Virus record (IMG/VR): IMGVR_UViG_3300032093_000005
Strand: one strand, 5' to 3'
Length of the DNA: 64,000 nucleotides
Source: a virus
Taxonomy: Duplodnaviria > Caudoviricetes
Shown: positions 1 through 64,000 of the stretch, one piece after another
Layout: every line of letters starts with the position of its first letter
How positions within the stretch are numbered: position 1 is the first letter of the stretch
Program-made: the position numbers and the translations under genes
The notes under the pieces: generated by a model
Seen by the model: only the letters and a program-made list of their open reading frames with translations
Told to the model about the DNA's origin: nothing
The model's database searches: none

Positions 1-2070
1 AGAAATCGCTTGATCGAAGAACTTTTGCATAACAGCAACAATATGAATATACCCACGATTGCTAGGCATATCCCACAGGAGCGTATAATTGTTCTTAAGT
101 GATTGATACTGGGGAACAATCTGCTTGAGTGGTCCTTTCTTCGACTTCTTAATGGACAAGTATCCGCGAGGTGGTTCGATTCCATTTGTGGCATTTGACA
201 CAACGGAACTGCTCTCCGATGGCATCTGTGCGGACAGTGTTGAGTTCCGTACCCCGTATTGTAAAACTTGTTCCCTAAGACTACTCCAATCATACTTCAA
301 TTCGTTTGGAACGATTTCATCCACATCCTTCTTGTATGTATCAATTGGAAGAATACCTTGACCATATTTGGTGCGATGCGAATACTCACAAGCACCTTTC
401 TCTTTTGCAAGGTTGACTGTTGCTTGAATCAGATAATACTGGAATGCCTCAGTCAAATCGTGAACAAGTTTCCAGGCACCGGGATCATCATAGTGCTCAC
501 CATTCTTAGCAAGATAGTGTGCCAAACCAATAAAACCAATACCAAGCGAACGACGTGCTCTAGTGGCGATTTCTGCTGCTTTGACAGGATACCCCTGAAA
601 GTCAATCAATTCGTCCAGAGAACGCACTGAGAGGTCGCAAAGAACTTCAAGATCCTCGTTATCCCTGATTTTGCCAACATTAATAGCAGAAAGGATGCAA
701 AGAGCAATTTCACCATCAGTATCATCAATGTGTTGAAGTGGTTTAGTAGGAAGAGTAATTTCCTGACAAAGGTTACTCATCTCAACTTTATCAATGAAAG
801 AAGAGTGGGAGTTACAGTGGTCAATATTCATAATGTAAATACGACCAGTCTCTGCACGTTCTTTCAAGAGTGAAAGAAAGAGTTCTTGAGCAGCGATAGT
901 TTTTCTTGAAATAGACTGATCTCGTTCATAAACATTGTATAACTCATCAAATCCATCAGTGCCAAAAGCATCATACAAACCAGGAACGTCGTGCGGAGAG
1001 AAGAGTGAAATGTCTTCGTTGCGGATAAATCGTTCATAGAAGAGTTTAGAGATTTGGATACTGTAGTCTAACTTGCGAACACGATTATCTTCGGTTCCTT
1101 TATTATTTTTTAGTACTAGGATGTCTTGGATTTCTGAGTGCCAAATGGGGAAGTGAACCGTAGCTGATCCACCTCTAATGCCATTTTGAGTACAGCATCG
1201 GACAGTCGCTTCAAACTTCTTGAGGAATGGAACAACACCTGTGTGCTGCACTTCTCCACCTCTGATTTTAGAGTTGATGCCCCTGATGCGACCTGCGTTG
1301 ATACCGATGCCCGCCCTTTGTGCAACATATCTGCCAATAGCCATATCGCTAGTAAAGATACTATCGAGGGTGTCATCAACATCAACAAGGACACAGCTAG
1401 CGTATTGTCTAAGTGGTGTTCTAACTCCCGCCATGATGGGGGTTGGAATGTTGATTTTGTGCTTTGAGATTGCATCGTAATACCTTTTAACGTAGTCTAA
1501 ACGTGTTTCTTTTGGATACTTGGAAAAAATAGTTGCCGCAATCAAAAGGTACATAAACTGTGGCGTTTCATAAAGTGCTCCAGTGCTTCTGTCCTGCACG
1601 AGATACTTATCAACGACCTGACGTAGACCTGCATAAGTGAACAAATAGTCACGGCTATGATCAATGAACGACTGAAGTTTATCAAACTCTTCGTCGGTAT
1701 ACAGCAAAAGAATTTCTGGATCATACACACCACGCCCCACACAACGTTCTACATGCTGTTTGACAGTTGGGCAGTCATAGATACCACCAAACAACTGTTT
1801 ACGGAGGGCAAACAGCAGCAGACGAGCAGCAACGAACTGATAGTTGGGGTGCTCCAGATCAATCAAATCGGAAGCAGAGCGAATCAGAATCTCTTGAATC
1901 TCTGCTGTGGTGATGCCATCATAAAATTGGATACCAGACTGCATCTCAACTTGTGATGCAGATACGTTTGCGAGATCCTTACATGCCTCTTCCACCATAA
2001 CATGGAGTTTATTTAAATCAAGGGGTTCAGTTTTACCGTTCCTTTTGACGACGTTCGTTCCGTTACTCAT
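1..2070 (-). CDS. nrdA: Ribonucleotide reductase class Ia alpha subunit (runs off the left edge, 3' end missing)
   Basis: Manual translation from ATG at 2070 (MSNGTNVVKRNG..., ATP cone) through CCTQNGIRGGSATV, SNLCQEITLP, TLSAQMPSESSS to MQKFFDQAIS at position 1; 690 codons in one frame. Missing from the ORF track because no stop lies in the window. Confidence 0.97.
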   Translation of the reverse strand, partial: MSNGTNVVKRNGKTEPLDLNKLHVMVEEACKDLANVSASQVEMQSGIQFYDGITTAEIQEILIRSASDLIDLEHPNYQFVAARLLLFALRKQLFGGIYDCPTVKQHVERCVGRGVYDPEILLLYTDEEFDKLQSFIDHSRDYLFTYAGLRQVVDKYLVQDRSTGALYETPQFMYLLIAATIFSKYPKETRLDYVKRYYDAISKHKINIPTPIMAGVRTPLRQYASCVLVDVDDTLDSIFTSDMAIGRYVAQRAGIGINAGRIRGINSKIRGGEVQHTGVVPFLKKFEATVRCCTQNGIRGGSATVHFPIWHSEIQDILVLKNNKGTEDNRVRKLDYSIQISKLFYERFIRNEDISLFSPHDVPGLYDAFGTDGFDELYNVYERDQSISRKTIAAQELFLSLLKERAETGRIYIMNIDHCNSHSSFIDKVEMSNLCQEITLPTKPLQHIDDTDGEIALCILSAINVGKIRDNEDLEVLCDLSVRSLDELIDFQGYPVKAAEIATRARRSLGIGFIGLAHYLAKNGEHYDDPGAWKLVHDLTEAFQYYLIQATVNLAKEKGACEYSHRTKYGQGILPIDTYKKDVDEIVPNELKYDWSSLREQVLQYGVRNSTLSAQMPSESSSVVSNATNGIEPPRGYLSIKKSKKGPLKQIVPQYQSLKNNYTLLWDMPSNRGYIHIVAVMQKFFDQAIS

Positions 2071-3038
2071 ATTTTCTTCCAGTTGTTAAACTTAATTTTT
2101 GCTTCTAAACCTGAATATGTATTTGATTTTAACACATCCATAACGTTAAGTCCAGTGAGCACCATATCATTAATGTCCTTTTGCTCAATGGATGTTGGCC
2201 AAATAATTACCTTGTCTCCTCTGTCGATAGTTTTTGATATTCGGTTGACGATTTCTCGATTGCGAGGTTCGTTATCAAAAACGTAAATATAATCGCCCCA
2301 ACCAAACGACCCAATATCAACGTCGGACCCACACATAGCAACAGCATTTTGTACAAACGTGGAGTCGAAGGGTCCCTCAACAATGTAAATGGGTTTCGAA
2401 GAATCCACTTGGTCAAGACCATAAATCTTCGGGGCATCATCAGAAAGCATCACAGTAATATATTTAACAGGGTTAGGACCTAACGCTCTTCCCTGAAAAC
2501 CAATCAAGTTACTTTCAATATCATACATTGGTATAATAATTCGACTCTCATCCCTACCAATAGTGTCGAACGTAACTTTTTGAGTGTTTGTCCACTCTTT
2601 AAATTTGTCAGCAAAATAAAACTTTTCAGGATCAAGTCTCCTTCTTTCCAAATAGTTTTTTGCTACTTGATTCTCAGATGCTTTAGGTAGATCTAATTTC
2701 TTTTTAAAAACTGGTTTGACAAACTCAAACTTAGGTTCTTCTACAACGAAGTTTTTTCCAGTGTGTCCTTCCTTAAACTTCTCCATTGTGTATTGCTTAT
2801 ACAATACTGTATCGATTTCTTTGAGGAAGTTATTAAAGGACATACTTGCACCACAGTTGTGGCACTTAAAATTAGTATTGTTCTTTACAGGATACAAGTA
2901 TCCCCTCGTCTTGTTCTTGTTCTTCTGGGAGTCCCCACAGATAGGGCAGCGGAAGTTGTAAAGATCCGACTTGACCCTTTTAAATTTTTGCAAGCGTGAT
3001 GAAACAAGTCCAATGTACTTGGAGTCAACAAAATCCAT
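2067..3038 (-). CDS. gp61: DNA primase (T4 gp61-like)
   Basis: N-terminal zinc finger (FRCPICGDS...FKCHNCG), TOPRIM motifs (IVEGPFDS, FDNEPRN, KDINDM); ATGA overlap with nrdA. Confidence 0.96.
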   Translation of the reverse strand: MDFVDSKYIGLVSSRLQKFKRVKSDLYNFRCPICGDSQKNKNKTRGYLYPVKNNTNFKCHNCGASMSFNNFLKEIDTVLYKQYTMEKFKEGHTGKNFVVEEPKFEFVKPVFKKKLDLPKASENQVAKNYLERRRLDPEKFYFADKFKEWTNTQKVTFDTIGRDESRIIIPMYDIESNLIGFQGRALGPNPVKYITVMLSDDAPKIYGLDQVDSSKPIYIVEGPFDSTFVQNAVAMCGSDVDIGSFGWGDYIYVFDNEPRNREIVNRISKTIDRGDKVIIWPTSIEQKDINDMVLTGLNVMDVLKSNTYSGLEAKIKFNNWKKI

Positions 3039-3051
3039 TATGAAGGGGGTA

Positions 3052-3504
3052 TTACTTCGCTCTTTCTATTGTAGCAGGAGCAGGTTTGGGAGTCAAGACA
3101 GTAGGTAACCAAGAACCAGTAACAGTAATTACAATAACTAAAACGGCAAGAACACCACCAACTTGCCATCTGAATTTCAAAAGATTATCTATATTTTCTT
3201 CTATTTTATTAAATCTCTCTGCCATTTCATTATGTTCAATCTCATTATCTTTTTTGATCTCATCAATCATTTTGATAAGTAAATCATCATTTCTGATACT
3301 TTGCTCTATTCTCTCATCGTGTTTTGCAAGAATTGTAGCAATACGCGAATTGCCTTCTGATATTTTATCTACTGCTGATTCCAATTTGGAAAGCATTTCG
3401 CGGGATAGGTCTTCATAAATGCTGAGTTTAGATTCAAGAACCGCCAATTTTGATTCTTGTGAGAACATTTTACCTCTTCTTTTTAGACCAACGTTTTCTA
3501 GCAC
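3052..3504 (-). CDS. Hypothetical protein: coiled coil plus C-terminal transmembrane helix (XhlA-like architecture)
   Basis: Heptad-rich body followed by FRWQVGGVLAVLVIVITV; the true start is probably the internal Met (MFSQESK). Confidence 0.75.
   Translation of the reverse strand: MLENVGLKRRGKMFSQESKLAVLESKLSIYEDLSREMLSKLESAVDKISEGNSRIATILAKHDERIEQSIRNDDLLIKMIDEIKKDNEIEHNEMAERFNKIEENIDNLLKFRWQVGGVLAVLVIVITVTGSWLPTVLTPKPAPATIERAK
3068..3096 (-). promoter_or_regulatory. Sigma70-type promoter for primase-nrdA, embedded in the 3' end of the upstream late gene
   Basis: TTGACT-17 nt-TACAAT on the minus strand, about 30 nt upstream of the primase ATG. Confidence 0.75.
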
Positions 3505-3697
3505 CAGGATATTTACCTTTACCTATGATCGATGGTTTATTTCTTCTGGTGAATCCTAAAATTTTATCATATCCTGCTAATTTTTGGCCACTACTAGTCA
3601 ATCCACCATCACCAACAGAATTTGTTGGTGCTCCACCAATCGCACCATCTTCTTTTAAATATCGAATAGTTTGAATTAATTTATCTAACTTATCCAT
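3470..3697 (-). CDS. Small hypothetical protein (likely late/virion)
   Basis: ORF 3470..3724; likely start at MDKLDKL (3697), abutting the upstream stop; basic C-terminus. Confidence 0.65.
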   Translation of the reverse strand: MDKLDKLIQTIRYLKEDGAIGGAPTNSVGDGGLTSSGQKLAGYDKILGFTRRNKPSIIGKGKYPGARKRWSKKKR

Positions 3698-4068
3698 TAA
3701 ATTGCTTGCAATTGAGAGAGACACTCATTATCTTCTTGAATATCATGTATTTGAGTTTTGGGATATTCTGGAAAACGATTCAAAAAAACAAGAAAACTTT
3801 TTATATATGGCCAAAGATCTTTTTCTAAATTATAAAATAGTAATGGCACAGCAGCATCATTGAATACATTAAAAAGAACTGTTAAATGATTAAGAATTAA
3901 ATGAACTTTTAATTCACCAGTGTTCTTATATCTTTTTAAAAGTCTTTTAATATATTTGATTCGCTTCAAATCATCCTCAAAATCATCTTTTGTTAAAGCT
4001 TGAGGATTATCGTAGAATTTTATAGCAAATAACAAATAATTACCTTCATTCAATTCATCAAATCTCAT
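3697..4068 (-). CDS. Conserved T4-like cyanophage hypothetical protein
   Basis: 123 aa, MRFDELNEGNYLLFAIKFYDNP...LILNHL; tightly packed in the late operon. Confidence 0.8.
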   Translation of the reverse strand: MRFDELNEGNYLLFAIKFYDNPQALTKDDFEDDLKRIKYIKRLLKRYKNTGELKVHLILNHLTVLFNVFNDAAVPLLFYNLEKDLWPYIKSFLVFLNRFPEYPKTQIHDIQEDNECLSQLQAI

Positions 4069-4069
4069 A

Positions 4070-5098
4070 TCATGCAGTTACTGTCAATGTAGTTGTACCT
4101 AATCCAACTGATCCAGTAGTTCCAGCACCACCAACATTACGAATAAGAACATCACCAAATTGAGAGGTGAATGAACTAGTAACACCTACTCCATTAGATC
4201 CGTCAGTGATAACTCCAACAAATCCAGATGGAACATCAATTTTAAGAACTGTTGCGTTAGTACGAGTACTAAAAGTAACAGCAAGACCAGCAGTAATTGT
4301 AGATGCAATTGTATTGGCACTTCCAATTCTTACAAAAGTGTCTCCAATTGAAACTACTGGGGTATTAGTAAGTTTTCCAGTAATTGTAACTGAACTTCCA
4401 ACAGACACTCCAGATACAGAATCAACAAAAATTACAGTAGCACCAACCCCCACAGTTTGACCAGATGTGGTGGCAGTGATTAAGAAAGGAACATTTGCTG
4501 TTAAAACTGTTGATGGTGCAGTAAATCCAAATGCTACTCTATTAGTAATTTGACCATTAAATTCAGTATAAACATTTGGTGACCCATGTGTTGCTGCGTC
4601 ACCTGCCCAAGCATATTGCGTATTCCCGTTTGATGATGCATATCCAATGATCGCTGTTGATTCATTAGCACCATTTGCATCAAAAGCGCGGATGCGAACT
4701 GTTGAACCAGCCCCAGCAAAAACAAGTTCATTAAACACTACATGAACATATCCAGTTTGTCCTGTAGTAATGCCAGTTGTTCCACCACCACCTACAGAAA
4801 TTGGTGATGCTTGATTTGGATCCTCAAAGAAAACAGCAACTGGGCCCCCTACACCAATACCAGGAGTTCCACCAGTATTTGTAGTATTCAGTCCAACGAC
4901 AGGAACTAATACTTCGTCATAATAACGAGTTGAAATACCAGAGTTTGCTTTTGTTTTGTATCTTCTTACTACCCAACCACGAACATCTGCAAAACAATTC
5001 CAAGGAGTTGTATTTCTGTCTGTCTCTAACAGATGCTTTGGAATAGCGTAGTTATTAGCAGCAGTTTCGGAAGTTGTAGAAATGCCCCAAAGAGCCAT
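4070..5098 (-). CDS. Putative virion structural protein (MALWG-type, Gly/Thr-rich beta protein)
   Basis: 342 aa with G/T/V-rich composition, directly downstream of a TATAAATA late promoter. Confidence 0.75.
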   Translation of the reverse strand: MALWGISTTSETAANNYAIPKHLLETDRNTTPWNCFADVRGWVVRRYKTKANSGISTRYYDEVLVPVVGLNTTNTGGTPGIGVGGPVAVFFEDPNQASPISVGGGGTTGITTGQTGYVHVVFNELVFAGAGSTVRIRAFDANGANESTAIIGYASSNGNTQYAWAGDAATHGSPNVYTEFNGQITNRVAFGFTAPSTVLTANVPFLITATTSGQTVGVGATVIFVDSVSGVSVGSSVTITGKLTNTPVVSIGDTFVRIGSANTIASTITAGLAVTFSTRTNATVLKIDVPSGFVGVITDGSNGVGVTSSFTSQFGDVLIRNVGGAGTTGSVGLGTTTLTVTA

Positions 5099-5129
5099 GT
5101 GTCTTACCTATAAATTCTTTTTCTATTCA

Positions 5130-5137
5130 TATTTATA
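5130..5137 (-). promoter_or_regulatory. T4-type late promoter TATAAATA
   Basis: Exact gp55-dependent T4 consensus, 32 nt upstream of ATG 5098. Confidence 0.8.
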
Positions 5138-5168
5138 AAAAAAGGAGACCTTAAGTTTGGTCTCCTTT
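5137..5168 (-). terminator. Intrinsic terminator
   Basis: AAAGGAGACC/GGTCTCCTTT stem followed by a T-run on the minus strand. Confidence 0.8.
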
Positions 5169-5172
5169 AATT

Positions 5173-5358
5173 TCATTGTCCAGGAGTTAAATCCTTAGCA
5201 CCTTTTGCTTTTAATTGTCCTTGAATTTGAAGAAGAATAAGTGAAAGAATGCCATTTGATTTGACTTTTGGGTTTGCTCCTAATGCCTCTGAAACTGCAA
5301 ACAGAACAGTTGCAATTAGAGCCTGATTAGCAAGACACCATGCTACTAAAGCGGACAT
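5173..5358 (-). CDS. Small hydrophobic (membrane) protein
   Basis: 61 aa, two hydrophobic segments and a basic tail; GGAGG SD; ATAAATA at 5389-5395. Confidence 0.7.
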   Translation of the reverse strand: MSALVAWCLANQALIATVLFAVSEALGANPKVKSNGILSLILLQIQGQLKAKGAKDLTPGQ

Positions 5359-5391
5359 AATATCCTCCGTGTGAAGAGTATCCTGTCCTAT

Positions 5392-6702
5392 TTATTCAGG
5401 AGAAACCATTACAATAGGATTTTTTGCTCCTCTATATCTTGCACCAATTTTTGCAATACTCATTGCAGTTGGAACAGCACGAGCATCCATTTTTTCATCC
5501 TTCTTAAGATTCATTTTTTCAGCATCATCATTTTCACACTCAGATGCTTCCTTCATTGCTTGCTTACGAATTGTAGCAAAATAAACTTTCTTTCCTTTTT
5601 CTGCACCATATTGCTGTTGCATACTTGCCTTCATTCCAGAAGGATCATACTTCTTTTTTAACTTTTTTTCTTTTGTTTTCTCAGATTTATTCATCTTTTT
5701 TTCTTGAAGTATTCCAAGAAATTTTGAGTATCCAGTTTCAAGGATAACTTCACCATAAAGTTCAGTATGTGCTAAAACAGTATTTGATGGATTTACAACA
5801 ACCTTATTTTTTACTTTTGCTGGAAGAATATCAATTTGAGTTGCATTTGCATCAGGATTATCATATTCTGGGGCATCAGTTTGAGGCAAATTTGCCATTC
5901 TTGACACTTCACCGATGAATTCTTCTTTTACGTTTGATGTATCTTTACCATCAGGAACTCCACCTCTTTTACGTTGGATTGCATTATGAACTGAACCACG
6001 ATATTCTTTAGCGCCACTTTCAATTTTACCATCACCATCATAATCTCTCTTTGCTTTTCCTCCACCTAAAGCAGAAGCAGTTTGCTCTCCTTTTTTCTTT
6101 TCACCTTCATATGGAGTTCCATACTCAGTCATTTCAACTTCAAGACCTTTTGATCTAAGTTGGCTAATTTTTTCACGATTGGCATATCTTACATAAGTTA
6201 CATTACTTTTTTTATCAGTAACTCTTACTTTGTATTTTTTACCTTCGCTTGTATTATATTTGTTAAAATGTGCCTTTTCTTCCAAATCATATTTAAGTTG
6301 ATCTAGATCAACTACCTCATTTTTCTTTTCTACAAACACTTTATAGAGTGCTTTTGCCATCAAATCTGAAGCAGATACTTTCATATCCATTTCAAAATTT
6401 TCTGCCTGAGTTCCATCTTTACCAAAAAGTTTTTGTTTTACTGCCGATTTTTCTGCTTCACTCAGGCCACTATGTTGCATATATTCAGCATATGCAGTTT
6501 GTAGTGTTTTATTTTCTCTTCTACTTCTTAGACGAATATCAGAGGCAGCTTGACTTATTCTTTCCTCCTCCGTTTTTTCTACACCACTCTTTGGTTTGTT
6601 ATTACCTGCAGATGGTTTATTTGCTCCTGGTTTTGAAGGAGAAGACATTTGTGCTTGTGGATGCTTTCTTGCAGGAAGATCTTCAGCAATATGCTTTTTC
6701 AT
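5392..6702 (-). CDS. Putative capsid-internal/virion protein, charged and modular
   Basis: 436 aa, K/E-rich, contains DYDGDGKIE; ATAAATA at 6738-6744. Confidence 0.7.
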   Translation of the reverse strand: MKKHIAEDLPARKHPQAQMSSPSKPGANKPSAGNNKPKSGVEKTEEERISQAASDIRLRSRRENKTLQTAYAEYMQHSGLSEAEKSAVKQKLFGKDGTQAENFEMDMKVSASDLMAKALYKVFVEKKNEVVDLDQLKYDLEEKAHFNKYNTSEGKKYKVRVTDKKSNVTYVRYANREKISQLRSKGLEVEMTEYGTPYEGEKKKGEQTASALGGGKAKRDYDGDGKIESGAKEYRGSVHNAIQRKRGGVPDGKDTSNVKEEFIGEVSRMANLPQTDAPEYDNPDANATQIDILPAKVKNKVVVNPSNTVLAHTELYGEVILETGYSKFLGILQEKKMNKSEKTKEKKLKKKYDPSGMKASMQQQYGAEKGKKVYFATIRKQAMKEASECENDDAEKMNLKKDEKMDARAVPTAMSIAKIGARYRGAKNPIVMVSPE

Positions 6703-6711
6703 GAGAACAAT

Positions 6712-8046
6712 TTAACGTTTTACTTTTTTCCTATTTTTATTTATCAAATTAATACCATAAGGTTTTCCACCACTTTCAAGATTTTTAGCACCAACTCCAA
6801 TAACACCAGGAGTCATCATTGCAGCATATCTAAAAGCACCTAAAGTTCCAACTAACGTATTAGGTTTTCCTGGAAGTCGCATCATCTTATCCATTTGCTT
6901 TTCAGAGTAAGATTCTTTGACATCTTTAATCCAAGATTTAAACATCATCCCATTCTCAGTTACACAAATGAGATAATTAGTTCCTCTACGAATAATTTTA
7001 CCATTCAATCCAGTATTTAAATTTTCAACAAAGGTTCCAACTTTAAAAATACTTTCATCAATATAATTTTCTCTTAAAGATTTTTGATCAAATTTTGGAG
7101 CAATTTCCCAAGTATTATATCCTTCTTGCTGAATTTCTTGAATACCCATTCCTTGACGAACTAAATCAAAAAGTTCAAGTGCTTGTTTATTTCTAACTCC
7201 TTTTGGTAAAGCGGAACGGAAAGTCATAAAATCTCCCTCCGCTGCAGCAAGACGTGACCTTGATGCAGATACTCCTTCTACACCTTTATTACTATCAGGA
7301 TCCCTATCACCTGCAGAAAGAACATCAATCACATCAAACTGATATAGTTGTCCATTATAATCGTTTGATAATCTTTCAAATTCTTTGACTCGATCTGCAC
7401 CACCAACAATCCTTACGTTGCTGTATCCGTCATTATGTGCTTTTTTAAGCACATCAAAAATGGTTCTGTAATTGACATCATTGACAATTCTCTCACTATG
7501 GTCAGGGAACATCCGCCTCATGTATGAAATCTTAGTATCAGGATCTAGAGGATTTTTCTTTTTATCCTGACTACGAGAAGGGACAATGATATAATCACCA
7601 CCATCCTCCATTGCTGCCATTGCTGCAGTATCCATCAATTGTTGATGTCCAATGGTAGGAGGATTGAAACGACCAAAAGCAACAGTCAGAGTCCCTTTTG
7701 TTTTAGGAACGGGTGGCGGTGTTGCTACTGGTGCTTCTTCAGGTGCAGGTTGTTGATCCACTGCCTGCTGGTCCATAGGCACCTGTTCTTGAGGAGCAGG
7801 AGCAGAGGGTGCTGGGGCAGCAGATCCAAGAGGGATATTTTTTTCAAATTCTCCTTGCTTAGGATCCTTTCCACCGATCACTTGTCGCTTGTTGAAATAC
7901 TTCAATTGACCACTCACGGTCTTTGCCTCAAATTCACCAGTGGCCCTATTATACCACCCTCCGTGCCCATCGCCAACAAGTCCAAGACGTTTTGCCTGAA
8001 CTGATGCGGAGGTTGCCTCTGTAATGAATTGGGAAAATGTTTTCAT
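6712..8046 (-). CDS. HIGH-superfamily nucleotidyltransferase (cyanophage cytidyltransferase family) with T4 IP-like N-terminus
   Basis: FGRFNPPTIGHQQL (HIGH-like), VGGADRV, VSASRSR; N-terminus MKTFSQFITEA; ATAAATA at 8099-8105. Confidence 0.88.
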   Translation of the reverse strand: MKTFSQFITEATSASVQAKRLGLVGDGHGGWYNRATGEFEAKTVSGQLKYFNKRQVIGGKDPKQGEFEKNIPLGSAAPAPSAPAPQEQVPMDQQAVDQQPAPEEAPVATPPPVPKTKGTLTVAFGRFNPPTIGHQQLMDTAAMAAMEDGGDYIIVPSRSQDKKKNPLDPDTKISYMRRMFPDHSERIVNDVNYRTIFDVLKKAHNDGYSNVRIVGGADRVKEFERLSNDYNGQLYQFDVIDVLSAGDRDPDSNKGVEGVSASRSRLAAAEGDFMTFRSALPKGVRNKQALELFDLVRQGMGIQEIQQEGYNTWEIAPKFDQKSLRENYIDESIFKVGTFVENLNTGLNGKIIRRGTNYLICVTENGMMFKSWIKDVKESYSEKQMDKMMRLPGKPNTLVGTLGAFRYAAMMTPGVIGVGAKNLESGGKPYGINLINKNRKKVKR

Positions 8047-8120
8047 TCTAAACGAAATATTATTACAAAACTGTAACTATATTAACCTTTCTAATATCTA
8101 TTTATCCTTTATTTATTTGA

Positions 8121-8193
8121 TGCCCGTGAGTAGATTCGAACTACCACTGTATGGATTCTAAGTCCACCCTCTCTACCGTTGGAGTACACGGGC
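8121..8193 (-). tRNA. tRNA-Leu(TAG), short variable arm, no encoded CCA
   Basis: GCCCGTG acceptor stem, anticodon arm GTGGA-CTTAGAA-TCCAT, T arm GGTAG-TTCGAAT-CTACT, discriminator A. Confidence 0.88.
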
Positions 8194-8196
8194 AAA

Positions 8197-8269
8197 TGGA
8201 GATAAGGAGACTCGAACTCCTGACTTCAACCTTGCAAAGGTCGCACTCTACCAACTGAGTTATATCCCC
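8197..8269 (-). tRNA. tRNA-Ala(TGC), no encoded CCA
   Basis: GGGGATA acceptor stem, anticodon arm CGACC-TTTGCAA-GGTTG, T loop TTCGAGT. Confidence 0.95.
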
Positions 8270-8278
8270 AAGAAAAGA

Positions 8279-8307
8279 ATTATATCACCGAAGTGGCATA
8301 AGGTCAA
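8279..8307 (-). promoter_or_regulatory. Sigma70-type promoter for the tRNA pair
   Basis: TTGACC-17 nt-TATAAT immediately upstream of tRNA-Ala. Confidence 0.8.
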
Positions 8308-8692
8308 ATAATTCTGGATGAAGAAATCCATATTTTCTCATAATCTCACCTGCTTTTGCATTTGCTTGATTTTCAGTAGGACTTCCAGCATGAGAACTTT
8401 TACGAATAAGTCCCTTTTCCATATGTTGCTTGTAATGCACATATTCATGTGCAAGAGTTCTCATAATATCAATAGGATGGCGGTTGATAATACTCAAATG
8501 AATTACATTTTCTTTTGATATCTCACCAAATGCTGCTATTTTTTTAGAAAACTCAACATCATCTACAAATATGACTGGAATATCATAAGTAAGTTGAAGT
8601 TCTCTTTTAAGGAAGACCTGAAATCTTTTGATAATTAAATCAAATTGAATTTTACTAGTAGGTCTTCCTTTTCTCTTTCCAATCAAAGACAT
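8285..8692 (-). CDS. Zincin-like (HExxH) hypothetical protein
   Basis: RTLAHEYVHYKQ plus downstream ENQANAKAG; ATAAATA at 8702-8708. Confidence 0.72.
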   Translation of the reverse strand: MSLIGKRKGRPTSKIQFDLIIKRFQVFLKRELQLTYDIPVIFVDDVEFSKKIAAFGEISKENVIHLSIINRHPIDIMRTLAHEYVHYKQHMEKGLIRKSSHAGSPTENQANAKAGEIMRKYGFLHPELFDLMPLR

Positions 8693-8704
8693 TTTTTGAA
8701 ATAT

Positions 8705-8884
8705 TTATTCTGCACCAAGAACAGCGCCAATATTGCCATCAATGTCTTGAATAATAGCACGAATATCCGAAATGCGTGGAGGAACACTTTCTGGATCGTA
8801 AGTATATCCTTTTTGTGATTCAAAAAGAATTTGACGAACGGCTGCAGCCGAACGAACATCCATTTTAAGAGTAACTTTTTTCAT
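8705..8884 (-). CDS. Small hypothetical protein (59 aa, not in the ORF track)
   Basis: Manual translation MKKVTLKMDVRSAAAVRQILFESQKGYTYDPESVPPRI...; ATGA overlap with the mazG stop; fills the gap. Confidence 0.7.
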   Translation of the reverse strand: MKKVTLKMDVRSAAAVRQILFESQKGYTYDPESVPPRISDIRAIIQDIDGNIGAVLGAE

Positions 8885-9297
8885 CGGTCGTCAGCAGCAC
8901 GGTTTTCGGAGAAGTAAACATCAAAAGCACCTTCAGGATAACGCTTCAGAAGTTTTTGCACATTACGAGCAACCACTTCATCAAGAGTTACATCAAGCGC
9001 CATACAAGCTTGAGCAACATACCACATAATATCACCAAGTTCAATAATCAGGTGTTCGCGGTTATCTTCGTTAAACGGTTTACCCTGAAAGATCATTTTC
9101 TTCACAATCTCCATAAACTCACCACCTTCAGCATTGATACCAACGGCAGCAGTCAGAAGACGTTCAATATTAGCACCTTTCTCATCCAGTGCGACAAGAC
9201 GATCAGAAAGGGAGAGAAAGTCTTTGGATGCATCAGAAGTTACAGCATCCACAAACTCGGCATACTTATCAAAATTAACGTGTCTAGCAGTTTCCAT
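8881..9297 (-). CDS. mazG: MazG-like nucleotide pyrophosphohydrolase
   Basis: AEGGEFMEIVKK...ELGDIMWYVAQ...NVQKLLKRYP motifs. Confidence 0.9.
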   Translation of the reverse strand: METARHVNFDKYAEFVDAVTSDASKDFLSLSDRLVALDEKGANIERLLTAAVGINAEGGEFMEIVKKMIFQGKPFNEDNREHLIIELGDIMWYVAQACMALDVTLDEVVARNVQKLLKRYPEGAFDVYFSENRAADDR

Positions 9298-10673
9298 TAA
9301 AATTTAAATCCTTCAAACGATTTTTTGGGTTTCTTGTCTTCATCATTATACTCGTCATCCTGTCCAGAGTCAAGTATATCTTTTTGTGCAGACTGTTCAC
9401 AATCATAAAGTCTCATCTTTGCTCTGTCAATACCCACAATAAAACGCTTGTAGATCGTAGGGTCATTGTATCGATTCTTCAATTGTTTCACCATAATCTG
9501 TCCCAACTGTTCAAGTTCTTCAGTGCTAATAAGGGCAAACATAAGATCAGCAGTAGCAGGGAGGCCAAAGGATTCACTAGTATCAGTAAGTTCAACATCA
9601 CTATTACCGTAACCTGAACGAGTGGTCTGAGTAGCGGAGACAATTGGGACATTAAACTCAACTGCGAGTCCCCGAAGTTCTTCAGCAATCGCTTTAATAT
9701 AAGAATATGAATTGACAGAAAGGTTCGACTTATACCTGCTGGAAGCACATATATTAAGGTAATCAATGAAAATAATATCAGGTCTAAATGACTTCTTAAG
9801 TGCCAACTCATTAAGCAATGCCTTAAAGTGTCCACTATGCGCTGATGCAGTGGGATACTCTTTAATTATAAGTGTTCCTTGTGTCTTCTTAGACAGATTG
9901 GTTACTTTATTCTCGAACATTTGACGTGGGAGATCAACCAACGACTGAATCGGAGTATTGAGAAGGTTTGCATCAATCCTTTCCGCAATTCGTTCCTCTG
10001 CCATTTCAAGAGTGATATAGAGAACGGACCTGCCTTGCAGTAAGACGGAACTAGCCACATGGCACATGAATAACGATTTCCCAACACCCGTGCCAGCCAG
10101 AGCGATGTTGAGAGTCTTATTAGGGAGACCACCCTTTGTGATTTTGTTGAAATATTCCAAATCAAACTCGATCTTATCTTCTTTACGATGATAAAAGTCA
10201 TAACGTTCCTCATAGTTTTGAAGATAGTCGTGTCCGATATTATTATCAAAACTTACTGCAAGAGCATCCGAAAGAATGCTTGGAATGGCATCACGATTCT
10301 TATCTTTATTATTTCCATCAGCAATATGAATAGACTCCATGAGTGCCAAATAGATTGCACGATCACGACACCACTTTTCGGTAGTGTCAAGCAACCACTG
10401 CTTTTCTACAGGAGAATCATTCAGAGACTTGTTGATATCTCGAATCTCTTTGATTTGATCTTCTGTCAAATCAGTGCGATTCTCTACCTCAATATTAAGT
10501 GCTTCGATGGTGATTGCCGAACCATACTTAACAATGAATTGAACAATCTCTTCAAAAATAACCTTCTCGGTCTTTTGCTCAAAATAATCTGGTTGAATGA
10601 AAGGTATGACCTTGCGTGAGTAGTCTTCATTAAATACTAGATTCCTAAGAATAGTTGTCTCAATTCGTTCCAT
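9297..10673 (-). CDS. gp41: Replicative helicase (T4 gp41-like)
   Basis: Walker A AGTGVGKS, YITLEMAEE, IFIDYLNI, SATQTTR. Confidence 0.97.
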   Translation of the reverse strand: MERIETTILRNLVFNEDYSRKVIPFIQPDYFEQKTEKVIFEEIVQFIVKYGSAITIEALNIEVENRTDLTEDQIKEIRDINKSLNDSPVEKQWLLDTTEKWCRDRAIYLALMESIHIADGNNKDKNRDAIPSILSDALAVSFDNNIGHDYLQNYEERYDFYHRKEDKIEFDLEYFNKITKGGLPNKTLNIALAGTGVGKSLFMCHVASSVLLQGRSVLYITLEMAEERIAERIDANLLNTPIQSLVDLPRQMFENKVTNLSKKTQGTLIIKEYPTASAHSGHFKALLNELALKKSFRPDIIFIDYLNICASSRYKSNLSVNSYSYIKAIAEELRGLAVEFNVPIVSATQTTRSGYGNSDVELTDTSESFGLPATADLMFALISTEELEQLGQIMVKQLKNRYNDPTIYKRFIVGIDRAKMRLYDCEQSAQKDILDSGQDDEYNDEDKKPKKSFEGFKF

Positions 10674-11230
10674 TACTTATAATGCAAATAGGCACTCAAA
10701 ATATACTTTGAACCACTCAAGGGTGGATTTCCCTTATGAGGAAACATCCATAGTGGTGGGAACATTACTAGTGTTCCTTTTTTAGGTTGGATAGATAAGT
10801 CTCTAAAAACAGTCTCTCCCCCAGATTCTACATCATTCAAATACCACATGAAGGATAAAAATCTTCTTGCAGACTCATGATCAACAACATCAACATGTGT
10901 ATCAAATCGATCTTCTCCATCAGGATTATACTTCTTTATACGAAATTGTTCAAGAGCATGTTCCTGTGGAAAAACCCTATCGTCAATAAATTCATAATAC
11001 TTATCACGATACTCAAATATTTTTTTGATGATGTGATTATGAACTTGATTAACTTCTGAAGTGAGTTCTCGATTCTCAGTTAAATTGAATTGAGTGAAAT
11101 TTGGTTTGCCCTGATTATTATGACGTTCATGTTTATCTGAGACTTGCTCAAATAAAGAAACTAGAAAGTCACAGATCTCAGACTCTAAAGCATTTTCATA
11201 TAGATGAATGAGATCATTAAGTTCAACCAT
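10673..11230 (-). CDS. 2OG-Fe(II) oxygenase (prolyl-4-hydroxylase-like)
   Basis: HVD iron ligands, [30 protein letters not shown]; likely start MVELNDL. Confidence 0.9.
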
Positions 11231-12224
11231 AACTAAATTCTTCTTTGGCAATTGCATCAAGTTTCTGCATCACTTCTTCGGTGAAATACTGATTAGGATT
11301 TCTCAGGATTTCTTTTGCATAAATTTTCTTGCCGTCCATCTCATAGCGACCCGCAACATTCTTCCAGAGTCCACCGAGTTCCCCGAGTTCCAGAAGACCA
11401 TAATACCGATCAAGACCGCGCTCATCATAAAATAAACGGACTTCAACGTCTTTATTCTCCTTACTTAAACGTGACTTAGCAGTCTTTGCCTTGATAATAT
11501 TTCCGACCACTTCTGTTCCATCCTTCTCTTTTTTCTTACTGAGATATATGATAGAAGAAGCAGCATACTTAAGACCACTGCCACCACCCATCTCTTTAGT
11601 AGGAACGTAAGCACCAATGACATCATAGGTATGGTTGGTAACAATCATTGGAATTTTTGCTTGTCCAAGTTTAAGAGTAAGCATACGGAATGCACCTTTA
11701 ATGAGTTGAGATTTAGTCATGTCCCGAACTTCTTTATCATTCAGAGCATCATTAATCTCCTTACTCGTGGAAAGCATTCCCAAAGAGTCTAGCACAAAAA
11801 TACAAGGTTTACGTTCTGCTTCTGGTTTTTTCATATACATATCCACTGCTTTGAGTGCCGTTCCACGAAACTCTTCTACGGTGACAACATTAACCACGAC
11901 AAGACGAGAAGTATCAATTCCACGAGATTCTAAAAGAGATTTAGTGATAGCAGCCTCAGTATCAAAGTAGAGACAATAACCATCGGGGTGAGTATCGAGA
12001 AAATTCTTAACCACAGCGAGAGAGAAGAAAGTCTTTCCAGTAGAAGACTCTCCAGCAATAGCAGTAATCTTATTCCCAGATACACCACCAAATATGCTAC
12101 CTGAAACCAGTGCATTAAAAATGTACGAACCCGTGTCAACATAAGTTTCAGTCTCATCAATATCGGAAGCAAGTTGAGTATACTCACCACCAATTTCTTT
12201 TACAATATCTTTAAGAAAGTCCAT
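11223..12224 (-). CDS. uvsX: RecA-like recombinase
   Basis: [34 protein letters not shown]. Confidence 0.96.
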
Positions 12225-14725
12225 CAGGAAAAAAATAATTCAAGGTTTACTGTTTTTTCTACATTCCACCCAATCGCATCAAGAATAGATTTGAGAGGAT
12301 CTACAAAACTCTTTTCAAATTGTAGTTCATAGTCAATGTATTTGTCAAGACCAAGTTCTTTGGGAAAATCTTGGATGAAAGAGATTACATTTTCTTGAAT
12401 AATATTTGGTTTTTTCAAGAAAATAAACTTAACTTTCTCACCATTATTAATAAGTGAATATTTATTAGTCAGTTTTTTCTCCTTTACATAATGATTAAAA
12501 AGAAGTGCTCCGCGAATATGAATTGGAGTTTTGGGCGCATAAATTGTTGATGATGCAGAATACTTACGAACATCTGAAGCAGTTCTTGGAAAAGCAATTT
12601 GTTCTGGAGGGAGTGCTTTAAATTCTTTACGGCACTTTTCAATAAAGTCAATTACATCCTCCTCAGTTCCGCTCATCATAAGTTTTAACCCATCCTTAAT
12701 CATTTGACGACAAGGGGCAGGAGTTGAAGACTTAACTGCCTCAATACCCATCATTTTGAGTTTAGGTTCTTCATAGCGAACACCTTCACTGTCCCAGACA
12801 TTCAGGATATAGCGTTTCTTCGCAGTCCAGATTCCACGTTCAGCAATGTTCTCACGCTTCATCTGCATTTTCTGATCATAAGCATTCACATACTCGGCCA
12901 GTTCTTGGTAGCAACCTTCAATATACTTTTCAAGTTCCACCTTACAGATCTTATCAAGGAACGAAACAACGCCTTCAGTAGTTTTCTCTCTTCCTTCGTA
13001 TACACGATCAACCAAAGGACCCATATTGAGATAGATAGAATCAGTATCTGAAGCAATAACATAATCGACACCATCAGTTTTAAGAATCTTGTTTAGATAA
13101 GCATTCATCTTGTTCTCAATCCAACGGATAGAAACCTGACCAGACAAGGTGATTGCCTCAGCGTTTGCTAATTTGTAATATCGAAAATACTGGTTACCGA
13201 TAGCACCATAAGCAGAGTTAAGTTGAATCTTCCTTGCCATCTGAATGTTATTACACCTGGCAATCTCCTTTTCAAGTTCCTTTGTTTTTTTCTTTTCATA
13301 CTCTTGCTTTGCAGCGAGCATTTTCTTTTTATAGATGGTGCGATCTTCATAAATTTTTTGCATCAATTCGGGCAAAAATCCACGCACATCCTTTCGGAAC
13401 ATTGCACCATTCGCACAAACAGACTTGTCCTTATACAGTTCAAATGTAATTTCTTGATTAAGAATCTTATCAACAGTTACAGTCGGATGCCTCTCCTCCA
13501 GAAGAGTTTCTGGTGAAATATTGTACTGCATAATGAGATGAGGATACAGGGAGTTAAGATCAAAAGAGACAACCCAATCATACTTCCCTGGAATCGGTTC
13601 TTTAACATAAGCACCTGCATACTTAGAATCTTTATCTGAACGTTCTTTTGGAGGAATTACAATGTTCCTCTTCTTCAAATAGTTATAGATGATAGTATCC
13701 CACATCCGTACTTGTGAAAACACATCCGCATAGTTTGCTTTAGCATCATAAGCCATTGTGATCGCAAGTTCAATCAGTTTCATCTTGTCTTCCAAACGGT
13801 CAACAAGTTCTACGTCAACGATGTTGTATTCTACAAACTTCTGCCATCCTTTAGTATAAAAATCTTTAAATGTATCAAACTCAGAGTGATCTAATTTTTG
13901 TTGCCCAAGTTCTACATTAGCAATGTGATCAAGGCGATAAGATTCTTGATTGGTGTAAGTAAATTTTTTATAAAGATTTAAATAATCAAGTTGAGTAATT
14001 CCACCAACATCATAAGAGATATGCTTACGACCAGAAATGTAAACTTCAGTTTCTGTTACAAGTCCCCATGGAGAAATACGTTTCATAAGTTTTTCACCTA
14101 GAACACGATCTAGACGACGAACAAGATATGGAATATCATACATCTCACTATTCCATCCAGTCACAACTTCTGGCGTGTTGGTTTCAATCATCCACCAGTT
14201 GATGAAATCGGTAAGAAGATCATACTCACTTGAAAATGCACGATATTCAACATTCTTTTGCTTATTGTTAAAAGTACCTTGACCCCAAGTGCGAATCTTT
14301 TTAGAAGAATAATCTTGAATGGTAATTAGTAGAACCTCTTCAGCAGCAGACTCCACATCAGGGAATCCATTTTCAGATGCAACTTCAATATCAAGAGTAG
14401 TAACTTTGATTTTACTAATATCAAACTTTAATTCTTCTTCAGGATACATCTCAGAAATATATTGATAGATATATCCAGTGTTCCCATATATTTTAAAGTT
14501 TTCTACACCCTCATACTTCTTAATAAACTCACGACAGTCACGCACAGAACCAGGTTCGATTGCTTCTACATAATCTCCATTCAGAGTCTGATATTTAGTT
14601 TTTTTATTTGAAGGGACAAAAAGAGTCGGGTTAAACTTCTCACGTGTCATGAAGTGTTTTCCATCTTCATAACCACGAATCAAGAAGTGATCCCCGACCA
14701 TCTGTACATTTGTATAAAATCGCAT
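12224..14725 (-). CDS. gp43: Family B DNA polymerase (T4 gp43-like)
   Basis: Exonuclease DIEV; polymerase [25 protein letters not shown]; 833 aa, uninterrupted. Confidence 0.98.
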
Positions 14726-14979
14726 TATGCAGTTAGTTCAAGATACTTTTCAACAATTTCTGGTTTTGGATCCACAATAGTCAAAATACTATCAGAATGA
14801 ATCATCATTTCTCTTTGTTCAGTTACATTTGGCCAAGGAGTTAAATTGCCTTCAGTATCAATGAGATATGGATTAATGAGTTTACAATCTGGTTCGCCAA
14901 GTTCAGAACCAACTTCAATAATTTCAGTTACAATTACGTTATCAACTTTCAGTAAAAGACACTTGATTGTCTTGTCCAT
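14725..14979 (-). CDS. Small beta-barrel (Sm-like) hypothetical protein
   Basis: 84 aa; shares the LxNP...PW...IVDP pattern with its neighbour. Confidence 0.75.
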   Translation of the reverse strand: MDKTIKCLLLKVDNVIVTEIIEVGSELGEPDCKLINPYLIDTEGNLTPWPNVTEQREMMIHSDSILTIVDPKPEIVEKYLELTA

Positions 14980-15274
14980 TTACTTTCTCCTCATACATTT
15001 TTTTAATTGTCTGAATGGGTTCTACAATAGCAATAGCCCAATCACGTGGAACAGGAATTTGATCATCACTGGTAAGTATAATCCATGGAGATAAAGATAC
15101 CTCTAAGTCTCCATGTGGATTTTCATTTTCTTCCACCAACAAAATTGTTTTACGAGTTTCTACTTTATGTGGATTTGTAAATAGATATCCACATAGTTTT
15201 TCATCAGAAATCAATTCTTTGATGTCAGAAATTACTGTTTCACCAGATTTCAATAATGCTAACTTAATTGACAT
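14942..15274 (-). CDS. Small beta-barrel (Sm-like) hypothetical protein
   Basis: 110 aa, KLALLKSGETVIS...FTNP...LSPW...IVEP...Y. Confidence 0.78.
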   Translation of the reverse strand: MSIKLALLKSGETVISDIKELISDEKLCGYLFTNPHKVETRKTILLVEENENPHGDLEVSLSPWIILTSDDQIPVPRDWAIAIVEPIQTIKKMYEEKVNGQDNQVSFTES

Positions 15275-15295
15275 TGTTTTGATTTTCCTCCATAC

Positions 15296-15324
15296 ATTAT
15301 ACCAAGAAAAATGGGAGGCGTCAA
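15296..15324 (-). promoter_or_regulatory. Sigma70-type promoter for the DNA polymerase operon
   Basis: TTGACG-17 nt-TATAAT; the -35 box lies inside the 3' arm of the terminator hairpin. Confidence 0.78.
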
Positions 15325-15347
15325 CTGGTTTTTGCCAGTTGCCTCCC
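15307..15347 (-). terminator. Long hairpin / intrinsic terminator
   Basis: GGGAGGC-AACTGG / CCAGTT-GAC-GCCTCCC followed by ATTTTT. Confidence 0.75.
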
Positions 15348-15372
15348 TAGCGCCGACGATATTCAAAAGTAT

Positions 15373-15552
15373 TTAGTCTCCACCAGAATCACCAGAAGAA
15401 CCACCAGAACCACTATCAGTATCTAAAGCACATACTTTCTTTTTTGGTGCCATAGCATACTTTACAGTTCTACCATAACAATTTTCTTTGGTTTGTAAAG
15501 GTGGATTACCAAAATCACCTACCTTTTCCATAAACTGCTGAAAAGTTTTCAT
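15373..15552 (-). CDS. Micro-ORF (59 aa) with T4 IP-like N-terminus (not in the ORF track)
   Basis: MKTFQQFMEKVGDFGNPPLQTKENCYGRTVKYAMAPKKKVCALDTDSGSGGSSGDSGGD; CTAAATA at 15568-15574. Confidence 0.65.
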   Translation of the reverse strand: MKTFQQFMEKVGDFGNPPLQTKENCYGRTVKYAMAPKKKVCALDTDSGSGGSSGDSGGD

Positions 15553-15570
15553 CTGGCGTTTTTCTTTTAT

Positions 15571-16005
15571 TTAGAGATAGTCTTTCCTAGTATGATGTTC
15601 CGGAATTACTTTCCCAAGTACGATCCGTAGAAGTCCGTCTTCAAATGTGACTTCCCTGACTTCTGTGTCGTCGGATAAAGTCCACGCTCGTTTAAAACTT
15701 CTGCTAGCCACTCCCTTGTGGATAAACGTCCTATCCGATTCGGAATCTGTTTTTTGTCCTTCGACAAAAAGTTTTCCATATTCTGTGAAAACATTAACCT
15801 CTCCCTTCTTAAATCCTGCAAGTGCAATTTCTAAATGCGACTCAACATTATTTACCTGAACAAGGTTATATGGCGGGTAATTTGTTGTAGTTTCGTGAAG
15901 ATTAAATAAACGATCAAAATATTCGTCCATTCCAATACTATTGCGAGTAATCCTCTCCATCAGAGCAGGAAGATCAGCAGCAGTATATCTTGTGATACTG
16001 GTCAT
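15571..16005 (-). CDS. hsp20: Small heat-shock protein (Hsp20 family)
   Basis: YPPYNL...EIALAGF...HKGVASRSFKRAWTL...FEDGLLRI alpha-crystallin motifs. Confidence 0.95.
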   Translation of the reverse strand: MTSITRYTAADLPALMERITRNSIGMDEYFDRLFNLHETTTNYPPYNLVQVNNVESHLEIALAGFKKGEVNVFTEYGKLFVEGQKTDSESDRTFIHKGVASRSFKRAWTLSDDTEVREVTFEDGLLRIVLGKVIPEHHTRKDYL

Positions 16006-16070
16006 TATTGTAGCTCCTTAAAAAGCGAGTTTGTTTGTGTGGACCCTTACGGCATCCGTATATAATTATA
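16006..16070 (-). promoter_or_regulatory. hsp20 -10 box and structured 5' UTR (ROSE-like thermometer candidate)
   Basis: TATAAT at 16065-16070; hairpin GGATGCC-GTAA-GGGTCC; CTCGCTT-TTT-AAGGAG pairs over the SD. Confidence 0.6.
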
Positions 16071-16079
16071 CTAGATCAT

Positions 16080-16105
16080 AAAAAAAGACGGGTAGGAAAC
16101 CCGTC
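16080..16105 (-). terminator. Intrinsic terminator after regA
   Basis: GACGGGT/ACCCGTC stem plus T7. Confidence 0.82.
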
Positions 16106-16111
16106 CTATTT

Positions 16112-16552
16112 TTATTCGGTATCCTCTACCTTTTTCTTCTTTGCACCAATATTATATTTAGTTTCTAAAATCCAATCTCCCTTGTCCTTATAGGCGAGAA
16201 CCTTGATCTGGTTCAGAGGAGCAATATCTTGAATCTTAGTCAGATCTACAATTTCAATCAAACCCCAATCTGCAAGAAGTTGGGCAATACGATTACGACG
16301 CTGAACATCATTCACAGTCAAGTTAGCATGTTTACCATCAAGAGCAAACAGTTCCTTAAAGTGAACGAGATAATATCTACCTTGCTTGTGCAGAATATGG
16401 CAAGACTGATAGATTTTCTTTTCCTTTCTTGAAGCAACTCCGATACGGGTCAAAGTCTCACGAACCTTTAGAAAATCATCAGGTTCATTGAGAATCACTT
16501 CCACCATTTGGTCGGGCGTCCACTTCACTTCAGGTTCTTGAACTACACTCAT
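16112..16552 (-). CDS. regA: Translational repressor RegA
   Basis: DDFLKVRETLTRIGVAS...QSCHILHKQGRYYLVHFKELFALDG. Confidence 0.96.
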   Translation of the reverse strand: MSVVQEPEVKWTPDQMVEVILNEPDDFLKVRETLTRIGVASRKEKKIYQSCHILHKQGRYYLVHFKELFALDGKHANLTVNDVQRRNRIAQLLADWGLIEIVDLTKIQDIAPLNQIKVLAYKDKGDWILETKYNIGAKKKKVEDTE

Positions 16553-16929
16553 TTTGTTCCTCCAGTTTCAAATTTCGATTTAATAAAATTAAGTTGTTCT
16601 TTAGTAAGAATCCTCAAAGCTTGTTTTGCCTTTTCATTACTATAACCATAATAACGTTTGACATAATCAAGGTCTTTGATTTTATCTTGTCGGAGCCAGG
16701 GAGAAAATCTCTTCTTTTTCCTCAGACTATTTATAAAAAAGTCATATTGCATCTTTTTTGGGAGGAAATGATATTGATTCATTTCATTCGCAAACATTAC
16801 ACAATCAATATGCCCAGATAGACAACGATTGATAACATACGGAGGATATTCCTTCTCAAGCGAAGGGTCTTCTTCAATCAGATTCTGTTTGGTCTGATTG
16901 ATCGAGTTTAACCAGTCCTTCAATTCCAT
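16549..16929 (-). CDS. gp62: Clamp loader small subunit (gp62-like)
   Basis: MELKDWLNSIN...YPPYVINRCLS...YYGYSNEKA; start taken at the internal Met. Confidence 0.92.
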   Translation of the reverse strand: MELKDWLNSINQTKQNLIEEDPSLEKEYPPYVINRCLSGHIDCVMFANEMNQYHFLPKKMQYDFFINSLRKKKRFSPWLRQDKIKDLDYVKRYYGYSNEKAKQALRILTKEQLNFIKSKFETGGTK

Positions 16930-17746
16930 AATTAAATAGCAGTAATTCTTTACGGGTTTTTTGTTCTCGCATATATTCACCAACAGAACGCATTGTATAA
17001 GTCAGATCAAACTCAGCAGCATTCCAGTTCTTGAATCGATTCTTTACAAGTTGGTCAGAATTATAACTTACCAATTGATCCATATTATTAGAATCACAAT
17101 CAGCAGCAAACTTATCGTGATCAAATCCTTTGTGCATTGATCCTTTGTGCCCATAGAGATTATCCTTAATGTCATAAGGAGGATCGAGATACATAAAAGC
17201 ACCCTTGTTTCCATCCATCAGATAATCATACGAATAGTTAGTTATACGCCAGTTTTTGATTAGTTCAGAATACGCAGGCAGTTTTTCAATCCCTCGCATA
17301 GAGAAGTTGGCGTTGGATGCTTGTGGTGAAAATGATGAACTCTCTGTGAGACCGCTGAAAGAGCACTTATTGACAACATAAAAAGCCACAGCACGATCAA
17401 AGTTTGACACAGTTTTGTCATTGATCCGTTCCTTTGATTGGAGGAAAAGTTCTTTTGATTTATCTGGAGTATTATTTGCGTTCTTTAAATCAACAAGTTC
17501 ACTTTTCAAATCATACCCAAACATCTGAAGTTGCTGCCAGAAGTTTACCAGTGGTTCATACAAATCATTCACCCAAATATCTAGGCTGGGATATTTCTTA
17601 GTGATATGAATCGCAACACTTCCTCCACCAAGAAATGGTTCTCGGAACTCATCATAGTTGCGAAGGTCTGGAAAGTAAGGATCCATCTTGACGCAAGCAC
17701 GAGACTTGCCGCCTGGATAACGAAGAGGTGTTTTAAGAGATTTCAT
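16874..17746 (-). CDS. dam: DNA adenine methyltransferase (Dam/D12 class)
   Basis: PLRYPGGKS, EPFLGGGSV, YLDPPY motifs. Confidence 0.92.
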   Translation of the reverse strand: MKSLKTPLRYPGGKSRACVKMDPYFPDLRNYDEFREPFLGGGSVAIHITKKYPSLDIWVNDLYEPLVNFWQQLQMFGYDLKSELVDLKNANNTPDKSKELFLQSKERINDKTVSNFDRAVAFYVVNKCSFSGLTESSSFSPQASNANFSMRGIEKLPAYSELIKNWRITNYSYDYLMDGNKGAFMYLDPPYDIKDNLYGHKGSMHKGFDHDKFAADCDSNNMDQLVSYNSDQLVKNRFKNWNAAEFDLTYTMRSVGEYMREQKTRKELLLFNYGIEGLVKLDQSDQTESD

Positions 17747-18273
17747 TGCACACTTTCAATAAAGTTCATTATAAGTTTATCCTTTTCCTGAAAATAATTT
17801 TTATTAGAAGAAGGACCGCCATTTAAGAAAAAATGTTCTGGTCCAGGATCACAACTGGCGGTAAGATCATTGCTACCAGATTTTCTAATATTATATAACA
17901 TTGATCCAGGAACACAACAAGCTTTTAATTTATCTGGATCACTAAAAATATAGTAATCTGCTGGAATAAAATTTGATACATCTTTATCTTTTCCTCTACC
18001 ATTTTTTACAACCACCCCCCTTACTGCTGTCTCAGACTTATTCCCAAAGGTTACTTTTTTAGACTCATATGTAGTATTATTTCTATCTACCAAATCCCTC
18101 CCAGTTAAATTAACTCTTCGAAGATTTCCATTACTATATGCTTCATACGCTAACTCAATCATCCTACCAACATCAAAATATTGAGTTGGATCAGTATTTC
18201 CTGTTAGGGTAGAAAGAAGTTTGGATAATTTATCTATCTCAATAACTTTCAAGAAATCAATTTTTGTTTTCAT
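17743..18273 (-). CDS. Hypothetical protein, putative PD-(D/E)xK nuclease
   Basis: IELAY helix followed by GRDLVDRNNTTYESKK; ATGA overlap with dam. Confidence 0.55.
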   Translation of the reverse strand: MKTKIDFLKVIEIDKLSKLLSTLTGNTDPTQYFDVGRMIELAYEAYSNGNLRRVNLTGRDLVDRNNTTYESKKVTFGNKSETAVRGVVVKNGRGKDKDVSNFIPADYYIFSDPDKLKACCVPGSMLYNIRKSGSNDLTASCDPGPEHFFLNGGPSSNKNYFQEKDKLIMNFIESVQ

Positions 18274-18469
18274 AATCTTTAGGATGATACTTCAAATATT
18301 CAAAGAAGGTAAGTTTCATTTCTTTCTGCGTCATACCACAATGCTTTGCAGCAGCAGGAAGAGTCAGTTTAGCACGAAACAAACCTTCGTTTGCCTCCTT
18401 TACATTTTCGGGAGTTGTCTTTACAGGTTCTTCTTTTAGAACTTTGTAGTCTATTTTATATAGATTCAT
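18257..18469 (-). CDS. Small hypothetical protein (possible helix-turn-helix)
   Basis: 70 aa, LTLPAAAKHCGMTQKEMK; overlaps the gp44 stop. Confidence 0.7.
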   Translation of the reverse strand: MNLYKIDYKVLKEEPVKTTPENVKEANEGLFRAKLTLPAAAKHCGMTQKEMKLTFFEYLKYHPKDYENKN

Positions 18470-19422
18470 CGGAACTCACACTCCACCATAATTTCAGTTA
18501 ATGCTGCTAGGAGGTTAATTTCTTGGTCAGCCACGAACGCACATTGGTATTGATACTTAGCAATAACAAGAACGGCAGCAGGGATAGATTGGGGAAGTAA
18601 GCAATCATAAGTGGCGTCGTAAACCCTGCGAAGAAGACTAGAAGCATCGTTGTCCAAGTTGGAGACCACCCACTTTCGGACTTCAGAAAAGTTCTTATCT
18701 TTGAGATTTTTAATAAGTTCATTTACAGAGATGTCTGAGAAAGATGCAAGAATGCCTGAGTCGATTTTTCCTCCTGTAGAATACCTCTGGCATTCGTTGA
18801 GGACCCTACGAAAATCTGGGAAGTGTTTTGTGACAAGTTCAACAACAACCTTTTCATCGTACTCAATTTTCTCCTGATCCAAGATTTGAAGAACTCTTTT
18901 GAAGAAACTTCCTGCAAGTTGTTGTTTCTGCTTCCCTTTAATAGTAAAATCAATGACCGCACATCGGGAATGGAGAGGTTCAATAATCTTGTTCTTGTAG
19001 TTACAGGTGAAGATGAATCGGCAGTTGTTATAAAATGCCTCAATATTCGCCCGTAGTAGGAGTTGAACATCATTACCGGTATTGTCTGCTTCGTCAATGA
19101 TGATGACTTTGTGTTTAGAAGATCCCGTAAGTGAGACGGTCGAAGCGAAGTTCTTTGCTTGGTTTCGTACAGTATCCAGGAAACGTCCTTCGTCGGATCC
19201 GTTGATGACATAATAATCTGCCCCCAATTCATTACATAATGCTTTTGCGATTGTAGTTTTACCAATACCAGGAGGTCCTGCAAGAAGAAGATTTGGAATC
19301 TCACCCTTCTCTACAAACTCCTTGAATGTTTTTTTAGTATCATCGGGAAGAATACAATCCTCAATTACTTGAGGACGGTACTTTTCCACAAAAAGAAATT
19401 CACTTGCCATAATCAAATCCAA
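18466..19422 (-). CDS. gp44: Clamp loader ATPase subunit (gp44-like)
   Basis: EKYRP, GPPGIGKTT, IIDEAD, SRC motifs. Confidence 0.97.
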   Translation of the reverse strand: MDLIMASEFLFVEKYRPQVIEDCILPDDTKKTFKEFVEKGEIPNLLLAGPPGIGKTTIAKALCNELGADYYVINGSDEGRFLDTVRNQAKNFASTVSLTGSSKHKVIIIDEADNTGNDVQLLLRANIEAFYNNCRFIFTCNYKNKIIEPLHSRCAVIDFTIKGKQKQQLAGSFFKRVLQILDQEKIEYDEKVVVELVTKHFPDFRRVLNECQRYSTGGKIDSGILASFSDISVNELIKNLKDKNFSEVRKWVVSNLDNDASSLLRRVYDATYDCLLPQSIPAAVLVIAKYQYQCAFVADQEINLLAALTEIMVECEFR

Positions 19423-19925
19423 TCAGGTTTACGTTGGGGCAGTCGAAGGTAGTTATCTTTTACCCAATGTTTTGAGGCAATATACCTTTTGTATGCGGTA
19501 AAGGTATCAATGCTATCATCAAATTTCCATTCCTCAGGCATTGCCCGAGCAAATGGAGTTACTTCTGGAATCTTTCCTCTTGGGAATAAGTAGAAAGCAT
19601 CTACAAGAGTCTTGTAGCAGGAGTGAGTTTTATTATACCGCATAGTATACTCATCACACAAGTTCATTCCCCACTTGATCAACCAATAGGCATTGTGAAT
19701 ACTATCTGCTGCCCATTTTGTACAGGGATGATTGCGAAATGCGCCTTTTTCTGTTTTGTAGGGAGTATTGTCTGTTTTATACAGGTGCCCATACCCGTGT
19801 CCCCATTTTTCTGATGCAACAATGGAAAGCATTTGACAGCATTCCAGAGGCATCTTGACGATATGTTTATCGGGAAGACAAATAGCACTCTCTGCTGGCC
19901 AGGGAGAGGTAACGAAGATATTCAT
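19413..19925 (-). CDS. Pyrimidine-dimer DNA glycosylase family protein (DenV-related)
   Basis: MNIFVT...DKHIVKMPLECCQMLS...NHPCTKW; start taken at MNIFV. Confidence 0.8.
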   Translation of the reverse strand: MNIFVTSPWPAESAICLPDKHIVKMPLECCQMLSIVASEKWGHGYGHLYKTDNTPYKTEKGAFRNHPCTKWAADSIHNAYWLIKWGMNLCDEYTMRYNKTHSCYKTLVDAFYLFPRGKIPEVTPFARAMPEEWKFDDSIDTFTAYKRYIASKHWVKDNYLRLPQRKPDWI

Positions 19926-20356
19926 CAGAAGCAATACTTTTGAAGAACATACTTGACTTTTTCGGGTTTGTCCTCCATCCAAAATGCCTCCCTATCAATA
20001 TATTTAAGTCTAGAATCGAAAGTTATCACTTTCTTTAGATCTTGTTCTTTTTGATAACTTAAAGGCATGAAAGATGGATTAATACCAAAAGAATCTAAAA
20101 AAGTAAATCTAGTTTTACAAGATTGTGCAACATGAACAGACTCATGCATTAGAGTCTCATTAACATTAATATGCAGATTTTCAAATTTTTTCAGAGTATC
20201 TGTACACATTGTTAGAACTCTTTTTGCACTATCGTAAAATCCAAAGATGTCATACTTTTTGCAAATAGGAGCATTTTCAACTACTCGAACTTTGTTAGAT
20301 ACCATTCTATAGACATCCATTTGTTGAGTAGAAAGATAAAGAAGAAATTCCATCAA
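19925..20356 (-). CDS. Hypothetical HExxH protein
   Basis: ETLMHESVHVAQSCK plus EREA-like DREAFWME. Confidence 0.7.
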   Translation of the reverse strand: MMEFLLYLSTQQMDVYRMVSNKVRVVENAPICKKYDIFGFYDSAKRVLTMCTDTLKKFENLHINVNETLMHESVHVAQSCKTRFTFLDSFGINPSFMPLSYQKEQDLKKVITFDSRLKYIDREAFWMEDKPEKVKYVLQKYCF

Positions 20357-21039
20357 CAGAAAGTAGAATCAGGTTCCAGAGCAATATAATACTTCAGATT
20401 GTACTTGGTGTTCGTGAACTGAGACAAAAGTTTAGAAGACACCACCACATCGTAGGCACCAGGAATAATCTTGATGTTCTCTACCTTGAAGTTGAAGGTG
20501 AATTCAGCATCGGTCTCACCAACCACAATGGCATACTCGTTAGAAGTATCGTTCTTCTTATCACGAACCACCAGTTTGATGACACCTGCCTCACCAACAG
20601 CAGACAAGTCGGGCAGTTGATACACTGCTGCTGCCTTCACCAGTTTCTCCAAAGAAGTGCTGTCCAGTTGGAAACAAACATCTTGAGAAGGAAGTTGAAT
20701 CTCTTTATCAGGAGGAGAAATAATCACGTTAGGATCGGCATAGAAATATTTCACCCGACGTTTACCTTCTTTGATGCTGAGATACGATTCTTCGGTAAAG
20801 TCCAAATCAGGATCCTGGTGAAGTCCCAGACCATTAAGAAACTGGTTCAGATCGTAGATAGCAAAGTCACGGGGGAACTCTTCATTAATATCTGCTTCAG
20901 CAAGAATGTTTTTTGCTACAGAAATAGTACGAAGTTGATTACCCTGCTTCACAAGAATGGAGTTGTTGATACCAGCAAAGTTCTTCAGGAGAGCAAGGGT
21001 ATTATCAGAGAGTTTCATAGTTTTGTTTTGGAGTTTCAT
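20353..21039 (-). CDS. gp45: Sliding clamp (gp45-like)
   Basis: MKLSDNTLALLKNFAGINNSI...FAIYDLNQFL...YYIALE. Confidence 0.95.
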   Translation of the reverse strand: MKLQNKTMKLSDNTLALLKNFAGINNSILVKQGNQLRTISVAKNILAEADINEEFPRDFAIYDLNQFLNGLGLHQDPDLDFTEESYLSIKEGKRRVKYFYADPNVIISPPDKEIQLPSQDVCFQLDSTSLEKLVKAAAVYQLPDLSAVGEAGVIKLVVRDKKNDTSNEYAIVVGETDAEFTFNFKVENIKIIPGAYDVVVSSKLLSQFTNTKYNLKYYIALEPDSTFC

Positions 21040-21041
21040 AA

Positions 21042-21437
21042 TCAACGGAATTCGGACAGACCATTATTCTGACGGGAATAGTGCCCATCGAAGTGGAGCA
21101 GAAGCATAGCATAGTGAATAACTTTGAGAAGATCACGTTTGTTGCGACCATCTTTATCACCATAGCGACTTCCATATTTCAAGATGTTTGCCTGACAGAA
21201 ACCTGCAGCAAGTTTCTTTGCTGCCATCAGGTCAATTGTTTGAATATCATCATAACCTTGCTCATCACCACAGTAATGTCCGTGATAAGTGCTAGTCACA
21301 TAATCTTCAACATCTTTGAAGATCTTGTCTTCATTATATTTCCAAAGATTGTTTTTAGTTTCATTCATAGAAATAGTGTACTCATTCAGGTTTCTTTCGT
21401 CTTCTGGACCAAACATAATAATAAAGGGAAGGGTCAT
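21042..21437 (-). CDS. Conserved phage protein (DUF3310/SaV-like)
   Basis: YHGHY...GFCQANILKYGSRYGDKDG...DLLKVIHYA; start uncertain. Confidence 0.75.
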   Translation of the reverse strand: MTLPFIIMFGPEDERNLNEYTISMNETKNNLWKYNEDKIFKDVEDYVTSTYHGHYCGDEQGYDDIQTIDLMAAKKLAAGFCQANILKYGSRYGDKDGRNKRDLLKVIHYAMLLLHFDGHYSRQNNGLSEFR

Positions 21438-21452
21438 AATTTACCTTCCCCA

Positions 21453-21481
21453 ATTATATCAGAATGTACGGTTCAGGTCAA
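21453..21481 (-). promoter_or_regulatory. Sigma70-type promoter for the gp45-gp44-gp62-regA operon
   Basis: TTGACC-17 nt-TATAAT overlapping the cobS stop. Confidence 0.78.
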
Positions 21482-22601
21482 CTTCGTGACCGCCCTCAAT
21501 CGTCAATTCAAGTTCACTAGTGGGCATCTTGAAGTCAGCATCCACTTTATCATACAGTTCCAGAAATGCTTGCTTGGTTTCGTCATCAAAGCGGTTCACA
21601 CACACTTGAATTGCCTTCGCCTTATCATTGAAGATACTGTAGGCACGGATGATATGAACCAAGCGACGGGTGCTGATGATTTCCTCAATACCACCATCGT
21701 AGAAGGTCTTGCGGATGATGTCTGCCCAGTCTACCAGGCGCTTGCAGAAGTCACGGTCTTCCACTTGCAAGTCCAGAGCGATGCCTTCCAGAATCTTCTG
21801 TTCGGTAGCAGGGGCAGGATAGGACTGCTCAAAGGTCACAGGGAATCGTTCCAAGAATGCTTCATTAAGAACATTAGTGCCAATGAATCGACCATCATCA
21901 CTACCTTTACCTTTGGTATTAGCAGTAGCAAAGACATTAAATCCAGCAGAAGGTTTTACAAACTTACCAATCTTTTTCAGGAAGACACCTTTACCTTCCA
22001 GAATAGATTGAAGACACAGAATCTTGTTAGAAGCAAGGTCAATCTCATCCAGGAGTAGAATCGCACCCCTCTCAAGTGCTTCCACCACAGGACCATTGTG
22101 CCAGGCAGTTTCACCATTCACAAGACGAAAACCACCAATCAGGTCATCCTCATCAGTCTCAATCGTGATGTTGACACGAATCAATTCACGTTTCAGTTGG
22201 GCACAAGCTTGCTCCACACCGAACGTTTTACCATTACCCGAAAGACCCGTAATGAACGTAGGATAAAAAAGACGGGACTGAATAATCTTTTTGATATCAC
22301 CAAAATTACCAAACTTGACGAAGGTATCATCTTTATCAGGAATGAGGTTTTGTTCCACAGCAGGGAGGGCAGCAGGTGCTTGATAAGAACGCTCAATCTC
22401 TTCAACACGTTCTTGAGTAATTTCAAGATTCCAACGACCACGATCTGTTTTGAAAGGTTCAAGATAACGAGTTACCGTAGGATAAGAGATTCCTTTAGAT
22501 GCACAGTAACCACGAACATCTGCAGCAGAAAACTCAGTACCATACATAGACTTGAGTTCGGAAATGAGTTGTTCGTTATTCACAGAAGACTTGCGAGACA
22601 T
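21459..22601 (-). CDS. cobS: MoxR/CobS-like AAA+ ATPase with N-terminal helical domain
   Basis: GLSGNGKT Walker A, DEDDLIGG, LLDEID Walker B, ATAN, NEAFLERF, ISTRRL. Confidence 0.9.
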   Translation of the reverse strand: MSRKSSVNNEQLISELKSMYGTEFSAADVRGYCASKGISYPTVTRYLEPFKTDRGRWNLEITQERVEEIERSYQAPAALPAVEQNLIPDKDDTFVKFGNFGDIKKIIQSRLFYPTFITGLSGNGKTFGVEQACAQLKRELIRVNITIETDEDDLIGGFRLVNGETAWHNGPVVEALERGAILLLDEIDLASNKILCLQSILEGKGVFLKKIGKFVKPSAGFNVFATANTKGKGSDDGRFIGTNVLNEAFLERFPVTFEQSYPAPATEQKILEGIALDLQVEDRDFCKRLVDWADIIRKTFYDGGIEEIISTRRLVHIIRAYSIFNDKAKAIQVCVNRFDDETKQAFLELYDKVDADFKMPTSELELTIEGGHEVDLNRTF

Positions 22602-22633
22602 GATGTAGTTGGGTGTTTCATTTGAACTCTCAT

Positions 22634-22690
22634 ATTATACAGACAAAAAAGGGGCAACCAAGTGCCCCATGTGACAGTTTTGAAAGTGTC
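22634..22690 (-). promoter_or_regulatory. Motif-hairpin-(-10) promoter, copy 1
   Basis: GACACTTTCAAAACTGTCACA, GGGGCA/TGCCCC hairpin, T6, TATAAT. Confidence 0.7.
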
Positions 22691-22693
22691 CAA

Positions 22694-23734
22694 TCAACGC
22701 ATTGATGGGTTTCTTTCAGCAGCACTCATTGATCCATGATCTCTAGGATCATCATCATCTTCTCTGTCTCTCATTTGCTTTTGTCTTTGCTTTTTCATTT
22801 TTAAATTTTTCTGAGTCTCCAAATCAGCATCAGAAGTTTGTTGTGCTCTTGCAGTTGAAGATCCTCTTTTTCCTTTTGCCTGCAACTTATAAAAAAGGCG
22901 AGTTGCTTCATCAAGATCTTCTTTACTCATGTTTGCCATGAGAACTAAAGCATCTTGATTGGTATCAGCGTAACCTTCAGCAACTAAGTATTCAAGAAGG
23001 TAATCAAAAAGGTCTACTTCCTCTCTTACACCTGCAGATGGTCCGCCAGATCTATATCCAGCAACTCTCTGCGATAATGCTGATTTTTCTCTTGCCTTTC
23101 TTTGTGCTTCATCTTGTGGTTTGGTTGTCAATCCAGAAGTAACAGAACGATCTAAACCTCTGACAGTTGATGTTCCACTAGACATGCCAGTAGGTCTAGT
23201 TCCAACACCACCACCAAAATATCCAGGAGAAATAGGAGTTCTTGGTCCAGATGGTGCTGCCACAGTTGGTTTCTCTGGTGCTGCCATAGATCCTGGACCT
23301 TTTGGCATATCAACCATTAAAGGATTAGGAGTTTTTGTTAATTGTGGTTTTTGTGAAACAACTGGAGGTGTTGTTGTTTTATCTACTTTTGGTTTTTGTG
23401 CTGCAGGCGCAGTTACTTTTGGTTTTTCTCTTGGTGTTCTTTTTGGTCTTTCAGTTCTACCATCATCTCTTGTCTTTGGTGAAGGAAACTTTGGAATATT
23501 TACTCTAGGAATAGAATTATCAGGTTCAGGAAGGGTTAGTCCTGGAAAACGAGGAACTACTGAACGAACACTATATGGATTAATTAAACTTTTTACACCA
23601 TATTGAGTATCAGCAGCATGTGCCTCATCAATGAGATCAGATGAATTATTATACTCGTTTGCTTTCTCTCTCAATTCATCATTATAAACTGCCTCATACA
23701 TAAGGCGAATATCTTGAACCTGTTGGGAATTCAT
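22694..23734 (-). CDS. Putative capsid-internal protein (YLxxEGY family), Pro/Lys-rich
   Basis: EEVDLFDYLLEYLVAEGYADT; ATAAATA at 23760-23766. Confidence 0.72.
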   Translation of the reverse strand: MNSQQVQDIRLMYEAVYNDELREKANEYNNSSDLIDEAHAADTQYGVKSLINPYSVRSVVPRFPGLTLPEPDNSIPRVNIPKFPSPKTRDDGRTERPKRTPREKPKVTAPAAQKPKVDKTTTPPVVSQKPQLTKTPNPLMVDMPKGPGSMAAPEKPTVAAPSGPRTPISPGYFGGGVGTRPTGMSSGTSTVRGLDRSVTSGLTTKPQDEAQRKAREKSALSQRVAGYRSGGPSAGVREEVDLFDYLLEYLVAEGYADTNQDALVLMANMSKEDLDEATRLFYKLQAKGKRGSSTARAQQTSDADLETQKNLKMKKQRQKQMRDREDDDDPRDHGSMSAAERNPSMR

Positions 23735-23765
23735 ATGAGTTGTTGTACTTTTCTAAGATTATTTA

Positions 23766-25910
23766 TTACGCAACCAACTCCACAAACTCCCCAAGAATAC
23801 GCTTGTTCATCTTCTTAGACTTCAAACTCTTCACAAAAGCAGATTTGATTTGAGACTTGGTAGCATCTTCAGCAACCTCAAATTCAGATTCCTGAGCAAG
23901 AGTTGCGGCAGAAAGACCAAAGTAGGAATGATAACCAGAAGACTTGATAGTAAATGCCTTTTCTTTTTTCCAGGCATTCATCACCTTATCATAGGTGTCA
24001 CCATAATACCCACAATAGCGGCGAATAAAACCACCAGCATCACGAGATTCCAGAACACGAATACCGATAAAGTTCATATCAGTAAACCTGTCCCGAAGAT
24101 TGCGAAGCAGAACATCAGTGAACTCGTGATACTCACAATCGCAAGAATAAGTCATACCAGTCTTACGGTCACGGAGAAAGGCATTAGGACCGATATGAGC
24201 AGTGCCCATATAAGCGTCTTCCTCCCAGCGGCGTTGAACTTCACGGTGATACTTGAGCAGAGCACCCTCACCATCAGTCAGAATCACACACTGAACCTTC
24301 TGAAGCTTGTTTTCCTTCTGGAACTTAGGAAGAATCTGATGAAGAGAAATCAGTGCCTCATTCAGCGGAGTTCCCGAAAGACTCATACCCATAGGGGCTT
24401 GATAGGAAGTATAAGAATTATAACGGAAAGAAGTAGCAAGGCGGAAGATATTCTTCATCTGCTCATCCAGAGTCTTGCTGTTTACTTTGCTGGTAAGAAG
24501 ATTCATCATAGAGAACCATTCACCAACCTGAACGAGACCATCCTTTTTCTTATAAGCAAGTTCACGAATGTTTGCCTTACCATCTTCATACTTCACCAGA
24601 GGATAATCAGTAGTGAAGGCATAAACCTCAAACGGAATTGAGACCTTCTTACAGAACCAAACAAGGTTGAACAGTTGTTTGACCGTATCCATCATCACTT
24701 CGCACATAGAACCAGACCAGTCCAGAACGAACACCAGACCGTGATTCTTACCATCAGAAAGAGTGGTGACTTTCTTGAAAAGGTCTTCGTTATATTTGTA
24801 AGTATGAAGTTTGGTGCAGTCCAGAACACCAGTGCGAGCAGTGGTAGCACGGGCATAGGAATCTGCTGCCTTGCGACATTCAAACTCTTTTACCAGATAG
24901 TTGACTTCTTTCTGTGCAGAACGCTTGAACTCTACAAAATCCTTATCAACTTTACCAAACACATCAACATAGTTCCATTCACGATCTTGAAGAAAAGAAC
25001 TCCATGTTACTTTACACTTTTCATGGATTTCAGAATTGGGAACAATTACTTTATTAAGATCAAGTTTAGGAAGTTCAAGGTATACATTCTCATATCCATC
25101 ATTGTTAATGAGATCTTTAAGTGCTTCCTCAAGATTGTCCATCGTCTTAACTTCAGGTTCTTCACCATCATCAGGACTCTGAGAAGTAGGTTGCTTCTCC
25201 TGTCCAGTTTCACTCGTTGTGGGAGGTTGAGATTCACTATCAGATCCAGGTTGGTCATTCTCACCCTCTTGCTGATCTGAAAAATCAGAGGCAGGTTGTT
25301 GACTTGCACCAGAATCCTGAGACTCCAGATTATCAATTGGAGTCTTAGTTTCTTCCTGTTGCTTTTGCTTACAATACTTATAAAGTGCCTCAGAAGCAAT
25401 CAAAACATCGGCAAAGGTCTCAGTATCGGCAATCAGATTGATAATCTCAGTCTCTTCACCACGTTCAATAGGTACATCAATATAGTTACCGATCTTGAAC
25501 CAAAGGTTGGCACGGTCAGCAAGATTATAGGTTTCCAGATTGTCGTCTTTGAGTTGGAAGAAATCATCATCGGCAAGTTCTTTATAACCGTTATAGAAAG
25601 TCTTGGCAAGACCAGGATAACGGCGTTTCATCAGTTTTTCGATACGAGCATCCTCTACAATGTTCACAAACTGAGGAGGGACTTTAACTTGCTTAGTCCA
25701 GTCCTCATCGGGAGTATAAAGAGCATGACCAACTTCATGACCAACCAGAAGGTCATAAACAGTGTTGCTTGCCTTTTCCCACATCGGCAGGGTCAACACA
25801 CGGGTGTGTACATTGAACTGAGCAGTCTCTACCTTCTTGTGCTCAACCACAAGGTCTTCGGTGGCAAGCAGTTTGGCAAGTTGAGACTTGATTTCGTGGC
25901 GAACGGTCAT
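23766..25910 (-). CDS. HExxH metallopeptidase-VWA domain protein (CobT-like partner)
   Basis: VGHEVGHALYT; NIVEDARIE; MIDAS LDWSGS; SGTPLNEAL; ILTDGEG; start MTVRHEIK. Confidence 0.88.
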   Translation of the reverse strand: MTVRHEIKSQLAKLLATEDLVVEHKKVETAQFNVHTRVLTLPMWEKASNTVYDLLVGHEVGHALYTPDEDWTKQVKVPPQFVNIVEDARIEKLMKRRYPGLAKTFYNGYKELADDDFFQLKDDNLETYNLADRANLWFKIGNYIDVPIERGEETEIINLIADTETFADVLIASEALYKYCKQKQQEETKTPIDNLESQDSGASQQPASDFSDQQEGENDQPGSDSESQPPTTSETGQEKQPTSQSPDDGEEPEVKTMDNLEEALKDLINNDGYENVYLELPKLDLNKVIVPNSEIHEKCKVTWSSFLQDREWNYVDVFGKVDKDFVEFKRSAQKEVNYLVKEFECRKAADSYARATTARTGVLDCTKLHTYKYNEDLFKKVTTLSDGKNHGLVFVLDWSGSMCEVMMDTVKQLFNLVWFCKKVSIPFEVYAFTTDYPLVKYEDGKANIRELAYKKKDGLVQVGEWFSMMNLLTSKVNSKTLDEQMKNIFRLATSFRYNSYTSYQAPMGMSLSGTPLNEALISLHQILPKFQKENKLQKVQCVILTDGEGALLKYHREVQRRWEEDAYMGTAHIGPNAFLRDRKTGMTYSCDCEYHEFTDVLLRNLRDRFTDMNFIGIRVLESRDAGGFIRRYCGYYGDTYDKVMNAWKKEKAFTIKSSGYHSYFGLSAATLAQESEFEVAEDATKSQIKSAFVKSLKSKKMNKRILGEFVELVA

Positions 25911-25931
25911 GGGTTTGTTGCGTATGAACCT

Positions 25932-25987
25932 ATCATACAAAAAAAGAGGGTGATGAGACCCTCTAGTGTGCCAGTTTGAAAAGTGTC
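25932..25987 (-). promoter_or_regulatory. Motif-hairpin-(-10) promoter, copy 2
   Basis: GACACTTTTCAAACTGGCACA, AGAGGGT/ACCCTCT hairpin, T-run, TATGAT. Confidence 0.7.
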
Positions 25988-27910
25988 TTAATTTAGTTTT
26001 TTAGGTTTTGGTTTGGTAGATGAAGGTGGTTTGCCTTGAAGAGCACTCTGTATTTTACCTGGAAGTTCATCAACAAATTTTACAACAGATGCTGGCATTT
26101 GGGGAGCACTTCCACCAGTAACTGCTTCAACAATATTTTGTTTCCAATCTTCACTCATTGCACCAGCGATTGCTTGTGCTGACTTTTCATCAGAAGCAAA
26201 ACCCTCACCAAGAAGATAATCTACAAGAAGTTCTTCACGAACTGAGCGAATATTTTCATATTCAGATCCACTACCTCTACTGCCAGTCATTCTATGTTGA
26301 GAAAAAGTATCCCCTACTCTTTCATCTCCACGCTTCTTTCTTTCTACTCTTCTTTTCTTTTCAAATTCATGTCTTTTTTTAGGACTCATTTTTTTCTTTG
26401 GTATTGGAAGTCCCGTAATACCTTCTTCAGTTTCGTCTTTTGCTTCGTAAATTGCGTTTTCTTTCATTTTAGTAGTGTACTCCTTTCCACCATAAGTGAA
26501 TGTTGTTGGAACTGGATCTCCAATTCTCTTTGCCTCCTTTTCCTTTCTTTTTGCCTCTCTGAATGCATCATCAAATGTAGAACCAATCTTACGAGAACCA
26601 ACTTTTAAGCGACTACGAATTTGTCCTGTTGGTTTATCTACAGATGGTGTATCAATAGTATTATAAACATTAGTTTTTATATTCTTTCTCAATTCAGCAT
26701 CACTTCTACGCTTTTCACCCTTCATTGCTTGATCAACTGCTACAGTTCCAGCAGCTGCTGTACCAACAATTCCCGCAGTTTTTAGATTTCTTGATAAAGA
26801 AGAAATTGGAGATTTTGACGAACCACCAGAAGAAGATGATCCTGTTGCATATTTTTCTAAACCTGGATACTTCATATTTCCAGTTTTTTCTGTGGGTGAT
26901 AAAGTAGCGCGAACAGTTTGTGTCAAACCACTACCTTTAGATGATTTTCCACCCCCAGAAGTAGGTGTCTTTGAAGTTGGTTTAGGTGCTCTTGTACTAA
27001 CTAATGCTCCTGCTGGTTGTGCTACCTTTGGATCTTTAGGTAATGCTTCTGGTTTAAAGGTTGGCTTAGGTGCTTTTGTACGAACTAATGCTCCTGGAGG
27101 TTCGGCAGACTTTGTTGCCTTAGGAAGTGCTTCTGGTTTAAAAGTTGGTTTAGGTGCTCTTGTAGAAACTAACGCTCCACCAGGTTCTCCCGTTGTTTTT
27201 GCTTTAGGAAGTGCTTCTGGTTTAAAGGTTGGTTTAGGTGCTTTTGTACGAACCAATGCTCCTGCAGGTTCAGCAGACTTTGTTGCCTTAGGAAGTGCTT
27301 CTGGTTTAAAAGTTGGTTTAGGTGCCTTTACACTTGCAGATGTTTTTCCTGCCGAAGGAAGTGCTGGTCTGGATGGTGTACTGGGTAATGCCTTAGTAGA
27401 AGATACTTTAGGACCAGAAGGTTTAGATGGATTTATACGACTGCTAGGTGCTGTTGGTTCATTCCAAACATTAGTTGTAATTTTATTTGCACCTTTTGGA
27501 GCAGTTCTAACAGAAGTTGCTTTTACTGTTCTAACTATTGGTGCTGGAGATGGCGTAGACTTTGCAATAGTTTTTGCAATTTTAGCAGTCGATACTGGAT
27601 TTAATGCGGTACTAGTAATAAGAGAATCAGTAGCTGCAGTTCTTAATGGTGTTTTTGCTCTTTTTGCAATAAATCCCGCTACTGCCTTTGCACCCTTAAT
27701 TAAAGATCCTAGACCTGCCTCACTAATAATTTCTGCCATGATCTGTTTAGATTCTTCTTCAGAGTATCCTTCATTTAGAAGATACTCTAAAACCTGATCA
27801 TAGATATCAATTTCTTCTTGAACATCATTTTCCGAATGTACATCAATATGCTCATAAACTTTTTGATATGCCTCTACAAAATCTCTATATTTTTTATCGT
27901 ACATCTTCAA
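25988..27910 (-). CDS. Putative capsid-internal protein (YLxxEGY family) with internal tandem repeats
   Basis: Two YLxxEG(Y/F) modules flank a P/K/A/T-rich region; TATAAATA at 27926-27933. Confidence 0.75.
   Translation of the reverse strand: MKMYDKKYRDFVEAYQKVYEHIDVHSENDVQEEIDIYDQVLEYLLNEGYSEEESKQIMAEIISEAGLGSLIKGAKAVAGFIAKRAKTPLRTAATDSLITSTALNPVSTAKIAKTIAKSTPSPAPIVRTVKATSVRTAPKGANKITTNVWNEPTAPSSRINPSKPSGPKVSSTKALPSTPSRPALPSAGKTSASVKAPKPTFKPEALPKATKSAEPAGALVRTKAPKPTFKPEALPKAKTTGEPGGALVSTRAPKPTFKPEALPKATKSAEPPGALVRTKAPKPTFKPEALPKDPKVAQPAGALVSTRAPKPTSKTPTSGGGKSSKGSGLTQTVRATLSPTEKTGNMKYPGLEKYATGSSSSGGSSKSPISSLSRNLKTAGIVGTAAAGTVAVDQAMKGEKRRSDAELRKNIKTNVYNTIDTPSVDKPTGQIRSRLKVGSRKIGSTFDDAFREAKRKEKEAKRIGDPVPTTFTYGGKEYTTKMKENAIYEAKDETEEGITGLPIPKKKMSPKKRHEFEKKRRVERKKRGDERVGDTFSQHRMTGSRGSGSEYENIRSVREELLVDYLLGEGFASDEKSAQAIAGAMSEDWKQNIVEAVTGGSAPQMPASVVKFVDELPGKIQSALQGKPPSSTKPKPKKLN
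26975..27325 (-). repeat. Coding tandem repeat, 84-bp unit x4 plus a partial unit
   Basis: APKPTFKPEALPK-x7-GALV(RTK/STR) repeated; 351 bp = 4x84+15. Confidence 0.93.
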
Positions 27911-27928
27911 AAGATACTTTTTAGATAT

Positions 27929-28063
27929 TTATAAAAAAGAACCGCCCCGTGAGAGGCGGTTCTTGAGTGCTTGGCGTCGTGCCTTTGCTTGTCGGAGTGC
28001 TTGCGGTTTCAGTTTCCGCTTTTGCTCCTTCTTGGAATGTTTCTGCCAATTTGGGACTTTCAT
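27929..28063 (-). CDS. Basic micro-protein (44 aa, not in the ORF track)
   Basis: MKVPNWQKHSKKEQKRKLKPQALRQAKARRQALKNRLSRGGSFL, directly after gp46. Confidence 0.6.
   Translation of the reverse strand: MKVPNWQKHSKKEQKRKLKPQALRQAKARRQALKNRLSRGGSFL
27933..27964 (-). terminator. Intrinsic terminator fused to a late promoter
   Basis: AAGAACCGCC/GGCGGTTCTT stem, T-run, then TATAAATA. Confidence 0.8.
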
Positions 28064-28074
28064 GGGTCTTGTGC

Positions 28075-29790
28075 TTATGGGGATATCATACGGGAGAAAC
28101 CCTTGACCTTCTCAAAGCGTAGGACACTTTCAAATTTGTCATGTAAGTCTGCCTTATGAGAAATCACGAAGATATTAGCATCTTTAATCACATAACGAAT
28201 AATCTTCAGAAATTCATCAGTGCCAAAACCATCAAGTGAAGAATCAAATACCTCATCCATAATCAGCAGATTAGTATTCACAGAATTTTTGACTCGTGCC
28301 ACTTCTCTCCAGGTGAAGAGAAGAGAAAGGTCGATTCTCATTTTTTCACCTTCACTAAAAGAACTATAAGAAAAGTCTTCGTGAATGGGTGATTTTACCG
28401 TTTCGTTAAATTCTTCATCAAGGTGGAAGTTAATATAAAAGTCCATCATTTGAAGATAACGATTCACCTGCTGATTTATGAAAGGAAGATACTTTTTAAT
28501 AATCTTCGTTTTTACACCATCATCCTTGAGTAAGGAATAGGCAAAATCGTAATAAACGATTTCTTCTTTTTTCTTTGAGAGGTCTTCGAATGTTTTTTGG
28601 AGATTTTCTTTGAATTCTTCTAGTTTCTCATGTTCAGTATTTCGGTTTTCAAGTTGTTCGGCAATAGTTTGAATTTCATTTTCAAGATCTCGGATTTGTC
28701 GCTGGTTAAGTGATATCCGAGTATTGTTTTGAGAAATCTCATGGTTGAGTTTCGTAATCTCCTTGGAAAGTGCAATGAATTGACGCTCTCTCTCCTGTTC
28801 TATTTTTATAGTCTCTTCCAGGTCTTGATAACCTTTCTGGAGTTCCTTTGCTTTATTTTGAGCGTCTGTAATTCTATTTAACCGAAACTCTTCTTCAATC
28901 GTTTGAGTACAGGTAGGGCAGACCGTATTCTCAGTAAAAAACTTATGCTCTTTAGTAATTACCGATACTTTCTGCGAGATCTTACCTTTTAGATTGTTAA
29001 GCTTTACTACCTTATCTCCAGCACCAACGACTTCTTCCTGTTCTTTAGTGAACTTGGCAATCTCTTCCTCAGTTTTGTCATTCTCAGACATATAATTACC
29101 AACTTCAGAATCTAATTTGGCAATCTTTTCTTTATTGTTATTGATATTGGCATTACCACGATTCTCAAGTTCTTCAATGAAGTTTTGCTGCATCTTCATC
29201 TTATCCTTGAGATTTTCTTTACGCAACTCAAGAGACTTGACCTGATCTTTCTGAGTACGAATCTTATCTTTGATGAGATTGTTCATCGCAGAAAAGATAC
29301 GAATGTCCAAAAGATCTTCAATCACTTCACGACGATGTGCTGTCGGAAGTTGCATAAAAGGAACAAAAGTACTACTACCAAGAATAACAACTTGTGTAAA
29401 TGATTTATAATTTACCCTAAGAATATTCTCTTCAAGGATTCTCTGATTTGCACGATCATCTGCTTCTTTATGAAGTGCTTCACCATTCACCTCAATATCA
29501 AAGACATTAGGTTTGATTCCACGACGAACAAGATAATCACGACTATTGACCGAAAACTCAATCTCAACCAAACAATCTCTTTCGTTGGTAGTATTAACCA
29601 ATTGAGGTTTATTGATTTTTCGAAATGGTTTGTTGAATAAAGCAAATGTCAGAGCATCAAGTAAAGTGCTTTTGCCTGCACCATTTGTACCGATAATCAG
29701 ATTTGTATTATTTTTTTCAAAGTCAATCTCTGTCCATTGATTCCCAGATGAGAGAAAGTTTTTATATCTAATCTTGTGAAATAGCAACAT
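28075..29790 (-). CDS. gp46: SMC-like recombination endonuclease subunit (gp46-like)
   Basis: GTNGAGKST, zinc hook CPTC, FSEGEK signature, LIMDE. Confidence 0.97.
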   Translation of the reverse strand: MLLFHKIRYKNFLSSGNQWTEIDFEKNNTNLIIGTNGAGKSTLLDALTFALFNKPFRKINKPQLVNTTNERDCLVEIEFSVNSRDYLVRRGIKPNVFDIEVNGEALHKEADDRANQRILEENILRVNYKSFTQVVILGSSTFVPFMQLPTAHRREVIEDLLDIRIFSAMNNLIKDKIRTQKDQVKSLELRKENLKDKMKMQQNFIEELENRGNANINNNKEKIAKLDSEVGNYMSENDKTEEEIAKFTKEQEEVVGAGDKVVKLNNLKGKISQKVSVITKEHKFFTENTVCPTCTQTIEEEFRLNRITDAQNKAKELQKGYQDLEETIKIEQERERQFIALSKEITKLNHEISQNNTRISLNQRQIRDLENEIQTIAEQLENRNTEHEKLEEFKENLQKTFEDLSKKKEEIVYYDFAYSLLKDDGVKTKIIKKYLPFINQQVNRYLQMMDFYINFHLDEEFNETVKSPIHEDFSYSSFSEGEKMRIDLSLLFTWREVARVKNSVNTNLLIMDEVFDSSLDGFGTDEFLKIIRYVIKDANIFVISHKADLHDKFESVLRFEKVKGFSRMISP

Positions 29791-30043
29791 TTTTAGGAGG
29801 AATTACGATATCGTCAGGAGTGATCACAGCATACTTGTAATTATACATCTTGCACGTCTTTATGGCAAGGTCGTCATCAACCTCAACCACGTCCATTTCA
29901 GTTTCTTCTTGGTCTTCTAGCATCAAAGCATAACGGGTAGCATCATCCTCATCCTCAAAAAGAAATAAAACTTTATGTCCGTATTGGTCTTGGACAGCAT
30001 ATGCACCATCGTCTTTTCTATCTTTGAGAGTAAGGAGAAACAT
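29768..30043 (-). CDS. DUF3110-like hypothetical protein
   Basis: LFLFEDEDDATRYALMLEDQ resembles the cyanobacterial DUF3110 core (recalled, not searched). Confidence 0.65.
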   Translation of the reverse strand: MFLLTLKDRKDDGAYAVQDQYGHKVLFLFEDEDDATRYALMLEDQEETEMDVVEVDDDLAIKTCKMYNYKYAVITPDDIVIPPKNVAISQD

Positions 30044-30044
30044 T

Positions 30045-31082
30045 TTATTCTACCTCGCAAGCTTGTCGATAAAGATCTTGAAAAATACCTTTGATAATGT
30101 TTTTATCAAATTCAAATTCTGCTTCGTCAATGTAACGATTCAGAATAGACATTGTATTTTCTTCTTCATCAACCTCAAAATCTTCGTTCTCTTGAATATC
30201 AAAGTTTTCTACGATTTTGAGATCTTGAATTCCTGCCGTATAAAGTTTGTCAATAAACTTCTCAAAATCCTTTGGTTTAGATTTTTTACGAACGATCACT
30301 TTTACAATCTTGTTTTCATACTCTGTAGTATCAAACAATTGGTAGGGTGTATCCTCATAATAAATGTTATAGAATAATTTATAAGGATTATTAATTGGAG
30401 TGTGCTCTAAGGTTTTAGTATCAAAGATATGAAATCCCCGAGTATCATTTACATCAGTCCAATACATTTCATAAGGATTACCAAGATAGAAGATAGATCC
30501 ATTGTCAGAACGAGTATGGTAATGTCCAGAAAATACTTTTGTGAAGTTCTTAAAAATATCTGCTTCCAGTCCATGCTCCTCCATAATCAAATTGCGATTA
30601 ACACGGAACCCTTGAAGTTCTAAGTGTCCCATTGCAACTTTTGCTTTGGTCTTTTTAATTTGCTTAAAAGTTTGTTCTTGATTTTCTGGGTTGATCCAAG
30701 GCAAGAACAAAATCTTGAGTCCACCAATACTAACTTCCGTTGCTTCACTATAAGTCTTAATGTTTGAATAAGTCTGAAGAAGAAGACCAGGAGAGTTCAC
30801 ACTATTAGTTGATTTATAGTATGTGTCATGATTTCCAATAATCATATGTACATCATACTTTTTAAGATGGTCAAACACAACTCTTTTTGACCACTCAAGA
30901 CTTTGATAATCAATTGACTTGCGACTATCAAAAGCATCGCCCATATGAATGACTGCCTCTACATTGTTTTCTTCAAGGGCAGGAAAAAATACATTCTTGT
31001 AAAAGAGTTCAAAATAATCGTGAAGATGTTTAGACCCTTTTTTGGCACCGTAGTGACTATCAGTAATAATTGCTACCTTCAT
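30045..31082 (-). CDS. gp47: Mre11-like recombination nuclease subunit (gp47-like)
   Basis: ITDSHYG, HMGDAFD, IGNHD, GHLE, SGHYH metallophosphoesterase motifs. Confidence 0.97.
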   Translation of the reverse strand: MKVAIITDSHYGAKKGSKHLHDYFELFYKNVFFPALEENNVEAVIHMGDAFDSRKSIDYQSLEWSKRVVFDHLKKYDVHMIIGNHDTYYKSTNSVNSPGLLLQTYSNIKTYSEATEVSIGGLKILFLPWINPENQEQTFKQIKKTKAKVAMGHLELQGFRVNRNLIMEEHGLEADIFKNFTKVFSGHYHTRSDNGSIFYLGNPYEMYWTDVNDTRGFHIFDTKTLEHTPINNPYKLFYNIYYEDTPYQLFDTTEYENKIVKVIVRKKSKPKDFEKFIDKLYTAGIQDLKIVENFDIQENEDFEVDEEENTMSILNRYIDEAEFEFDKNIIKGIFQDLYRQACEVE

Positions 31083-31594
31083 TTATTGCGGTATTGGATG
31101 GCGTCTTTAATGGAATTATACTCCGAACTGTGCCCAGAAAGCAAGCTGTCGTCAACCATCATCACCTCATCAAACCCAGTGCGTTCAATAATTTTTGTCT
31201 TAATATCCAGTTGTTTCTTTTCCTTTTGAATCCTTCTCAGAAATGCGTAGTGAATAATCTGAGTAAAGTAGGCAAAAGGATTCTTGGACTTCTCTGGATC
31301 AAAGTTGTGAATGTATTGGACACAATTCTCAATTCCGTCAGAAATCATATCCTCTCGGAACATATAGTTGACGAAGTTTGGTTTGTATGATAAATGAGTC
31401 GCAATCTTTAGAAAACACTCACCAAGATAATTTGGAATTGGTGGTTTACCTTCCCACTGCTTTGCACGATCCTCTCTAGTTGGATTTCGTGCATTCTTTT
31501 TAAAAAAATCTGCTTCGACTTTAGAACGATAAACTACAAGTGCTTCTAATAGTTCTTTATTATTTACATAATGTTCAGTTTTTTTCTTGGACAT
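31079..31594 (-). CDS. gp55: Late-transcription sigma factor (gp55-like)
   Basis: HYVNNKE...FVNYMFREDMISDGIENC...NPFAYFTQI. Confidence 0.96.
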   Translation of the reverse strand: MSKKKTEHYVNNKELLEALVVYRSKVEADFFKKNARNPTREDRAKQWEGKPPIPNYLGECFLKIATHLSYKPNFVNYMFREDMISDGIENCVQYIHNFDPEKSKNPFAYFTQIIHYAFLRRIQKEKKQLDIKTKIIERTGFDEVMMVDDSLLSGHSSEYNSIKDAIQYRNK

Positions 31595-31626
31595 AACATT
31601 GGACTCATTTATAATAACTTTTGTTT

Positions 31627-31678
31627 ATTATAACACATTTTAAGTGGGCTTGACAAGATATAAAAATATGTGTAGACT
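31627..31678. promoter_or_regulatory. Divergent overlapping sigma70-type promoters
   Basis: Minus strand TTGTCA-18-TATAAT toward gp55; plus strand TTGACA-17-TAGACT (31650-31678). Confidence 0.7.
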
Positions 31679-31705
31679 AGGTTTGTCTCCGTTGAAGATG
31701 AGAAT

Positions 31706-32113
31706 CTAGCTTTCTTTAAGACCTTTAAAGATTCTTTCAAGTTTCTTACGAGCATCTTCAACAGAAGAGATATAACCCATCTTCTGTGATAGTTTGATCT
31801 TACCAGAAGGATTATAAACATCAGATGTATCACTATCTTCAATATAATTATTGTAAATATAAATCAAATTTTCATCTTTAGTTTCAGTCATTGTAATAAT
31901 TTTATCAAGTCTAATTATAAAAAAATCATCATCTGACATTTCAATCCATGATTTAACTTTAATATGCATTCCATATTGATTATTAAATGATTTCACTGTA
32001 ACAGGATTTTGAAGAACAACTACAGGATCTCCATCATTTTCATCTATCATAACTAATGATAGAATTTCTTCTCCTGATACTAGTTTAATAATTGCGTAAA
32101 ACTCTTCTCCCAT
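31706..32113 (-). CDS. Small beta-barrel (Sm-like) hypothetical protein
   Basis: IKLVSGEEILS...LQNP...SWI...DKIITM...Y. Confidence 0.78.
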   Translation of the reverse strand: MGEEFYAIIKLVSGEEILSLVMIDENDGDPVVVLQNPVTVKSFNNQYGMHIKVKSWIEMSDDDFFIIRLDKIITMTETKDENLIYIYNNYIEDSDTSDVYNPSGKIKLSQKMGYISSVEDARKKLERIFKGLKES

Positions 32114-33576
32114 CAGTTCTTTAGCGGTATGTTTACAATATCATAATTGAAATTTTCTTCATTATAAACTTTGATTCTTTCGATTAAGTGATTGAGTGTA
32201 TAATTCTTTCTTGACTTATAACTGATATCATCGGCAATATCATATAAAGTTGCTTTGGTCTTATTGTCACCTTTTCTTAGAACTCTTCCGATTGATTGAA
32301 GATTTCTGATTCTTGACTTTGATGGAGAAGCAAAGATAACATTGTGTAGATTTTTAATGTTAATACCAGTAGAGAAAGTTCCATAAGAAGCAACGATGAT
32401 AGCGTTGTTTTCTTTTTCAGTAATTTCTCTAACTTTTTCTCGGTCTTCTGTATCAACACCACCATGCACAAAAAATACGTGGCGTTGTTCGACGGTGCTA
32501 TTATTTATGAGGTCGTATAAAGGTTGTCCGTGACCTTCGACTCTGGAAAATAGAATTAAAGTATTTCCTTTGAGATCAAGTGCAAGGTTTCTGATGAATT
32601 TATTACGTTTCTCATGATTGATAATATATTGGACTTCTTCTTCAAAGTTTTCAAATTTATGTGGTGAGTGTTTCAATAGAAGTATATTGATGTCAAGTTT
32701 GGCAACGTGACCTTTCTGCATCAGTTCTTCTGTTCTGATGATTTTATAAGAAGGACCAAATAAACCTTCCAGAACCCATTTGTGTGTTTGTGTACCGTCC
32801 AATGTTCCTGTAAAACCGTAACGATATTTTGCATCAGAAAGTTTTGTCATTATAGATACTAATGACTTTGATTTAAACTGGTGTGCTTCATCTCCAACGA
32901 CCACATTAAATCTTGAGAAATATTGTCGGGGAAGTTTGTAGATGGACTGCCAGGTTGTAATGATCACCTGAGAATCCGTTTCTCTTTCTTTTCCCGCATA
33001 GATCTTGTGGCAGTATGAACCCACGTCCCACCCATAATCTGCAAAGTCTTTATACATCTGCTCTACAAGGGATGTCGTCGGAACGACTATCAGAATATTT
33101 TGTCCTTTCTCAACGTAATATCTCACAATCGAGTATATCATCAACGACTTTCCAGAAGCAGTTGGAGATATCAACAACTTTCGATTATGTTTTAAAGCGT
33201 CGTATACTCCCTCAACTTGGTATTCGCGGGGAGCATACTTGCAAATAGAAGTCATATAGTCTTTAACTCCTTCTTTTGAAATCATATCATTGACTTCAAA
33301 TGGGAGACCATAATATTTGTTATTTCTAAACTCATAAGTGTAGTTGTGTTGTTCACAAAATCTTATGAGTTTATCTAATAAACCAACGTATATTTCTTGC
33401 GTATTGACATTAAACAGATAAATGAATCCATCCCACCACTTATTTTTATAAGCGGGAGCAAACTTGGCATTCGGAACTTCAAATTGAAATGCGTCTCTTA
33501 ATTCATAGTAGACGTGTGGTTCTGCTTCAACCTGAAGATATACCTCATTCTTTTTTGAGATAATCAAATGTGACAT
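32113..33576 (-). CDS. uvsW: SF2 DNA helicase
   Basis: SPTASGKS, DEAH, GFTGT, STGINI, QSIGRVLR. Confidence 0.96.
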   Translation of the reverse strand: MSHLIISKKNEVYLQVEAEPHVYYELRDAFQFEVPNAKFAPAYKNKWWDGFIYLFNVNTQEIYVGLLDKLIRFCEQHNYTYEFRNNKYYGLPFEVNDMISKEGVKDYMTSICKYAPREYQVEGVYDALKHNRKLLISPTASGKSLMIYSIVRYYVEKGQNILIVVPTTSLVEQMYKDFADYGWDVGSYCHKIYAGKERETDSQVIITTWQSIYKLPRQYFSRFNVVVGDEAHQFKSKSLVSIMTKLSDAKYRYGFTGTLDGTQTHKWVLEGLFGPSYKIIRTEELMQKGHVAKLDINILLLKHSPHKFENFEEEVQYIINHEKRNKFIRNLALDLKGNTLILFSRVEGHGQPLYDLINNSTVEQRHVFFVHGGVDTEDREKVREITEKENNAIIVASYGTFSTGINIKNLHNVIFASPSKSRIRNLQSIGRVLRKGDNKTKATLYDIADDISYKSRKNYTLNHLIERIKVYNEENFNYDIVNIPLKN

Positions 33577-33609
33577 TCATAACATATCAGTTATGAATAT
33601 TTATTTCGA

Positions 33610-34041
33610 TTAATTAAACCCTGCCTGGAATCTGTGCCATTCCACTGCGTTCTTGATTTGAAATGTTCTATTTGATATGCACTTAATTACTTCTTCAAGA
33701 AACTTAAGCATAATGTCATAATATCGAATCTTGAGATCAATTTTATTCAACCTCTCATCGGCATCCAGGTGCCTCTGTAGTGCTTCTTTATCTCTGACTT
33801 TATATGGGAAAGGATCTTCCTCATAGACCTCTGCTGGTGCCTTTCCCGTGTAGTAGTTGTATCTCTCAAGTCTCACCTTACTATAGGTCTCTCTTGCCTT
33901 TTCTCTAAGTAGGGTAATTGTATTGTAGATGGTATAATACTTTGCGTGAAGTTGAGGAATTTTTAAAGATTCATCATGTAAGTTATCAGGGTCGATAACA
34001 GAATCTCTCTGCCACATCTCCTGGATTTCATCAAGATTCAT
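33610..34041 (-). CDS. uvsY: Recombination mediator
   Basis: IDPDNLHDESLKIPQLHAKY...NRTFQIKNAVEW; adjacent to uvsW. Confidence 0.92.
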   Translation of the reverse strand: MNLDEIQEMWQRDSVIDPDNLHDESLKIPQLHAKYYTIYNTITLLREKARETYSKVRLERYNYYTGKAPAEVYEEDPFPYKVRDKEALQRHLDADERLNKIDLKIRYYDIMLKFLEEVIKCISNRTFQIKNAVEWHRFQAGFN

Positions 34042-34592
34042 AAGGGAGTTCTACCGTCAGAGGAAAGGATATTATACACAGTATACTTGAAAGACGCCTG
34101 TGCTGTAAAGTATTGAATATCTGTGGCAGTTGAATTAAATTCTAACGATGATAAAGAAACTGGAAATAAGTCTTTAAATTTTACAATAGCACTCGTATTG
34201 TAATTGCTGTTAAGAATATATAAACTTCCATCACTGAATGCTTCCTTTGAATCTCTTAAATTATCCTCATTTGTGGTTAAATTTTTATATTGCTCTGCTG
34301 TTTCTGGAAATCCAAGTCCTGTAATCCAATTGTGAATCGCCATATAATTTTGCAATTTTTCATCAATTAAAAATGTTATTGTAAAATCTTCATATGTAAT
34401 TTTATCGCCAGGAACATCAATATCTTTCAAATAGTTTGATTGCAATTCAGTTCCTAATGTAATTTGTGGAATTTGTGCATTATTACAAAAAAACGCTACC
34501 TTTGGTTCTTTTGACAACGTGAATTTAAATCCAACTGGAGATAAAAAATTCCTGTTTTGGATTTGATTTGCAAATGCGTTCGTAGTCGCCAT
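34038..34592 (-). CDS. gp3: Tail tube terminator / tail completion protein (gp3-like)
   Basis: NFLSPVGFKF...PGDKITY...FLIDEKLQNY...LYILNS...FKDLFPVSL; cyanophage synteny after gp23. Confidence 0.88.
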   Translation of the reverse strand: MATTNAFANQIQNRNFLSPVGFKFTLSKEPKVAFFCNNAQIPQITLGTELQSNYLKDIDVPGDKITYEDFTITFLIDEKLQNYMAIHNWITGLGFPETAEQYKNLTTNEDNLRDSKEAFSDGSLYILNSNYNTSAIVKFKDLFPVSLSSLEFNSTATDIQYFTAQASFKYTVYNILSSDGRTPL

Positions 34593-34613
34593 TATTTTTA
34601 TTTTTATTTAGAT

Positions 34614-34639
34614 AAAAAAAGACCCCCTTGCGGGGGTCT
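34614..34639 (-). terminator. Intrinsic terminator after the major capsid gene
   Basis: AGACCCCC/GGGGGTCT stem plus T7; followed by CTAAATA (34605-34611). Confidence 0.88.
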
Positions 34640-34659
34640 GATGGATATGTGAATCGAAA

Positions 34660-36081
34660 TCACATAAGATTTGAAACCTTAACTCTTCTGTAGTATACGT
34701 TAGAGTTGGTAGCAATGTTACCACTTGTTGCATCTGGAGCAGTAGCTCCCTTAGCAAATGGATTGTTAACGACTCCATAACGAGTCTTAAATCCGATTTT
34801 TGGTTGGAAGGTTTGCTCACCAACAGCACGTACCATCTGGAGAGGTACGTATGGGCAGTAGAAGAGACCTGCATCGTAAGGCGAGGTGCCCTTATAACCG
34901 ACAACGTAGAACTGGTTAGCAGCAACGTTTGCCGAATATGGGTCAATATAGACTCTGTACTTACCTTGAAGGACACCAGCAAAGGTGTTGCCAGTATCAT
35001 CAACGTTCAGATTAGCGTTAAGTGCAGGGGTGTAATCGAGAACACCAGCCATGGTTAGTGCTGAAGCAACGTCTGCCGAGCACAGGATAGTGTTACCCTT
35101 TCCTCTACGAGTTTGCTGTGCAATTGCGTTTGCATCGCGCTCGATTTGGAAGATGAGACCCTTGAACTTCTCAACCGACCAACGACCGTTAGAGTCAACA
35201 TCAAGGTCAAAAGTACCTTGGGTTGCAGTGTTAACCTGAGCACCAGGAACAGCAATCTTATAGATGGTACGGATGATTTCTCTGTTGATTTCAGCGAGGA
35301 TCTCAGTGCTGAGGATGTTTGCAAGCTCAGCTTCTGCATTCAGACCGTGAATTGCCTTCAGGTCTTGTGCAAGTTCGAGTGAGTACTCAGCTTTCAGAGC
35401 ACGTGACTTAGCAGTAACGGTGAGCTTCTCGATTGAGAAAGCCATCTCGTTAAAGTAGTTGGTATTGCCGTCGCCAAGTGCTTCAGCATTACCAGTGGTC
35501 ATTGCTTCACCAACGTTATACTGGTTAGCACCAGCAGCAGCGTTAGTTGATTGATCAGTTGGGCTGAGAAGTGCTGGGTTGCGGTTGCTATCTTGAGTTG
35601 TAGTACCTAAACCAACAGCTCCATCGATGAATCCTGCATTGAGGTTACGGGAGTTATTCTGACCAGAGAATGCAGAATCAGCTTCGTTGTAGAATGCTTC
35701 AGTTCCAGATTGATTCTGATAACGTGAACGCATTGCGAAGATGAGTCCAGTAGGACCATTCATTGGTTGAACACCGCACAGATCATAAGCGATCAGGTTG
35801 GGCATTGAACGTCTGATCAGTGAGATCAGAACTGGATCGAAACCAGCAACAGGTGAACCTGTAGTATTTGATGCGCTACCACCAAAACCGCCGGTACCGG
35901 CAGAGTTGGTTGGGGATGCTTCGTAAAGGAATGAACGCTCTTCACGAAGTTCTCTTTCTTGGTTTTCGAGCAGGATAGCGGTTACCGATCTACGATGTGA
36001 ATCTTTGATTGGATCCATTCCTTGATAATCAAGGATTGGTGCCCACTTCTCCTGCAGATATTCGGAGTTGTACATCTGCAT
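34660..36081 (-). CDS. gp23: Major capsid protein
   Basis: FDPVLISLIRRSMP, QPMNGPTGLIFAMRS, EYSLELAQDLKAIHGL, FQPKIGFKTRYG. Confidence 0.99.
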   Translation of the reverse strand: MQMYNSEYLQEKWAPILDYQGMDPIKDSHRRSVTAILLENQERELREERSFLYEASPTNSAGTGGFGGSASNTTGSPVAGFDPVLISLIRRSMPNLIAYDLCGVQPMNGPTGLIFAMRSRYQNQSGTEAFYNEADSAFSGQNNSRNLNAGFIDGAVGLGTTTQDSNRNPALLSPTDQSTNAAAGANQYNVGEAMTTGNAEALGDGNTNYFNEMAFSIEKLTVTAKSRALKAEYSLELAQDLKAIHGLNAEAELANILSTEILAEINREIIRTIYKIAVPGAQVNTATQGTFDLDVDSNGRWSVEKFKGLIFQIERDANAIAQQTRRGKGNTILCSADVASALTMAGVLDYTPALNANLNVDDTGNTFAGVLQGKYRVYIDPYSANVAANQFYVVGYKGTSPYDAGLFYCPYVPLQMVRAVGEQTFQPKIGFKTRYGVVNNPFAKGATAPDATSGNIATNSNVYYRRVKVSNLM

Positions 36082-36129
36082 TGGGAATTACCTCTTTAAA
36101 AAGTTTTGTTTGACTATATTATATAAAAA

Positions 36130-37308
36130 TCACTTTTTAGCGACTCTACTGAGAGTTTGAAGATATGCTTCCATGACAGGGGAAACTGAAGTTAATTCAG
36201 ATCCATCATGCGACACTTCTTCAGATAGGTTCTCAGAGAAATCTCTTTGAGTACCAGTATTTGTTGGGAAATATGATTCCCTCAGAGTTACCAGTTTCTC
36301 ACGATAGTTTGCTTCACTATCAAACTCAACATTTTCGGCAAGAGAAGCGAGTTTGTCTTTCTGAGAAAGTGCAAGACCTTCAGCGACATCTGCAAAAATT
36401 ACATCAGCAACTGACTCTGCTAATCTTCTATTGAGAGCAACGTTTCTTTCGATTTGCTCGTTGAGTTTTTCTTCCATTTCATCAAGTTTATCTACCATAC
36501 TCTCGATAACATCATATCTATCTTCAGGGATTGAAACATAATGATCTTCAAAAAGACTCTTCATTCCTTGAAGGAATGATTCGGTCATTTCAGTCTTAAG
36601 ACCGTGCTCGATAGCGAGTGCATTTTCTTGAATCCACTCGTCGGCAACGTACTCAAGATAAGTATCTACACGCTCAGTTAATTCTTCTTTGATAAACTGA
36701 ACTTCTTCAATAAGTGCATTTTCATAAGTTTGCTGAAGTTCTTCTTTAATTTCAGAAACTTTTGAACGAATAGCAGCTTCGAAGATGGTGCGGGCTTTCT
36801 CTTGGAATTCCTCAGAAAGCTCTTCACCAGCAAGGAGAGCGTTGACATCTTCTTCGATGTCAAACTCTTCTTCCATTTTCTTCTTACCTTTTTTCTTACC
36901 ACCTTCTTCTTCTTCCTCCTCTTCTTCTTCCTCTTCTTCTTCCTCTTCTTCGTGCTTCTTGCCTTTCTTGCCTTCAGCAACTACCTCTTCATCTTCGTCG
37001 AGTTCTTCTTCATCGACAAGATCCTCATCCTCTTCAGTTTCTTCTGCAGCCATGGTTTTCATGGGTTCAGCAGCAGCTGCTTTAGCATTAACTACATTTC
37101 TTACCTGAGCAAGAGTTGATCCAGGTGTTTTAAGTGCAGCGGAATCGTCATCTGGACGATAATTTTCTGGAGTAGGACCACCTAAATCTTCCCAAGCGCC
37201 AGTTTGACCTGGAGTAATGGCTCCAGTTCCAGTTTGCATTGGTTCGGCAGGTGCAGCCCCTTTGGTTACTACGTTTTCCATTTCTTGTAAATTTCTACCA
37301 ACGGACAT
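36130..37308 (-). CDS. gp22: Prohead core scaffold protein
   Basis: Acidic coiled coil, IFEAAI, YLEYVADEW; lies between gp21 and gp23; TATAAATA at 37339-37346. Confidence 0.95.
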   Translation of the reverse strand: MSVGRNLQEMENVVTKGAAPAEPMQTGTGAITPGQTGAWEDLGGPTPENYRPDDDSAALKTPGSTLAQVRNVVNAKAAAAEPMKTMAAEETEEDEDLVDEEELDEDEEVVAEGKKGKKHEEEEEEEEEEEEEEEEGGKKKGKKKMEEEFDIEEDVNALLAGEELSEEFQEKARTIFEAAIRSKVSEIKEELQQTYENALIEEVQFIKEELTERVDTYLEYVADEWIQENALAIEHGLKTEMTESFLQGMKSLFEDHYVSIPEDRYDVIESMVDKLDEMEEKLNEQIERNVALNRRLAESVADVIFADVAEGLALSQKDKLASLAENVEFDSEANYREKLVTLRESYFPTNTGTQRDFSENLSEEVSHDGSELTSVSPVMEAYLQTLSRVAKK

Positions 37309-37348
37309 TTGTTTAGATATTTGGATATAATCTATATTTATTTATAAA

Positions 37349-37999
37349 TTATAGATTTGAAAGAAAATCGTTGAAAAGATTGAGTTTATGCTCTTCAAGT
37401 TTTCTTTGATCAACGAGAGTATTAATTCTTCTTTGAGTCTGTTCGGCAAGTTTTTCACGAAGAATTCCACCTTCCCAAACCCACTCTTTTCCTTCCATAA
37501 TTCCTTGCACAAAAGCATCAGGTGCAGAAGGATCGGCAACAATGTCAGCAGCAGTCGCAAGCATGAAATCTTCACCAACAATTTTATGACCTTCATTGGT
37601 CATCTTTAGTGAACCAACACCACGAGAAGAAACACCAAGACAAACTCCCTCACCAATAAGAGATTTTGCAATCTTACCCATTGGCGTTTCAAGAAGTTGT
37701 GCCTTACCTCTAAAATTTGATCCTTCACAAGTAAGAGAAACAATCTTGTGAGAAACACGATCAAGATTTACAGTTGGACCATCAGGATGTCCAAGTTCTC
37801 CAAGAGCACGACCTTTATTGACAAATGCTTCCGTGTATCTTTTCACCTCTCTGGAAAGAGTTTCCATAGGATACATTCTTCCGTTACGGTTACAAATGTC
37901 ACCCTGAAGGAAAATACCTTCAATAAACATTTTTTTATCAGCACCTTTTCCTTCGGTGATGAATTTTACTTGTGATACTTCTTCTGTGATGAGTTTCAT
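37349..37999 (-). CDS. gp21: Prohead protease
   Basis: NRNGRMY, GELGHP, GVSSRG, DIVADPSAPDAFV. Confidence 0.97.
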   Translation of the reverse strand: MKLITEEVSQVKFITEGKGADKKMFIEGIFLQGDICNRNGRMYPMETLSREVKRYTEAFVNKGRALGELGHPDGPTVNLDRVSHKIVSLTCEGSNFRGKAQLLETPMGKIAKSLIGEGVCLGVSSRGVGSLKMTNEGHKIVGEDFMLATAADIVADPSAPDAFVQGIMEGKEWVWEGGILREKLAEQTQRRINTLVDQRKLEEHKLNLFNDFLSNL

Positions 38000-38001
38000 T
38001 T

Positions 38002-38529
38002 TTATTCGGAAACTAGTTGAACTATTTCGGTAATACTAATATTTGTCGTTGCTCCATCTGCAAGTGCCGCAACTTTTACACTTCTTGATAGGGTCGCATC
38101 AGTAACAGTAATTACTCCAACAACTGATGAGGTATTTGCTGAGATTGTAACACTAGATTCAGTTAAATTTGTAATCAATTGATGGACAGTATTAATTCCA
38201 GCTGGTTGAGCATTTTCAATTGTTACATAGTCCCCAATCAAAAATGGATTTCCTGCATTTTCTGGAAGACTGATTACTGTGCTTGTTCCAGTTGTAATCC
38301 CAGATATTCTTTGTCTAGCTATTCTCTCTTTTAAAACTTCATTAGCATATGGGGAAATATAAAAAGAGTTCGTTGTTACTGTGGGATTACCTCCAGTTTC
38401 AACATAAACTGCGGTTAATCCAGCAGCAACTCTGATATAACCACTCTTTAAAGCAATTGGATTACTTGTTGCAGCAACAGAAACTGTTGGAGAAATTCTA
38501 TTTACATTTTGGACAACTTTAATTGCCAT
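38002..38529 (-). CDS. Head-region hypothetical protein (between gp67-like and gp21)
   Basis: 175 aa, beta-rich, in the head operon. Confidence 0.75.
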   Translation of the reverse strand: MAIKVVQNVNRISPTVSVAATSNPIALKSGYIRVAAGLTAVYVETGGNPTVTTNSFYISPYANEVLKERIARQRISGITTGTSTVISLPENAGNPFLIGDYVTIENAQPAGINTVHQLITNLTESSVTISANTSSVVGVITVTDATLSRSVKVAALADGATTNISITEIVQLVSE

Positions 38530-38696
38530 TATTCTTCATCTCCTATTTGATCGGCATCACCGAACATCATCGCTGCAATTTCTGGACGAGCAGAATCTAC
38601 TCTTTCAGAAGCTTTAGCATATAGTAATTCTTTAATTTTGGTGGAAACATCTGAAGGTGCTCCATCAGTTGCAATCAAATCGATAAGTTCTTCCAT
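38529..38696 (-). CDS. Small acidic prohead core protein (gp67 position; not in the ORF track)
   Basis: MEELIDLIATDGAPSDVSTKIKELLYAKASERVDSARPEIAAMMFGDADQIGDEE; TATAAATA at 38722-38729. Confidence 0.75.
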   Translation of the reverse strand: MEELIDLIATDGAPSDVSTKIKELLYAKASERVDSARPEIAAMMFGDADQIGDEE

Positions 38697-38724
38697 AAAA
38701 TTTAGTTTATAATTATAAGATTAT

Positions 38725-40404
38725 TTATATCTTCCCACCTTTGGGTTCTGGTATTTCTACTGCTGTAGCATTTACAGTTGGTTCAAGTGGAACTTCTCCA
38801 CTAACACCTTGTTCTATTCCTTGTGCTTGATCTTGAGGAATGGGATTACCCATTTCATCAACAGGAGCATTTGGATCTGGTAAAATGCCCTTAGCAATTT
38901 CATCTTCAATTTGAAGATCAATCTCAATAATTTCAGAATCTGTTTGACGAAGAATTTTCTTACGAACATACTCAGTAGAATAGTATTTGCCAATGTATGG
39001 TTCAATCGTTGTTGCAAGAGTCAAGCGATTTGTTAATAATTCTGCTTCTTTTAATTCTGCAAAATGATTGTCATATAAGAAATCATATTGAATATGATCA
39101 CTCATCTTCTCCCAATCTTCTGGAGAAACAATGTTCTTAAGAAGTAACTGAGTGCGAAGAATATCATTGAAAAGATTAGCAAATCTTTTTCTAAGTCTTC
39201 CAACAAATTTAGAAAACATTAATTCATCACGAAGAATTTCTGATGATCTACCTAAATTAAATCCATCACCACCACCAGCAATTCTTGTTTCTGGAACTCC
39301 AAGTGCTCTATAAAGTTTCTTTTGGAAGTATTCAATATCCGAAAGTTCTCCAAGATTTTGTCCACCGGGAAGAGTAGTAATTTCAGTCCCTCTACCACCT
39401 TCTCTTCTTGGAAGCCAAAAATCTTCAAGCATACTCATAAATTTACGATCATCACGAACTTCGCCTGTATTAGCATCATAAACAAGTTTATTCCTATAGC
39501 GAGACATAACCTCTTTGAGGTACTGTTCTGCTTTTACTTTTGGAAGATTTCCTACATCAATGTAGAATATTCTACGTTCTGGAGCTCTAGATAGTCTATA
39601 AATTACAAGAGAATCCTCAATCATTCTTAACTGATTGAGTCCTTTAATTGCTTTGTGAAGATATGAAAGAACGGTTCCTTTATTTCTATCTACTAAACCC
39701 GATGTGCAATAAGTTACAGAATCTTTTGCGATTTTGATTCCTTTTTTTGAACCACCACTGATTGTCCCCGTTGGGAAATTTGGCATAGGAGTATATACAA
39801 AATACTCCTCAATTTCTGGAAAGTTGAATTGATCAGCATCATTTCCAGTTCTTAAATTTAAATTTCTATATCCATTTAATCCATTTTCCGTCTTTTTTTC
39901 CTGACGGACATGTTTCATTTTCATTGGATCAATATATCTAATTTCCTGAATTCCTGCCTCAGGATTTTTTTGATCGATGACTTTTAAATAAAATAGTCTA
40001 CCATCAATATACCAATTTCTGAAAATTTCATGACACTTTTTATCAAAGTCCATGACTTCTTTAATATATTTAAATTCTGCTCTAATAACATCTTTCAATC
40101 TATCACTTGCATTCAAATTTGAAAGTTCAATCTCAACAGGAGAATCATAAAGATCACTAACAATTGCTTCATTAACAATGTTTTCAATTGCACTGTCACA
40201 CTCTGGATGAAGTGCCATTTCACGATAACGACGAATTAAATCGTACTCTGTTCTGTAAACACCTTCAATATCTACATATTGTCCATAAAATCCAGACTGA
40301 ATAAAATAGTCAACCCCGTCCTCATTACTGGGAGGAACGGGGGCAACAACAGATTTCGATTTTTTTACATTATCCTCAATCGAAAAACCAAAAAGTTTCG
40401 CCAT
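38725..40404 (-). CDS. gp20: Portal protein
   Basis: IYRLSRAPERRIFYIDVGNLPK, EDFWLPRREGGRGTEITTLPGG. Confidence 0.99.
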   Translation of the reverse strand: MAKLFGFSIEDNVKKSKSVVAPVPPSNEDGVDYFIQSGFYGQYVDIEGVYRTEYDLIRRYREMALHPECDSAIENIVNEAIVSDLYDSPVEIELSNLNASDRLKDVIRAEFKYIKEVMDFDKKCHEIFRNWYIDGRLFYLKVIDQKNPEAGIQEIRYIDPMKMKHVRQEKKTENGLNGYRNLNLRTGNDADQFNFPEIEEYFVYTPMPNFPTGTISGGSKKGIKIAKDSVTYCTSGLVDRNKGTVLSYLHKAIKGLNQLRMIEDSLVIYRLSRAPERRIFYIDVGNLPKVKAEQYLKEVMSRYRNKLVYDANTGEVRDDRKFMSMLEDFWLPRREGGRGTEITTLPGGQNLGELSDIEYFQKKLYRALGVPETRIAGGGDGFNLGRSSEILRDELMFSKFVGRLRKRFANLFNDILRTQLLLKNIVSPEDWEKMSDHIQYDFLYDNHFAELKEAELLTNRLTLATTIEPYIGKYYSTEYVRKKILRQTDSEIIEIDLQIEDEIAKGILPDPNAPVDEMGNPIPQDQAQGIEQGVSGEVPLEPTVNATAVEIPEPKGGKI

Positions 40405-40435
40405 TTTATAATTTTAGACTGCTTGTATATTTTAT

Positions 40436-41026
40436 TTAGTTGATGTCTGTTCCACCTGCTGCAGGTGAATTACCCTTCATTGCTTCCCACCAGAGAATTT
40501 GGAACTCTGCAGTAAATTCTTGAATTGTACTAGTATTGTAATCAAGAGTAATTGCACCGATAGAAGTTGGGAAAATATCATAGAAATGATATGCTCTCAA
40601 AGTTGATCCATCACGATCAAGTTGATAAACAAAAGCATCTGCAGTATATGCAGTTGGATCGGTTTCGCCAGTATTATCAGAAACTCTGTTAATTTTGTTC
40701 ATCCAGTTTTCCATAGCGGAACGGATTGCAAAATCGGTATCATTGATAACTGTCACAGTCCAACTTTCGAAAGATCTGTCTCCAGCGACTTTCAAAGTTC
40801 TTCCCCTAAAGGGAACATCAATTGCTGCCACATTAGATGCCGGTAAGTTTGCACCCTTAACTAAGAATCTTGCTTTATCAAGAACATTAGTATCTGCAGG
40901 TGCAATATCGGGAAATGAAAGAACAACTTCAAAAAGATTACTTCTTGCACCACCACCAGTTAACTTACTTTTGAAGTCAGTAATCTTTCTTAGGGGAGGT
41001 GGATTTAATTGTTGTCTAGTTGCCAT
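40436..41026 (-). CDS. gp19: Tail tube protein
   Basis: GGARSNLFEV, VPFRGRTLKVAGDRSF, WTVTVINDTDF. Confidence 0.96.
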   Translation of the reverse strand: MATRQQLNPPPLRKITDFKSKLTGGGARSNLFEVVLSFPDIAPADTNVLDKARFLVKGANLPASNVAAIDVPFRGRTLKVAGDRSFESWTVTVINDTDFAIRSAMENWMNKINRVSDNTGETDPTAYTADAFVYQLDRDGSTLRAYHFYDIFPTSIGAITLDYNTSTIQEFTAEFQILWWEAMKGNSPAAGGTDIN

Positions 41027-41045
41027 AGTTTTTTAAACCTCTAAA

Positions 41046-43472
41046 TTAAAAGTTTCCGATTACTTCTTCAAAATCAACACCAGTCTTGGTGGCAACAAAA
41101 TTCAGACCAATGAAGTTAATTGATCTTGCTGGTTTGACATAAATGTCCGCAACAAATTCATTATTATCAATCACAGCAGCAGTGTTATTTGTTTCATCAC
41201 AAATCACGACATAATCAAAAATACCTCTCTTAGATTGAATATCACGTAGGAAAGGTTCAATTGTATTTACAAAGTTTGTTCTTGTAATTTCATCATTAAA
41301 TTCAAAAAGTGCATCTTTCGCTGCTTGAGAAATTGCATCTTCAAGATAAACAAATAGACGACGGACGTTAATTCTATCAAATGCAGATGCTTTAGCAAGA
41401 CCAGTTTTATCACCAAAGAGAACAATTCCAGATCCAGGTGAGAAAATGACAGGATTAACTCTATTAGAATAAAGTCTGTCTCTTTGATTTTTTGATGGAT
41501 TATATGCTAACTTAACTGCATTTAAGATCGCACCTCTTGTTGTTCCTGCTGGCGAATACCATGCAAAATTATTAATGTCATTACGAGCACAAAGACCAGC
41601 AATATCGCCATTTAATGGAACATATCTGAATGTATTTGAGAATCTATCATACATGTACTTGTATCCACTATCAAATACAGCGTATGAAGAAGAGGAAACT
41701 GGTGCATAGAATTCTATTACTTTATCAGTAATATCTGTAGCAGAATAAATGTTTACTGCTGTATCTGTTGATGTATCTGTAAGTGCAGCACCTCTATATG
41801 GTGAAATAAATGCAATTGCATCTTTTCTTAACTCTGCAACAGAAATTAATTTGTTAGCAAGAGCCTGAGCAGTTGTAATATCATATGCAGCAGACCCCAT
41901 AAGGAGAAAATCTACCTTAAAGTTTTCTGTATTTTCAAAAAGATCATATCCATCAGAAAGTTCTGATAGTGATGCTGTTAAAGATCCAGTAGTTCCAATA
42001 CCTGCTTTTCGATTGTAATCTAAACCACCAGAAAGAACACTCGTTGAGGATCCTGTTGCTCCAAAAATAATACCATCAGTTTCTTGATTCCAGTCATTAT
42101 CAGATGCAAGAGTAAAACCAGAACTGTAACCAGTAGTTACAATACCTGATGGTTGATTTAATCCAAAAATGTATTGTGAATTATTTACTAGATATTTTCT
42201 CCAGTAAGATGGACTTCCTACAGAAAATTCTGCATCTTTTCCTTTTGAAAGTGATAAGTGCTTTTCAACAATTGTACCTGCATTACCAGTTACTGTTCCA
42301 AGAGCATCAATAACAACCACATGAACCTCATCAAATCTTGAGTTTCTTGCAGCAGCAAAAGCAGAAGTTCCAGGTCTTTGTGCAACAGTATTCCAATTAA
42401 TTGAAGATGATGTTGTTAACCCAATGGTTTGCTGATCAAACCAATCTCTACTCGCAGAATATGTTGTTGTTCCATATGCAACTGCCTGATCATTAGTATG
42501 AATACCAACAGTTCCAGAACTAGAAAATGCCCAAACACCTGATGGTTGATAATCTACTTGAGTCTCTGTTCCAGCAGCGGAAACATGAGAAAGAACTTTA
42601 ACATCAATTGTAGATGCTCCAACACCCGTAATTATACCTTTTAGATAACCATTTAAAATTGCTGTAGTGCCTATGCCAGGATTAACTCTACCTGCTACAG
42701 ACTGTTCGACTCCATAACCAATTTGAAGTGGAGCTGATGTAGTTGATGATATTCCAAACTGAATATTCAGTGTTAGTTGATCTACATTTAATGAAGTATT
42801 TGAAAATACAATTGTACTGACTCCTCGTTCTAATACAGTGGTATTTTCTGGGAAAATTCCACTAATTGCAGGAGTTCTTATAACTTGTCCAACACTAATA
42901 CCAGTTGTAGTAATACCTGTTACTCTATCAGTAGTGACTCCTAAGTTTGGTGTTTTAGTAGTTTGTACCGTAAAGGTTGCTACTTCACTAGTATTAATTC
43001 CGGTTAAAGTTTGATCTGCTTTACCATCAATAATTGCTACTCTTAAACCATTTGACCAAGAACCTGGATTTCGTGCTGCAACAACAACACCTGTAAGAGT
43101 ATTTTCATCATATTGTAGTGATTCATAATGATCTAAACTTTTAATTTTTACACTAGCAGCTGCACCCACAGTTGTTGGAACGAATCCATTTTTTAATTCT
43201 TGATCGTCCGATCTTACAACTCTAAGAGATCCACCATATGCAAGATATGACGAAGCAGTTAACCAATGCTCATAATGCTTATCAGTTGCATATGGTTCTC
43301 CAAAATTAATCAATAAATCATTTTCATTTTCTACTAAAGTTGGAGAGTCTACTGGTCCTTTTGCAAATGGTGCTACAATTGCACCAACTTTATTTGACGA
43401 AGGAGATACTCTTCCAAGTGTTAAATCAATTTCCTTTACTACAATTCCAGGAGATGCTAAATTTAGCGGCAT
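41046..43472 (-). CDS. gp18: Tail sheath protein
   Basis: SPGIVVKEIDLT, FDRINVRRLF, KPARSINFI; CATAAATA near 43509-43516. Confidence 0.98.
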   Translation of the reverse strand: MPLNLASPGIVVKEIDLTLGRVSPSSNKVGAIVAPFAKGPVDSPTLVENENDLLINFGEPYATDKHYEHWLTASSYLAYGGSLRVVRSDDQELKNGFVPTTVGAAASVKIKSLDHYESLQYDENTLTGVVVAARNPGSWSNGLRVAIIDGKADQTLTGINTSEVATFTVQTTKTPNLGVTTDRVTGITTTGISVGQVIRTPAISGIFPENTTVLERGVSTIVFSNTSLNVDQLTLNIQFGISSTTSAPLQIGYGVEQSVAGRVNPGIGTTAILNGYLKGIITGVGASTIDVKVLSHVSAAGTETQVDYQPSGVWAFSSSGTVGIHTNDQAVAYGTTTYSASRDWFDQQTIGLTTSSSINWNTVAQRPGTSAFAAARNSRFDEVHVVVIDALGTVTGNAGTIVEKHLSLSKGKDAEFSVGSPSYWRKYLVNNSQYIFGLNQPSGIVTTGYSSGFTLASDNDWNQETDGIIFGATGSSTSVLSGGLDYNRKAGIGTTGSLTASLSELSDGYDLFENTENFKVDFLLMGSAAYDITTAQALANKLISVAELRKDAIAFISPYRGAALTDTSTDTAVNIYSATDITDKVIEFYAPVSSSSYAVFDSGYKYMYDRFSNTFRYVPLNGDIAGLCARNDINNFAWYSPAGTTRGAILNAVKLAYNPSKNQRDRLYSNRVNPVIFSPGSGIVLFGDKTGLAKASAFDRINVRRLFVYLEDAISQAAKDALFEFNDEITRTNFVNTIEPFLRDIQSKRGIFDYVVICDETNNTAAVIDNNEFVADIYVKPARSINFIGLNFVATKTGVDFEEVIGNF

Positions 43473-43556
43473 CTTTATTCTCCGTGCTATCCAGAATTAT
43501 TCTAGAAATATTTATGAAAACGGGTATTTACAATGGGAAAACGATGCATGAACACT

Positions 43557-43784
43557 TTACCAGTCAGGATATTCCCACTCAATTAAATATGGTTTTCTTT
43601 TTCTAGATTCTTGAACTCTTTTTATTGAACAATCTTTACATTCATACGAATATGATGATGAAATTGTATTATTTTTTCTAATTCTATAAAAACCATCTAT
43701 CAAATTTTTTCTTATTTTGCATGTTCTACATTTTCGTTCTGATAAAAATAAATGTTCTATTTCAAATTGATCATCTAAATCCAT
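43557..43784 (-). CDS. Small zinc-binding hypothetical protein
   Basis: CRTC...YSYECKDC double CxxC. Confidence 0.72.
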   Translation of the reverse strand: MDLDDQFEIEHLFLSERKCRTCKIRKNLIDGFYRIRKNNTISSSYSYECKDCSIKRVQESRKRKPYLIEWEYPDW

Positions 43785-45482
43785 TTAATGATATTCCCAC
43801 ATATAAGAACGATCACCATATTCATCCACGTTCCAAACTTCAAGTGGATTATTTTCACTTTTTTGTCCAGCAAATATCCATCGATCTCCAGTCTCTTCAT
43901 CAATAGTAATGCCAAAATCATCTAACCCATCGGAAATAAATCCAAAAGGCGACATATCTTGTTCAATTTGATTTTTCTGCTCCTCATAAATTCTTTTACG
44001 AACATCATTATCCGTCATCTCTTTGAAATAATCTTGAGCAACCAACCAAGAGAAGATAACTAAACACATTGCCAAATCGTCATTACAACCTTCTTCTGCT
44101 TCAAAGGAATTGTGTTTCTGTGCAAATGTTGTAAGTTCTGAGATAATATCATAATCAACAGTTAATAACTTATCATCTTCCATTAAAGTTTTTAAGTTAG
44201 AGCACCCTAATTTTTTAACTGCTGCAGTAGTTCTCACACCAAGTTGAGATTTTTTACCACTAAATCCTGACCCTACAATTTGTCCAGCACGACCACGCAT
44301 TGCACACATAAGAACATTATCATATTCAAGATCAAAATGTAAAATATTTGCTACCTGATCTCCAATATCATTAACTTCAACTAACAACCAAGCATCATTA
44401 TAACCTTTTGCAACTTCATGAATAACGCTTGGAAATAGCATTGGTTTGATTTCATTGTTTCTATATTTTGCAACTACTTTATATGGAAAGTTAGTAATAT
44501 CAAAAACTATGAATGCTGAATAGTCATTACCCAAACCGCGAGCAACGTCAACTGTGATTAGATAATTATTTTCTTCTTTTGGATGTTCATAAACATCAAG
44601 ACCAGCATTTCTTTTAATTGGATTTTCATAGACAAGATTTCTCAGTTTTGCTGGATTGATTAGAGTATTAACCGATCCTAAAAATTCACATTCAAACTCA
44701 ACCTTAAACTGCTGTTCAGAAGTGTTAGCAATCGTCTGCTCCTTCCACGCAGCGTCCCTTCCGGGCACTTCAGACCAATGAACATCTGTGGGCACATATT
44801 CGTTCTTGCCGCGTTCAGCGTCATGCCACATACGGTAGAAGTGGTTCATACCGCGTGGTGTAGATACAATGATTACCTTCGTGCTTTGTCCAGAAGAAAT
44901 AGTAGGATAAACAGAGGCAAAGAAGTCATCAGCAATGTGATTCGGGATGAAAGCGAACTCGTCAAGAAAGATGACATTATAGGATCCGCCTCGGACAGCA
45001 GATGACGAAGTAGAGTTAGATGAAATTTTGGAGCCATTTTCTAGTTCTAAAGATCCTTTGTTCCAAGATATAATACCTTGTTGCATCCACTTGGGAAGGT
45101 TTTCATAAGCAAGTTGTAGTCTTCCAAGAAGGTCTCTTGCCGTGGATGCTTTGTTCGCTAGAATAGCTATATTAACGTTATCGTTGAATACGGCATAATG
45201 TAACAAATATGAAACACAAGTCGTAGATTTACCCGTCTGGCGAGGCATCTTACAGATATTAAATCTATTCTCGTGGAAGTTCTTTACAAGTTTCTCTTGA
45301 AATGGATACATCTCAAAAGGAACCAGACCGTGATCCAGAGAAACAATCTTAATATAATTTTTTGCGAAATATACAGGGTCTTCTTTACATTTTAAGAACT
45401 CGATGATTTGTTCTTCAGTAAATTGAATCTGTGTATTTGCTTTTTTTAAATTGGGGTTACCAAGATATACATTATCAGACAT
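43785..45482 (-). CDS. gp17: Terminase large subunit
   Basis: PRQTGKST, LDEFAF, STPRG, DVARG, NDDLAM. Confidence 0.98.
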   Translation of the reverse strand: MSDNVYLGNPNLKKANTQIQFTEEQIIEFLKCKEDPVYFAKNYIKIVSLDHGLVPFEMYPFQEKLVKNFHENRFNICKMPRQTGKSTTCVSYLLHYAVFNDNVNIAILANKASTARDLLGRLQLAYENLPKWMQQGIISWNKGSLELENGSKISSNSTSSSAVRGGSYNVIFLDEFAFIPNHIADDFFASVYPTISSGQSTKVIIVSTPRGMNHFYRMWHDAERGKNEYVPTDVHWSEVPGRDAAWKEQTIANTSEQQFKVEFECEFLGSVNTLINPAKLRNLVYENPIKRNAGLDVYEHPKEENNYLITVDVARGLGNDYSAFIVFDITNFPYKVVAKYRNNEIKPMLFPSVIHEVAKGYNDAWLLVEVNDIGDQVANILHFDLEYDNVLMCAMRGRAGQIVGSGFSGKKSQLGVRTTAAVKKLGCSNLKTLMEDDKLLTVDYDIISELTTFAQKHNSFEAEEGCNDDLAMCLVIFSWLVAQDYFKEMTDNDVRKRIYEEQKNQIEQDMSPFGFISDGLDDFGITIDEETGDRWIFAGQKSENNPLEVWNVDEYGDRSYMWEYH

Positions 45483-45489
45483 AATTTAT

Positions 45490-46764
45490 TTACCTCTGTT
45501 CAATCCAGTTCAGAACTGCAAGTGCCTTTTTACCAGTGTTGGGACTTGCACAAGCAAGAGTATAAGTATCACTAATTGTTCCAATACCACTTCTACCTAA
45601 CTGAAGTGCTGCTTTAATATCGAGATCAACTAATGTTCCATTACCATCAATCACAAAACCACTCAAGAGATCACTTCCACCTGTTGTTGCAGTTTCAGTA
45701 ATATTGTACTGCATAAAAGAGTTTGGATCTGGATGATTTACCCAAGTTCCGCCAGTATTTGTTGCATTCAAAAGAAGTTTCCAATAAACATTGGTATTAT
45801 CGTTTGTTGCTGCCTGCAATGATCTCAAAAGCATTACACCAGTTAAACTACTAGACTTTAGACGAATACTTATAATTGGATAAAATATATCATTCGATGT
45901 CATCGTTGTCCCTGTGATGGGATTGGATATACTCAAAAGAGTTCCAAGTTTCTCTGGTTCTCCTTCCTGAATCAGAGAATTAGAACCCTGATACATGTAA
46001 TGAGTTCCTGCAACACCAGTTACATTTTCTATCTCAAGTCTAATAGGTAAGAATGGAGTAGAACACCACACTCCTGGATTTGTATTTGAGTTCTCAAAAG
46101 TATGGGATACAACAGTCTCATTCTTCATCAACCAAGCAAATTCTACAATGCCAGCACCATACCATTCATAATTGATTGAAATCATTTGTTGTTTTGTTGG
46201 ATCCGCAGTTACTCCAGTCCAACCATTACCATCAAACTTTTCACCATTCCAATCATCTCTGTATACTCTGGTTTCTGTAACAATTCCAGTTACACTACTG
46301 CGGAGCACATAAGAATATGTTCCTCCATCATCCTCAAAATAAACGCCATTATTTTCATCAAATAATCCAAATCTTCTACGAATACCTACCTGTGGATTAT
46401 CAAGACGAATTGCAAATGCAAGAGTTGCACCTCTACCAGGAATGTATCTCATCACATTCTTGGTTTGGCGAATGATTTTGCTTCCTGTAGTGGAACCAAC
46501 TTGCATCACTACATTACTAGATGCTACATTATGAGTTGCAGTTGCTATTCCAACTATTCTTTCATCCCATACATCAGTTTCTTTACCATACTGGAAAGTG
46601 TTGAAGAAGACTGTTTGGAATGGAGCAATTTTGAGACGATTGTTATTGGTGAATTGAGGTCTCCAGTCTGTCTGGTTTCCCCAGTGATCTGCGATCATAT
46701 TTACTTCAAAAAGAGTTCTTTCTTGATCTAAGAAGTCTTGTGTTTTCTTATTCCACTGTGCCAT
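45490..46764 (-). CDS. Hypothetical, probably structural beta-sandwich protein
   Basis: 424 aa, RRFGLFDENNGVYFE; sits between gp16 and gp17. Confidence 0.7.
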   Translation of the reverse strand: MAQWNKKTQDFLDQERTLFEVNMIADHWGNQTDWRPQFTNNNRLKIAPFQTVFFNTFQYGKETDVWDERIVGIATATHNVASSNVVMQVGSTTGSKIIRQTKNVMRYIPGRGATLAFAIRLDNPQVGIRRRFGLFDENNGVYFEDDGGTYSYVLRSSVTGIVTETRVYRDDWNGEKFDGNGWTGVTADPTKQQMISINYEWYGAGIVEFAWLMKNETVVSHTFENSNTNPGVWCSTPFLPIRLEIENVTGVAGTHYMYQGSNSLIQEGEPEKLGTLLSISNPITGTTMTSNDIFYPIISIRLKSSSLTGVMLLRSLQAATNDNTNVYWKLLLNATNTGGTWVNHPDPNSFMQYNITETATTGGSDLLSGFVIDGNGTLVDLDIKAALQLGRSGIGTISDTYTLACASPNTGKKALAVLNWIEQR

Positions 46765-46767
46765 TAA

Positions 46768-47082
46768 TCAATCACTCCAGGTTAAACTTTCTGGTCTATA
46801 TCTTTGTGCATTTTTAATCTTTAAGGAATTGTTTGTTGATGGATAAATGTTGTGAACAATTGCTCCAGGATATTCACCCTGCAATTGTTCAGCAAGTGCA
46901 TTTTTATCCATCATCTTACCTTCAACTTCCATACGATATAATTTTCCTTGCCAAACAACATCGGCAAGAAAAGATTCACCAACTGGTTCTGACTGTGATT
47001 CAGAACTATTTACATAGAGATTTCCATTGAAGTCTCCTGCAATATTTACGCTTTCTGAAAGAAACTCTTTGAATGATTTCAT
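46768..47082 (-). CDS. Small protein with T4 IP-like N-terminus
   Basis: MKSFKEFLSES... Confidence 0.75.
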   Translation of the reverse strand: MKSFKEFLSESVNIAGDFNGNLYVNSSESQSEPVGESFLADVVWQGKLYRMEVEGKMMDKNALAEQLQGEYPGAIVHNIYPSTNNSLKIKNAQRYRPESLTWSD

Positions 47083-47083
47083 T

Positions 47084-48883
47084 TTAGTTACAGTTCCAAC
47101 GACGGAGTGCTTTGTTGATTCTTGAATCTGGGTCTCTTGCAGTTTTTGCTGAAGTAAGTTTTGAACGCATTCCTTTCATACGACTACAAAAATTCTTACG
47201 TCTTTTTGCTCTTTTACCTTTTGGTTTTTTTTCAGTTACTGCGGTTTGAAGTTTAGAACCTGGATTTTCTTTGCGATAAGCATTAACTGCTGCTTGACTT
47301 AATCCATCAGTTTTATCTTTACGATTTACTGATTGCCAATCTTCCGATAATCCAAAATCTGCTCTCCAATTAGAAAACTCTTCCGCCTTAACACAGTTTG
47401 GATGTCTCTTTCCAAACATTGTTTTCATTCCTTTCTTTTTATAACCAGGCCAACACTTCTCATCAATTACTTCACCTTTTGGTTCATAATGTGCAACTTG
47501 TACCTTTGTTTCTTTTTTTGCTAGTGGAAGTTGTGGTCCAGTTCTTTTTAAGAAAATTTCCTTTTCATATGGATTGTCTGTACTGGATCCTTTATTATAA
47601 AGTTTTTGTCTTTTTTGCAAATCCTTATGCTTTTGTGGATCAATAGGTGGAAGCATTTGCTCTTTCATTTCTCCACTGTCAACATAATCTGCAGCAGAAT
47701 CTAAGTAGTCTGCTGCTTTAGTAATTTTTGATTGTACCCATGCTTCAATATTACCTTCACCATTCTTCATTTTTTTGCGAAGTCTTTTTGCCGCAGAAAT
47801 AATTGTAGAAATTTCTGATCGAGCCATTGAATACTCATGATCATATCCTTCTGGCATATTTCCAGGATGTGGTGTATTTGGAGTGTATTTTTTACCTAAA
47901 CCGATTGGAAGAGAATACATATCCCAGTAATTTTTACCATACTTGCACTCATCACGAGTTTCATCCTTTTGACATTTTGGGCAATATCTAATCATTTGAG
48001 CCTCCTCTGATTTAGTTCCCCAATTAGAAGCACCAACTTTACGACACTTGACCAGTGCTCCAGATGCATATGCACTTGGCCAGACATCATATCTTGCTTT
48101 AACTTTGTGATAACAAGCATCTTTGGAACCACTACCTTTTCCTGGTTTATCTTTTTGTGCTTCGTTAAGTTCCATTGCTTCTTTAATTCCTGGTTCTGCT
48201 TTTACGTAATTTGGATCTTTTTTACCCTTAGCAAAAGTTGGAACATTAGTTGGTGCCATCGCTCCAGATTTTGCTTGTTGCCCCTTATCTTTCTGTCTTT
48301 TTCTACGAATTGCTGATCTAATTAACGATTTTCCTTTTTTACCCTTTTTCTTCAATGATCTCAATCTGGCGCTACTAAAACATTTAGGTGTTTTAGTTTC
48401 TCCAGGTTCATTAGCACAGGGTGAACCATCTGCTTGAACCCATCCAGGTTTTCCACCTTTCGATTTTGAACCTCTGAACCAATGATGAAGAGTTCCTTCA
48501 GAAACAGAAACATCTTTGAACTTTTTATGTTCTTTCTTTGCTTTTGCTTCCATCTTTTTCAAGCGAGTATAATAATCGGGAATCTCATCTAAATGTTGAA
48601 GAGCAATATCAATTGCAAGGTCTTTGTCTTTTGTGTGTTCATGCTCAATAGGAACTCCCATTTTGAGTTGATTTTTTATAAAAGAAACTTCCATACGATG
48701 TTTCTTTGCAATTTGTTCAACTGTTTTATGAGACTTAACTTCATGCATTTCACTAAATGGTGATTTTGATTTAATATCTTCACCCTTTGCTCTTTTTTTA
48801 CGAGCAGCACAATGAGATTTCTGTGAGAATCCACTGGGATTCTCACAGTTTATTGATCGTTTATATTTGTCAGACCAACTCAT
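47084..48883 (-). CDS. Modular, basic, Cys-containing putative internal head polyprotein
   Basis: Concatenated short modules separated by xxE sites; CTAAATA at 48906-48912. Confidence 0.75.
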   Translation of the reverse strand: MSWSDKYKRSINCENPSGFSQKSHCAARKKRAKGEDIKSKSPFSEMHEVKSHKTVEQIAKKHRMEVSFIKNQLKMGVPIEHEHTKDKDLAIDIALQHLDEIPDYYTRLKKMEAKAKKEHKKFKDVSVSEGTLHHWFRGSKSKGGKPGWVQADGSPCANEPGETKTPKCFSSARLRSLKKKGKKGKSLIRSAIRRKRQKDKGQQAKSGAMAPTNVPTFAKGKKDPNYVKAEPGIKEAMELNEAQKDKPGKGSGSKDACYHKVKARYDVWPSAYASGALVKCRKVGASNWGTKSEEAQMIRYCPKCQKDETRDECKYGKNYWDMYSLPIGLGKKYTPNTPHPGNMPEGYDHEYSMARSEISTIISAAKRLRKKMKNGEGNIEAWVQSKITKAADYLDSAADYVDSGEMKEQMLPPIDPQKHKDLQKRQKLYNKGSSTDNPYEKEIFLKRTGPQLPLAKKETKVQVAHYEPKGEVIDEKCWPGYKKKGMKTMFGKRHPNCVKAEEFSNWRADFGLSEDWQSVNRKDKTDGLSQAAVNAYRKENPGSKLQTAVTEKKPKGKRAKRRKNFCSRMKGMRSKLTSAKTARDPDSRINKALRRWNCN

Positions 48884-48894
48884 TGAAAAATAGA

Positions 48895-49317
48895 TTACTC
48901 TTTATTATTTAGAAAACCTTGTTTGAGTAATTTTGATAACTCAGATGTAGATCCCACAAAGATAGCATTATTTGTTGTATTATTTGTAGTTTTATTAGAA
49001 TCTTCCTCCACTTCTTTTAATTTCTTTTGCAAATCAATAAGTTTATCAGTAACATCACCTACACTTTTAATTAACTGTCCGGCAACTTCATATGCTCTTG
49101 GTGAACCTCCCTCACCTGCAAGTTCCATGATGCCATTAATTGCTTCTTGACCTTTTTCAATTAATGAATAAAGATTTGCTCTTGTATATTCATAGTCCTT
49201 TTGTATATCATCAGGTTTAATAGGAGTTACACTTAACTCTTCTTTAACTTTTTCTACTTCTACAATACTACTCTCAATGTTTAGAGAAGAATTCAAACCG
49301 TCATAATTATTTTTCAT
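48895..49317 (-). CDS. gp16: Terminase small subunit
   Basis: DYEYTRANLY...SPRAYEVAGQLIK...FVGSTSEL. Confidence 0.92.
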   Translation of the reverse strand: MKNNYDGLNSSLNIESSIVEVEKVKEELSVTPIKPDDIQKDYEYTRANLYSLIEKGQEAINGIMELAGEGGSPRAYEVAGQLIKSVGDVTDKLIDLQKKLKEVEEDSNKTTNNTTNNAIFVGSTSELSKLLKQGFLNNKE

Positions 49318-49322
49318 AAAAC

Positions 49323-50117
49323 TTATATATCCTTTTGTTGTGTAGGACTATATTCTTTACCATCAAAGAACATATCTAAAGATTCCGTAAATCCAAAATC
49401 ATCATCAGGACTAGCAGTAATTGGATCTGGAACTACCGTGTATCTCATCTCCCTCTTTGCTGTTGTTTCTGTTCCAGTATAATAATCAACTTGAACCTTA
49501 CGAATTAATCCATCCGTACTATCGGCAATTGGTCCGAATAGATACGTTTTTGCAGTGAAATTAAAAGTGTAAATTAAAGTTCTTCTTGTGGAAAAATCAC
49601 CTTCATAGTCATCAGTAAAAGAAACACTATCTAAAACAACTGGAATATCCCTCTTTTCTCCAATGGAATCGACTAAATCTATTGTCAAATTAAATGCTGG
49701 TTGGAAGTATGGTAAAATTTGCTCAACCACTTGAAGGGCATCATCGTTTAATTTAGACATCAAATTTAGTTGAAATCCTATATTATATGGAACAGGTAAA
49801 AAAACTTTTTTTAAATTTGATCCATCTACAGCCTTAAAAGATTGAGTTATATTAGATTTTCTTGTAGAATCATATTGAATAGATGTCATTTCAAATGACA
49901 TTCGAGGTAGAGTAATTGCAATTGGTTTATTTAAATCTGCTTGCTGTTCTATTCTTGCTAGAAATTTTTGAATTGGACCATATGCTAAAGGAACTCTCAT
50001 CTCATTATAAACATCACCATCTCCATCCAGATGTTTAATATGAATTTGGTTAAAAAGAGTACCAAAAGCAATTATAGTTTTTCTGATAATTTGATGATAA
50101 TAATAAGTTCCTAACAT
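49323..50117 (-). CDS. gp15: Tail sheath stabiliser/terminator
   Basis: YYHQIIRKTIIAFGTLFN, VPLAYGP, LPRMSFE. Confidence 0.95.
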   Translation of the reverse strand: MLGTYYYHQIIRKTIIAFGTLFNQIHIKHLDGDGDVYNEMRVPLAYGPIQKFLARIEQQADLNKPIAITLPRMSFEMTSIQYDSTRKSNITQSFKAVDGSNLKKVFLPVPYNIGFQLNLMSKLNDDALQVVEQILPYFQPAFNLTIDLVDSIGEKRDIPVVLDSVSFTDDYEGDFSTRRTLIYTFNFTAKTYLFGPIADSTDGLIRKVQVDYYTGTETTAKREMRYTVVPDPITASPDDDFGFTESLDMFFDGKEYSPTQQKDI

Positions 50118-51508
50118 TAATAGTTACCAAATGGATTTGACTCTGAAAAATCGATAATTGAATCTGCTTCTATTTCAATTTGATCATTATCATCATATTT
50201 ATCTTCAAACTTTGCGTCATTTATTCTTTCTAGAGAATAAATAGCAGACGATCCTTGTCCTACAATAATATCTCCTGGTAAGAAAGTCCCATCAGTTGTA
50301 CCAACTTTAAGAATATTAGTATCTTTATTCCATGTTTTAACTCTTGCAGTTGCATTTGATATAGATCCAGTTACAACTTCATTGAAAATAAATGTTCCGA
50401 TTCCTGTTAAAATTGGAGGAGGTGAGATTGTTACTGATGAATTTGAGGTATAACCAATTCCGGCGTCATAAAGTAATATTTGAGAAACATTACCAACACT
50501 ACTAATTGATACTTTTCCGACTGCAGTTATAGCTAGACCTACAGTTGGTGCTCCAAATGTGATTGTGGGACTAGTTGGATATCCAATTCCACTATTACCT
50601 ATACTTACGGATGATATTCCAGCATAGTTTGAAACTAAAACGCAGGTTGCTGCAGCACCAACACCTACTCCCGTTATCGTTACTGATGGTGCTATAGTAT
50701 ATCCTGCTCCAGTATTTGTTAATAGAATCTCTTTAACTGAACAAACACCATTAATACACTGGGTTATAGCAACCGCAGATGCATTGACTCCTCCTGCAGG
50801 AGCTGAAGAAATTGCAACTGTTGGTATAGAAGTATATCCATGACCATCATTATTTAAAATAATTTTTCTAATATATCCAGTTGTTGTTATAGCAATACCA
50901 GTTGCTTGCACACCCAAAGAAATTAGTTTTAATGCTGTAATATATCCTCTATTTTCAAGAGTTGAATCTATTTCATCAACTGTTGTATTAAGATTATTCC
51001 AACCACCCATTTCATCTTCATATTCAAATAGTTCACATTTTAACTCATAAACATATAGTTTACCTAATTGATAAAAGGGATTTTCATGTTCTACAAACTT
51101 AACTTCAAATAGTCTTTGACCTAAAGGAAAATAAATTAAATCCCCTTCTCTTGGTCTAGAAGCAATTTCAATTTCTGGATCATTTGAGTCAAGAAACGGA
51201 GAAATAAAATCTTCAAATCTTTCTCTGGAAATGACTAAACTTACTTCATCTTTTAAATTCATTCCAAATTTTGTTAGAATGTCTCCCTGACCACTATAAC
51301 CATCATAATTATTAATGTATGCTTCAATTGCAAAATTGTCGTCAAATTTTGAAGCAGAAACTTCCTTTATAATAGTTTCTTTTCTAACAAATTTTCTTGG
51401 AATATAGATAACTTCAACTCCATAAATACGAAGTTGTTCATTTATCAACTCTTGAACTAATCTTTGTTCGTTAGGTGATCCTTGTAAAAAGAAGGGATTT
51501 AGTGCCAT
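50117..51508 (-). CDS. gp14: Neck protein with an inserted repeat region
   Basis: N-terminal gp14 core (GDILTKFG, PREGDLIYFP, CELFEY), C-terminal ESNPFG; GxGY repeats inserted. Confidence 0.92.
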   Translation of the reverse strand: MALNPFFLQGSPNEQRLVQELINEQLRIYGVEVIYIPRKFVRKETIIKEVSASKFDDNFAIEAYINNYDGYSGQGDILTKFGMNLKDEVSLVISRERFEDFISPFLDSNDPEIEIASRPREGDLIYFPLGQRLFEVKFVEHENPFYQLGKLYVYELKCELFEYEDEMGGWNNLNTTVDEIDSTLENRGYITALKLISLGVQATGIAITTTGYIRKIILNNDGHGYTSIPTVAISSAPAGGVNASAVAITQCINGVCSVKEILLTNTGAGYTIAPSVTITGVGVGAAATCVLVSNYAGISSVSIGNSGIGYPTSPTITFGAPTVGLAITAVGKVSISSVGNVSQILLYDAGIGYTSNSSVTISPPPILTGIGTFIFNEVVTGSISNATARVKTWNKDTNILKVGTTDGTFLPGDIIVGQGSSAIYSLERINDAKFEDKYDDNDQIEIEADSIIDFSESNPFGNY

Positions 51509-52350
51509 TATCCAATAAAATCGTAAGGAGGAAGTTCGTAATCTGTGGACATTTTTTGTATAATATCATCTAATTCTTTTTGCCCATCTTCATAAAGTTC
51601 TCTACCATTTAATTCAATACCACCTGGAAGTCTAACTCCCCTGAATTTAATTAAATTTTGACCCCACTGTCTTTTCATCAATGCAGTCAAATATTTTTTT
51701 AGAAAACTATCATTATATACTTTAGTAAAAGTATTTGGATCTAAAATTCTATAACAATCAATAACTATAAATGTATCTTTTGCTTTTGCATTCCAATCAA
51801 TATCCAAATATAATCTATTTTGCCTCTTATTGAATCTTATTTGCTTATCAGTTGAAAGTAAAAAATCAATATCTTCAAGATATGTCTTTACCATTGCATA
51901 TTGTAGAAGTTCAACAGAATTGAAGTAATATAAATCATTCAAAAATAATTGATATTTGATACTCCACATTCCAGCAGAGATGGAACTAGTATCAAATTTG
52001 AATACTTTTTCTATACCAATAATAGAATCGGGAACTTGAATAAAATTTGAATTTTCATAGAAATTAAAAGTAGTGGTTCCTATTCCTGAAATATTTGCAG
52101 ATCCTGTAGTTGTTACAATACCTACACCATTTGTATATTGTGCTTTTCCTCTGTTAACATCTTCATCGGTAATTTTATATTTTAAGTACATTCTTTCAAC
52201 ACCATCAAAATGACGTTCTTGAAAATATTGAAGGGCATCGTCAACTAAATCATCTATTTGATCATCTGCCAGATTAATTTCCAAAACAGGAGCGCCCAAA
52301 CGTCTTAAACAATAATCTATCAATTCTTGTCTAGTTGTAGGTTTTGACAT
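51508..52350 (-). CDS. gp13: Neck protein
   Basis: YCLRRLGAPV, QWGQNLIKF, LPGGIELNG. Confidence 0.95.
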   Translation of the reverse strand: MSKPTTRQELIDYCLRRLGAPVLEINLADDQIDDLVDDALQYFQERHFDGVERMYLKYKITDEDVNRGKAQYTNGVGIVTTTGSANISGIGTTTFNFYENSNFIQVPDSIIGIEKVFKFDTSSISAGMWSIKYQLFLNDLYYFNSVELLQYAMVKTYLEDIDFLLSTDKQIRFNKRQNRLYLDIDWNAKAKDTFIVIDCYRILDPNTFTKVYNDSFLKKYLTALMKRQWGQNLIKFRGVRLPGGIELNGRELYEDGQKELDDIIQKMSTDYELPPYDFIG

Positions 52351-53087
52351 TAATAGGATCCTCCGTCTATTACATTTGACCAGGTTGGAATTCCTGATGC
52401 ATTAGTTGAAAGTATATAGTTAGTTTCACTAATTGCAGATGATGTTGTTCCCGTAGATACTAACTGATCATTAGCATCAAAATATGCAATTCCATATGCT
52501 TGACCTGGTGAGTAATAAATTGATTGCGCTACTGTAAGAATGCCAGAAATATAACCATTTCTTGCATTAAACTCATCAAATACTAAGTCATTGCTAACAT
52601 ATAAATCTCCATCAACATATAAATTGTTAAGAAAAGTTGCAACTCCAACAAAAGTTGAAACTCCACTTACATAAAGTTGACTTATAGATGAAATGCTAAT
52701 ATTTGCATTACTTATATCGGCATTTGATAATGTAGTAATTCCAGAAACATTTAAATTAGTATTACTAAGGTTAGTAATAATCCCTACAGTTGATTGTAGA
52801 GTTGAGATAGTTCCAATTCCTGAAATAATAATATTTCTACCAAAAATCTCATCTAAACTAACGTCATTAGTTACATATAAATTAGCGCCGATATAGAGAT
52901 CATTTGCAAATGATGATATACCAGTAAAGGTTGAAACACCGCTGACACTTAACTGTGTAACTGATGCTATACCACCTATTACATTAACTGAGTTAGTTGC
53001 GTTATCCGCAAAAACAGAACCACCAGCAACTGATGATAATATCTTGACAGTATTTTGTTGACCAACTCTAACTTTTATGTCGGGCAT
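52350..53087 (-). CDS. Putative fibre/collar structural protein (T4 wac position)
   Basis: VSGVSTF/VSGITT repeats, C-terminal IDGGSY; immediately upstream of gp13. Confidence 0.6.
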   Translation of the reverse strand: MPDIKVRVGQQNTVKILSSVAGGSVFADNATNSVNVIGGIASVTQLSVSGVSTFTGISSFANDLYIGANLYVTNDVSLDEIFGRNIIISGIGTISTLQSTVGIITNLSNTNLNVSGITTLSNADISNANISISSISQLYVSGVSTFVGVATFLNNLYVDGDLYVSNDLVFDEFNARNGYISGILTVAQSIYYSPGQAYGIAYFDANDQLVSTGTTSSAISETNYILSTNASGIPTWSNVIDGGSY

Positions 53088-53428
53088 TATCGAGTGACTC
53101 CCTCTCTGACAAGGACCATCCCCTCAATCACTCTACTTTTAATTGAGTTTCTAGTAATTACTACATCATACACGTATCTACCAGGTTTTAAATTAGTTGT
53201 TTGTGCAGATGATAAACTAACTATTATTTTTCCTAAATTAGATGGTGTAGAAATTGAAGTGGTAAAATCAGTAGCCGTTGAACTTCCAGCATATTTTCGC
53301 ATCTGAGCAGTTGCTGTATATCCAGTAAGATCGAGAGCAGAATTTGTGTCACTGGTTTCTAAATTAAAGGTCTGAGAAAAATCAGACCCAGCATTGATTA
53401 CAAGATTATTGACATATACAGCTGCCAT
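53087..53428 (-). CDS. Small Ig-like/BppU-like structural protein
   Basis: DLTGYTATAQMRK...GRYVYDV; TATAAATA at 53451-53458. Confidence 0.7.
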   Translation of the reverse strand: MAAVYVNNLVINAGSDFSQTFNLETSDTNSALDLTGYTATAQMRKYAGSSTATDFTTSISTPSNLGKIIVSLSSAQTTNLKPGRYVYDVVITRNSIKSRVIEGMVLVREGVTR

Positions 53429-53459
53429 CTATTTTATAAGCTCTACTTTTTATTTATAC

Positions 53460-53630
53460 CTATATCAAATCGAGAGATGCTATTACCTCTTGCTGTTTAA
53501 GATACAATTTGCAATACAACTTTGCAAAATTTTTTAGTTCATTTTCATTCATTTCATCAATAACACGAACATGCTTTTCATACTCAAATAATTTATCAAT
53601 CGTCTCTAAAGCAATTTTACTTGGATCCAT
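53460..53630 (-). CDS. Small hypothetical protein (56 aa, not in the ORF track)
   Basis: MDPSKIALETIDKLFEYEKHVRVIDEMNENELKNFAKLYCKLYLKQQEVIASLDLI fills the gap. Confidence 0.7.
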   Translation of the reverse strand: MDPSKIALETIDKLFEYEKHVRVIDEMNENELKNFAKLYCKLYLKQQEVIASLDLI

Positions 53631-53817
53631 TTACTATTTCTCTCAATAAAGATTTAATTTCGTCAATGTCTTTTTTCATTTGTTCTATTTCATATTTTTG
53701 TATCTCCCTATTATTTTTTGCATTCATATATTGATTATATGATTGATTATCCACATTAAGAATAGCACCGCTATTCTCATCACGATATAAATTAGGAAAA
53801 CCTTTTACTGGAATCAT
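53617..53817 (-). CDS. Small coiled-coil hypothetical protein
   Basis: LYRDENSGAILN...MKKDIDEIKSLL. Confidence 0.75.
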   Translation of the reverse strand: MIPVKGFPNLYRDENSGAILNVDNQSYNQYMNAKNNREIQKYEIEQMKKDIDEIKSLLREIVNGSK

Positions 53818-56800
53818 TATGCTAAAGCAATACTTCTTAAATCTTTAAATCTTGGAGAATATGCTTGATTTGTTCCAGACATCACTATTTTAATCGTATA
53901 ACCAGTAAAACTTCCAAGATTATTAGCGGTAAATTCATATTCTAAAAATTGGTCATTTAAACTTTCTGGAACAAAAACATCTGGAAGACCATTATTATTT
54001 GCTGGATTTATAATATCTAAATAACCATCTTGATTGTTATCCACTGTTAGATTGTTGTATCCAGGAAATAAATCAAATGAAGGTGTTATTTCACTTGAAT
54101 CTGGACGTATCAAACTATATAATACTCTAAAGTCTGCTGAAGAGTGTCTATAAGCACTTACAATCACTTTGAGCGCAGATGCTGGTTGTGCTAGTCTTAT
54201 TGTGTTAGAAACGTAAACAGCAGCGTGTGGATCCTCTATTATATTATTAGATCCATTTTCTCCAGCATAATCTTGAATTGGTTTATTTAATCTATTGCTT
54301 AATAGCTCTACAGAAGATTCTTTCCAGAAAACTAATGGGGAAAGATTTGAATCTGTGGTAGATAAATCAACCTTCATGGTAAATGATTTATTTCTCAAGA
54401 ATGATGGTGTATTCAAATATTGTAATTCGTTTACATTTGAACATACAATTCTAGTAGAAGATAGTTTATTTTCAACTCCAAGTTGTACGTTTTCATAAGT
54501 TTGGTCAATAAATGATGATTCATTACCATCAACGCTAGTTCCACTAACTGTTCTAATTTGACCAGTTACTGATGTAGAAGAACCGGGATTTAAAATTGCA
54601 AGATGTGGAGTTATACTATTAAATTGAATATTTTCAGTTGCCTTCACAATGTTTCCACCACACGATAATTCACCATTGAATGAAAGTTGTGGAAATCCTG
54701 TTGGGGAATTATCTGAATTTCTATTGATTGCATTTGAGTCAAAATTTGTTCTATCTACTTCAACATAATAAGTATCAATATCATTTTTACTATCACTTAT
54801 TGTATGTGTTTTGTTTATTCTTCTTAGAGATACTCCTCCAAGTTCATACTTATATACTAATGAATTTATATTATGAGTACTGACTAAAGTAGAATCTATG
54901 CCTCTTCCAGTAAGATTGAGAATTCCGACTCCAACAGTATATTTCATAATTTCATCATCAATTTTTATATAACCTGGATTGGTAACACCATCGACAGGCA
55001 TACCTTCAAATGTTGAGAAATTAGATGTCGAAGCAACGCTAATTGTTACATCTGTTAATGTAACAGGTAAAGTTAATTGAGATGGAGATACATCACTTTC
55101 AACATTTGATAGTGAAACTTTATTACCACTAGAATACATACCATGATTATAATGATTAACTTTAAAGAAGTTTCCTGAATATACTCCACCTACTGAAGTA
55201 GATGAAGTAATTGTAGTATTTGCAAGAGAAACTAAATTTCCAGAAAAATCATAATATGACAAAGTTGCTATTCCAACGTTAAATGAATTTCCCTGAACAT
55301 TTGATAAGTATAATGTATCAATACCAGTTCCTATTCCAGTGATTGTAATACGAGCATTACTTCCTCCAACAGGACTTACTGATGATGTAACAATTCCAAC
55401 AACATCACCAACCTTGTAACCATTTCCTGGATATGGTGTAGATACAGCAACTCCAGTTATAACTCCACCAGAAGCAATAATGTTCAATCTCAAACCACTT
55501 CCATTTCCGGTAATATTATAAGTTTGAACTCCAGGCGTTGTAGTATAATTAAATCCTCCCGTAGTTAATCCAACAGAAGTAACAGAACTTCCAGTTCCAA
55601 CAACATAACCATAATTATATGTTGCAGATTGAACAGAAATTTTTCTACCACTTGTTAATATTCCAATTATACTAGAGTCGGTAATTGTAGTTATGCCTAA
55701 ATTAACTTTTCTAGGTAAAATTGTTATTGGATTTGAACTTAATGTTGGAACATAACTATTACTTTGATCTAATGTTGGATTTTGAAATAATATGCTACCA
55801 ATTTTTGATGTGAAATTTGCTTTGTATAATTTAAATTTCAGATCCTGATAATCATTTGGAGTCCACTCTCCACCATTTTGAGATTTATACAATCTACCAA
55901 TTGCAAATTGTCTAGAATATCTTACTGCTTGAGAATCGGGCAGAGTCCTAGTTTCTATGGTCTTCTCTCCCATTTCTGCAATCCAAACTTCATACTCATC
56001 ACTCTGAGGGGCAAGGAGGACAATTGCATATTGCAATCCTGCTTCTAGATAAATTGGATATTCAAAAGTAACTCTTGTAGGTATAGATGCATTTGTAGAT
56101 GTATTAATATCACTTGGCCTTAAAGTTACTGATTTTCCAACAATAGTTCTTGTAGGAGTACCTAATTCTACGGTTCTTACTTCAACTGTTAATGGAGCAT
56201 TTCCACTATCTTTATTTGCAAAAAACAAATCAACTGCAGTTAAATAAGCTCCGTTAGCATCATCATTTGGTTTTAAACCATTTCCAGATTCTGCTACTCC
56301 ACCAACAGTAAAAGATTGAGCAAGAGGATCAACATAATAAATTGATGTTGTAGTTGTTATAACTCTTTGTCTTTCTTCCCAAGTTCCTTCAGATTTATAA
56401 ATGGTTTCTGCTGAAGAAATTAAAGTGCTTCCTGGTAATGGAATTTGATTTGTTGAACTTGATGATAATTTATAAACCTTTGAACCAGTTGTTATTCTGA
56501 CTGATGGTGGTGGAGTTGTATTTGGATCTTTTAAGAAGAAAGATCCTGATAAAAATCCATTAACATCAGTGATTAATCTTAGATCTTTTACATATGCTTC
56601 TGCACCACTAGTTTGTCCAACTAATTTCATACCAATATCCAAGTATCCAGAATATAATCCCTGAGTTTGGGCACATAAAGATGAGATATCAATATTCAAA
56701 GTTTTTGATGATGCACTATATGCTGAAGGAATAGTTTCTGAAATTGCGTATGGATTGGTTGTATATGTAATTGATGGATTGTTAAATGCACCTTCTTTAT

Positions 56801-59800
56801 GATTTGACGATGCAACTCTGAATGAAATTGCTTGTTTTAGTGTTCCAGAACTTGAATTTGTCCATCCAATTACAGTTTCTCCAACTTGGAAAGCAGCGGA
56901 AGATCCATAATTTTGAAGATTACTATCAGTGGAAATTTCAACAAGTTTTGGAATAAATTGAACACCACTATTTCCATCTAAAAATTGATAAACTCTAGTT
57001 AGTGGTTTCATGTTTACCGCAGTGAATCCAGTGTTTCTGGATCTCATATAAAGTTCTGCCCCAGTATTTCTTAGTACATCTTCAACATTTCTATTAACTG
57101 ATGATCCAACAACTCTAAAAGTTCCGGTTGCTCTTAACCAAATCCAATTTGTTTGATTGATGTTAACATCTTCTAATCTAATTGTTCTGACCCAACTATC
57201 ACTGGATGGATTTAATTTGATAGTTCCACTATAAGAAATAACGTTAAACGGATTTACATTTTCCACCTTTGTAGCAAATGTTTGTTCAATCCAATCTATC
57301 TGTTGATATTTTAATGTAATAGCATCGCCACTTTTTTGAACATTCGAATCATATAATTCAAAATTAGTTTCTAGATCTAAATTTTGATCTGTAACATTTT
57401 GAGATGGGACAGGTCTAAGATTTAAACTATTTTTTGATATTCTTGTGATTAATTCATCATTATCACTATCAATTTCAATCTTTGATAGTTGAGTATTAAT
57501 CAGACTAGTATCCTTAAAATCGTCTACAAAAAATCCCGTTTTAAATCTGTTGAGACCCTGTGCATCTTGTATTTGTAATGTTTGAGTATTAATCTCAAGT
57601 AAAGATAATGATGTTACTCTTTCTAGATTTTCAACTCTATCTTCAATTTTGCCAATATCCCGCATAGTATATCTTCTATTATCTGCTAAAGATACTAATG
57701 CATCTTTAGGATTATAAAGATATGGTGGCAATGTAATAGTAGCAATTTCCATTACATCATTTGGTTTATTTGGTTCTTTTGGTGTAATTGATGGTATCCC
57801 CTTAAGAACGGTAAATACTCCAAATTTATCCAGATATAGCTTATCAATTCTTCCAAGATAATATTGATAACCAATTACTGCACTTTCATTTGGAGACATA
57901 ATAATCTTTGGTTCTATTCCAAAAGATCTAGAAGCAAAATCAAATGGTGATGAAGTTATTGATGTAAATGGCGATACTCTTGGTCTAAAGTCCAAAGTAT
58001 CAGATGCTCTTATGTTACTTTTATCAATATATGGAATATCTGAAGAAAATCTTTCTGCAGCATAACTATTAACAGTAAATACATCTCCAGTATCATTAGA
58101 TGGAACTGAATAATGGTCAAATACTATTAAAAGTTGTTTAGAAGGAGGTGATTCTTCATTTCTTCTTACAATTCTTGAATAATCATAATATTGCTCTTTT
58201 TGTCCCTTATCTAAAGTATACTTTGAAGTAATATTTCTGTAAGTGCCAATTATAATCGATGAAATATTTGTATTAATATTTGATTCTTCAAAAGTTACAA
58301 TTTCATTAGTTACAAATTTACTATCATTTAAATAAACAATTCCTAATGTATTTGCTGCTGGTTTTGATACTATTCTCGCTATTGCATCGCTAGTTCTGCC
58401 TATAATATTTTCCCCAATAATTGCATTAGTATCGACATTTGCAATTGAACTAAATGTAAGTCTATCTAATGAAGGTGAATTTGCATCTAAAGACTCATAT
58501 ATTGCAATAACTTTGACAACATCAGGATAATTTAAACTTATTTCTTCATCTTGAATGCGTAAACCATAGTAAGGATTATAAGTAAGTCCATCATTAATTG
58601 ATGTATTAACACCAACTCCAGATCTAGGATCTTTTGATAATGTTACACTAATAGTTTGTGATCTGTTAAATTGTTTTATCTTACTTTGAATTTTATTTTT
58701 TACAAAAGTTGCATTGATTACTGAAATATTTTTGTTTTGAATATTTGAAAATGTAATTTGATTTGATCCTGCATTTAAAGTAACTTTGTCAGAAGTTAAT
58801 GATTCAATACTTCCATCTTCATAAAAAATAGAATATCTTTCTTCATCAAAAACCTGAAATTGTGCAGTTGTTGAATTAATTCCTAAATTAAATTTTCCAG
58901 TATCTACAGTTAATGTACTGGCAGATATTCCAGTAAATGATGTATTAGATTGTGCAGTAAAAGTAATTGTAGATGTGCTTAAGTCTGTTGAAGAAATGTT
59001 AGAGTTTGGTATCTGAGCATATAAAAATCCTTGCTGATCATTTTTAATTTTAGATAAACCAATAGAATATGGAACGCTAATCGTTAGACCTATACCAGGA
59101 AGAGATCCATCGCAAACTCCAGAAATAGTTGGAACAGCTTCCAACGTCATTGAATTTAAAGCAGGAGAAATTGAAACTACGCGATTATAAATCTCTGTAG
59201 ATATTCCAGGTCTCTGATATCTAATAATATTATCAGTTTTTATTCCACTAAAAGTTGCTGGTGCTGCTACAGTTGCTGTACTAATTCCATTTCCAGCAGC
59301 AGTAATTGTAATAATCTCTGATCGTAATCCTCTATCTAATTGAGTATCACATATAAATGCTGTTGTAAATCCTGAAACAGAAGTTGGTTGATGGATAGAC
59401 TTTACATCTTCAATTTCAAATGTTTTTACTGCAGCAATTGTCCTTGAAATATTATCTGAACCATTTATTAAAATTTGTTCTCCTATTGAAAAAGTTCCGG
59501 ATGTTTGGCGAATGTTAATTAGATTTGTTCCTGATCCAGCAGAAACTGTATACCCACTTGCCCCGCTGCTTTTACCTTTGATAAAAGAAGTCGCTGGAAT
59601 TTCTATAGACGAGACTGATTGATTTAATCTAAGTTCTGTATATGTTTGAATGTCATACAAATACAAATCCCAGTTTGTAGATGCTCCACTATATGCAGCA
59701 TCTGTTACATTAAAACTATAAACTCTTGCAGATCCAATTGTTGTCCCAGCAGCAACTATATTTCCCGAATTACCAATACTACTTTTTCTACGATTCTGAA

Positions 59801-61043
59801 AGAATATTTCTTGCCTTTGTTCTGGCGATCCACTTACATTATTAACTCTTAACAAATTTCCCATTTCAAATGGAATATTTGCAGAAGAAACAGATTGTTT
59901 TGTTCTTGGTTTTTCTACATCTATAATTTCAATACCAGTTTTTTCAATATCATATCCTCTAACATACGCTTTACCTGGAGAAAACTTAACACACATCAAA
60001 TCATCTGATGGTGTTGCATCCTGATCTGTTTTTTCTGTTGCGAAAAATAATCCATCATTTCCTAATCTATCATTTAGCGAATTATTTAATGAAAATTGAA
60101 ATGGATTAACAACATAATCCCCAGATTCATCATATGTTCTCTGGGCTAAGTAATCTTTAATTAATGAGTAACTTGATTTTATTTCTATTTTCTTGATTGC
60201 ACCATCTTTTACTCTTAGTAATTCAATAAAATCAGTATCATTAGTATCTGTTAGTAGTTTTTTAGATAGTGTTGTAGAAATTTTAAATCTATCTGCTCCA
60301 GGAGCAGCGTAATTTGTAAAACCTTTTGCATTGTCATATAATGCAGAATCATCTTTAGCGGTAATAATTTGTTCAGTTACTTTTAGACCAACTCTATAAG
60401 ATGGAGTATTGGTGTAATAGTCTAAAATTATTGTTTGCTTTGGAACTCTTACAAAAGTGCCTCTAATAAAATATACACCATCATTAATTGATACTGCAGA
60501 TCCAGTTACAGTTGCATTTGAAGAAATGGTCGTAGCAAAAGGTGTATTTGCTATTATTGATCCTACATTTTCAGATGCAGTTAATAATTCATTATCACTA
60601 AAAGGATTAATTTCAAAATTTGAATCAGAATTTAAATATTTTACATAAAGAGTTGGGTATTCAACATCAGAATTAGGAAGTTGAACTAATTGAACTACCG
60701 CTGTAACACCTGATATTTGACCTGTTATCTTTTTACCAACAAAATTTGACAAATAAGAAGTTAAATTAACTCCATATTGTTGTGTATTTAATTTTACTGC
60801 AGTAAATTGATCATCAAAGGTAATATTTCCTGGAATAACCAAAGATCCTTCTTTGAAAATATGACTCCCAAAAGTTTCTACTTGATCTTGTAATATAGAT
60901 TGAAGAGTATTTAACTCTCGTGCTTGTATTGGTTTGCCTGGATTAAAAAGAACTTTATAATAATTTTTATCTCTTGCACCGATATTTTGTTCGGCAAAGT
61001 CATCAAAATATGGACTTACATTGAGATTAGTTTTTTGAGCCAT
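53817..61043 (-). CDS. Very large baseplate/tail structural protein (DUF4815/VrlC-like)
   Basis: 2408 aa; NLNVSPYFDDF, QARELNTLQS, APGADRF, RTYDESGDY, RFKTGFFVDDF, DPLAQSF, DLKFKLYKANF. Confidence 0.88.
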   Translation of the reverse strand: MAQKTNLNVSPYFDDFAEQNIGARDKNYYKVLFNPGKPIQARELNTLQSILQDQVETFGSHIFKEGSLVIPGNITFDDQFTAVKLNTQQYGVNLTSYLSNFVGKKITGQISGVTAVVQLVQLPNSDVEYPTLYVKYLNSDSNFEINPFSDNELLTASENVGSIIANTPFATTISSNATVTGSAVSINDGVYFIRGTFVRVPKQTIILDYYTNTPSYRVGLKVTEQIITAKDDSALYDNAKGFTNYAAPGADRFKISTTLSKKLLTDTNDTDFIELLRVKDGAIKKIEIKSSYSLIKDYLAQRTYDESGDYVVNPFQFSLNNSLNDRLGNDGLFFATEKTDQDATPSDDLMCVKFSPGKAYVRGYDIEKTGIEIIDVEKPRTKQSVSSANIPFEMGNLLRVNNVSGSPEQRQEIFFQNRRKSSIGNSGNIVAAGTTIGSARVYSFNVTDAAYSGASTNWDLYLYDIQTYTELRLNQSVSSIEIPATSFIKGKSSGASGYTVSAGSGTNLINIRQTSGTFSIGEQILINGSDNISRTIAAVKTFEIEDVKSIHQPTSVSGFTTAFICDTQLDRGLRSEIITITAAGNGISTATVAAPATFSGIKTDNIIRYQRPGISTEIYNRVVSISPALNSMTLEAVPTISGVCDGSLPGIGLTISVPYSIGLSKIKNDQQGFLYAQIPNSNISSTDLSTSTITFTAQSNTSFTGISASTLTVDTGKFNLGINSTTAQFQVFDEERYSIFYEDGSIESLTSDKVTLNAGSNQITFSNIQNKNISVINATFVKNKIQSKIKQFNRSQTISVTLSKDPRSGVGVNTSINDGLTYNPYYGLRIQDEEISLNYPDVVKVIAIYESLDANSPSLDRLTFSSIANVDTNAIIGENIIGRTSDAIARIVSKPAANTLGIVYLNDSKFVTNEIVTFEESNINTNISSIIIGTYRNITSKYTLDKGQKEQYYDYSRIVRRNEESPPSKQLLIVFDHYSVPSNDTGDVFTVNSYAAERFSSDIPYIDKSNIRASDTLDFRPRVSPFTSITSSPFDFASRSFGIEPKIIMSPNESAVIGYQYYLGRIDKLYLDKFGVFTVLKGIPSITPKEPNKPNDVMEIATITLPPYLYNPKDALVSLADNRRYTMRDIGKIEDRVENLERVTSLSLLEINTQTLQIQDAQGLNRFKTGFFVDDFKDTSLINTQLSKIEIDSDNDELITRISKNSLNLRPVPSQNVTDQNLDLETNFELYDSNVQKSGDAITLKYQQIDWIEQTFATKVENVNPFNVISYSGTIKLNPSSDSWVRTIRLEDVNINQTNWIWLRATGTFRVVGSSVNRNVEDVLRNTGAELYMRSRNTGFTAVNMKPLTRVYQFLDGNSGVQFIPKLVEISTDSNLQNYGSSAAFQVGETVIGWTNSSSGTLKQAISFRVASSNHKEGAFNNPSITYTTNPYAISETIPSAYSASSKTLNIDISSLCAQTQGLYSGYLDIGMKLVGQTSGAEAYVKDLRLITDVNGFLSGSFFLKDPNTTPPPSVRITTGSKVYKLSSSSTNQIPLPGSTLISSAETIYKSEGTWEERQRVITTTTSIYYVDPLAQSFTVGGVAESGNGLKPNDDANGAYLTAVDLFFANKDSGNAPLTVEVRTVELGTPTRTIVGKSVTLRPSDINTSTNASIPTRVTFEYPIYLEAGLQYAIVLLAPQSDEYEVWIAEMGEKTIETRTLPDSQAVRYSRQFAIGRLYKSQNGGEWTPNDYQDLKFKLYKANFTSKIGSILFQNPTLDQSNSYVPTLSSNPITILPRKVNLGITTITDSSIIGILTSGRKISVQSATYNYGYVVGTGSSVTSVGLTTGGFNYTTTPGVQTYNITGNGSGLRLNIIASGGVITGVAVSTPYPGNGYKVGDVVGIVTSSVSPVGGSNARITITGIGTGIDTLYLSNVQGNSFNVGIATLSYYDFSGNLVSLANTTITSSTSVGGVYSGNFFKVNHYNHGMYSSGNKVSLSNVESDVSPSQLTLPVTLTDVTISVASTSNFSTFEGMPVDGVTNPGYIKIDDEIMKYTVGVGILNLTGRGIDSTLVSTHNINSLVYKYELGGVSLRRINKTHTISDSKNDIDTYYVEVDRTNFDSNAINRNSDNSPTGFPQLSFNGELSCGGNIVKATENIQFNSITPHLAILNPGSSTSVTGQIRTVSGTSVDGNESSFIDQTYENVQLGVENKLSSTRIVCSNVNELQYLNTPSFLRNKSFTMKVDLSTTDSNLSPLVFWKESSVELLSNRLNKPIQDYAGENGSNNIIEDPHAAVYVSNTIRLAQPASALKVIVSAYRHSSADFRVLYSLIRPDSSEITPSFDLFPGYNNLTVDNNQDGYLDIINPANNNGLPDVFVPESLNDQFLEYEFTANNLGSFTGYTIKIVMSGTNQAYSPRFKDLRSIALA

Positions 61044-61046
61044 CTT

Positions 61047-62621
61047 TTAAAATTCCAGGATAATTTTAACGTCTTCTTTTTGTCTAGAATTTCGAGAAAC
61101 TGTTGATCTATTATCAATATAAATTATATCTCCCGACTTATTATTTATCTCTGGATTTGCAAGTCCATTAGTAAATTCAACTCCAAGATTTATAACTTTA
61201 TTTGAAATAGTTGTAGTTATTCCAGAAAATCCACTAATTGTTCCATTCCATCCACTGGGGAATTTATTGACACTTGTAATTGTATTAAATCCAACTGATT
61301 TTCCGGAAGAATTGAAAAACGTAGACATGCCTACAAAATCAGTATGTCCAATTCCACCGCCACCACTAAAATATATAGATCTATCCGAATAATATTTCAA
61401 AACATTTGTTTCAGAGTCATAAGAAACAACATAACCTAATGCTTTTTTTCCATCCGATTGAATTTGCTGTATCTTATCACCTACTGCTGGTGTTCCACCA
61501 GTAATAGAACTAAATCTCATAGAATAAACACCAGAAAAATCACTTTGAGTATAAACTGAAGTGTTTATCCCTGTTGAATCAAATACAGTTGGATTCTTTA
61601 TGATTCCAACTTGAGAAAATTTAGAATCTACTGGAAAATCTTTTGTTGAATCATCAAACCTTGCATAGATTAAAATTTTATCTGCACCAAGTTCTTTATA
61701 TAAATCAAATCCATGACCCTTTGAAGGTGGGATGATTGGAATTAATTCTGCAAAAACTCCATCATTTCCAAGAGCACCTTGTTGAGTTGCTAAATCAACT
61801 AAAGCAAAAGTATAATTTTTTCCACCAGATGTAACAGTAACATCTGTAATTTTAGTTGATGCGTCTACAGTGACTAAAACTGTTCCATTAGATCCATCAC
61901 CAACTAAATTGCAAGATCTAGTTCCTGAAGCATATCCAAGACCTTGATTTTTAATATAAACTTTTTTAATCTGATTTTCGTTAAGATCAGAATTTCCATT
62001 TTCTCTTACTGATACAATTTGAGAATTAGTGGAAGTTTGCCAATCATTAGGAAGAGTTATATACTCTGTTGAATCGAACTTAATAATGTCTGATGGGGAA
62101 ATTGTGTAAAGATATTTCCAAGAATATCCATCACTTAATTGTGTTGGTTCTAAATCTGTAAAAGTTGGTTCTATTTGAGAAGCATTCCCTGTACTATTAA
62201 TTCCAGAAGAACCATTGTCAATGCAAATATAAATTCTATAATCAGAATTTATAACATAATAATTTGTATCATATAATCTTAAAGAACCTGCTACTGGAGA
62301 ACGATTTAAATCACTATAATCTGGGCGATACATCTCATATTTTTGTCCAGAATTCCAATCAACTTTTCTAATTACTCTTCTTATATTTGCACTTGTTATT
62401 TTTTTACCAAATAGAATAGTTGAATTATAATGATTTAAATAATCAATATTATCAGTTGGATTTGGTGGTATAGTATCCCAAGTAGCACTTCTTCCAAATC
62501 CAGATGCTGTTGGGTTGGATAATCCAACAAAAACATAATAAGAATTTGAAGAGTCGTTAACAGAATCTACAAAATTAGATGCATTAAGTATTCTAAACTG
62601 ATCTGTTACAATTGCAGGCAT
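61047..62621 (-). CDS. gp8: Baseplate wedge subunit
   Basis: MPAIVTDQFRILNA...DGYSWKYLYTI...GDIIYIDNR...EDVKIILEF; TATAAATA at 62641-62648. Confidence 0.9.
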   Translation of the reverse strand: MPAIVTDQFRILNASNFVDSVNDSSNSYYVFVGLSNPTASGFGRSATWDTIPPNPTDNIDYLNHYNSTILFGKKITSANIRRVIRKVDWNSGQKYEMYRPDYSDLNRSPVAGSLRLYDTNYYVINSDYRIYICIDNGSSGINSTGNASQIEPTFTDLEPTQLSDGYSWKYLYTISPSDIIKFDSTEYITLPNDWQTSTNSQIVSVRENGNSDLNENQIKKVYIKNQGLGYASGTRSCNLVGDGSNGTVLVTVDASTKITDVTVTSGGKNYTFALVDLATQQGALGNDGVFAELIPIIPPSKGHGFDLYKELGADKILIYARFDDSTKDFPVDSKFSQVGIIKNPTVFDSTGINTSVYTQSDFSGVYSMRFSSITGGTPAVGDKIQQIQSDGKKALGYVVSYDSETNVLKYYSDRSIYFSGGGGIGHTDFVGMSTFFNSSGKSVGFNTITSVNKFPSGWNGTISGFSGITTTISNKVINLGVEFTNGLANPEINNKSGDIIYIDNRSTVSRNSRQKEDVKIILEF

Positions 62622-62653
62622 TTGAATATTGTTTTTTCTATATTTATACTATG

Positions 62654-64000
62654 TTATAGATCCTTTTTAATTGCACCAGTATTTCTTAATCCATAATTTC
62701 TTCTTTGGATGGTTGGGAACGTGGTTAATCCTGAATTAACCGTAAATCCAGAAATACCAATTGAAATTGGAGTTAACGATCTTGTTAGTGAAGATAATTT
62801 ACCCCAAGAAAACTTACCAACATTATCACCCGTAGTTGCAATTCCAACTATTGAAGTTTGAGAATGAATATTACATGTAACCACACCCGCAGAAATTGCA
62901 CTTATTCGGTAAATGTTATCTACGCATATAGTACCAATCCCGATCACATCAGTATTTGAATTTATAATAGAAGTAACACCATTTCCAACTATTGTATCAT
63001 AAACAAAAATATAATCACCAATAGAGAGAGATGGTACTAATGAATCAAAGTTTTGTGCAGTAAATCTAAGGGCCAAATCTGTTCCAATACCGACTGTTGT
63101 TCCAATACCAGTTAGATTTCCAGATTTACCTGCTACTGCGGTAATGTTGGTGATATTTTCATAAGTTGGATCTGGTAAAGGAACAAGAACTTGTGGTGGA
63201 TTTGACGTTGTATAACCAAATCCCGGATTATTAATTGTAACTGCAGATAAAGAACCGTTAACTATACTAATTGATGCATTTGCTGTAGTCCCAATCCCAA
63301 CACCTATTCTCATTGGAGACGAAATGCTTACATTTATAGACGCACCTACATAACCACCACCAGCATTATTAATTGATAATGACTGAATTGTTCCTGCAAT
63401 AGAAACAACAGCAGTAACAGCAGCAGATACTGGATCTGGAGTGCCAGAAATAATTAATGCATTAAAATCTGGAGTTATTTCCGATTCATAGTTAAAGAAT
63501 TCTGAATTATCGACATATATTGTACCATCTGTCGATGTCAAGTCTTTAATAATTTTAGCAGTTGGATAAATTTGAGGTTCAATAGAATCTCTAGATTTAG
63601 AAATTAATTCACCATCGATGACCTTATCTACTTTTTGTTTTGTCCAATTTAGTGGTTTGAAGTTACTAGCATCAATACCTTGAAAACCATATGGTGATGT
63701 TTCTATAATATCTGATGTTACTATTCCAGAAATTACTCTAGAATTTTGTGTAGTTGTAATTCCAGAAAGTAAATTGTTACTTAAAATTTGAATATCATCA
63801 CCAGGTTTAAGAGTTTCAAAAACTGTTATATATTCACTATCTAAAGAACTTCCCCTATAGAAATAAATTGATATATTATCTTCTACTTTAGGTGGTTCAG
63901 TAAATGTAAACGAGGTTCCTCCATTAAATTGATATGCAACACCTGGTTGCTGAAGAATTCCATTGATAAAAATTACTAATAATGTATTAAAATCGATTAA
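62654..64000 (-). CDS. gp7: Baseplate wedge initiator, C-terminal part (5' end outside the window)
   Basis: The same frame reads open at the window edge (IFINGILQQPG...FTEPP...YFYRGS) and continues through IYPTAKIIKD to FPTIQRRNYGLRNTGAIK; precedes gp8. Confidence 0.82.
   Translation of the reverse strand, partial: LIDFNTLLVIFINGILQQPGVAYQFNGGTSFTFTEPPKVEDNISIYFYRGSSLDSEYITVFETLKPGDDIQILSNNLLSGITTTQNSRVISGIVTSDIIETSPYGFQGIDASNFKPLNWTKQKVDKVIDGELISKSRDSIEPQIYPTAKIIKDLTSTDGTIYVDNSEFFNYESEITPDFNALIISGTPDPVSAAVTAVVSIAGTIQSLSINNAGGGYVGASINVSISSPMRIGVGIGTTANASISIVNGSLSAVTINNPGFGYTTSNPPQVLVPLPDPTYENITNITAVAGKSGNLTGIGTTVGIGTDLALRFTAQNFDSLVPSLSIGDYIFVYDTIVGNGVTSIINSNTDVIGIGTICVDNIYRISAISAGVVTCNIHSQTSIVGIATTGDNVGKFSWGKLSSLTRSLTPISIGISGFTVNSGLTTFPTIQRRNYGLRNTGAIKKDL

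Follow-up and report, generated by a model that had tools for sequence, protein, structure and literature searches.

A candidate T4-type capsid-targeting tag on a tethered nucleotidyltransferase and two small late proteins of a freshwater cyanophage

The phage whose DNA is analysed here probably uses the T4 capsid-targeting system for a cargo encoded by scattered late genes, with docking on gp22, cutting by gp21 and retention in the head. In the proposed scheme, NATAAATA-type late promoters, read with gp55, would drive genes that lie dispersed over the replication and structural regions, and three of the products begin with a candidate targeting tag of ten residues, MK-x-(F/Y)-x-x-F-(I/L/V/M)-x-E. 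On the model of T4 IPI-III, the tag would dock the precursor onto the scaffolding core (gp22) during prohead building, the serine protease gp21 would then cut it off after the Glu, and the mature protein would be kept in the head with the DNA, probably leaving with it at infection. We infer docking, cleavage, head location and injection, and the cargo may act in host takeover or anti-defence. The best-supported passenger is a NaMN/NMN-adenylyltransferase-like enzyme on a long disordered tether.

The window (the whole stretch of DNA analysed, 64,000 nucleotides; IMG/VR record IMGVR_UViG_3300032093_000005) derives from a freshwater T4-like cyanomyovirus with ~81% DNA identity to Synechococcus phage S-SRM01, and all genes under study are located on the minus strand (Table 1). 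A first-pass annotation of this DNA had noted a gp21 gene and a matching junction in gp23, and both are confirmed; gp21, gp22 and gp23 have Pfam matches. The His and Ser motifs of gp21 (GEL.HP and GVSSRG.GS) align with T4 gp21, leaving the catalytic motifs intact, and the junction in gp23 is ...FLYE↓A here versus ...FLTE↓AEIGG in T4 (the arrow marks the cut). We presume gp21 to be the tag-removing enzyme and gp22 the docking partner, and the gp55-type sigma factor would be the reader of the NATAAATA promoters.

Table 1. Coordinates of the genes and motifs discussed (positions in the window)
Feature	Position	Strand	Basis and remarks
gp21 prohead protease	37349..37999	-	Peptidase_S77 (Pfam) 3e-36
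gp22 scaffolding core protein	36130..37308	-	T4_CASP (Pfam) 1e-79; phrog_237
gp23 major capsid protein	34660..36081	-	Pfam Gp23; propeptide junction ...FLYE↓ASP, residue 54
gp55-type late sigma factor	31079..31594	-	Sigma70_r2; S-SRM01 orthologue annotated late sigma factor
Tagged enzyme precursor, 444 aa	6712..8046	-	PF01467, phrog_395, AF2/Foldseek, orthologues
Ten leader codons, candidate CTS, predicted cut after Glu10	8017..8046	-	Conservation in orthologues
Two late-promoter-like motifs, AATAAATA and GATAAATA	8099..8116	-	52-63 nt upstream of enzyme gene
Lys-rich 436-aa protein, candidate virion protein	5392..6702	-	phrog_3326 5e-21; directly downstream of enzyme gene
Further late gene, same island, 342 aa	4070..5098	-	TATAAATAT 31 nt upstream
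59-aa tagged peptide, MKTFQQFME↓KVGDFG...	15373..15552	-	Tag motif; CTAAATA 15 nt upstream
346-aa late protein	22694..23734	-	N-terminal ~30 aa MNSQQVQDIRLMYE↓AVYNDEL... nearly constant; acidic module DYLLEYLVAEGYA
638-aa basic low-complexity late protein	25988..27904	-	ATG 27904; late motif TATAAATAT at 27932-27926
104-aa tagged protein, MKSFKEFLSE↓SVNIAGDFNG...	46768..47082	-	phrog_1742; between gp16 and gp17
599-aa Lys-rich modular protein (DUF5661 ... DUF6321), no tag; candidate virion protein	47084..48883	-	Pfam; phrog_727
CTAAATA	48906..48912	-	22 nt upstream of 599-aa gene
Tagged ORFs	8046-6712 MKTFSQFITE; 15552-15373 MKTFQQFME; 47082-46768 MKSFKEFLSE	-	Translation

The three tagged genes reported by the first-pass annotation are the only matches to MK(S/T)FxxF(I/L/M)x0-1E in the six frames of the 64 kb, and all three are true gene starts. 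No match was obtained in 300 shuffles of the sequence, and amino-acid composition predicts ~8e-5 matches among 64 genes; the motif is no chance match. In S-SRM01 the coding strand has eight exact matches and the other strand none (controls 0-1); relaxing position 3 gives nine tagged gene starts. In IMG/VR, MKTFQ(Q/E)F begins at the first Met of an ORF in 78 of 82 matches, with a late motif no more than 60 nt away in 60 of these 78 gene starts. After removal of the first 12 residues, the 77 usable IMG/VR tagged ORFs comprised 37 unrelated families, showing that the tag is portable between unrelated proteins.

The tagged enzyme was assigned by PF01467 (29.3 bits against a Pfam cut-off of 21) and phrog_395, and a Foldseek search with its AF2 model gave NadD/NMNAT as best matches (E 2e-5). 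Its leader, MKTFSQFITE↓A, opens an N-terminal helix in the model and is followed by a small N-domain, also conserved, a disordered, Pro-rich tether of some 60 residues (~55-115), a core (~117-300) resembling NaMN/NMN adenylyltransferases and a poorly modelled C-terminal part. Among 80 orthologues the leader is conserved at K2 (1.00), F4 (0.95, otherwise Y), F7 (1.00), I8 (0.80, otherwise L or V), E10 (1.00) and A11 (0.97), as against 0.38-0.62 at positions 3, 5, 6 and 9. Within the capsid targeting sequence (CTS) of T4, residues 4 and 7 direct targeting and residues 8 and 10 processing (PMC9026906); the conserved positions of the enzyme leader are these same four, plus K2 and A11. Its fixed residues show synonymous codon variation, and the eight codons in use at position 8 encode I, L or V; therefore the constraint acts on the peptide.

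Relatives of the enzyme have been found by published mass spectrometry in virions of S-SM1, S-SCSM1, S-SZBM1 and S-CREM2 (ORF154). The tag is present in all three N-termini compared: MKKFSAFLNE↓A in the S-SM1 protein (T4-GC190, 25 peptide counts; 49% identity over residues 117-414), MKSFLQFLKE↓A in S-SCSM1 ORF91 (47% identity) and MRFRQFIIE↓A in S-SZBM1_140. The neighbours of the enzyme gene were likewise all detected in S-SM1, S-SCSM1 and S-SZBM1 virions, which supports the earlier suggestion that virion genes form late islands within the replication region. Published analyses of S-PM2 and Syn9 virions did not detect the enzyme family, yet Syn9 gp184 bears the tag. The S-CREM2 authors caution that abundant late proteins may co-purify with virions.

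Late promoters were the common property claimed for seven genes, and this proved correct, each having its own motif or one in the same operon. Counts of [AC]TAAATA in the window are 27 for the coding strand and three for the opposite strand. The motif lies 15-63 nt upstream of the genes for the enzyme and the 59-, 346-, 638- and 599-aa proteins, as well as 35 nt upstream of the 436-aa gene, within the 3' end of the preceding gene. The 104-aa gene has none of its own and abuts the 599-aa gene, whose CTAAATA probably serves both. A late motif is found no more than 90 nt from the enzyme gene in 66 of the 80 orthologues. The 599-aa gene is surrounded by neck, terminase and tail genes.

For the three tagged genes, the likeness to the T4 CTS held in all tests run, most strongly for the enzyme, and the earlier comparison stands as regards conserved positions, portability, late promoters and the presence of enzyme relatives in virions of four cyanophages. 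What did not survive is the idea that the four untagged genes are punctuated by (I/L/V/M)xE protease sites. Their density of 1.7-2.3 per 100 aa is at background (1.9 in a CobT-like neighbour, 2.3 in the portal gp20), and among 42 orthologues of the 599-aa protein, Glu residues in (L/I/V/M)xE sites are conserved no better than Glu elsewhere (0.77 versus 0.70). Their description as K/E-rich modules applies to three of the four (Lys 12.5-16.4%) and fails for the 346-aa protein (Lys 7.5%).

Virion association of these four genes is nonetheless supported by relatives, through homologues for the 599-aa protein and through position or a shared module for the other three. Orthologues of the 599-aa protein are virion proteins in published mass spectrometry (SSM1_115, T4-GC119, 13 peptide counts; SSCSM1_29). 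The 436-aa gene is probably on the same late transcript as the enzyme, and its same-position counterparts are virion proteins (S-SM1 GC1454, S-SCSM1_92 and S-SZBM1_139), a tie that consists of position and one mosaic PHROG, the two sides matching different regions. Its N-terminus, MKKHIAE(D/E)LP, is kept in 75 proteins encoded beside enzyme orthologues. We take the T4 Alt propeptide to resemble MKKHIAE↓ of this protein and MKLITE↓ of gp21. The acidic module of the 346-aa protein is common to the 638-aa protein, which has two copies as well as four tandem Pro/Thr/Lys-rich repeats, and to the virion protein SSCSM1_89. In the same island as the enzyme, the N-terminal half of the 342-aa product has 31% identity over 200 aa to the virion protein SSM1_195 (T4-GC425, 17 peptide counts).

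The 599-aa and 436-aa proteins and the two acidic-module proteins probably belong to the virion and come from the same late islands; here, they lack a T4-type tag. A virion protein need not be head-internal, and the mass spectrometry of relatives speaks to presence in the particle, not position. Alternatively, the four could be structural or accessory proteins on the outside of the particle (neck, whisker, fibre or decoration), or late proteins absent from the virion, with the system reduced to three tagged genes that lie near other late genes by chance. The missing tags, the chance-level sites and the surroundings of the 599-aa gene make this a possibility to be taken seriously, though we lean against it. 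The untagged products are very basic and mostly low-complexity and modular, as internal proteins are. IMG/VR relatives of the 599-aa protein carry a tag, MKTFQEFILE↓A, ahead of the DUF5661 module, and one seems to be a fusion with a domain resembling the core of the 104-aa protein. The N-terminal 30 aa of the 346-aa protein include MYE↓A and hardly vary across bodies of 197-493 aa whose C-termini differ, all preceded by a late motif, as would be expected of a second leader type.

The two small tagged proteins raise a different question. T4 gp67, gp68 and gp22 are core or assembly components that are fragmented and leave the prohead ahead of packaging or in its course, and the 59- and 104-aa proteins might reach the prohead core in that capacity, to be lost before or during DNA packaging and not delivered as cargo. 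Both are small and neither has a significant effector-fold match; the 104-aa gene lies within the gp16-gp17 head and packaging block, and its S-SCSM1 orthologue is tagged, yet not marked as a virion protein. We regard this explanation as unlikely. Shotgun mass spectrometry readily misses small proteins, T4 IPI and IPII are of similar size and remain in the head, and residues 36-104 of the 104-aa protein are modelled by AF2 as a compact, conserved alpha/beta core (pLDDT ~90), unlike a scaffold peptide, behind a disordered leader and linker (1-33). MKSFxxF(I/L)(S/T)ES is kept in 120 of 120 close homologues, and in fused forms of this family, where the tag is far N-terminal and followed by a basic insert, (L/V)xE is retained directly before the core, its Glu at least 90% conserved. 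The 59-aa peptide, encoded between DNA polymerase and Hsp20/RegA genes, has two conserved Cys and at least eight IMG/VR relatives with FME↓(K/R)VGDFG or (I/V)(I/L)xE↓MxGD(F/Y)G; its own P3 residue is Phe, not I/L (FME↓K).

It is very improbable that the conserved N-terminus acts in translation initiation or as mRNA structure, as a joint for recombination in gene shuffling, or as an amphipathic helix with another binding partner, with the virion signal a carry-over of the kind raised for S-CREM2: gene shuffling in T4-like phages is reportedly mediated by promoter and terminator motifs, but the codon variation disfavours a nucleotide-level signal, the conserved leader positions are those defined by mutation in T4, the fused forms keep the junction even far from the start codon, and the enzyme was seen in four independent virion preparations, with the S-SM1 peptide counts given above.

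Targeted cargo of the T4 type is a known kind. The T4 internal proteins IPI, IPII and IPIII carry a CTS (Mullaney and Black 1996, reviewed in PMC9026906, PMC3012670), MKTFKEF... in IPI and MKTYQEFIAE↓A in the other two, and share with MKTFSQFITE↓A here the aromatic residue at 4, Phe7, aliphatic 8, Glu10 and a small residue next, in addition to late promoters, the gp21/gp22/gp23 machinery and a constant tag on diverse unrelated cargo. In contrast to T4, the mature parts here have no detectable homology to IPI-III, the candidate cargo includes a 444-aa tethered enzyme and small Cys-containing peptides, and the genes are scattered over the replication and packaging regions instead of occupying one IP locus. 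T4 Alt, an ADP-ribosyltransferase that is processed by gp21 and injected with the DNA (PMC9026906), is likewise an enzyme in a T4-type head, whereas the candidate here is a HIGH-motif nucleotidyltransferase (NMN/NaMN adenylyltransferase-like) with a different leader type. In giant phages (SPN3US, phiKZ-like), many head-internal ejection proteins, some enzymatic, are reported to have propeptides cut after Glu by a T4-like prohead protease of the gp21 family (PMC5694885, PMC7411985, PMC10052503). The propeptides of those phages appear to be longer and of a different kind, with another cleavage consensus.

A literature search for capsid targeting sequence and cyanophage returned only a T4 review, and we found no paper describing the cyanophage case. 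The NMNAT-like or cytidylyltransferase proteins of S-SM1, S-SCSM1, S-SZBM1 and S-CREM2 virions belong to the same family as the tagged enzyme, but the papers on them report detection, leave true encapsidation open and do not mention a targeting sequence. A head-address tag on this enzyme probably accounts for the recurrent finding of its relatives in purified cyanophage particles.

A six-frame scan of the window for MK(S/T)(F/Y/L/W)...F...E matched solely the gene starts at 8046, 15552, and 47082, confirming the three tagged N-termini described in the first-pass annotation. A tighter tag pattern gave three matches in the window versus none in 300 shuffles, and the tagged gene starts expected from the window's amino-acid composition number ~8e-5 among 64 genes. 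In the T4 genome (NC_000866), IPII and IPIII start with MKTYQEFIAE↓A (the arrow marks the predicted gp21 cut) and IPI with MKTFKEF. The first ten residues of IPIII are sufficient for packaging, positions 4 and 7 of this capsid targeting sequence (CTS) mainly governing targeting and positions 8 and 10 processing (PMC9026906). F4 and F7, the targeting determinants of T4 IPIII, are present in all three tagged window proteins. In T4, gp21 cleaves behind (I/L)xE, with a small residue next. The predicted processing sites are ITE↓A in the 444-aa enzyme and LSE↓S in the 104-aa protein; that of the 59-aa protein, FME↓K, is atypical, the leader being one residue shorter with Phe at P3.

The tag is retained at the start of all 80 enzyme orthologues recovered from IMG/VR (64–90% identity). 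Residue frequencies among the 65 distinct sequences (K2 1.00; F4 0.95, otherwise Y; F7 1.00; I8 0.80, otherwise L or V; E10 1.00; A11 0.97) show that the constrained positions are those important in T4, while the commonest residues at positions 3, 5, 6, and 9 reach frequencies of 0.38–0.62. Fixed residues are encoded by differing synonymous codons; at position 8, eight codons occur, all for I, L, or V. This argues that selection acts on the leader as a peptide and not at the level of DNA or RNA.

Tagged starts recur beyond the window. In freshwater Synechococcus phage S-SRM01, the coding strand holds all eight exact matches, versus none on the opposite strand and 0–1 in reversed-pattern controls, and relaxing position 3 gives nine tagged gene starts with products of 53–447 aa, a HiPIP-like protein among them. 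In an IMG/VR scan for MKTFQ(Q/E)F, for which counts rest on the 82 matches listed, the motif lies at the first Met of the open reading frame (ORF) in 78, and a late motif lies within 60 nt in 60 of those 78. With the first 12 residues left out, the 77 usable tagged ORFs fall into at least 37 unrelated clusters, and among the matches listed are relatives of the 59-aa and 104-aa proteins. The exact pattern MK(S/T)(F/Y)xxF was not found in cyanophages S-SM1, S-PM2, Syn9, and P-SSM4; the enzyme leaders of these phages carry Lys at position 3, so the strict motif misses marine members.

Three further CTS-like strings were seen in other contexts. T4 gp61.1 (NC_000866 18966-19130, minus strand), a 54-aa “hypothetical protein” adjoining the primase gene, starts MKTFKEFIKE, placing a CTS-like start inside the T4 replication cluster and paralleling the tagged 59-aa gene beside the polymerase gene in the window. 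A truncated ORF of IMGVR_UViG_3300046804_005083 starts MKTFQEFIAE↓A, reported as identical to the IPII/IPIII tag, and the domain that follows contains ...YGPGVYTST..., a motif reminiscent of ADP-ribosyltransferases. The S-SCSM1 virion protein ORF93 (69 aa; positions 6127-6336 of the S-SCSM1 sequence L067) carries a CTS-like string that is not N-terminal, its C-terminus being ...KKKRTFKEFLEYIE.

The window phage is a T4-like cyanomyovirus (Kyanoviridae), and all genes in its 64 kb lie on the minus strand. Its nearest isolate is S-SRM01 (~81% nucleotide identity over 73% of a 20-kb query), which has the same gene order and was used as a stand-in for the remainder of the genome. From high to low coordinates, the baseplate and neck genes are followed by gp16, the 599-aa gene, the 104-aa gene, a 424-aa virion protein gene, and gp17; by gp18, gp19, gp20, gp21, gp22, gp23, and gp3; by UvsY, UvsW, gp55, gp47, and gp46; by the 638-aa gene, a CobT/midasin-like gene, the 346-aa gene, and CobS; by clamp and clamp-loader genes, RegA, Hsp20, the 59-aa gene, and DNA polymerase; and by UvsX, helicase, MazG, the cytidylyltransferase-like (tagged enzyme) gene, the 436-aa gene, primase, and NrdA.

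Genes of the window discussed in the text, with the position of the late motif relative to each
Coordinates (strand)	Product	Leader	Late motif
4070-5098 (-)	Further late gene
5392 (-)	436 aa		35 nt upstream, within 3' end of 6712
6712-8046 (-)	Enzyme, 444 aa	MKTFSQFITE	Two copies, 52 and 63 nt upstream
15373-15552 (-)	59 aa	MKTFQQFME	15 nt upstream
21459-22601 (-)	CobS/MoxR ATPase
22694 (-)	346 aa		25 nt upstream
23766-25940 (-)	CobT/midasin-like, 724 aa
25988-27904 (-)	638 aa		15 nt from TTG, 21 nt from likelier ATG at 27904
37349-37999 (-)	gp21, prohead protease
46768-47082 (-)	104 aa	MKSFKEFLSE	No own copy; gene abuts 47084
47084 (-)	599 aa		22 nt upstream

The motif NATAAATA is the published cyanomyovirus late promoter, read with the late sigma factor gp55 (PMC2984593), a homologue of which is encoded in the window. 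Motifs of the NATAAATA type, promoters predicted from sequence, lie 5' of the genes. [AC]TAAATA is strongly strand-biased, with 27 copies on the coding strand versus three on the opposite strand, mostly intergenic and 9–36 nt 5' of a start codon. All seven genes proposed in the first-pass annotation to be transcribed late have such a motif upstream or, for 46768, via the abutting 47084. The same annotation was also right about the head machinery. The protease gp21 matches Peptidase_S77 (3e-36, Pfam) and its catalytic His and Ser motifs align with those of T4 gp21; the scaffolding core protein gp22 (T4_CASP, 1e-79, Pfam) and the major capsid protein gp23 are both of canonical type, and gp23 carries the propeptide junction FLYE↓A where T4 has FLTE↓A. 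The gp21 N-terminus, MKLITE↓EVSQVKFITE↓G, itself holds two (I)xE sites within its first 16 residues, and N-terminal self-processing of T4 gp21 at a similar place has been proposed (PMC9026906).

Homologues of the 104-aa protein serve as an internal control and look as would be expected of a protease junction. All 120 close homologues of the 104-aa protein start MKSFxxF(I/L)(S/T)ES, and the conserved core begins (S/N)(V/I)(N/S)I.G. Clustering at 50% gave 53 representatives, three of them longer, in which the tag remains at the extreme N-terminus and is followed by a basic insert of 25 to ~150 residues, (L/V)xE, and then the core (YLNE↓NVNIEG, NLGE↓SVNISG, and DVNE↓SISISG). The Glu immediately preceding the core shows 90% or higher conservation regardless of the sequence upstream, suggesting that it may mark a protease cut. 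The 59-aa family likewise has two forms: one reads FME↓(K/R)VGDFG, and in the other an extended leader runs up to (I/V)(I/L)xE↓MxGD(F/Y)G. In the AF2 model of the 104-aa protein, pLDDT is below 50 across residues 1–33 and ~90 in the core (36–104). In the enzyme model, a helix (4–20) starts with the tag and is followed by a small beta unit, a disordered Pro-rich stretch (~55–115), and a confident Rossmann core (~117–300). Both models are compatible with a tag tethered by a flexible leash. A complex prediction pairing the C-terminal domain of gp22 and the 104-aa protein, run without controls, scored 0.00 and counts neither way.

No significant fold match to the 104-aa core was obtained with Foldseek or VIA-align. 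The core weakly and non-significantly resembles the RNA-polymerase binders T7 Gp2 and YkzG; Gp2 is the best Foldseek match (E 0.08, TM 0.70 on the target, not significant), and by VIA-align, where Z does not exceed 4.2, its score of 3.9 is on a par with those of ribosomal and PurS-like folds. With that E and Z and unrelated small folds tying, we do not claim a Gp2-like function; a role directed at host transcription is only a lead from the models.

The tagged enzyme belongs to the HIGH-motif nucleotidyltransferases (Pfam PF01467, CTP_transf_like; 29.3 bits versus a cut-off of 21, residues 123–224). Its best Foldseek matches are the NaMN/NMN adenylyltransferases NadD and NMNAT (E 2e-5 to 1e-4), with PPAT next, and the invariant alignment columns include the nucleotide-binding motif GRFNPPTxGH, which we take to resemble the NadM/NadR-type GRFQPxHxGH. 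The NCBIfam equivalog models for NMN adenylyltransferase fell short of their cut-offs (TIGR01526, 20.5 bits versus 341; TIGR00482, 16.8 versus 112) and a sequence search of the PDB gave no match, so we assign no substrate.

Published virion proteomes repeatedly contain this enzyme family. Sullivan et al. (2010; Table S8) reported 25 peptide counts for the “cytidylyltransferase” T4-GC190 in S-SM1 virions, which by its GenBank note is SSM1_190 and starts MKKFSAFLNE↓A. S-SCSM1 ORF91, called NMNAT and starting MKSFLQFLKE↓A, is among the virion proteins of that phage, and the orthologue S-SZBM1_140 (MRFRQFIIE↓A) was found by mass spectrometry of S-SZBM1 virions. Three unique peptides of S-CREM2 ORF154 were detected in virions, the authors noting that co-purification cannot be excluded. 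Published mass spectrometry did not detect the family in S-PM2 or Syn9 virions, though Syn9 gp184 has the tag, and a tagged 106-aa orthologue of the 104-aa protein in S-SCSM1 bears no virion-protein mark. The S-SM1, S-SCSM1, S-SZBM1, and S-CREM2 proteome papers do not mention a targeting sequence, and among the papers searched the sole one combining “capsid targeting sequence” with “cyanophage” was a T4 review. CTS-directed head cargo is known from T4; our searches turned up no account of such cargo in cyanophages.

The first-pass annotation had extended the cargo set to the four untagged late genes, describing them as punctuated by (I/L/V/M)xE protease sites. This part did not hold: their density of 1.7–2.3 per 100 aa compares with 1.9 in the CobT-like protein and 2.3 in the portal, and across an alignment of 42 orthologues of the 599-aa family, conservation is 0.77 for the site Glu versus 0.70 for all other Glu. 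With both at background, we rejected site density and conservation as evidence of processing. The late islands proposed inside the replication region, on the other hand, do contain genes with late motifs and virion-protein relatives. The product of 47084 (DUF5661 and DUF6321; phrog_727) has orthologues identified as virion proteins in published proteomes, SSM1_115 (T4-GC119, 13 counts) and SSCSM1_29, and three IMG/VR relatives among the matches listed carry MKTFQEFILE↓A before the DUF5661 module. In a 363-aa ORF of IMGVR_UViG_3300032324_000315, a CTS tag precedes DUF5661 and further modules known from the 599-aa family, and the C-terminus of this ORF weakly resembles the 104-aa core (YPGAIV...PST; 24% over 68 aa, pairwise E 1e-5 without composition correction), a lead only; this ORF may be a fusion linking two genes that are adjacent in the window.

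Gene 5392, directly 3' of the enzyme gene, has the conserved N-terminus M(K/T)(K/T)(H/K)I(A/F/S)E(D/E)LP. The gene in this position encodes a virion protein in S-SM1 (GC1454), S-SCSM1 (ORF92), and S-SZBM1 (139). BLAST found no homology between 5392 and the genes downstream of the enzyme in S-SCSM1, S-SM1, Syn9, and S-SZBM1; they share the mosaic profile phrog_3326 but match differing regions of it, so the link of 5392 to virions is positional. A further late gene, 4070, has a relative in GC425, a virion protein of S-SM1.

An acidic module, ...D(Y/L)LLxEG(Y/F)A..., is common to the 346-aa and 638-aa proteins and also present in SSCSM1_89, a virion protein in the published S-SCSM1 proteome. In relatives of 22694, all behind late motifs, the first ~30 residues are almost identical, while the bodies range from 197 to 493 aa and the C-termini differ; this near-constant N-terminus contains MYE↓A and may represent another leader type. 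The C-terminal motif H(P/G)S(L/M)SA(R/A)ERNP(N/S)(L/M)R of 22694 recurs in many 5392 orthologues, not including the 5392 of the window, and in S-SRM01 gp259, which suggests that end modules are exchanged among such late proteins. Residues ~195–310 of the very basic, Pro/Thr/Ser-rich 638-aa protein form four tandem ~29-aa repeats, APKPTFKPEALPKA.K.AEP.GALV.T. Between these two late low-complexity genes, and two genes from CobS, lies the CobT/midasin-like gene, whose annotation is “peptidase” for S-SRM01 and “midasin” for S-SCSM1, with an HEVGH motif near the N-terminus of its product and a weak CobT-like PHROG match. We did not count it as cargo, its S-SCSM1 counterpart not being a virion protein. 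Presence in particles is not the same as a position inside the head: we put virion association of the four untagged genes at slightly better than even, and rate them lower as internal cargo.

Overall, the cargo interpretation is partly supported, the tag, late-promoter motifs, and head machinery standing and the protease-site punctuation not rising above chance. For the tagged genes we favor a T4-type route, in which they would be transcribed late, the tag would dock the precursor on the gp22 core, gp21 would cut after Glu10 (Glu9 in the 59-aa protein), and the mature protein would be retained in the DNA-filled head and probably ejected at infection. We consider this whole route likely, with the enzyme as the strongest candidate. 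A broader proposal, which we regard as speculative and rather doubtful, is that coliphage T4 and the abundant aquatic cyanomyoviruses share, in the T4 decapeptide, an ancient and portable address label, which has spread to about nine genes of the freshwater lineage as a pre-made toolkit, with the 22694-type N-terminus as a second, undescribed class of label. If true, the proteins carried into the cell would be readable directly from sequence, and the labelled set, including a tethered NAD-pathway-like adenylyltransferase, an iron-sulfur protein, and small Cys peptides, would act before phage gene expression, one example being the restoration of NAD+ where defences deplete it.

In lakes and oceans, T4-like cyanophages rank among the most abundant viruses. 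The NMNAT-like enzymes, kinases, and SAM hydrolase in their purified particles have puzzled several groups, true packaging being undecided. A conserved T4-type tag offers a packaging mechanism and would explain the repeated virion-proteome findings; it also gives a simple sequence rule for predicting head-borne proteins, marking at least 37 unrelated families in the IMG/VR sample. CTS fusions are a route by which foreign proteins get loaded into T4 heads, and the tag therefore points to usable protein-loading tools. It also singles out candidate first-minute effectors that may act against cyanobacterial metabolism or defence.

Follow-up and report, generated by a model that had tools for sequence, protein, structure and literature searches.

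The window, as we call the whole stretch of 64,000 nucleotides analysed here (IMG/VR record IMGVR_UViG_3300032093_000005), is part of a T4-like cyanophage, a very abundant kind of virus; the DNA polymerase encoded there shares 88.6% identity with its counterpart in Synechococcus phage S-SRM01. The minus strand carries, in order, a gp62-like clamp loader subunit, regA, hsp20, several small open reading frames (ORFs) and the DNA polymerase (Table 1). The window Hsp20 matches that of Synechococcus phage DSL-LC03 at 88% and PDB entry 7CK4 with an E value of 2e-26, and the Pfam HSP20 match of its ORF agrees with the original prediction, which had placed a phage small heat-shock gene downstream of the leader. 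It is known that hsp20 is a core gene in T4-like cyanophages (PMC3037559); we found no description of the regulation of cyanophage hsp20 in the searchable literature. Directly 3' of hsp20 lies a 59-aa ORF (15373-15552, minus strand) that has no Pfam match and ends in a Gly/Ser-rich tail, and between the clamp-loader genes (16874-18469, minus strand) there are a 70-aa ORF, a 176-aa ORF and a 290-aa ORF that resembles a Dam-like methylase by sequence appearance.

Table 1. Features of the hsp20 locus and of its leader in the window
Feature	Position	Strand	Basis or remark
regA, translational repressor gene, neighbour upstream of hsp20	16112..16552	-	Pfam Translat_reg, E 3e-44
Predicted intrinsic terminator of regA, 9-bp stem and U-tract	16077..16107 (also given as 16107-16085)	-	Sequence prediction; terminator at the same place in most close relatives
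-10-like box TATAAT, without canonical -35	16065..16070	-	Sequence; inferred
Predicted transcription start, 1-2 nt before hairpin I	16058..16059	-	Inferred from -10 spacing; leader ~54 nt
Hairpin I: 4-bp lower stem, bulged G 16053, two C-G pairs, GNRA tetraloop	16041..16057	-	Covariation; core same as Rfam ROSE_3 consensus
Unpaired A/C-rich linker between hairpins	16030..16040	-	Bulged G residues 27 nt apart here, 24-32 across phages
Hairpin II: ROSE anti-SD UCGCU (16028-16024), bulged G 16026, paired to SD	16014..16029	-	Motif and covariation
Shine-Dalgarno (SD) AAGGAG, 8 nt before ATG (16005)	16014..16019	-	Sequence
hsp20, 144 aa, class A (IbpA-like) small heat-shock protein (sHSP)	15571..16005	-	Pfam HSP20
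Codon for R102, aligned to IbpA R93	15700..15702	-	Alignment

The leader of about 54 nt between the TATAAT box and hsp20 forms two hairpins, with the SD inside the second. Both the letters and the two-hairpin fold of the original prediction are present, on the minus strand, which had not been stated; the claimed pairing of UCGCU with the SD leaves G16026 as the one bulged nucleotide, in a register that is conserved and covaries, and the start codon does lie at the distance from the SD that had been claimed. A feature absent from that prediction is a bulged G in hairpin I as well (16053), in the same module as that of hairpin II. Searching for the two-hairpin pattern gave a single match in the window and none in 100 shuffles, but since this pattern was written from this very site, conservation is the real control. 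With a covariance model that had this leader in its seed, one copy was found in the window at 68 bits, with the next match at 8 bits. Neither this model nor a further search detected a second copy in the window, so the window gives no hint of a regulon. The folding energy does not set the leader apart from shuffles (z about -0.25 to -1.2), and by itself it is no evidence for the leader structure. For this genome, ViennaRNA prefers a shifted register of hairpin II (G16026-C16013) to the bulged-G register, with -3.3 versus -2.2 kcal/mol at 37 °C and pair probabilities of 0.72 versus about 0.26, and both registers cover the SD. The C required by the shifted register is found in only 60 of 195 viral leaders, whereas the bulged-G register is kept in all of them and covaries, which identifies the latter as the conserved one.

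The predicted regA terminator upstream of the leader suggests that hsp20 is transcribed from its own promoter. No -35 box was found at this promoter, and the -35 region falls within the terminator. Among the 195 viral leaders, TATAAT is present in 128, usually 9-13 nt upstream of the bulge in hairpin I, and a T4-late-like TAAATA in 39, mostly 9 nt before it; in some relatives TAAATA replaces TATAAT at about equal distance. From this nearly fixed distance to hairpin I we predicted a start just ahead of the hairpin. The leaders of S-PM2 (L321), L085, L086, L116, L424 and L426 have no -10 box adjoining hairpin I and contain a further conserved stretch just upstream, namely a C-run followed by TACGCCAA or TACGCTAC, which in S-PM2 looks like an additional 5' helix of a longer leader. 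A Pho-box reading of the S-PM2 leader was set aside, as the authors of PMC10976474 found neither PhoB binding nor a phosphate response for that S-PM2 gene.

Viral loci were fetched by protein similarity regardless of their leaders, and cultured phages were added, giving 210 distinct leaders. A strict detector recognized both bulged-G hairpins in 195 of them, against 0.17% of shuffled leaders. Eight of the 15 misses were errors of the detector (short spacing or an incorrect start codon), six had hairpin I changed or absent, and one was unchecked; at least 203 of the 210 protein-selected leaders have both hairpins. The six leaders with an altered or missing hairpin I still keep hairpin II, whose bulged-G register was detected in 202 of the 210. 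Gene and leader occur together in phages of Synechococcus, Prochlorococcus, OM43, SAR11, Ralstonia and Sinorhizobium, and the leader structure is retained across proteins down to 30% identity. Tested in reverse, the leader pattern had 120 viral matches, of which 110 precede a recognizable sHSP gene; for 7 more the gene is cut at a contig end or the match stands before an operon that contains hsp20 (117 of 120 in total). The pattern scan of prokaryote genomes gave mostly chance matches in GC-rich DNA, with 13 of 120 located before an sHSP gene.

The original prediction had named covariation among the hsp20 leaders of T4-like phages as a check on the fold, and the compensatory changes that we found back the pairing. 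As a fair test for hairpin I we used a MAFFT alignment of 44 diverse, protein-selected leaders (A4), in which 90.6% of the cells were paired and 86 double-sided changes were spread over six of the eight pairs; none of 500 shuffles scored as high, and slid controls reached at most 59% paired. Hairpin II is less variable because it holds the SD, and in the model-fitted alignment it shows double changes at the base pair and the upper pair, while in S-B68 the hairpin II stem is wholly rewritten. Pair counts from alignment A6 lean towards the model and include pattern-selected rows. We are almost certain that this RNA structure exists and that it covers the SD.

Some records show other arrangements around the gene. 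In an IMG/VR contig of a T4-like phage (L099:500-1277), the order is regA, twin-hairpin leader, a 74-aa ORF without a Pfam match, and hsp20, so that the leader would control a gene inserted ahead of hsp20. Salicola phage SCTP-2 (L330) encodes a distant Hsp20 that keeps the equivalent of IbpA R93, and has a hairpin II that is at most degenerate and no hairpin I module. Cyanophage-type hsp20 with its leader was also found in genome contigs L236, L262, L270, L286 and L311 (named Lewinella, Thermoplasmata, Nonlabens and others), which are probably phage contigs binned among cellular genomes. In the phage records MG065691, MG065686, OR851202, OR845265 and OQ572409, the ibpA gene is either 96-98% identical to that of Salmonella or of the Pseudomonas type and behind a bacterial promoter, and it is likely host DNA.

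The leader matches the Pseudomonas ibpA thermometers in motif, position over the SD, two-hairpin layout and gene class, in line with the ROSE-like assignment originally claimed. It has the U(U/C)GCU-SD pairing with a bulged G, lies in the 5' UTR of a class A sHSP gene, and falls within the ROSE-like range of two to four hairpins with a stable upstream one. Rfam ROSE_3 (RF02523) matched it end to end with 19.7 bits (E 0.24), below the 43-bit gathering cut-off, and both hairpin cores are identical to the consensus. By motif, it belongs with the short ROSE-like thermometers as a new and widely conserved viral member, for which a heat response would be expected by analogy. The Pseudomonas ibpA short ROSE (RF02523; PMC3669281) and the phage leader have in common two hairpins, about 55-62 nt, the UCGCU-SD pairing with a bulged G, an unpaired AUG and a stable hairpin I of the same core; the phage leader differs by a shorter hairpin I lower stem, an AU-rich linker, and a TATAAT or T4-late-like box upstream instead of a sigma32 promoter. 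All five tested Pseudomonas leaders of this build are heat-inducible, being repressed at 25 °C and giving 3- to 8-fold more reporter at 42 °C; only hairpin II melts, and it alone suffices for thermoregulation with a 9-fold induction, while hairpin I does not melt and its role was left open (PMC3669281).

Classical ROSE elements (Bradyrhizobium ROSE and enterobacterial ibpA, with 3-4 hairpins) possess the same SD hairpin and one upstream hairpin with the same bulged-G module, but they are about twice as long, with extra hairpins and with the bulges 55-65 nt apart, compared with 24-32 nt in phages. The cyanobacterial sHSP thermometers (Synechocystis hsp17; Anabaena avashort and avalong) likewise exert translational heat control of a small heat-shock gene, yet their structures are different, and avalong bulges a U instead of a G (PMC4152365). 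Because the sHSPs of cyanobacterial hosts belong to a clade other than that of the phage sHSPs (PMC3827213), it is unlikely that the phage element came from the host; Prochlorococcus genomes have no sHSP genes (PMC3827213). We found no paper on ROSE elements in phages, which agrees with the claim that none had been described, and none on the repeated bulge in upstream ROSE hairpins, in a searchable literature that covers few subscription papers and not the early ROSE studies.

Across the 195 leaders, the median stability at 37 °C is -3.1 kcal/mol for the weak hairpin II and -8.0 kcal/mol for the stable hairpin I. The predicted cost of opening the SD of this leader falls from 5.1 kcal/mol at 25 °C to 3.1 at 42 °C, close to the values for the Pseudomonas, Bradyrhizobium and Salmonella leaders (3.0/1.8 to 4.4/3.5 at 25/42 °C), and deletion of the bulged G in hairpin II raises the predicted cost to 8.2/5.8 kcal/mol. 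Two other leaders of the window cost more to open than the hsp20 leader. Predicted SD opening remains low at 15-30 °C. Since any hairpin opens with heat in such a model, the predicted 38-fold change is not diagnostic, and the computed cost is compatible with a thermometer without proving one.

The module shared by the two hairpins consists of a pyrimidine, the bulged G, a C, a pyrimidine, a loop of 4-8 nt and purine-G-purine, and it is invariant in hairpin I. Four or five pair types alternate at the lower pairs of hairpin I, while the bulged G and the C-G pair beside it are constant. The upper pair types are exchangeable between the hairpins: hairpin I of S-PM2 has the hairpin II type, and S-CREM2 shows the reverse. 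Hairpin I is far from the SD, and removing it or its bulge leaves the predicted SD opening unchanged. The same upstream module exists in Salmonella ibpA (L328), in a Pseudomonas-type ibpA leader and in a Bradyrhizobium ROSE (L674). The phage-trained covariance model R3 matched only 3 of 151 proteobacterial genomes and is too AT-biased, so the proteobacterial leaders were chosen by protein instead. The bulged-G SD hairpin is found in 24 of 27 class A sHSP leaders and the upstream module in 19 of 27, against 1 of 35 and 0 of 35 class B leaders, respectively; owing to common ancestry, the counts do not represent independent events.

E. coli IbpA is reported to repress its own translation through the stem-loops of its leader, including the upstream ones, and the loss of K98 abolishes this repression, while the RNA feature read by IbpA was left open (bioRxiv 10.1101/2020.04.20.050740; PMC10474464; PMC10410725). 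For binding its own leader it needs R93, which packs near Y34 (PMC10474464). In the window Hsp20, R102, Y43 and R106 occupy the R93, Y34 and R97 positions, and an Ala stands at K98; basic residues at both 97 and 98 are thus not found, and Lys is present at positions 88 and 96 instead. Sequence alignment of 234 viral proteins reveals an R at the R93 position in 233 and the aromatic Y34 likewise in 233, an R or K at the R97 position in 167, and a K at the K98 position in only 9. The phage protein therefore resembles the self-repressing IbpA of gammaproteobacteria in being a class A sHSP with Y34, R93 and R97 equivalents and a ROSE leader upstream, but differs from it at the K98 equivalent, and its leader binding is putative. 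R93 may be conserved for structural reasons, given its packing near Y34. Besides, class A membership, R93 and the leader derive from a common ancestry, and finding them together therefore does not count as independent evidence. A class A-like protein without the arginine (L599) lacks both hairpins, and an IbpB without the arginine (L581) retains them, which is consistent with IbpA repressing ibpB in trans.

We propose, giving it an even chance, that the leader is a two-input ROSE-type element, in which SD sequestration would be loosened by heat and clamped by Hsp20 itself. Judging from the ROSE family, the marginally stable hairpin II would block ribosome loading when cool and open progressively with heat. 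By analogy with E. coli IbpA, free Hsp20 oligomers would bind both modules via the conserved arginine and keep hairpin II shut, until heat or a mass of unfolded virion proteins titrates Hsp20 away and translation resumes. The phage would thereby have acquired, together with the gene, a self-contained feedback and temperature switch that requires no host factor. In favor of the two-input model, the split between a weak hairpin II and a stable hairpin I is the division measured for Pseudomonas. A model of temperature only gives no reason for the invariant hairpin I module, which points to a second input, most likely chaperone binding as for E. coli IbpA. Because gene and leader stay together in phages whose hosts differ widely, among them the sHSP-less Prochlorococcus, the product of the gene itself would be the simplest shared ligand. 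However, the rarity of K98 argues against the feedback input, and the sufficiency of hairpin II alone in Pseudomonas, together with the six viral leaders whose hairpin I is altered or missing, weighs against the two-input model.

It seems unlikely, though the reading deserves serious attention, that the leader is a plain RNA thermometer, as originally proposed, in which heat alone melts hairpin II and hairpin I is a protective 5' stem or a folding aid that binds no Hsp20. The architecture is that of the tested Pseudomonas elements, with an autonomous hairpin II and an unmelted hairpin I; hairpin II is marginally stable, and K98 is not conserved, all of which would fit. Yet a protective stem needs pairing rather than an invariant bulged G in a fixed context, and the module is kept from phages to Salmonella while the adjacent pairs turn over. 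Conversely, the hairpins could be an autoregulatory operator only, which binds Hsp20 and senses the folding load in infection with water temperature of minor importance. The twin module, the conservation of R93 and the low predicted SD opening at 15-30 °C agree with this, and surface waters are rarely at 37-42 °C, the temperatures of ROSE assays. We regard it as rather improbable, because every tested Pseudomonas leader of this build responds to heat and hairpin II is kept marginally stable in all phages.

Recognition of the module by another factor (RegA encoded by the neighbor, ribosomal protein S1 or a nuclease), or docking of the hairpins together, has little probability. Although regA is the upstream neighbor in many cyanophages and the spacing between the two bulges is narrow, the module also occurs in bacteria and in phages without an adjacent regA, and the hairpin I loops vary across phages, which argues against loop docking. 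We give hardly any credence to a DNA site (a promoter element or Pho box) or a relic without present function. The 5' arm of S-PM2 hairpin II had been named in PMC10976474 as a putative Pho box, but the compensatory changes and G-U pairs indicate an RNA helix, so that covariation has already largely refuted this reading.

Returning to the two-input model, the bulged-G module of both hairpins may be the site that the chaperone binds when switching off its own synthesis. If the ROSE element works, it would provide a direct temperature or stress input into infection for the abundant T4-like cyanophages. More broadly, we tentatively suggest, with somewhat less than even confidence, that ROSE leaders are built of a repeated bulged-G module that serves as the recognition site for class A sHSPs. 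The phage leader would then be the minimal form, with two modules in 45 nt, and phages would carry gene and site together as a mobile feedback loop, independent of the host, that responds both to protein-folding load in infection and to temperature. The repeated module offers a small and concrete test of how IbpA recognizes mRNA without a known RNA-binding motif, and also a handle on the purpose of the upstream ROSE hairpins.

Twin bulged-G leaders were also seen before other genes. In three Spirochaetales MAGs (L212, L229 and L233), such a leader precedes a gene for a 328-aa protein whose N-terminus is hydrophobic and which belongs to no clear Pfam family, and no sHSP was found in L212. A Hyphomicrobiales MAG (L248/L641) has the full twin bulged-G leader before dnaK, and among 25 alphaproteobacterial dnaK leaders, both hairpins were present in 2, the upstream one in 7 and the SD one in 4.
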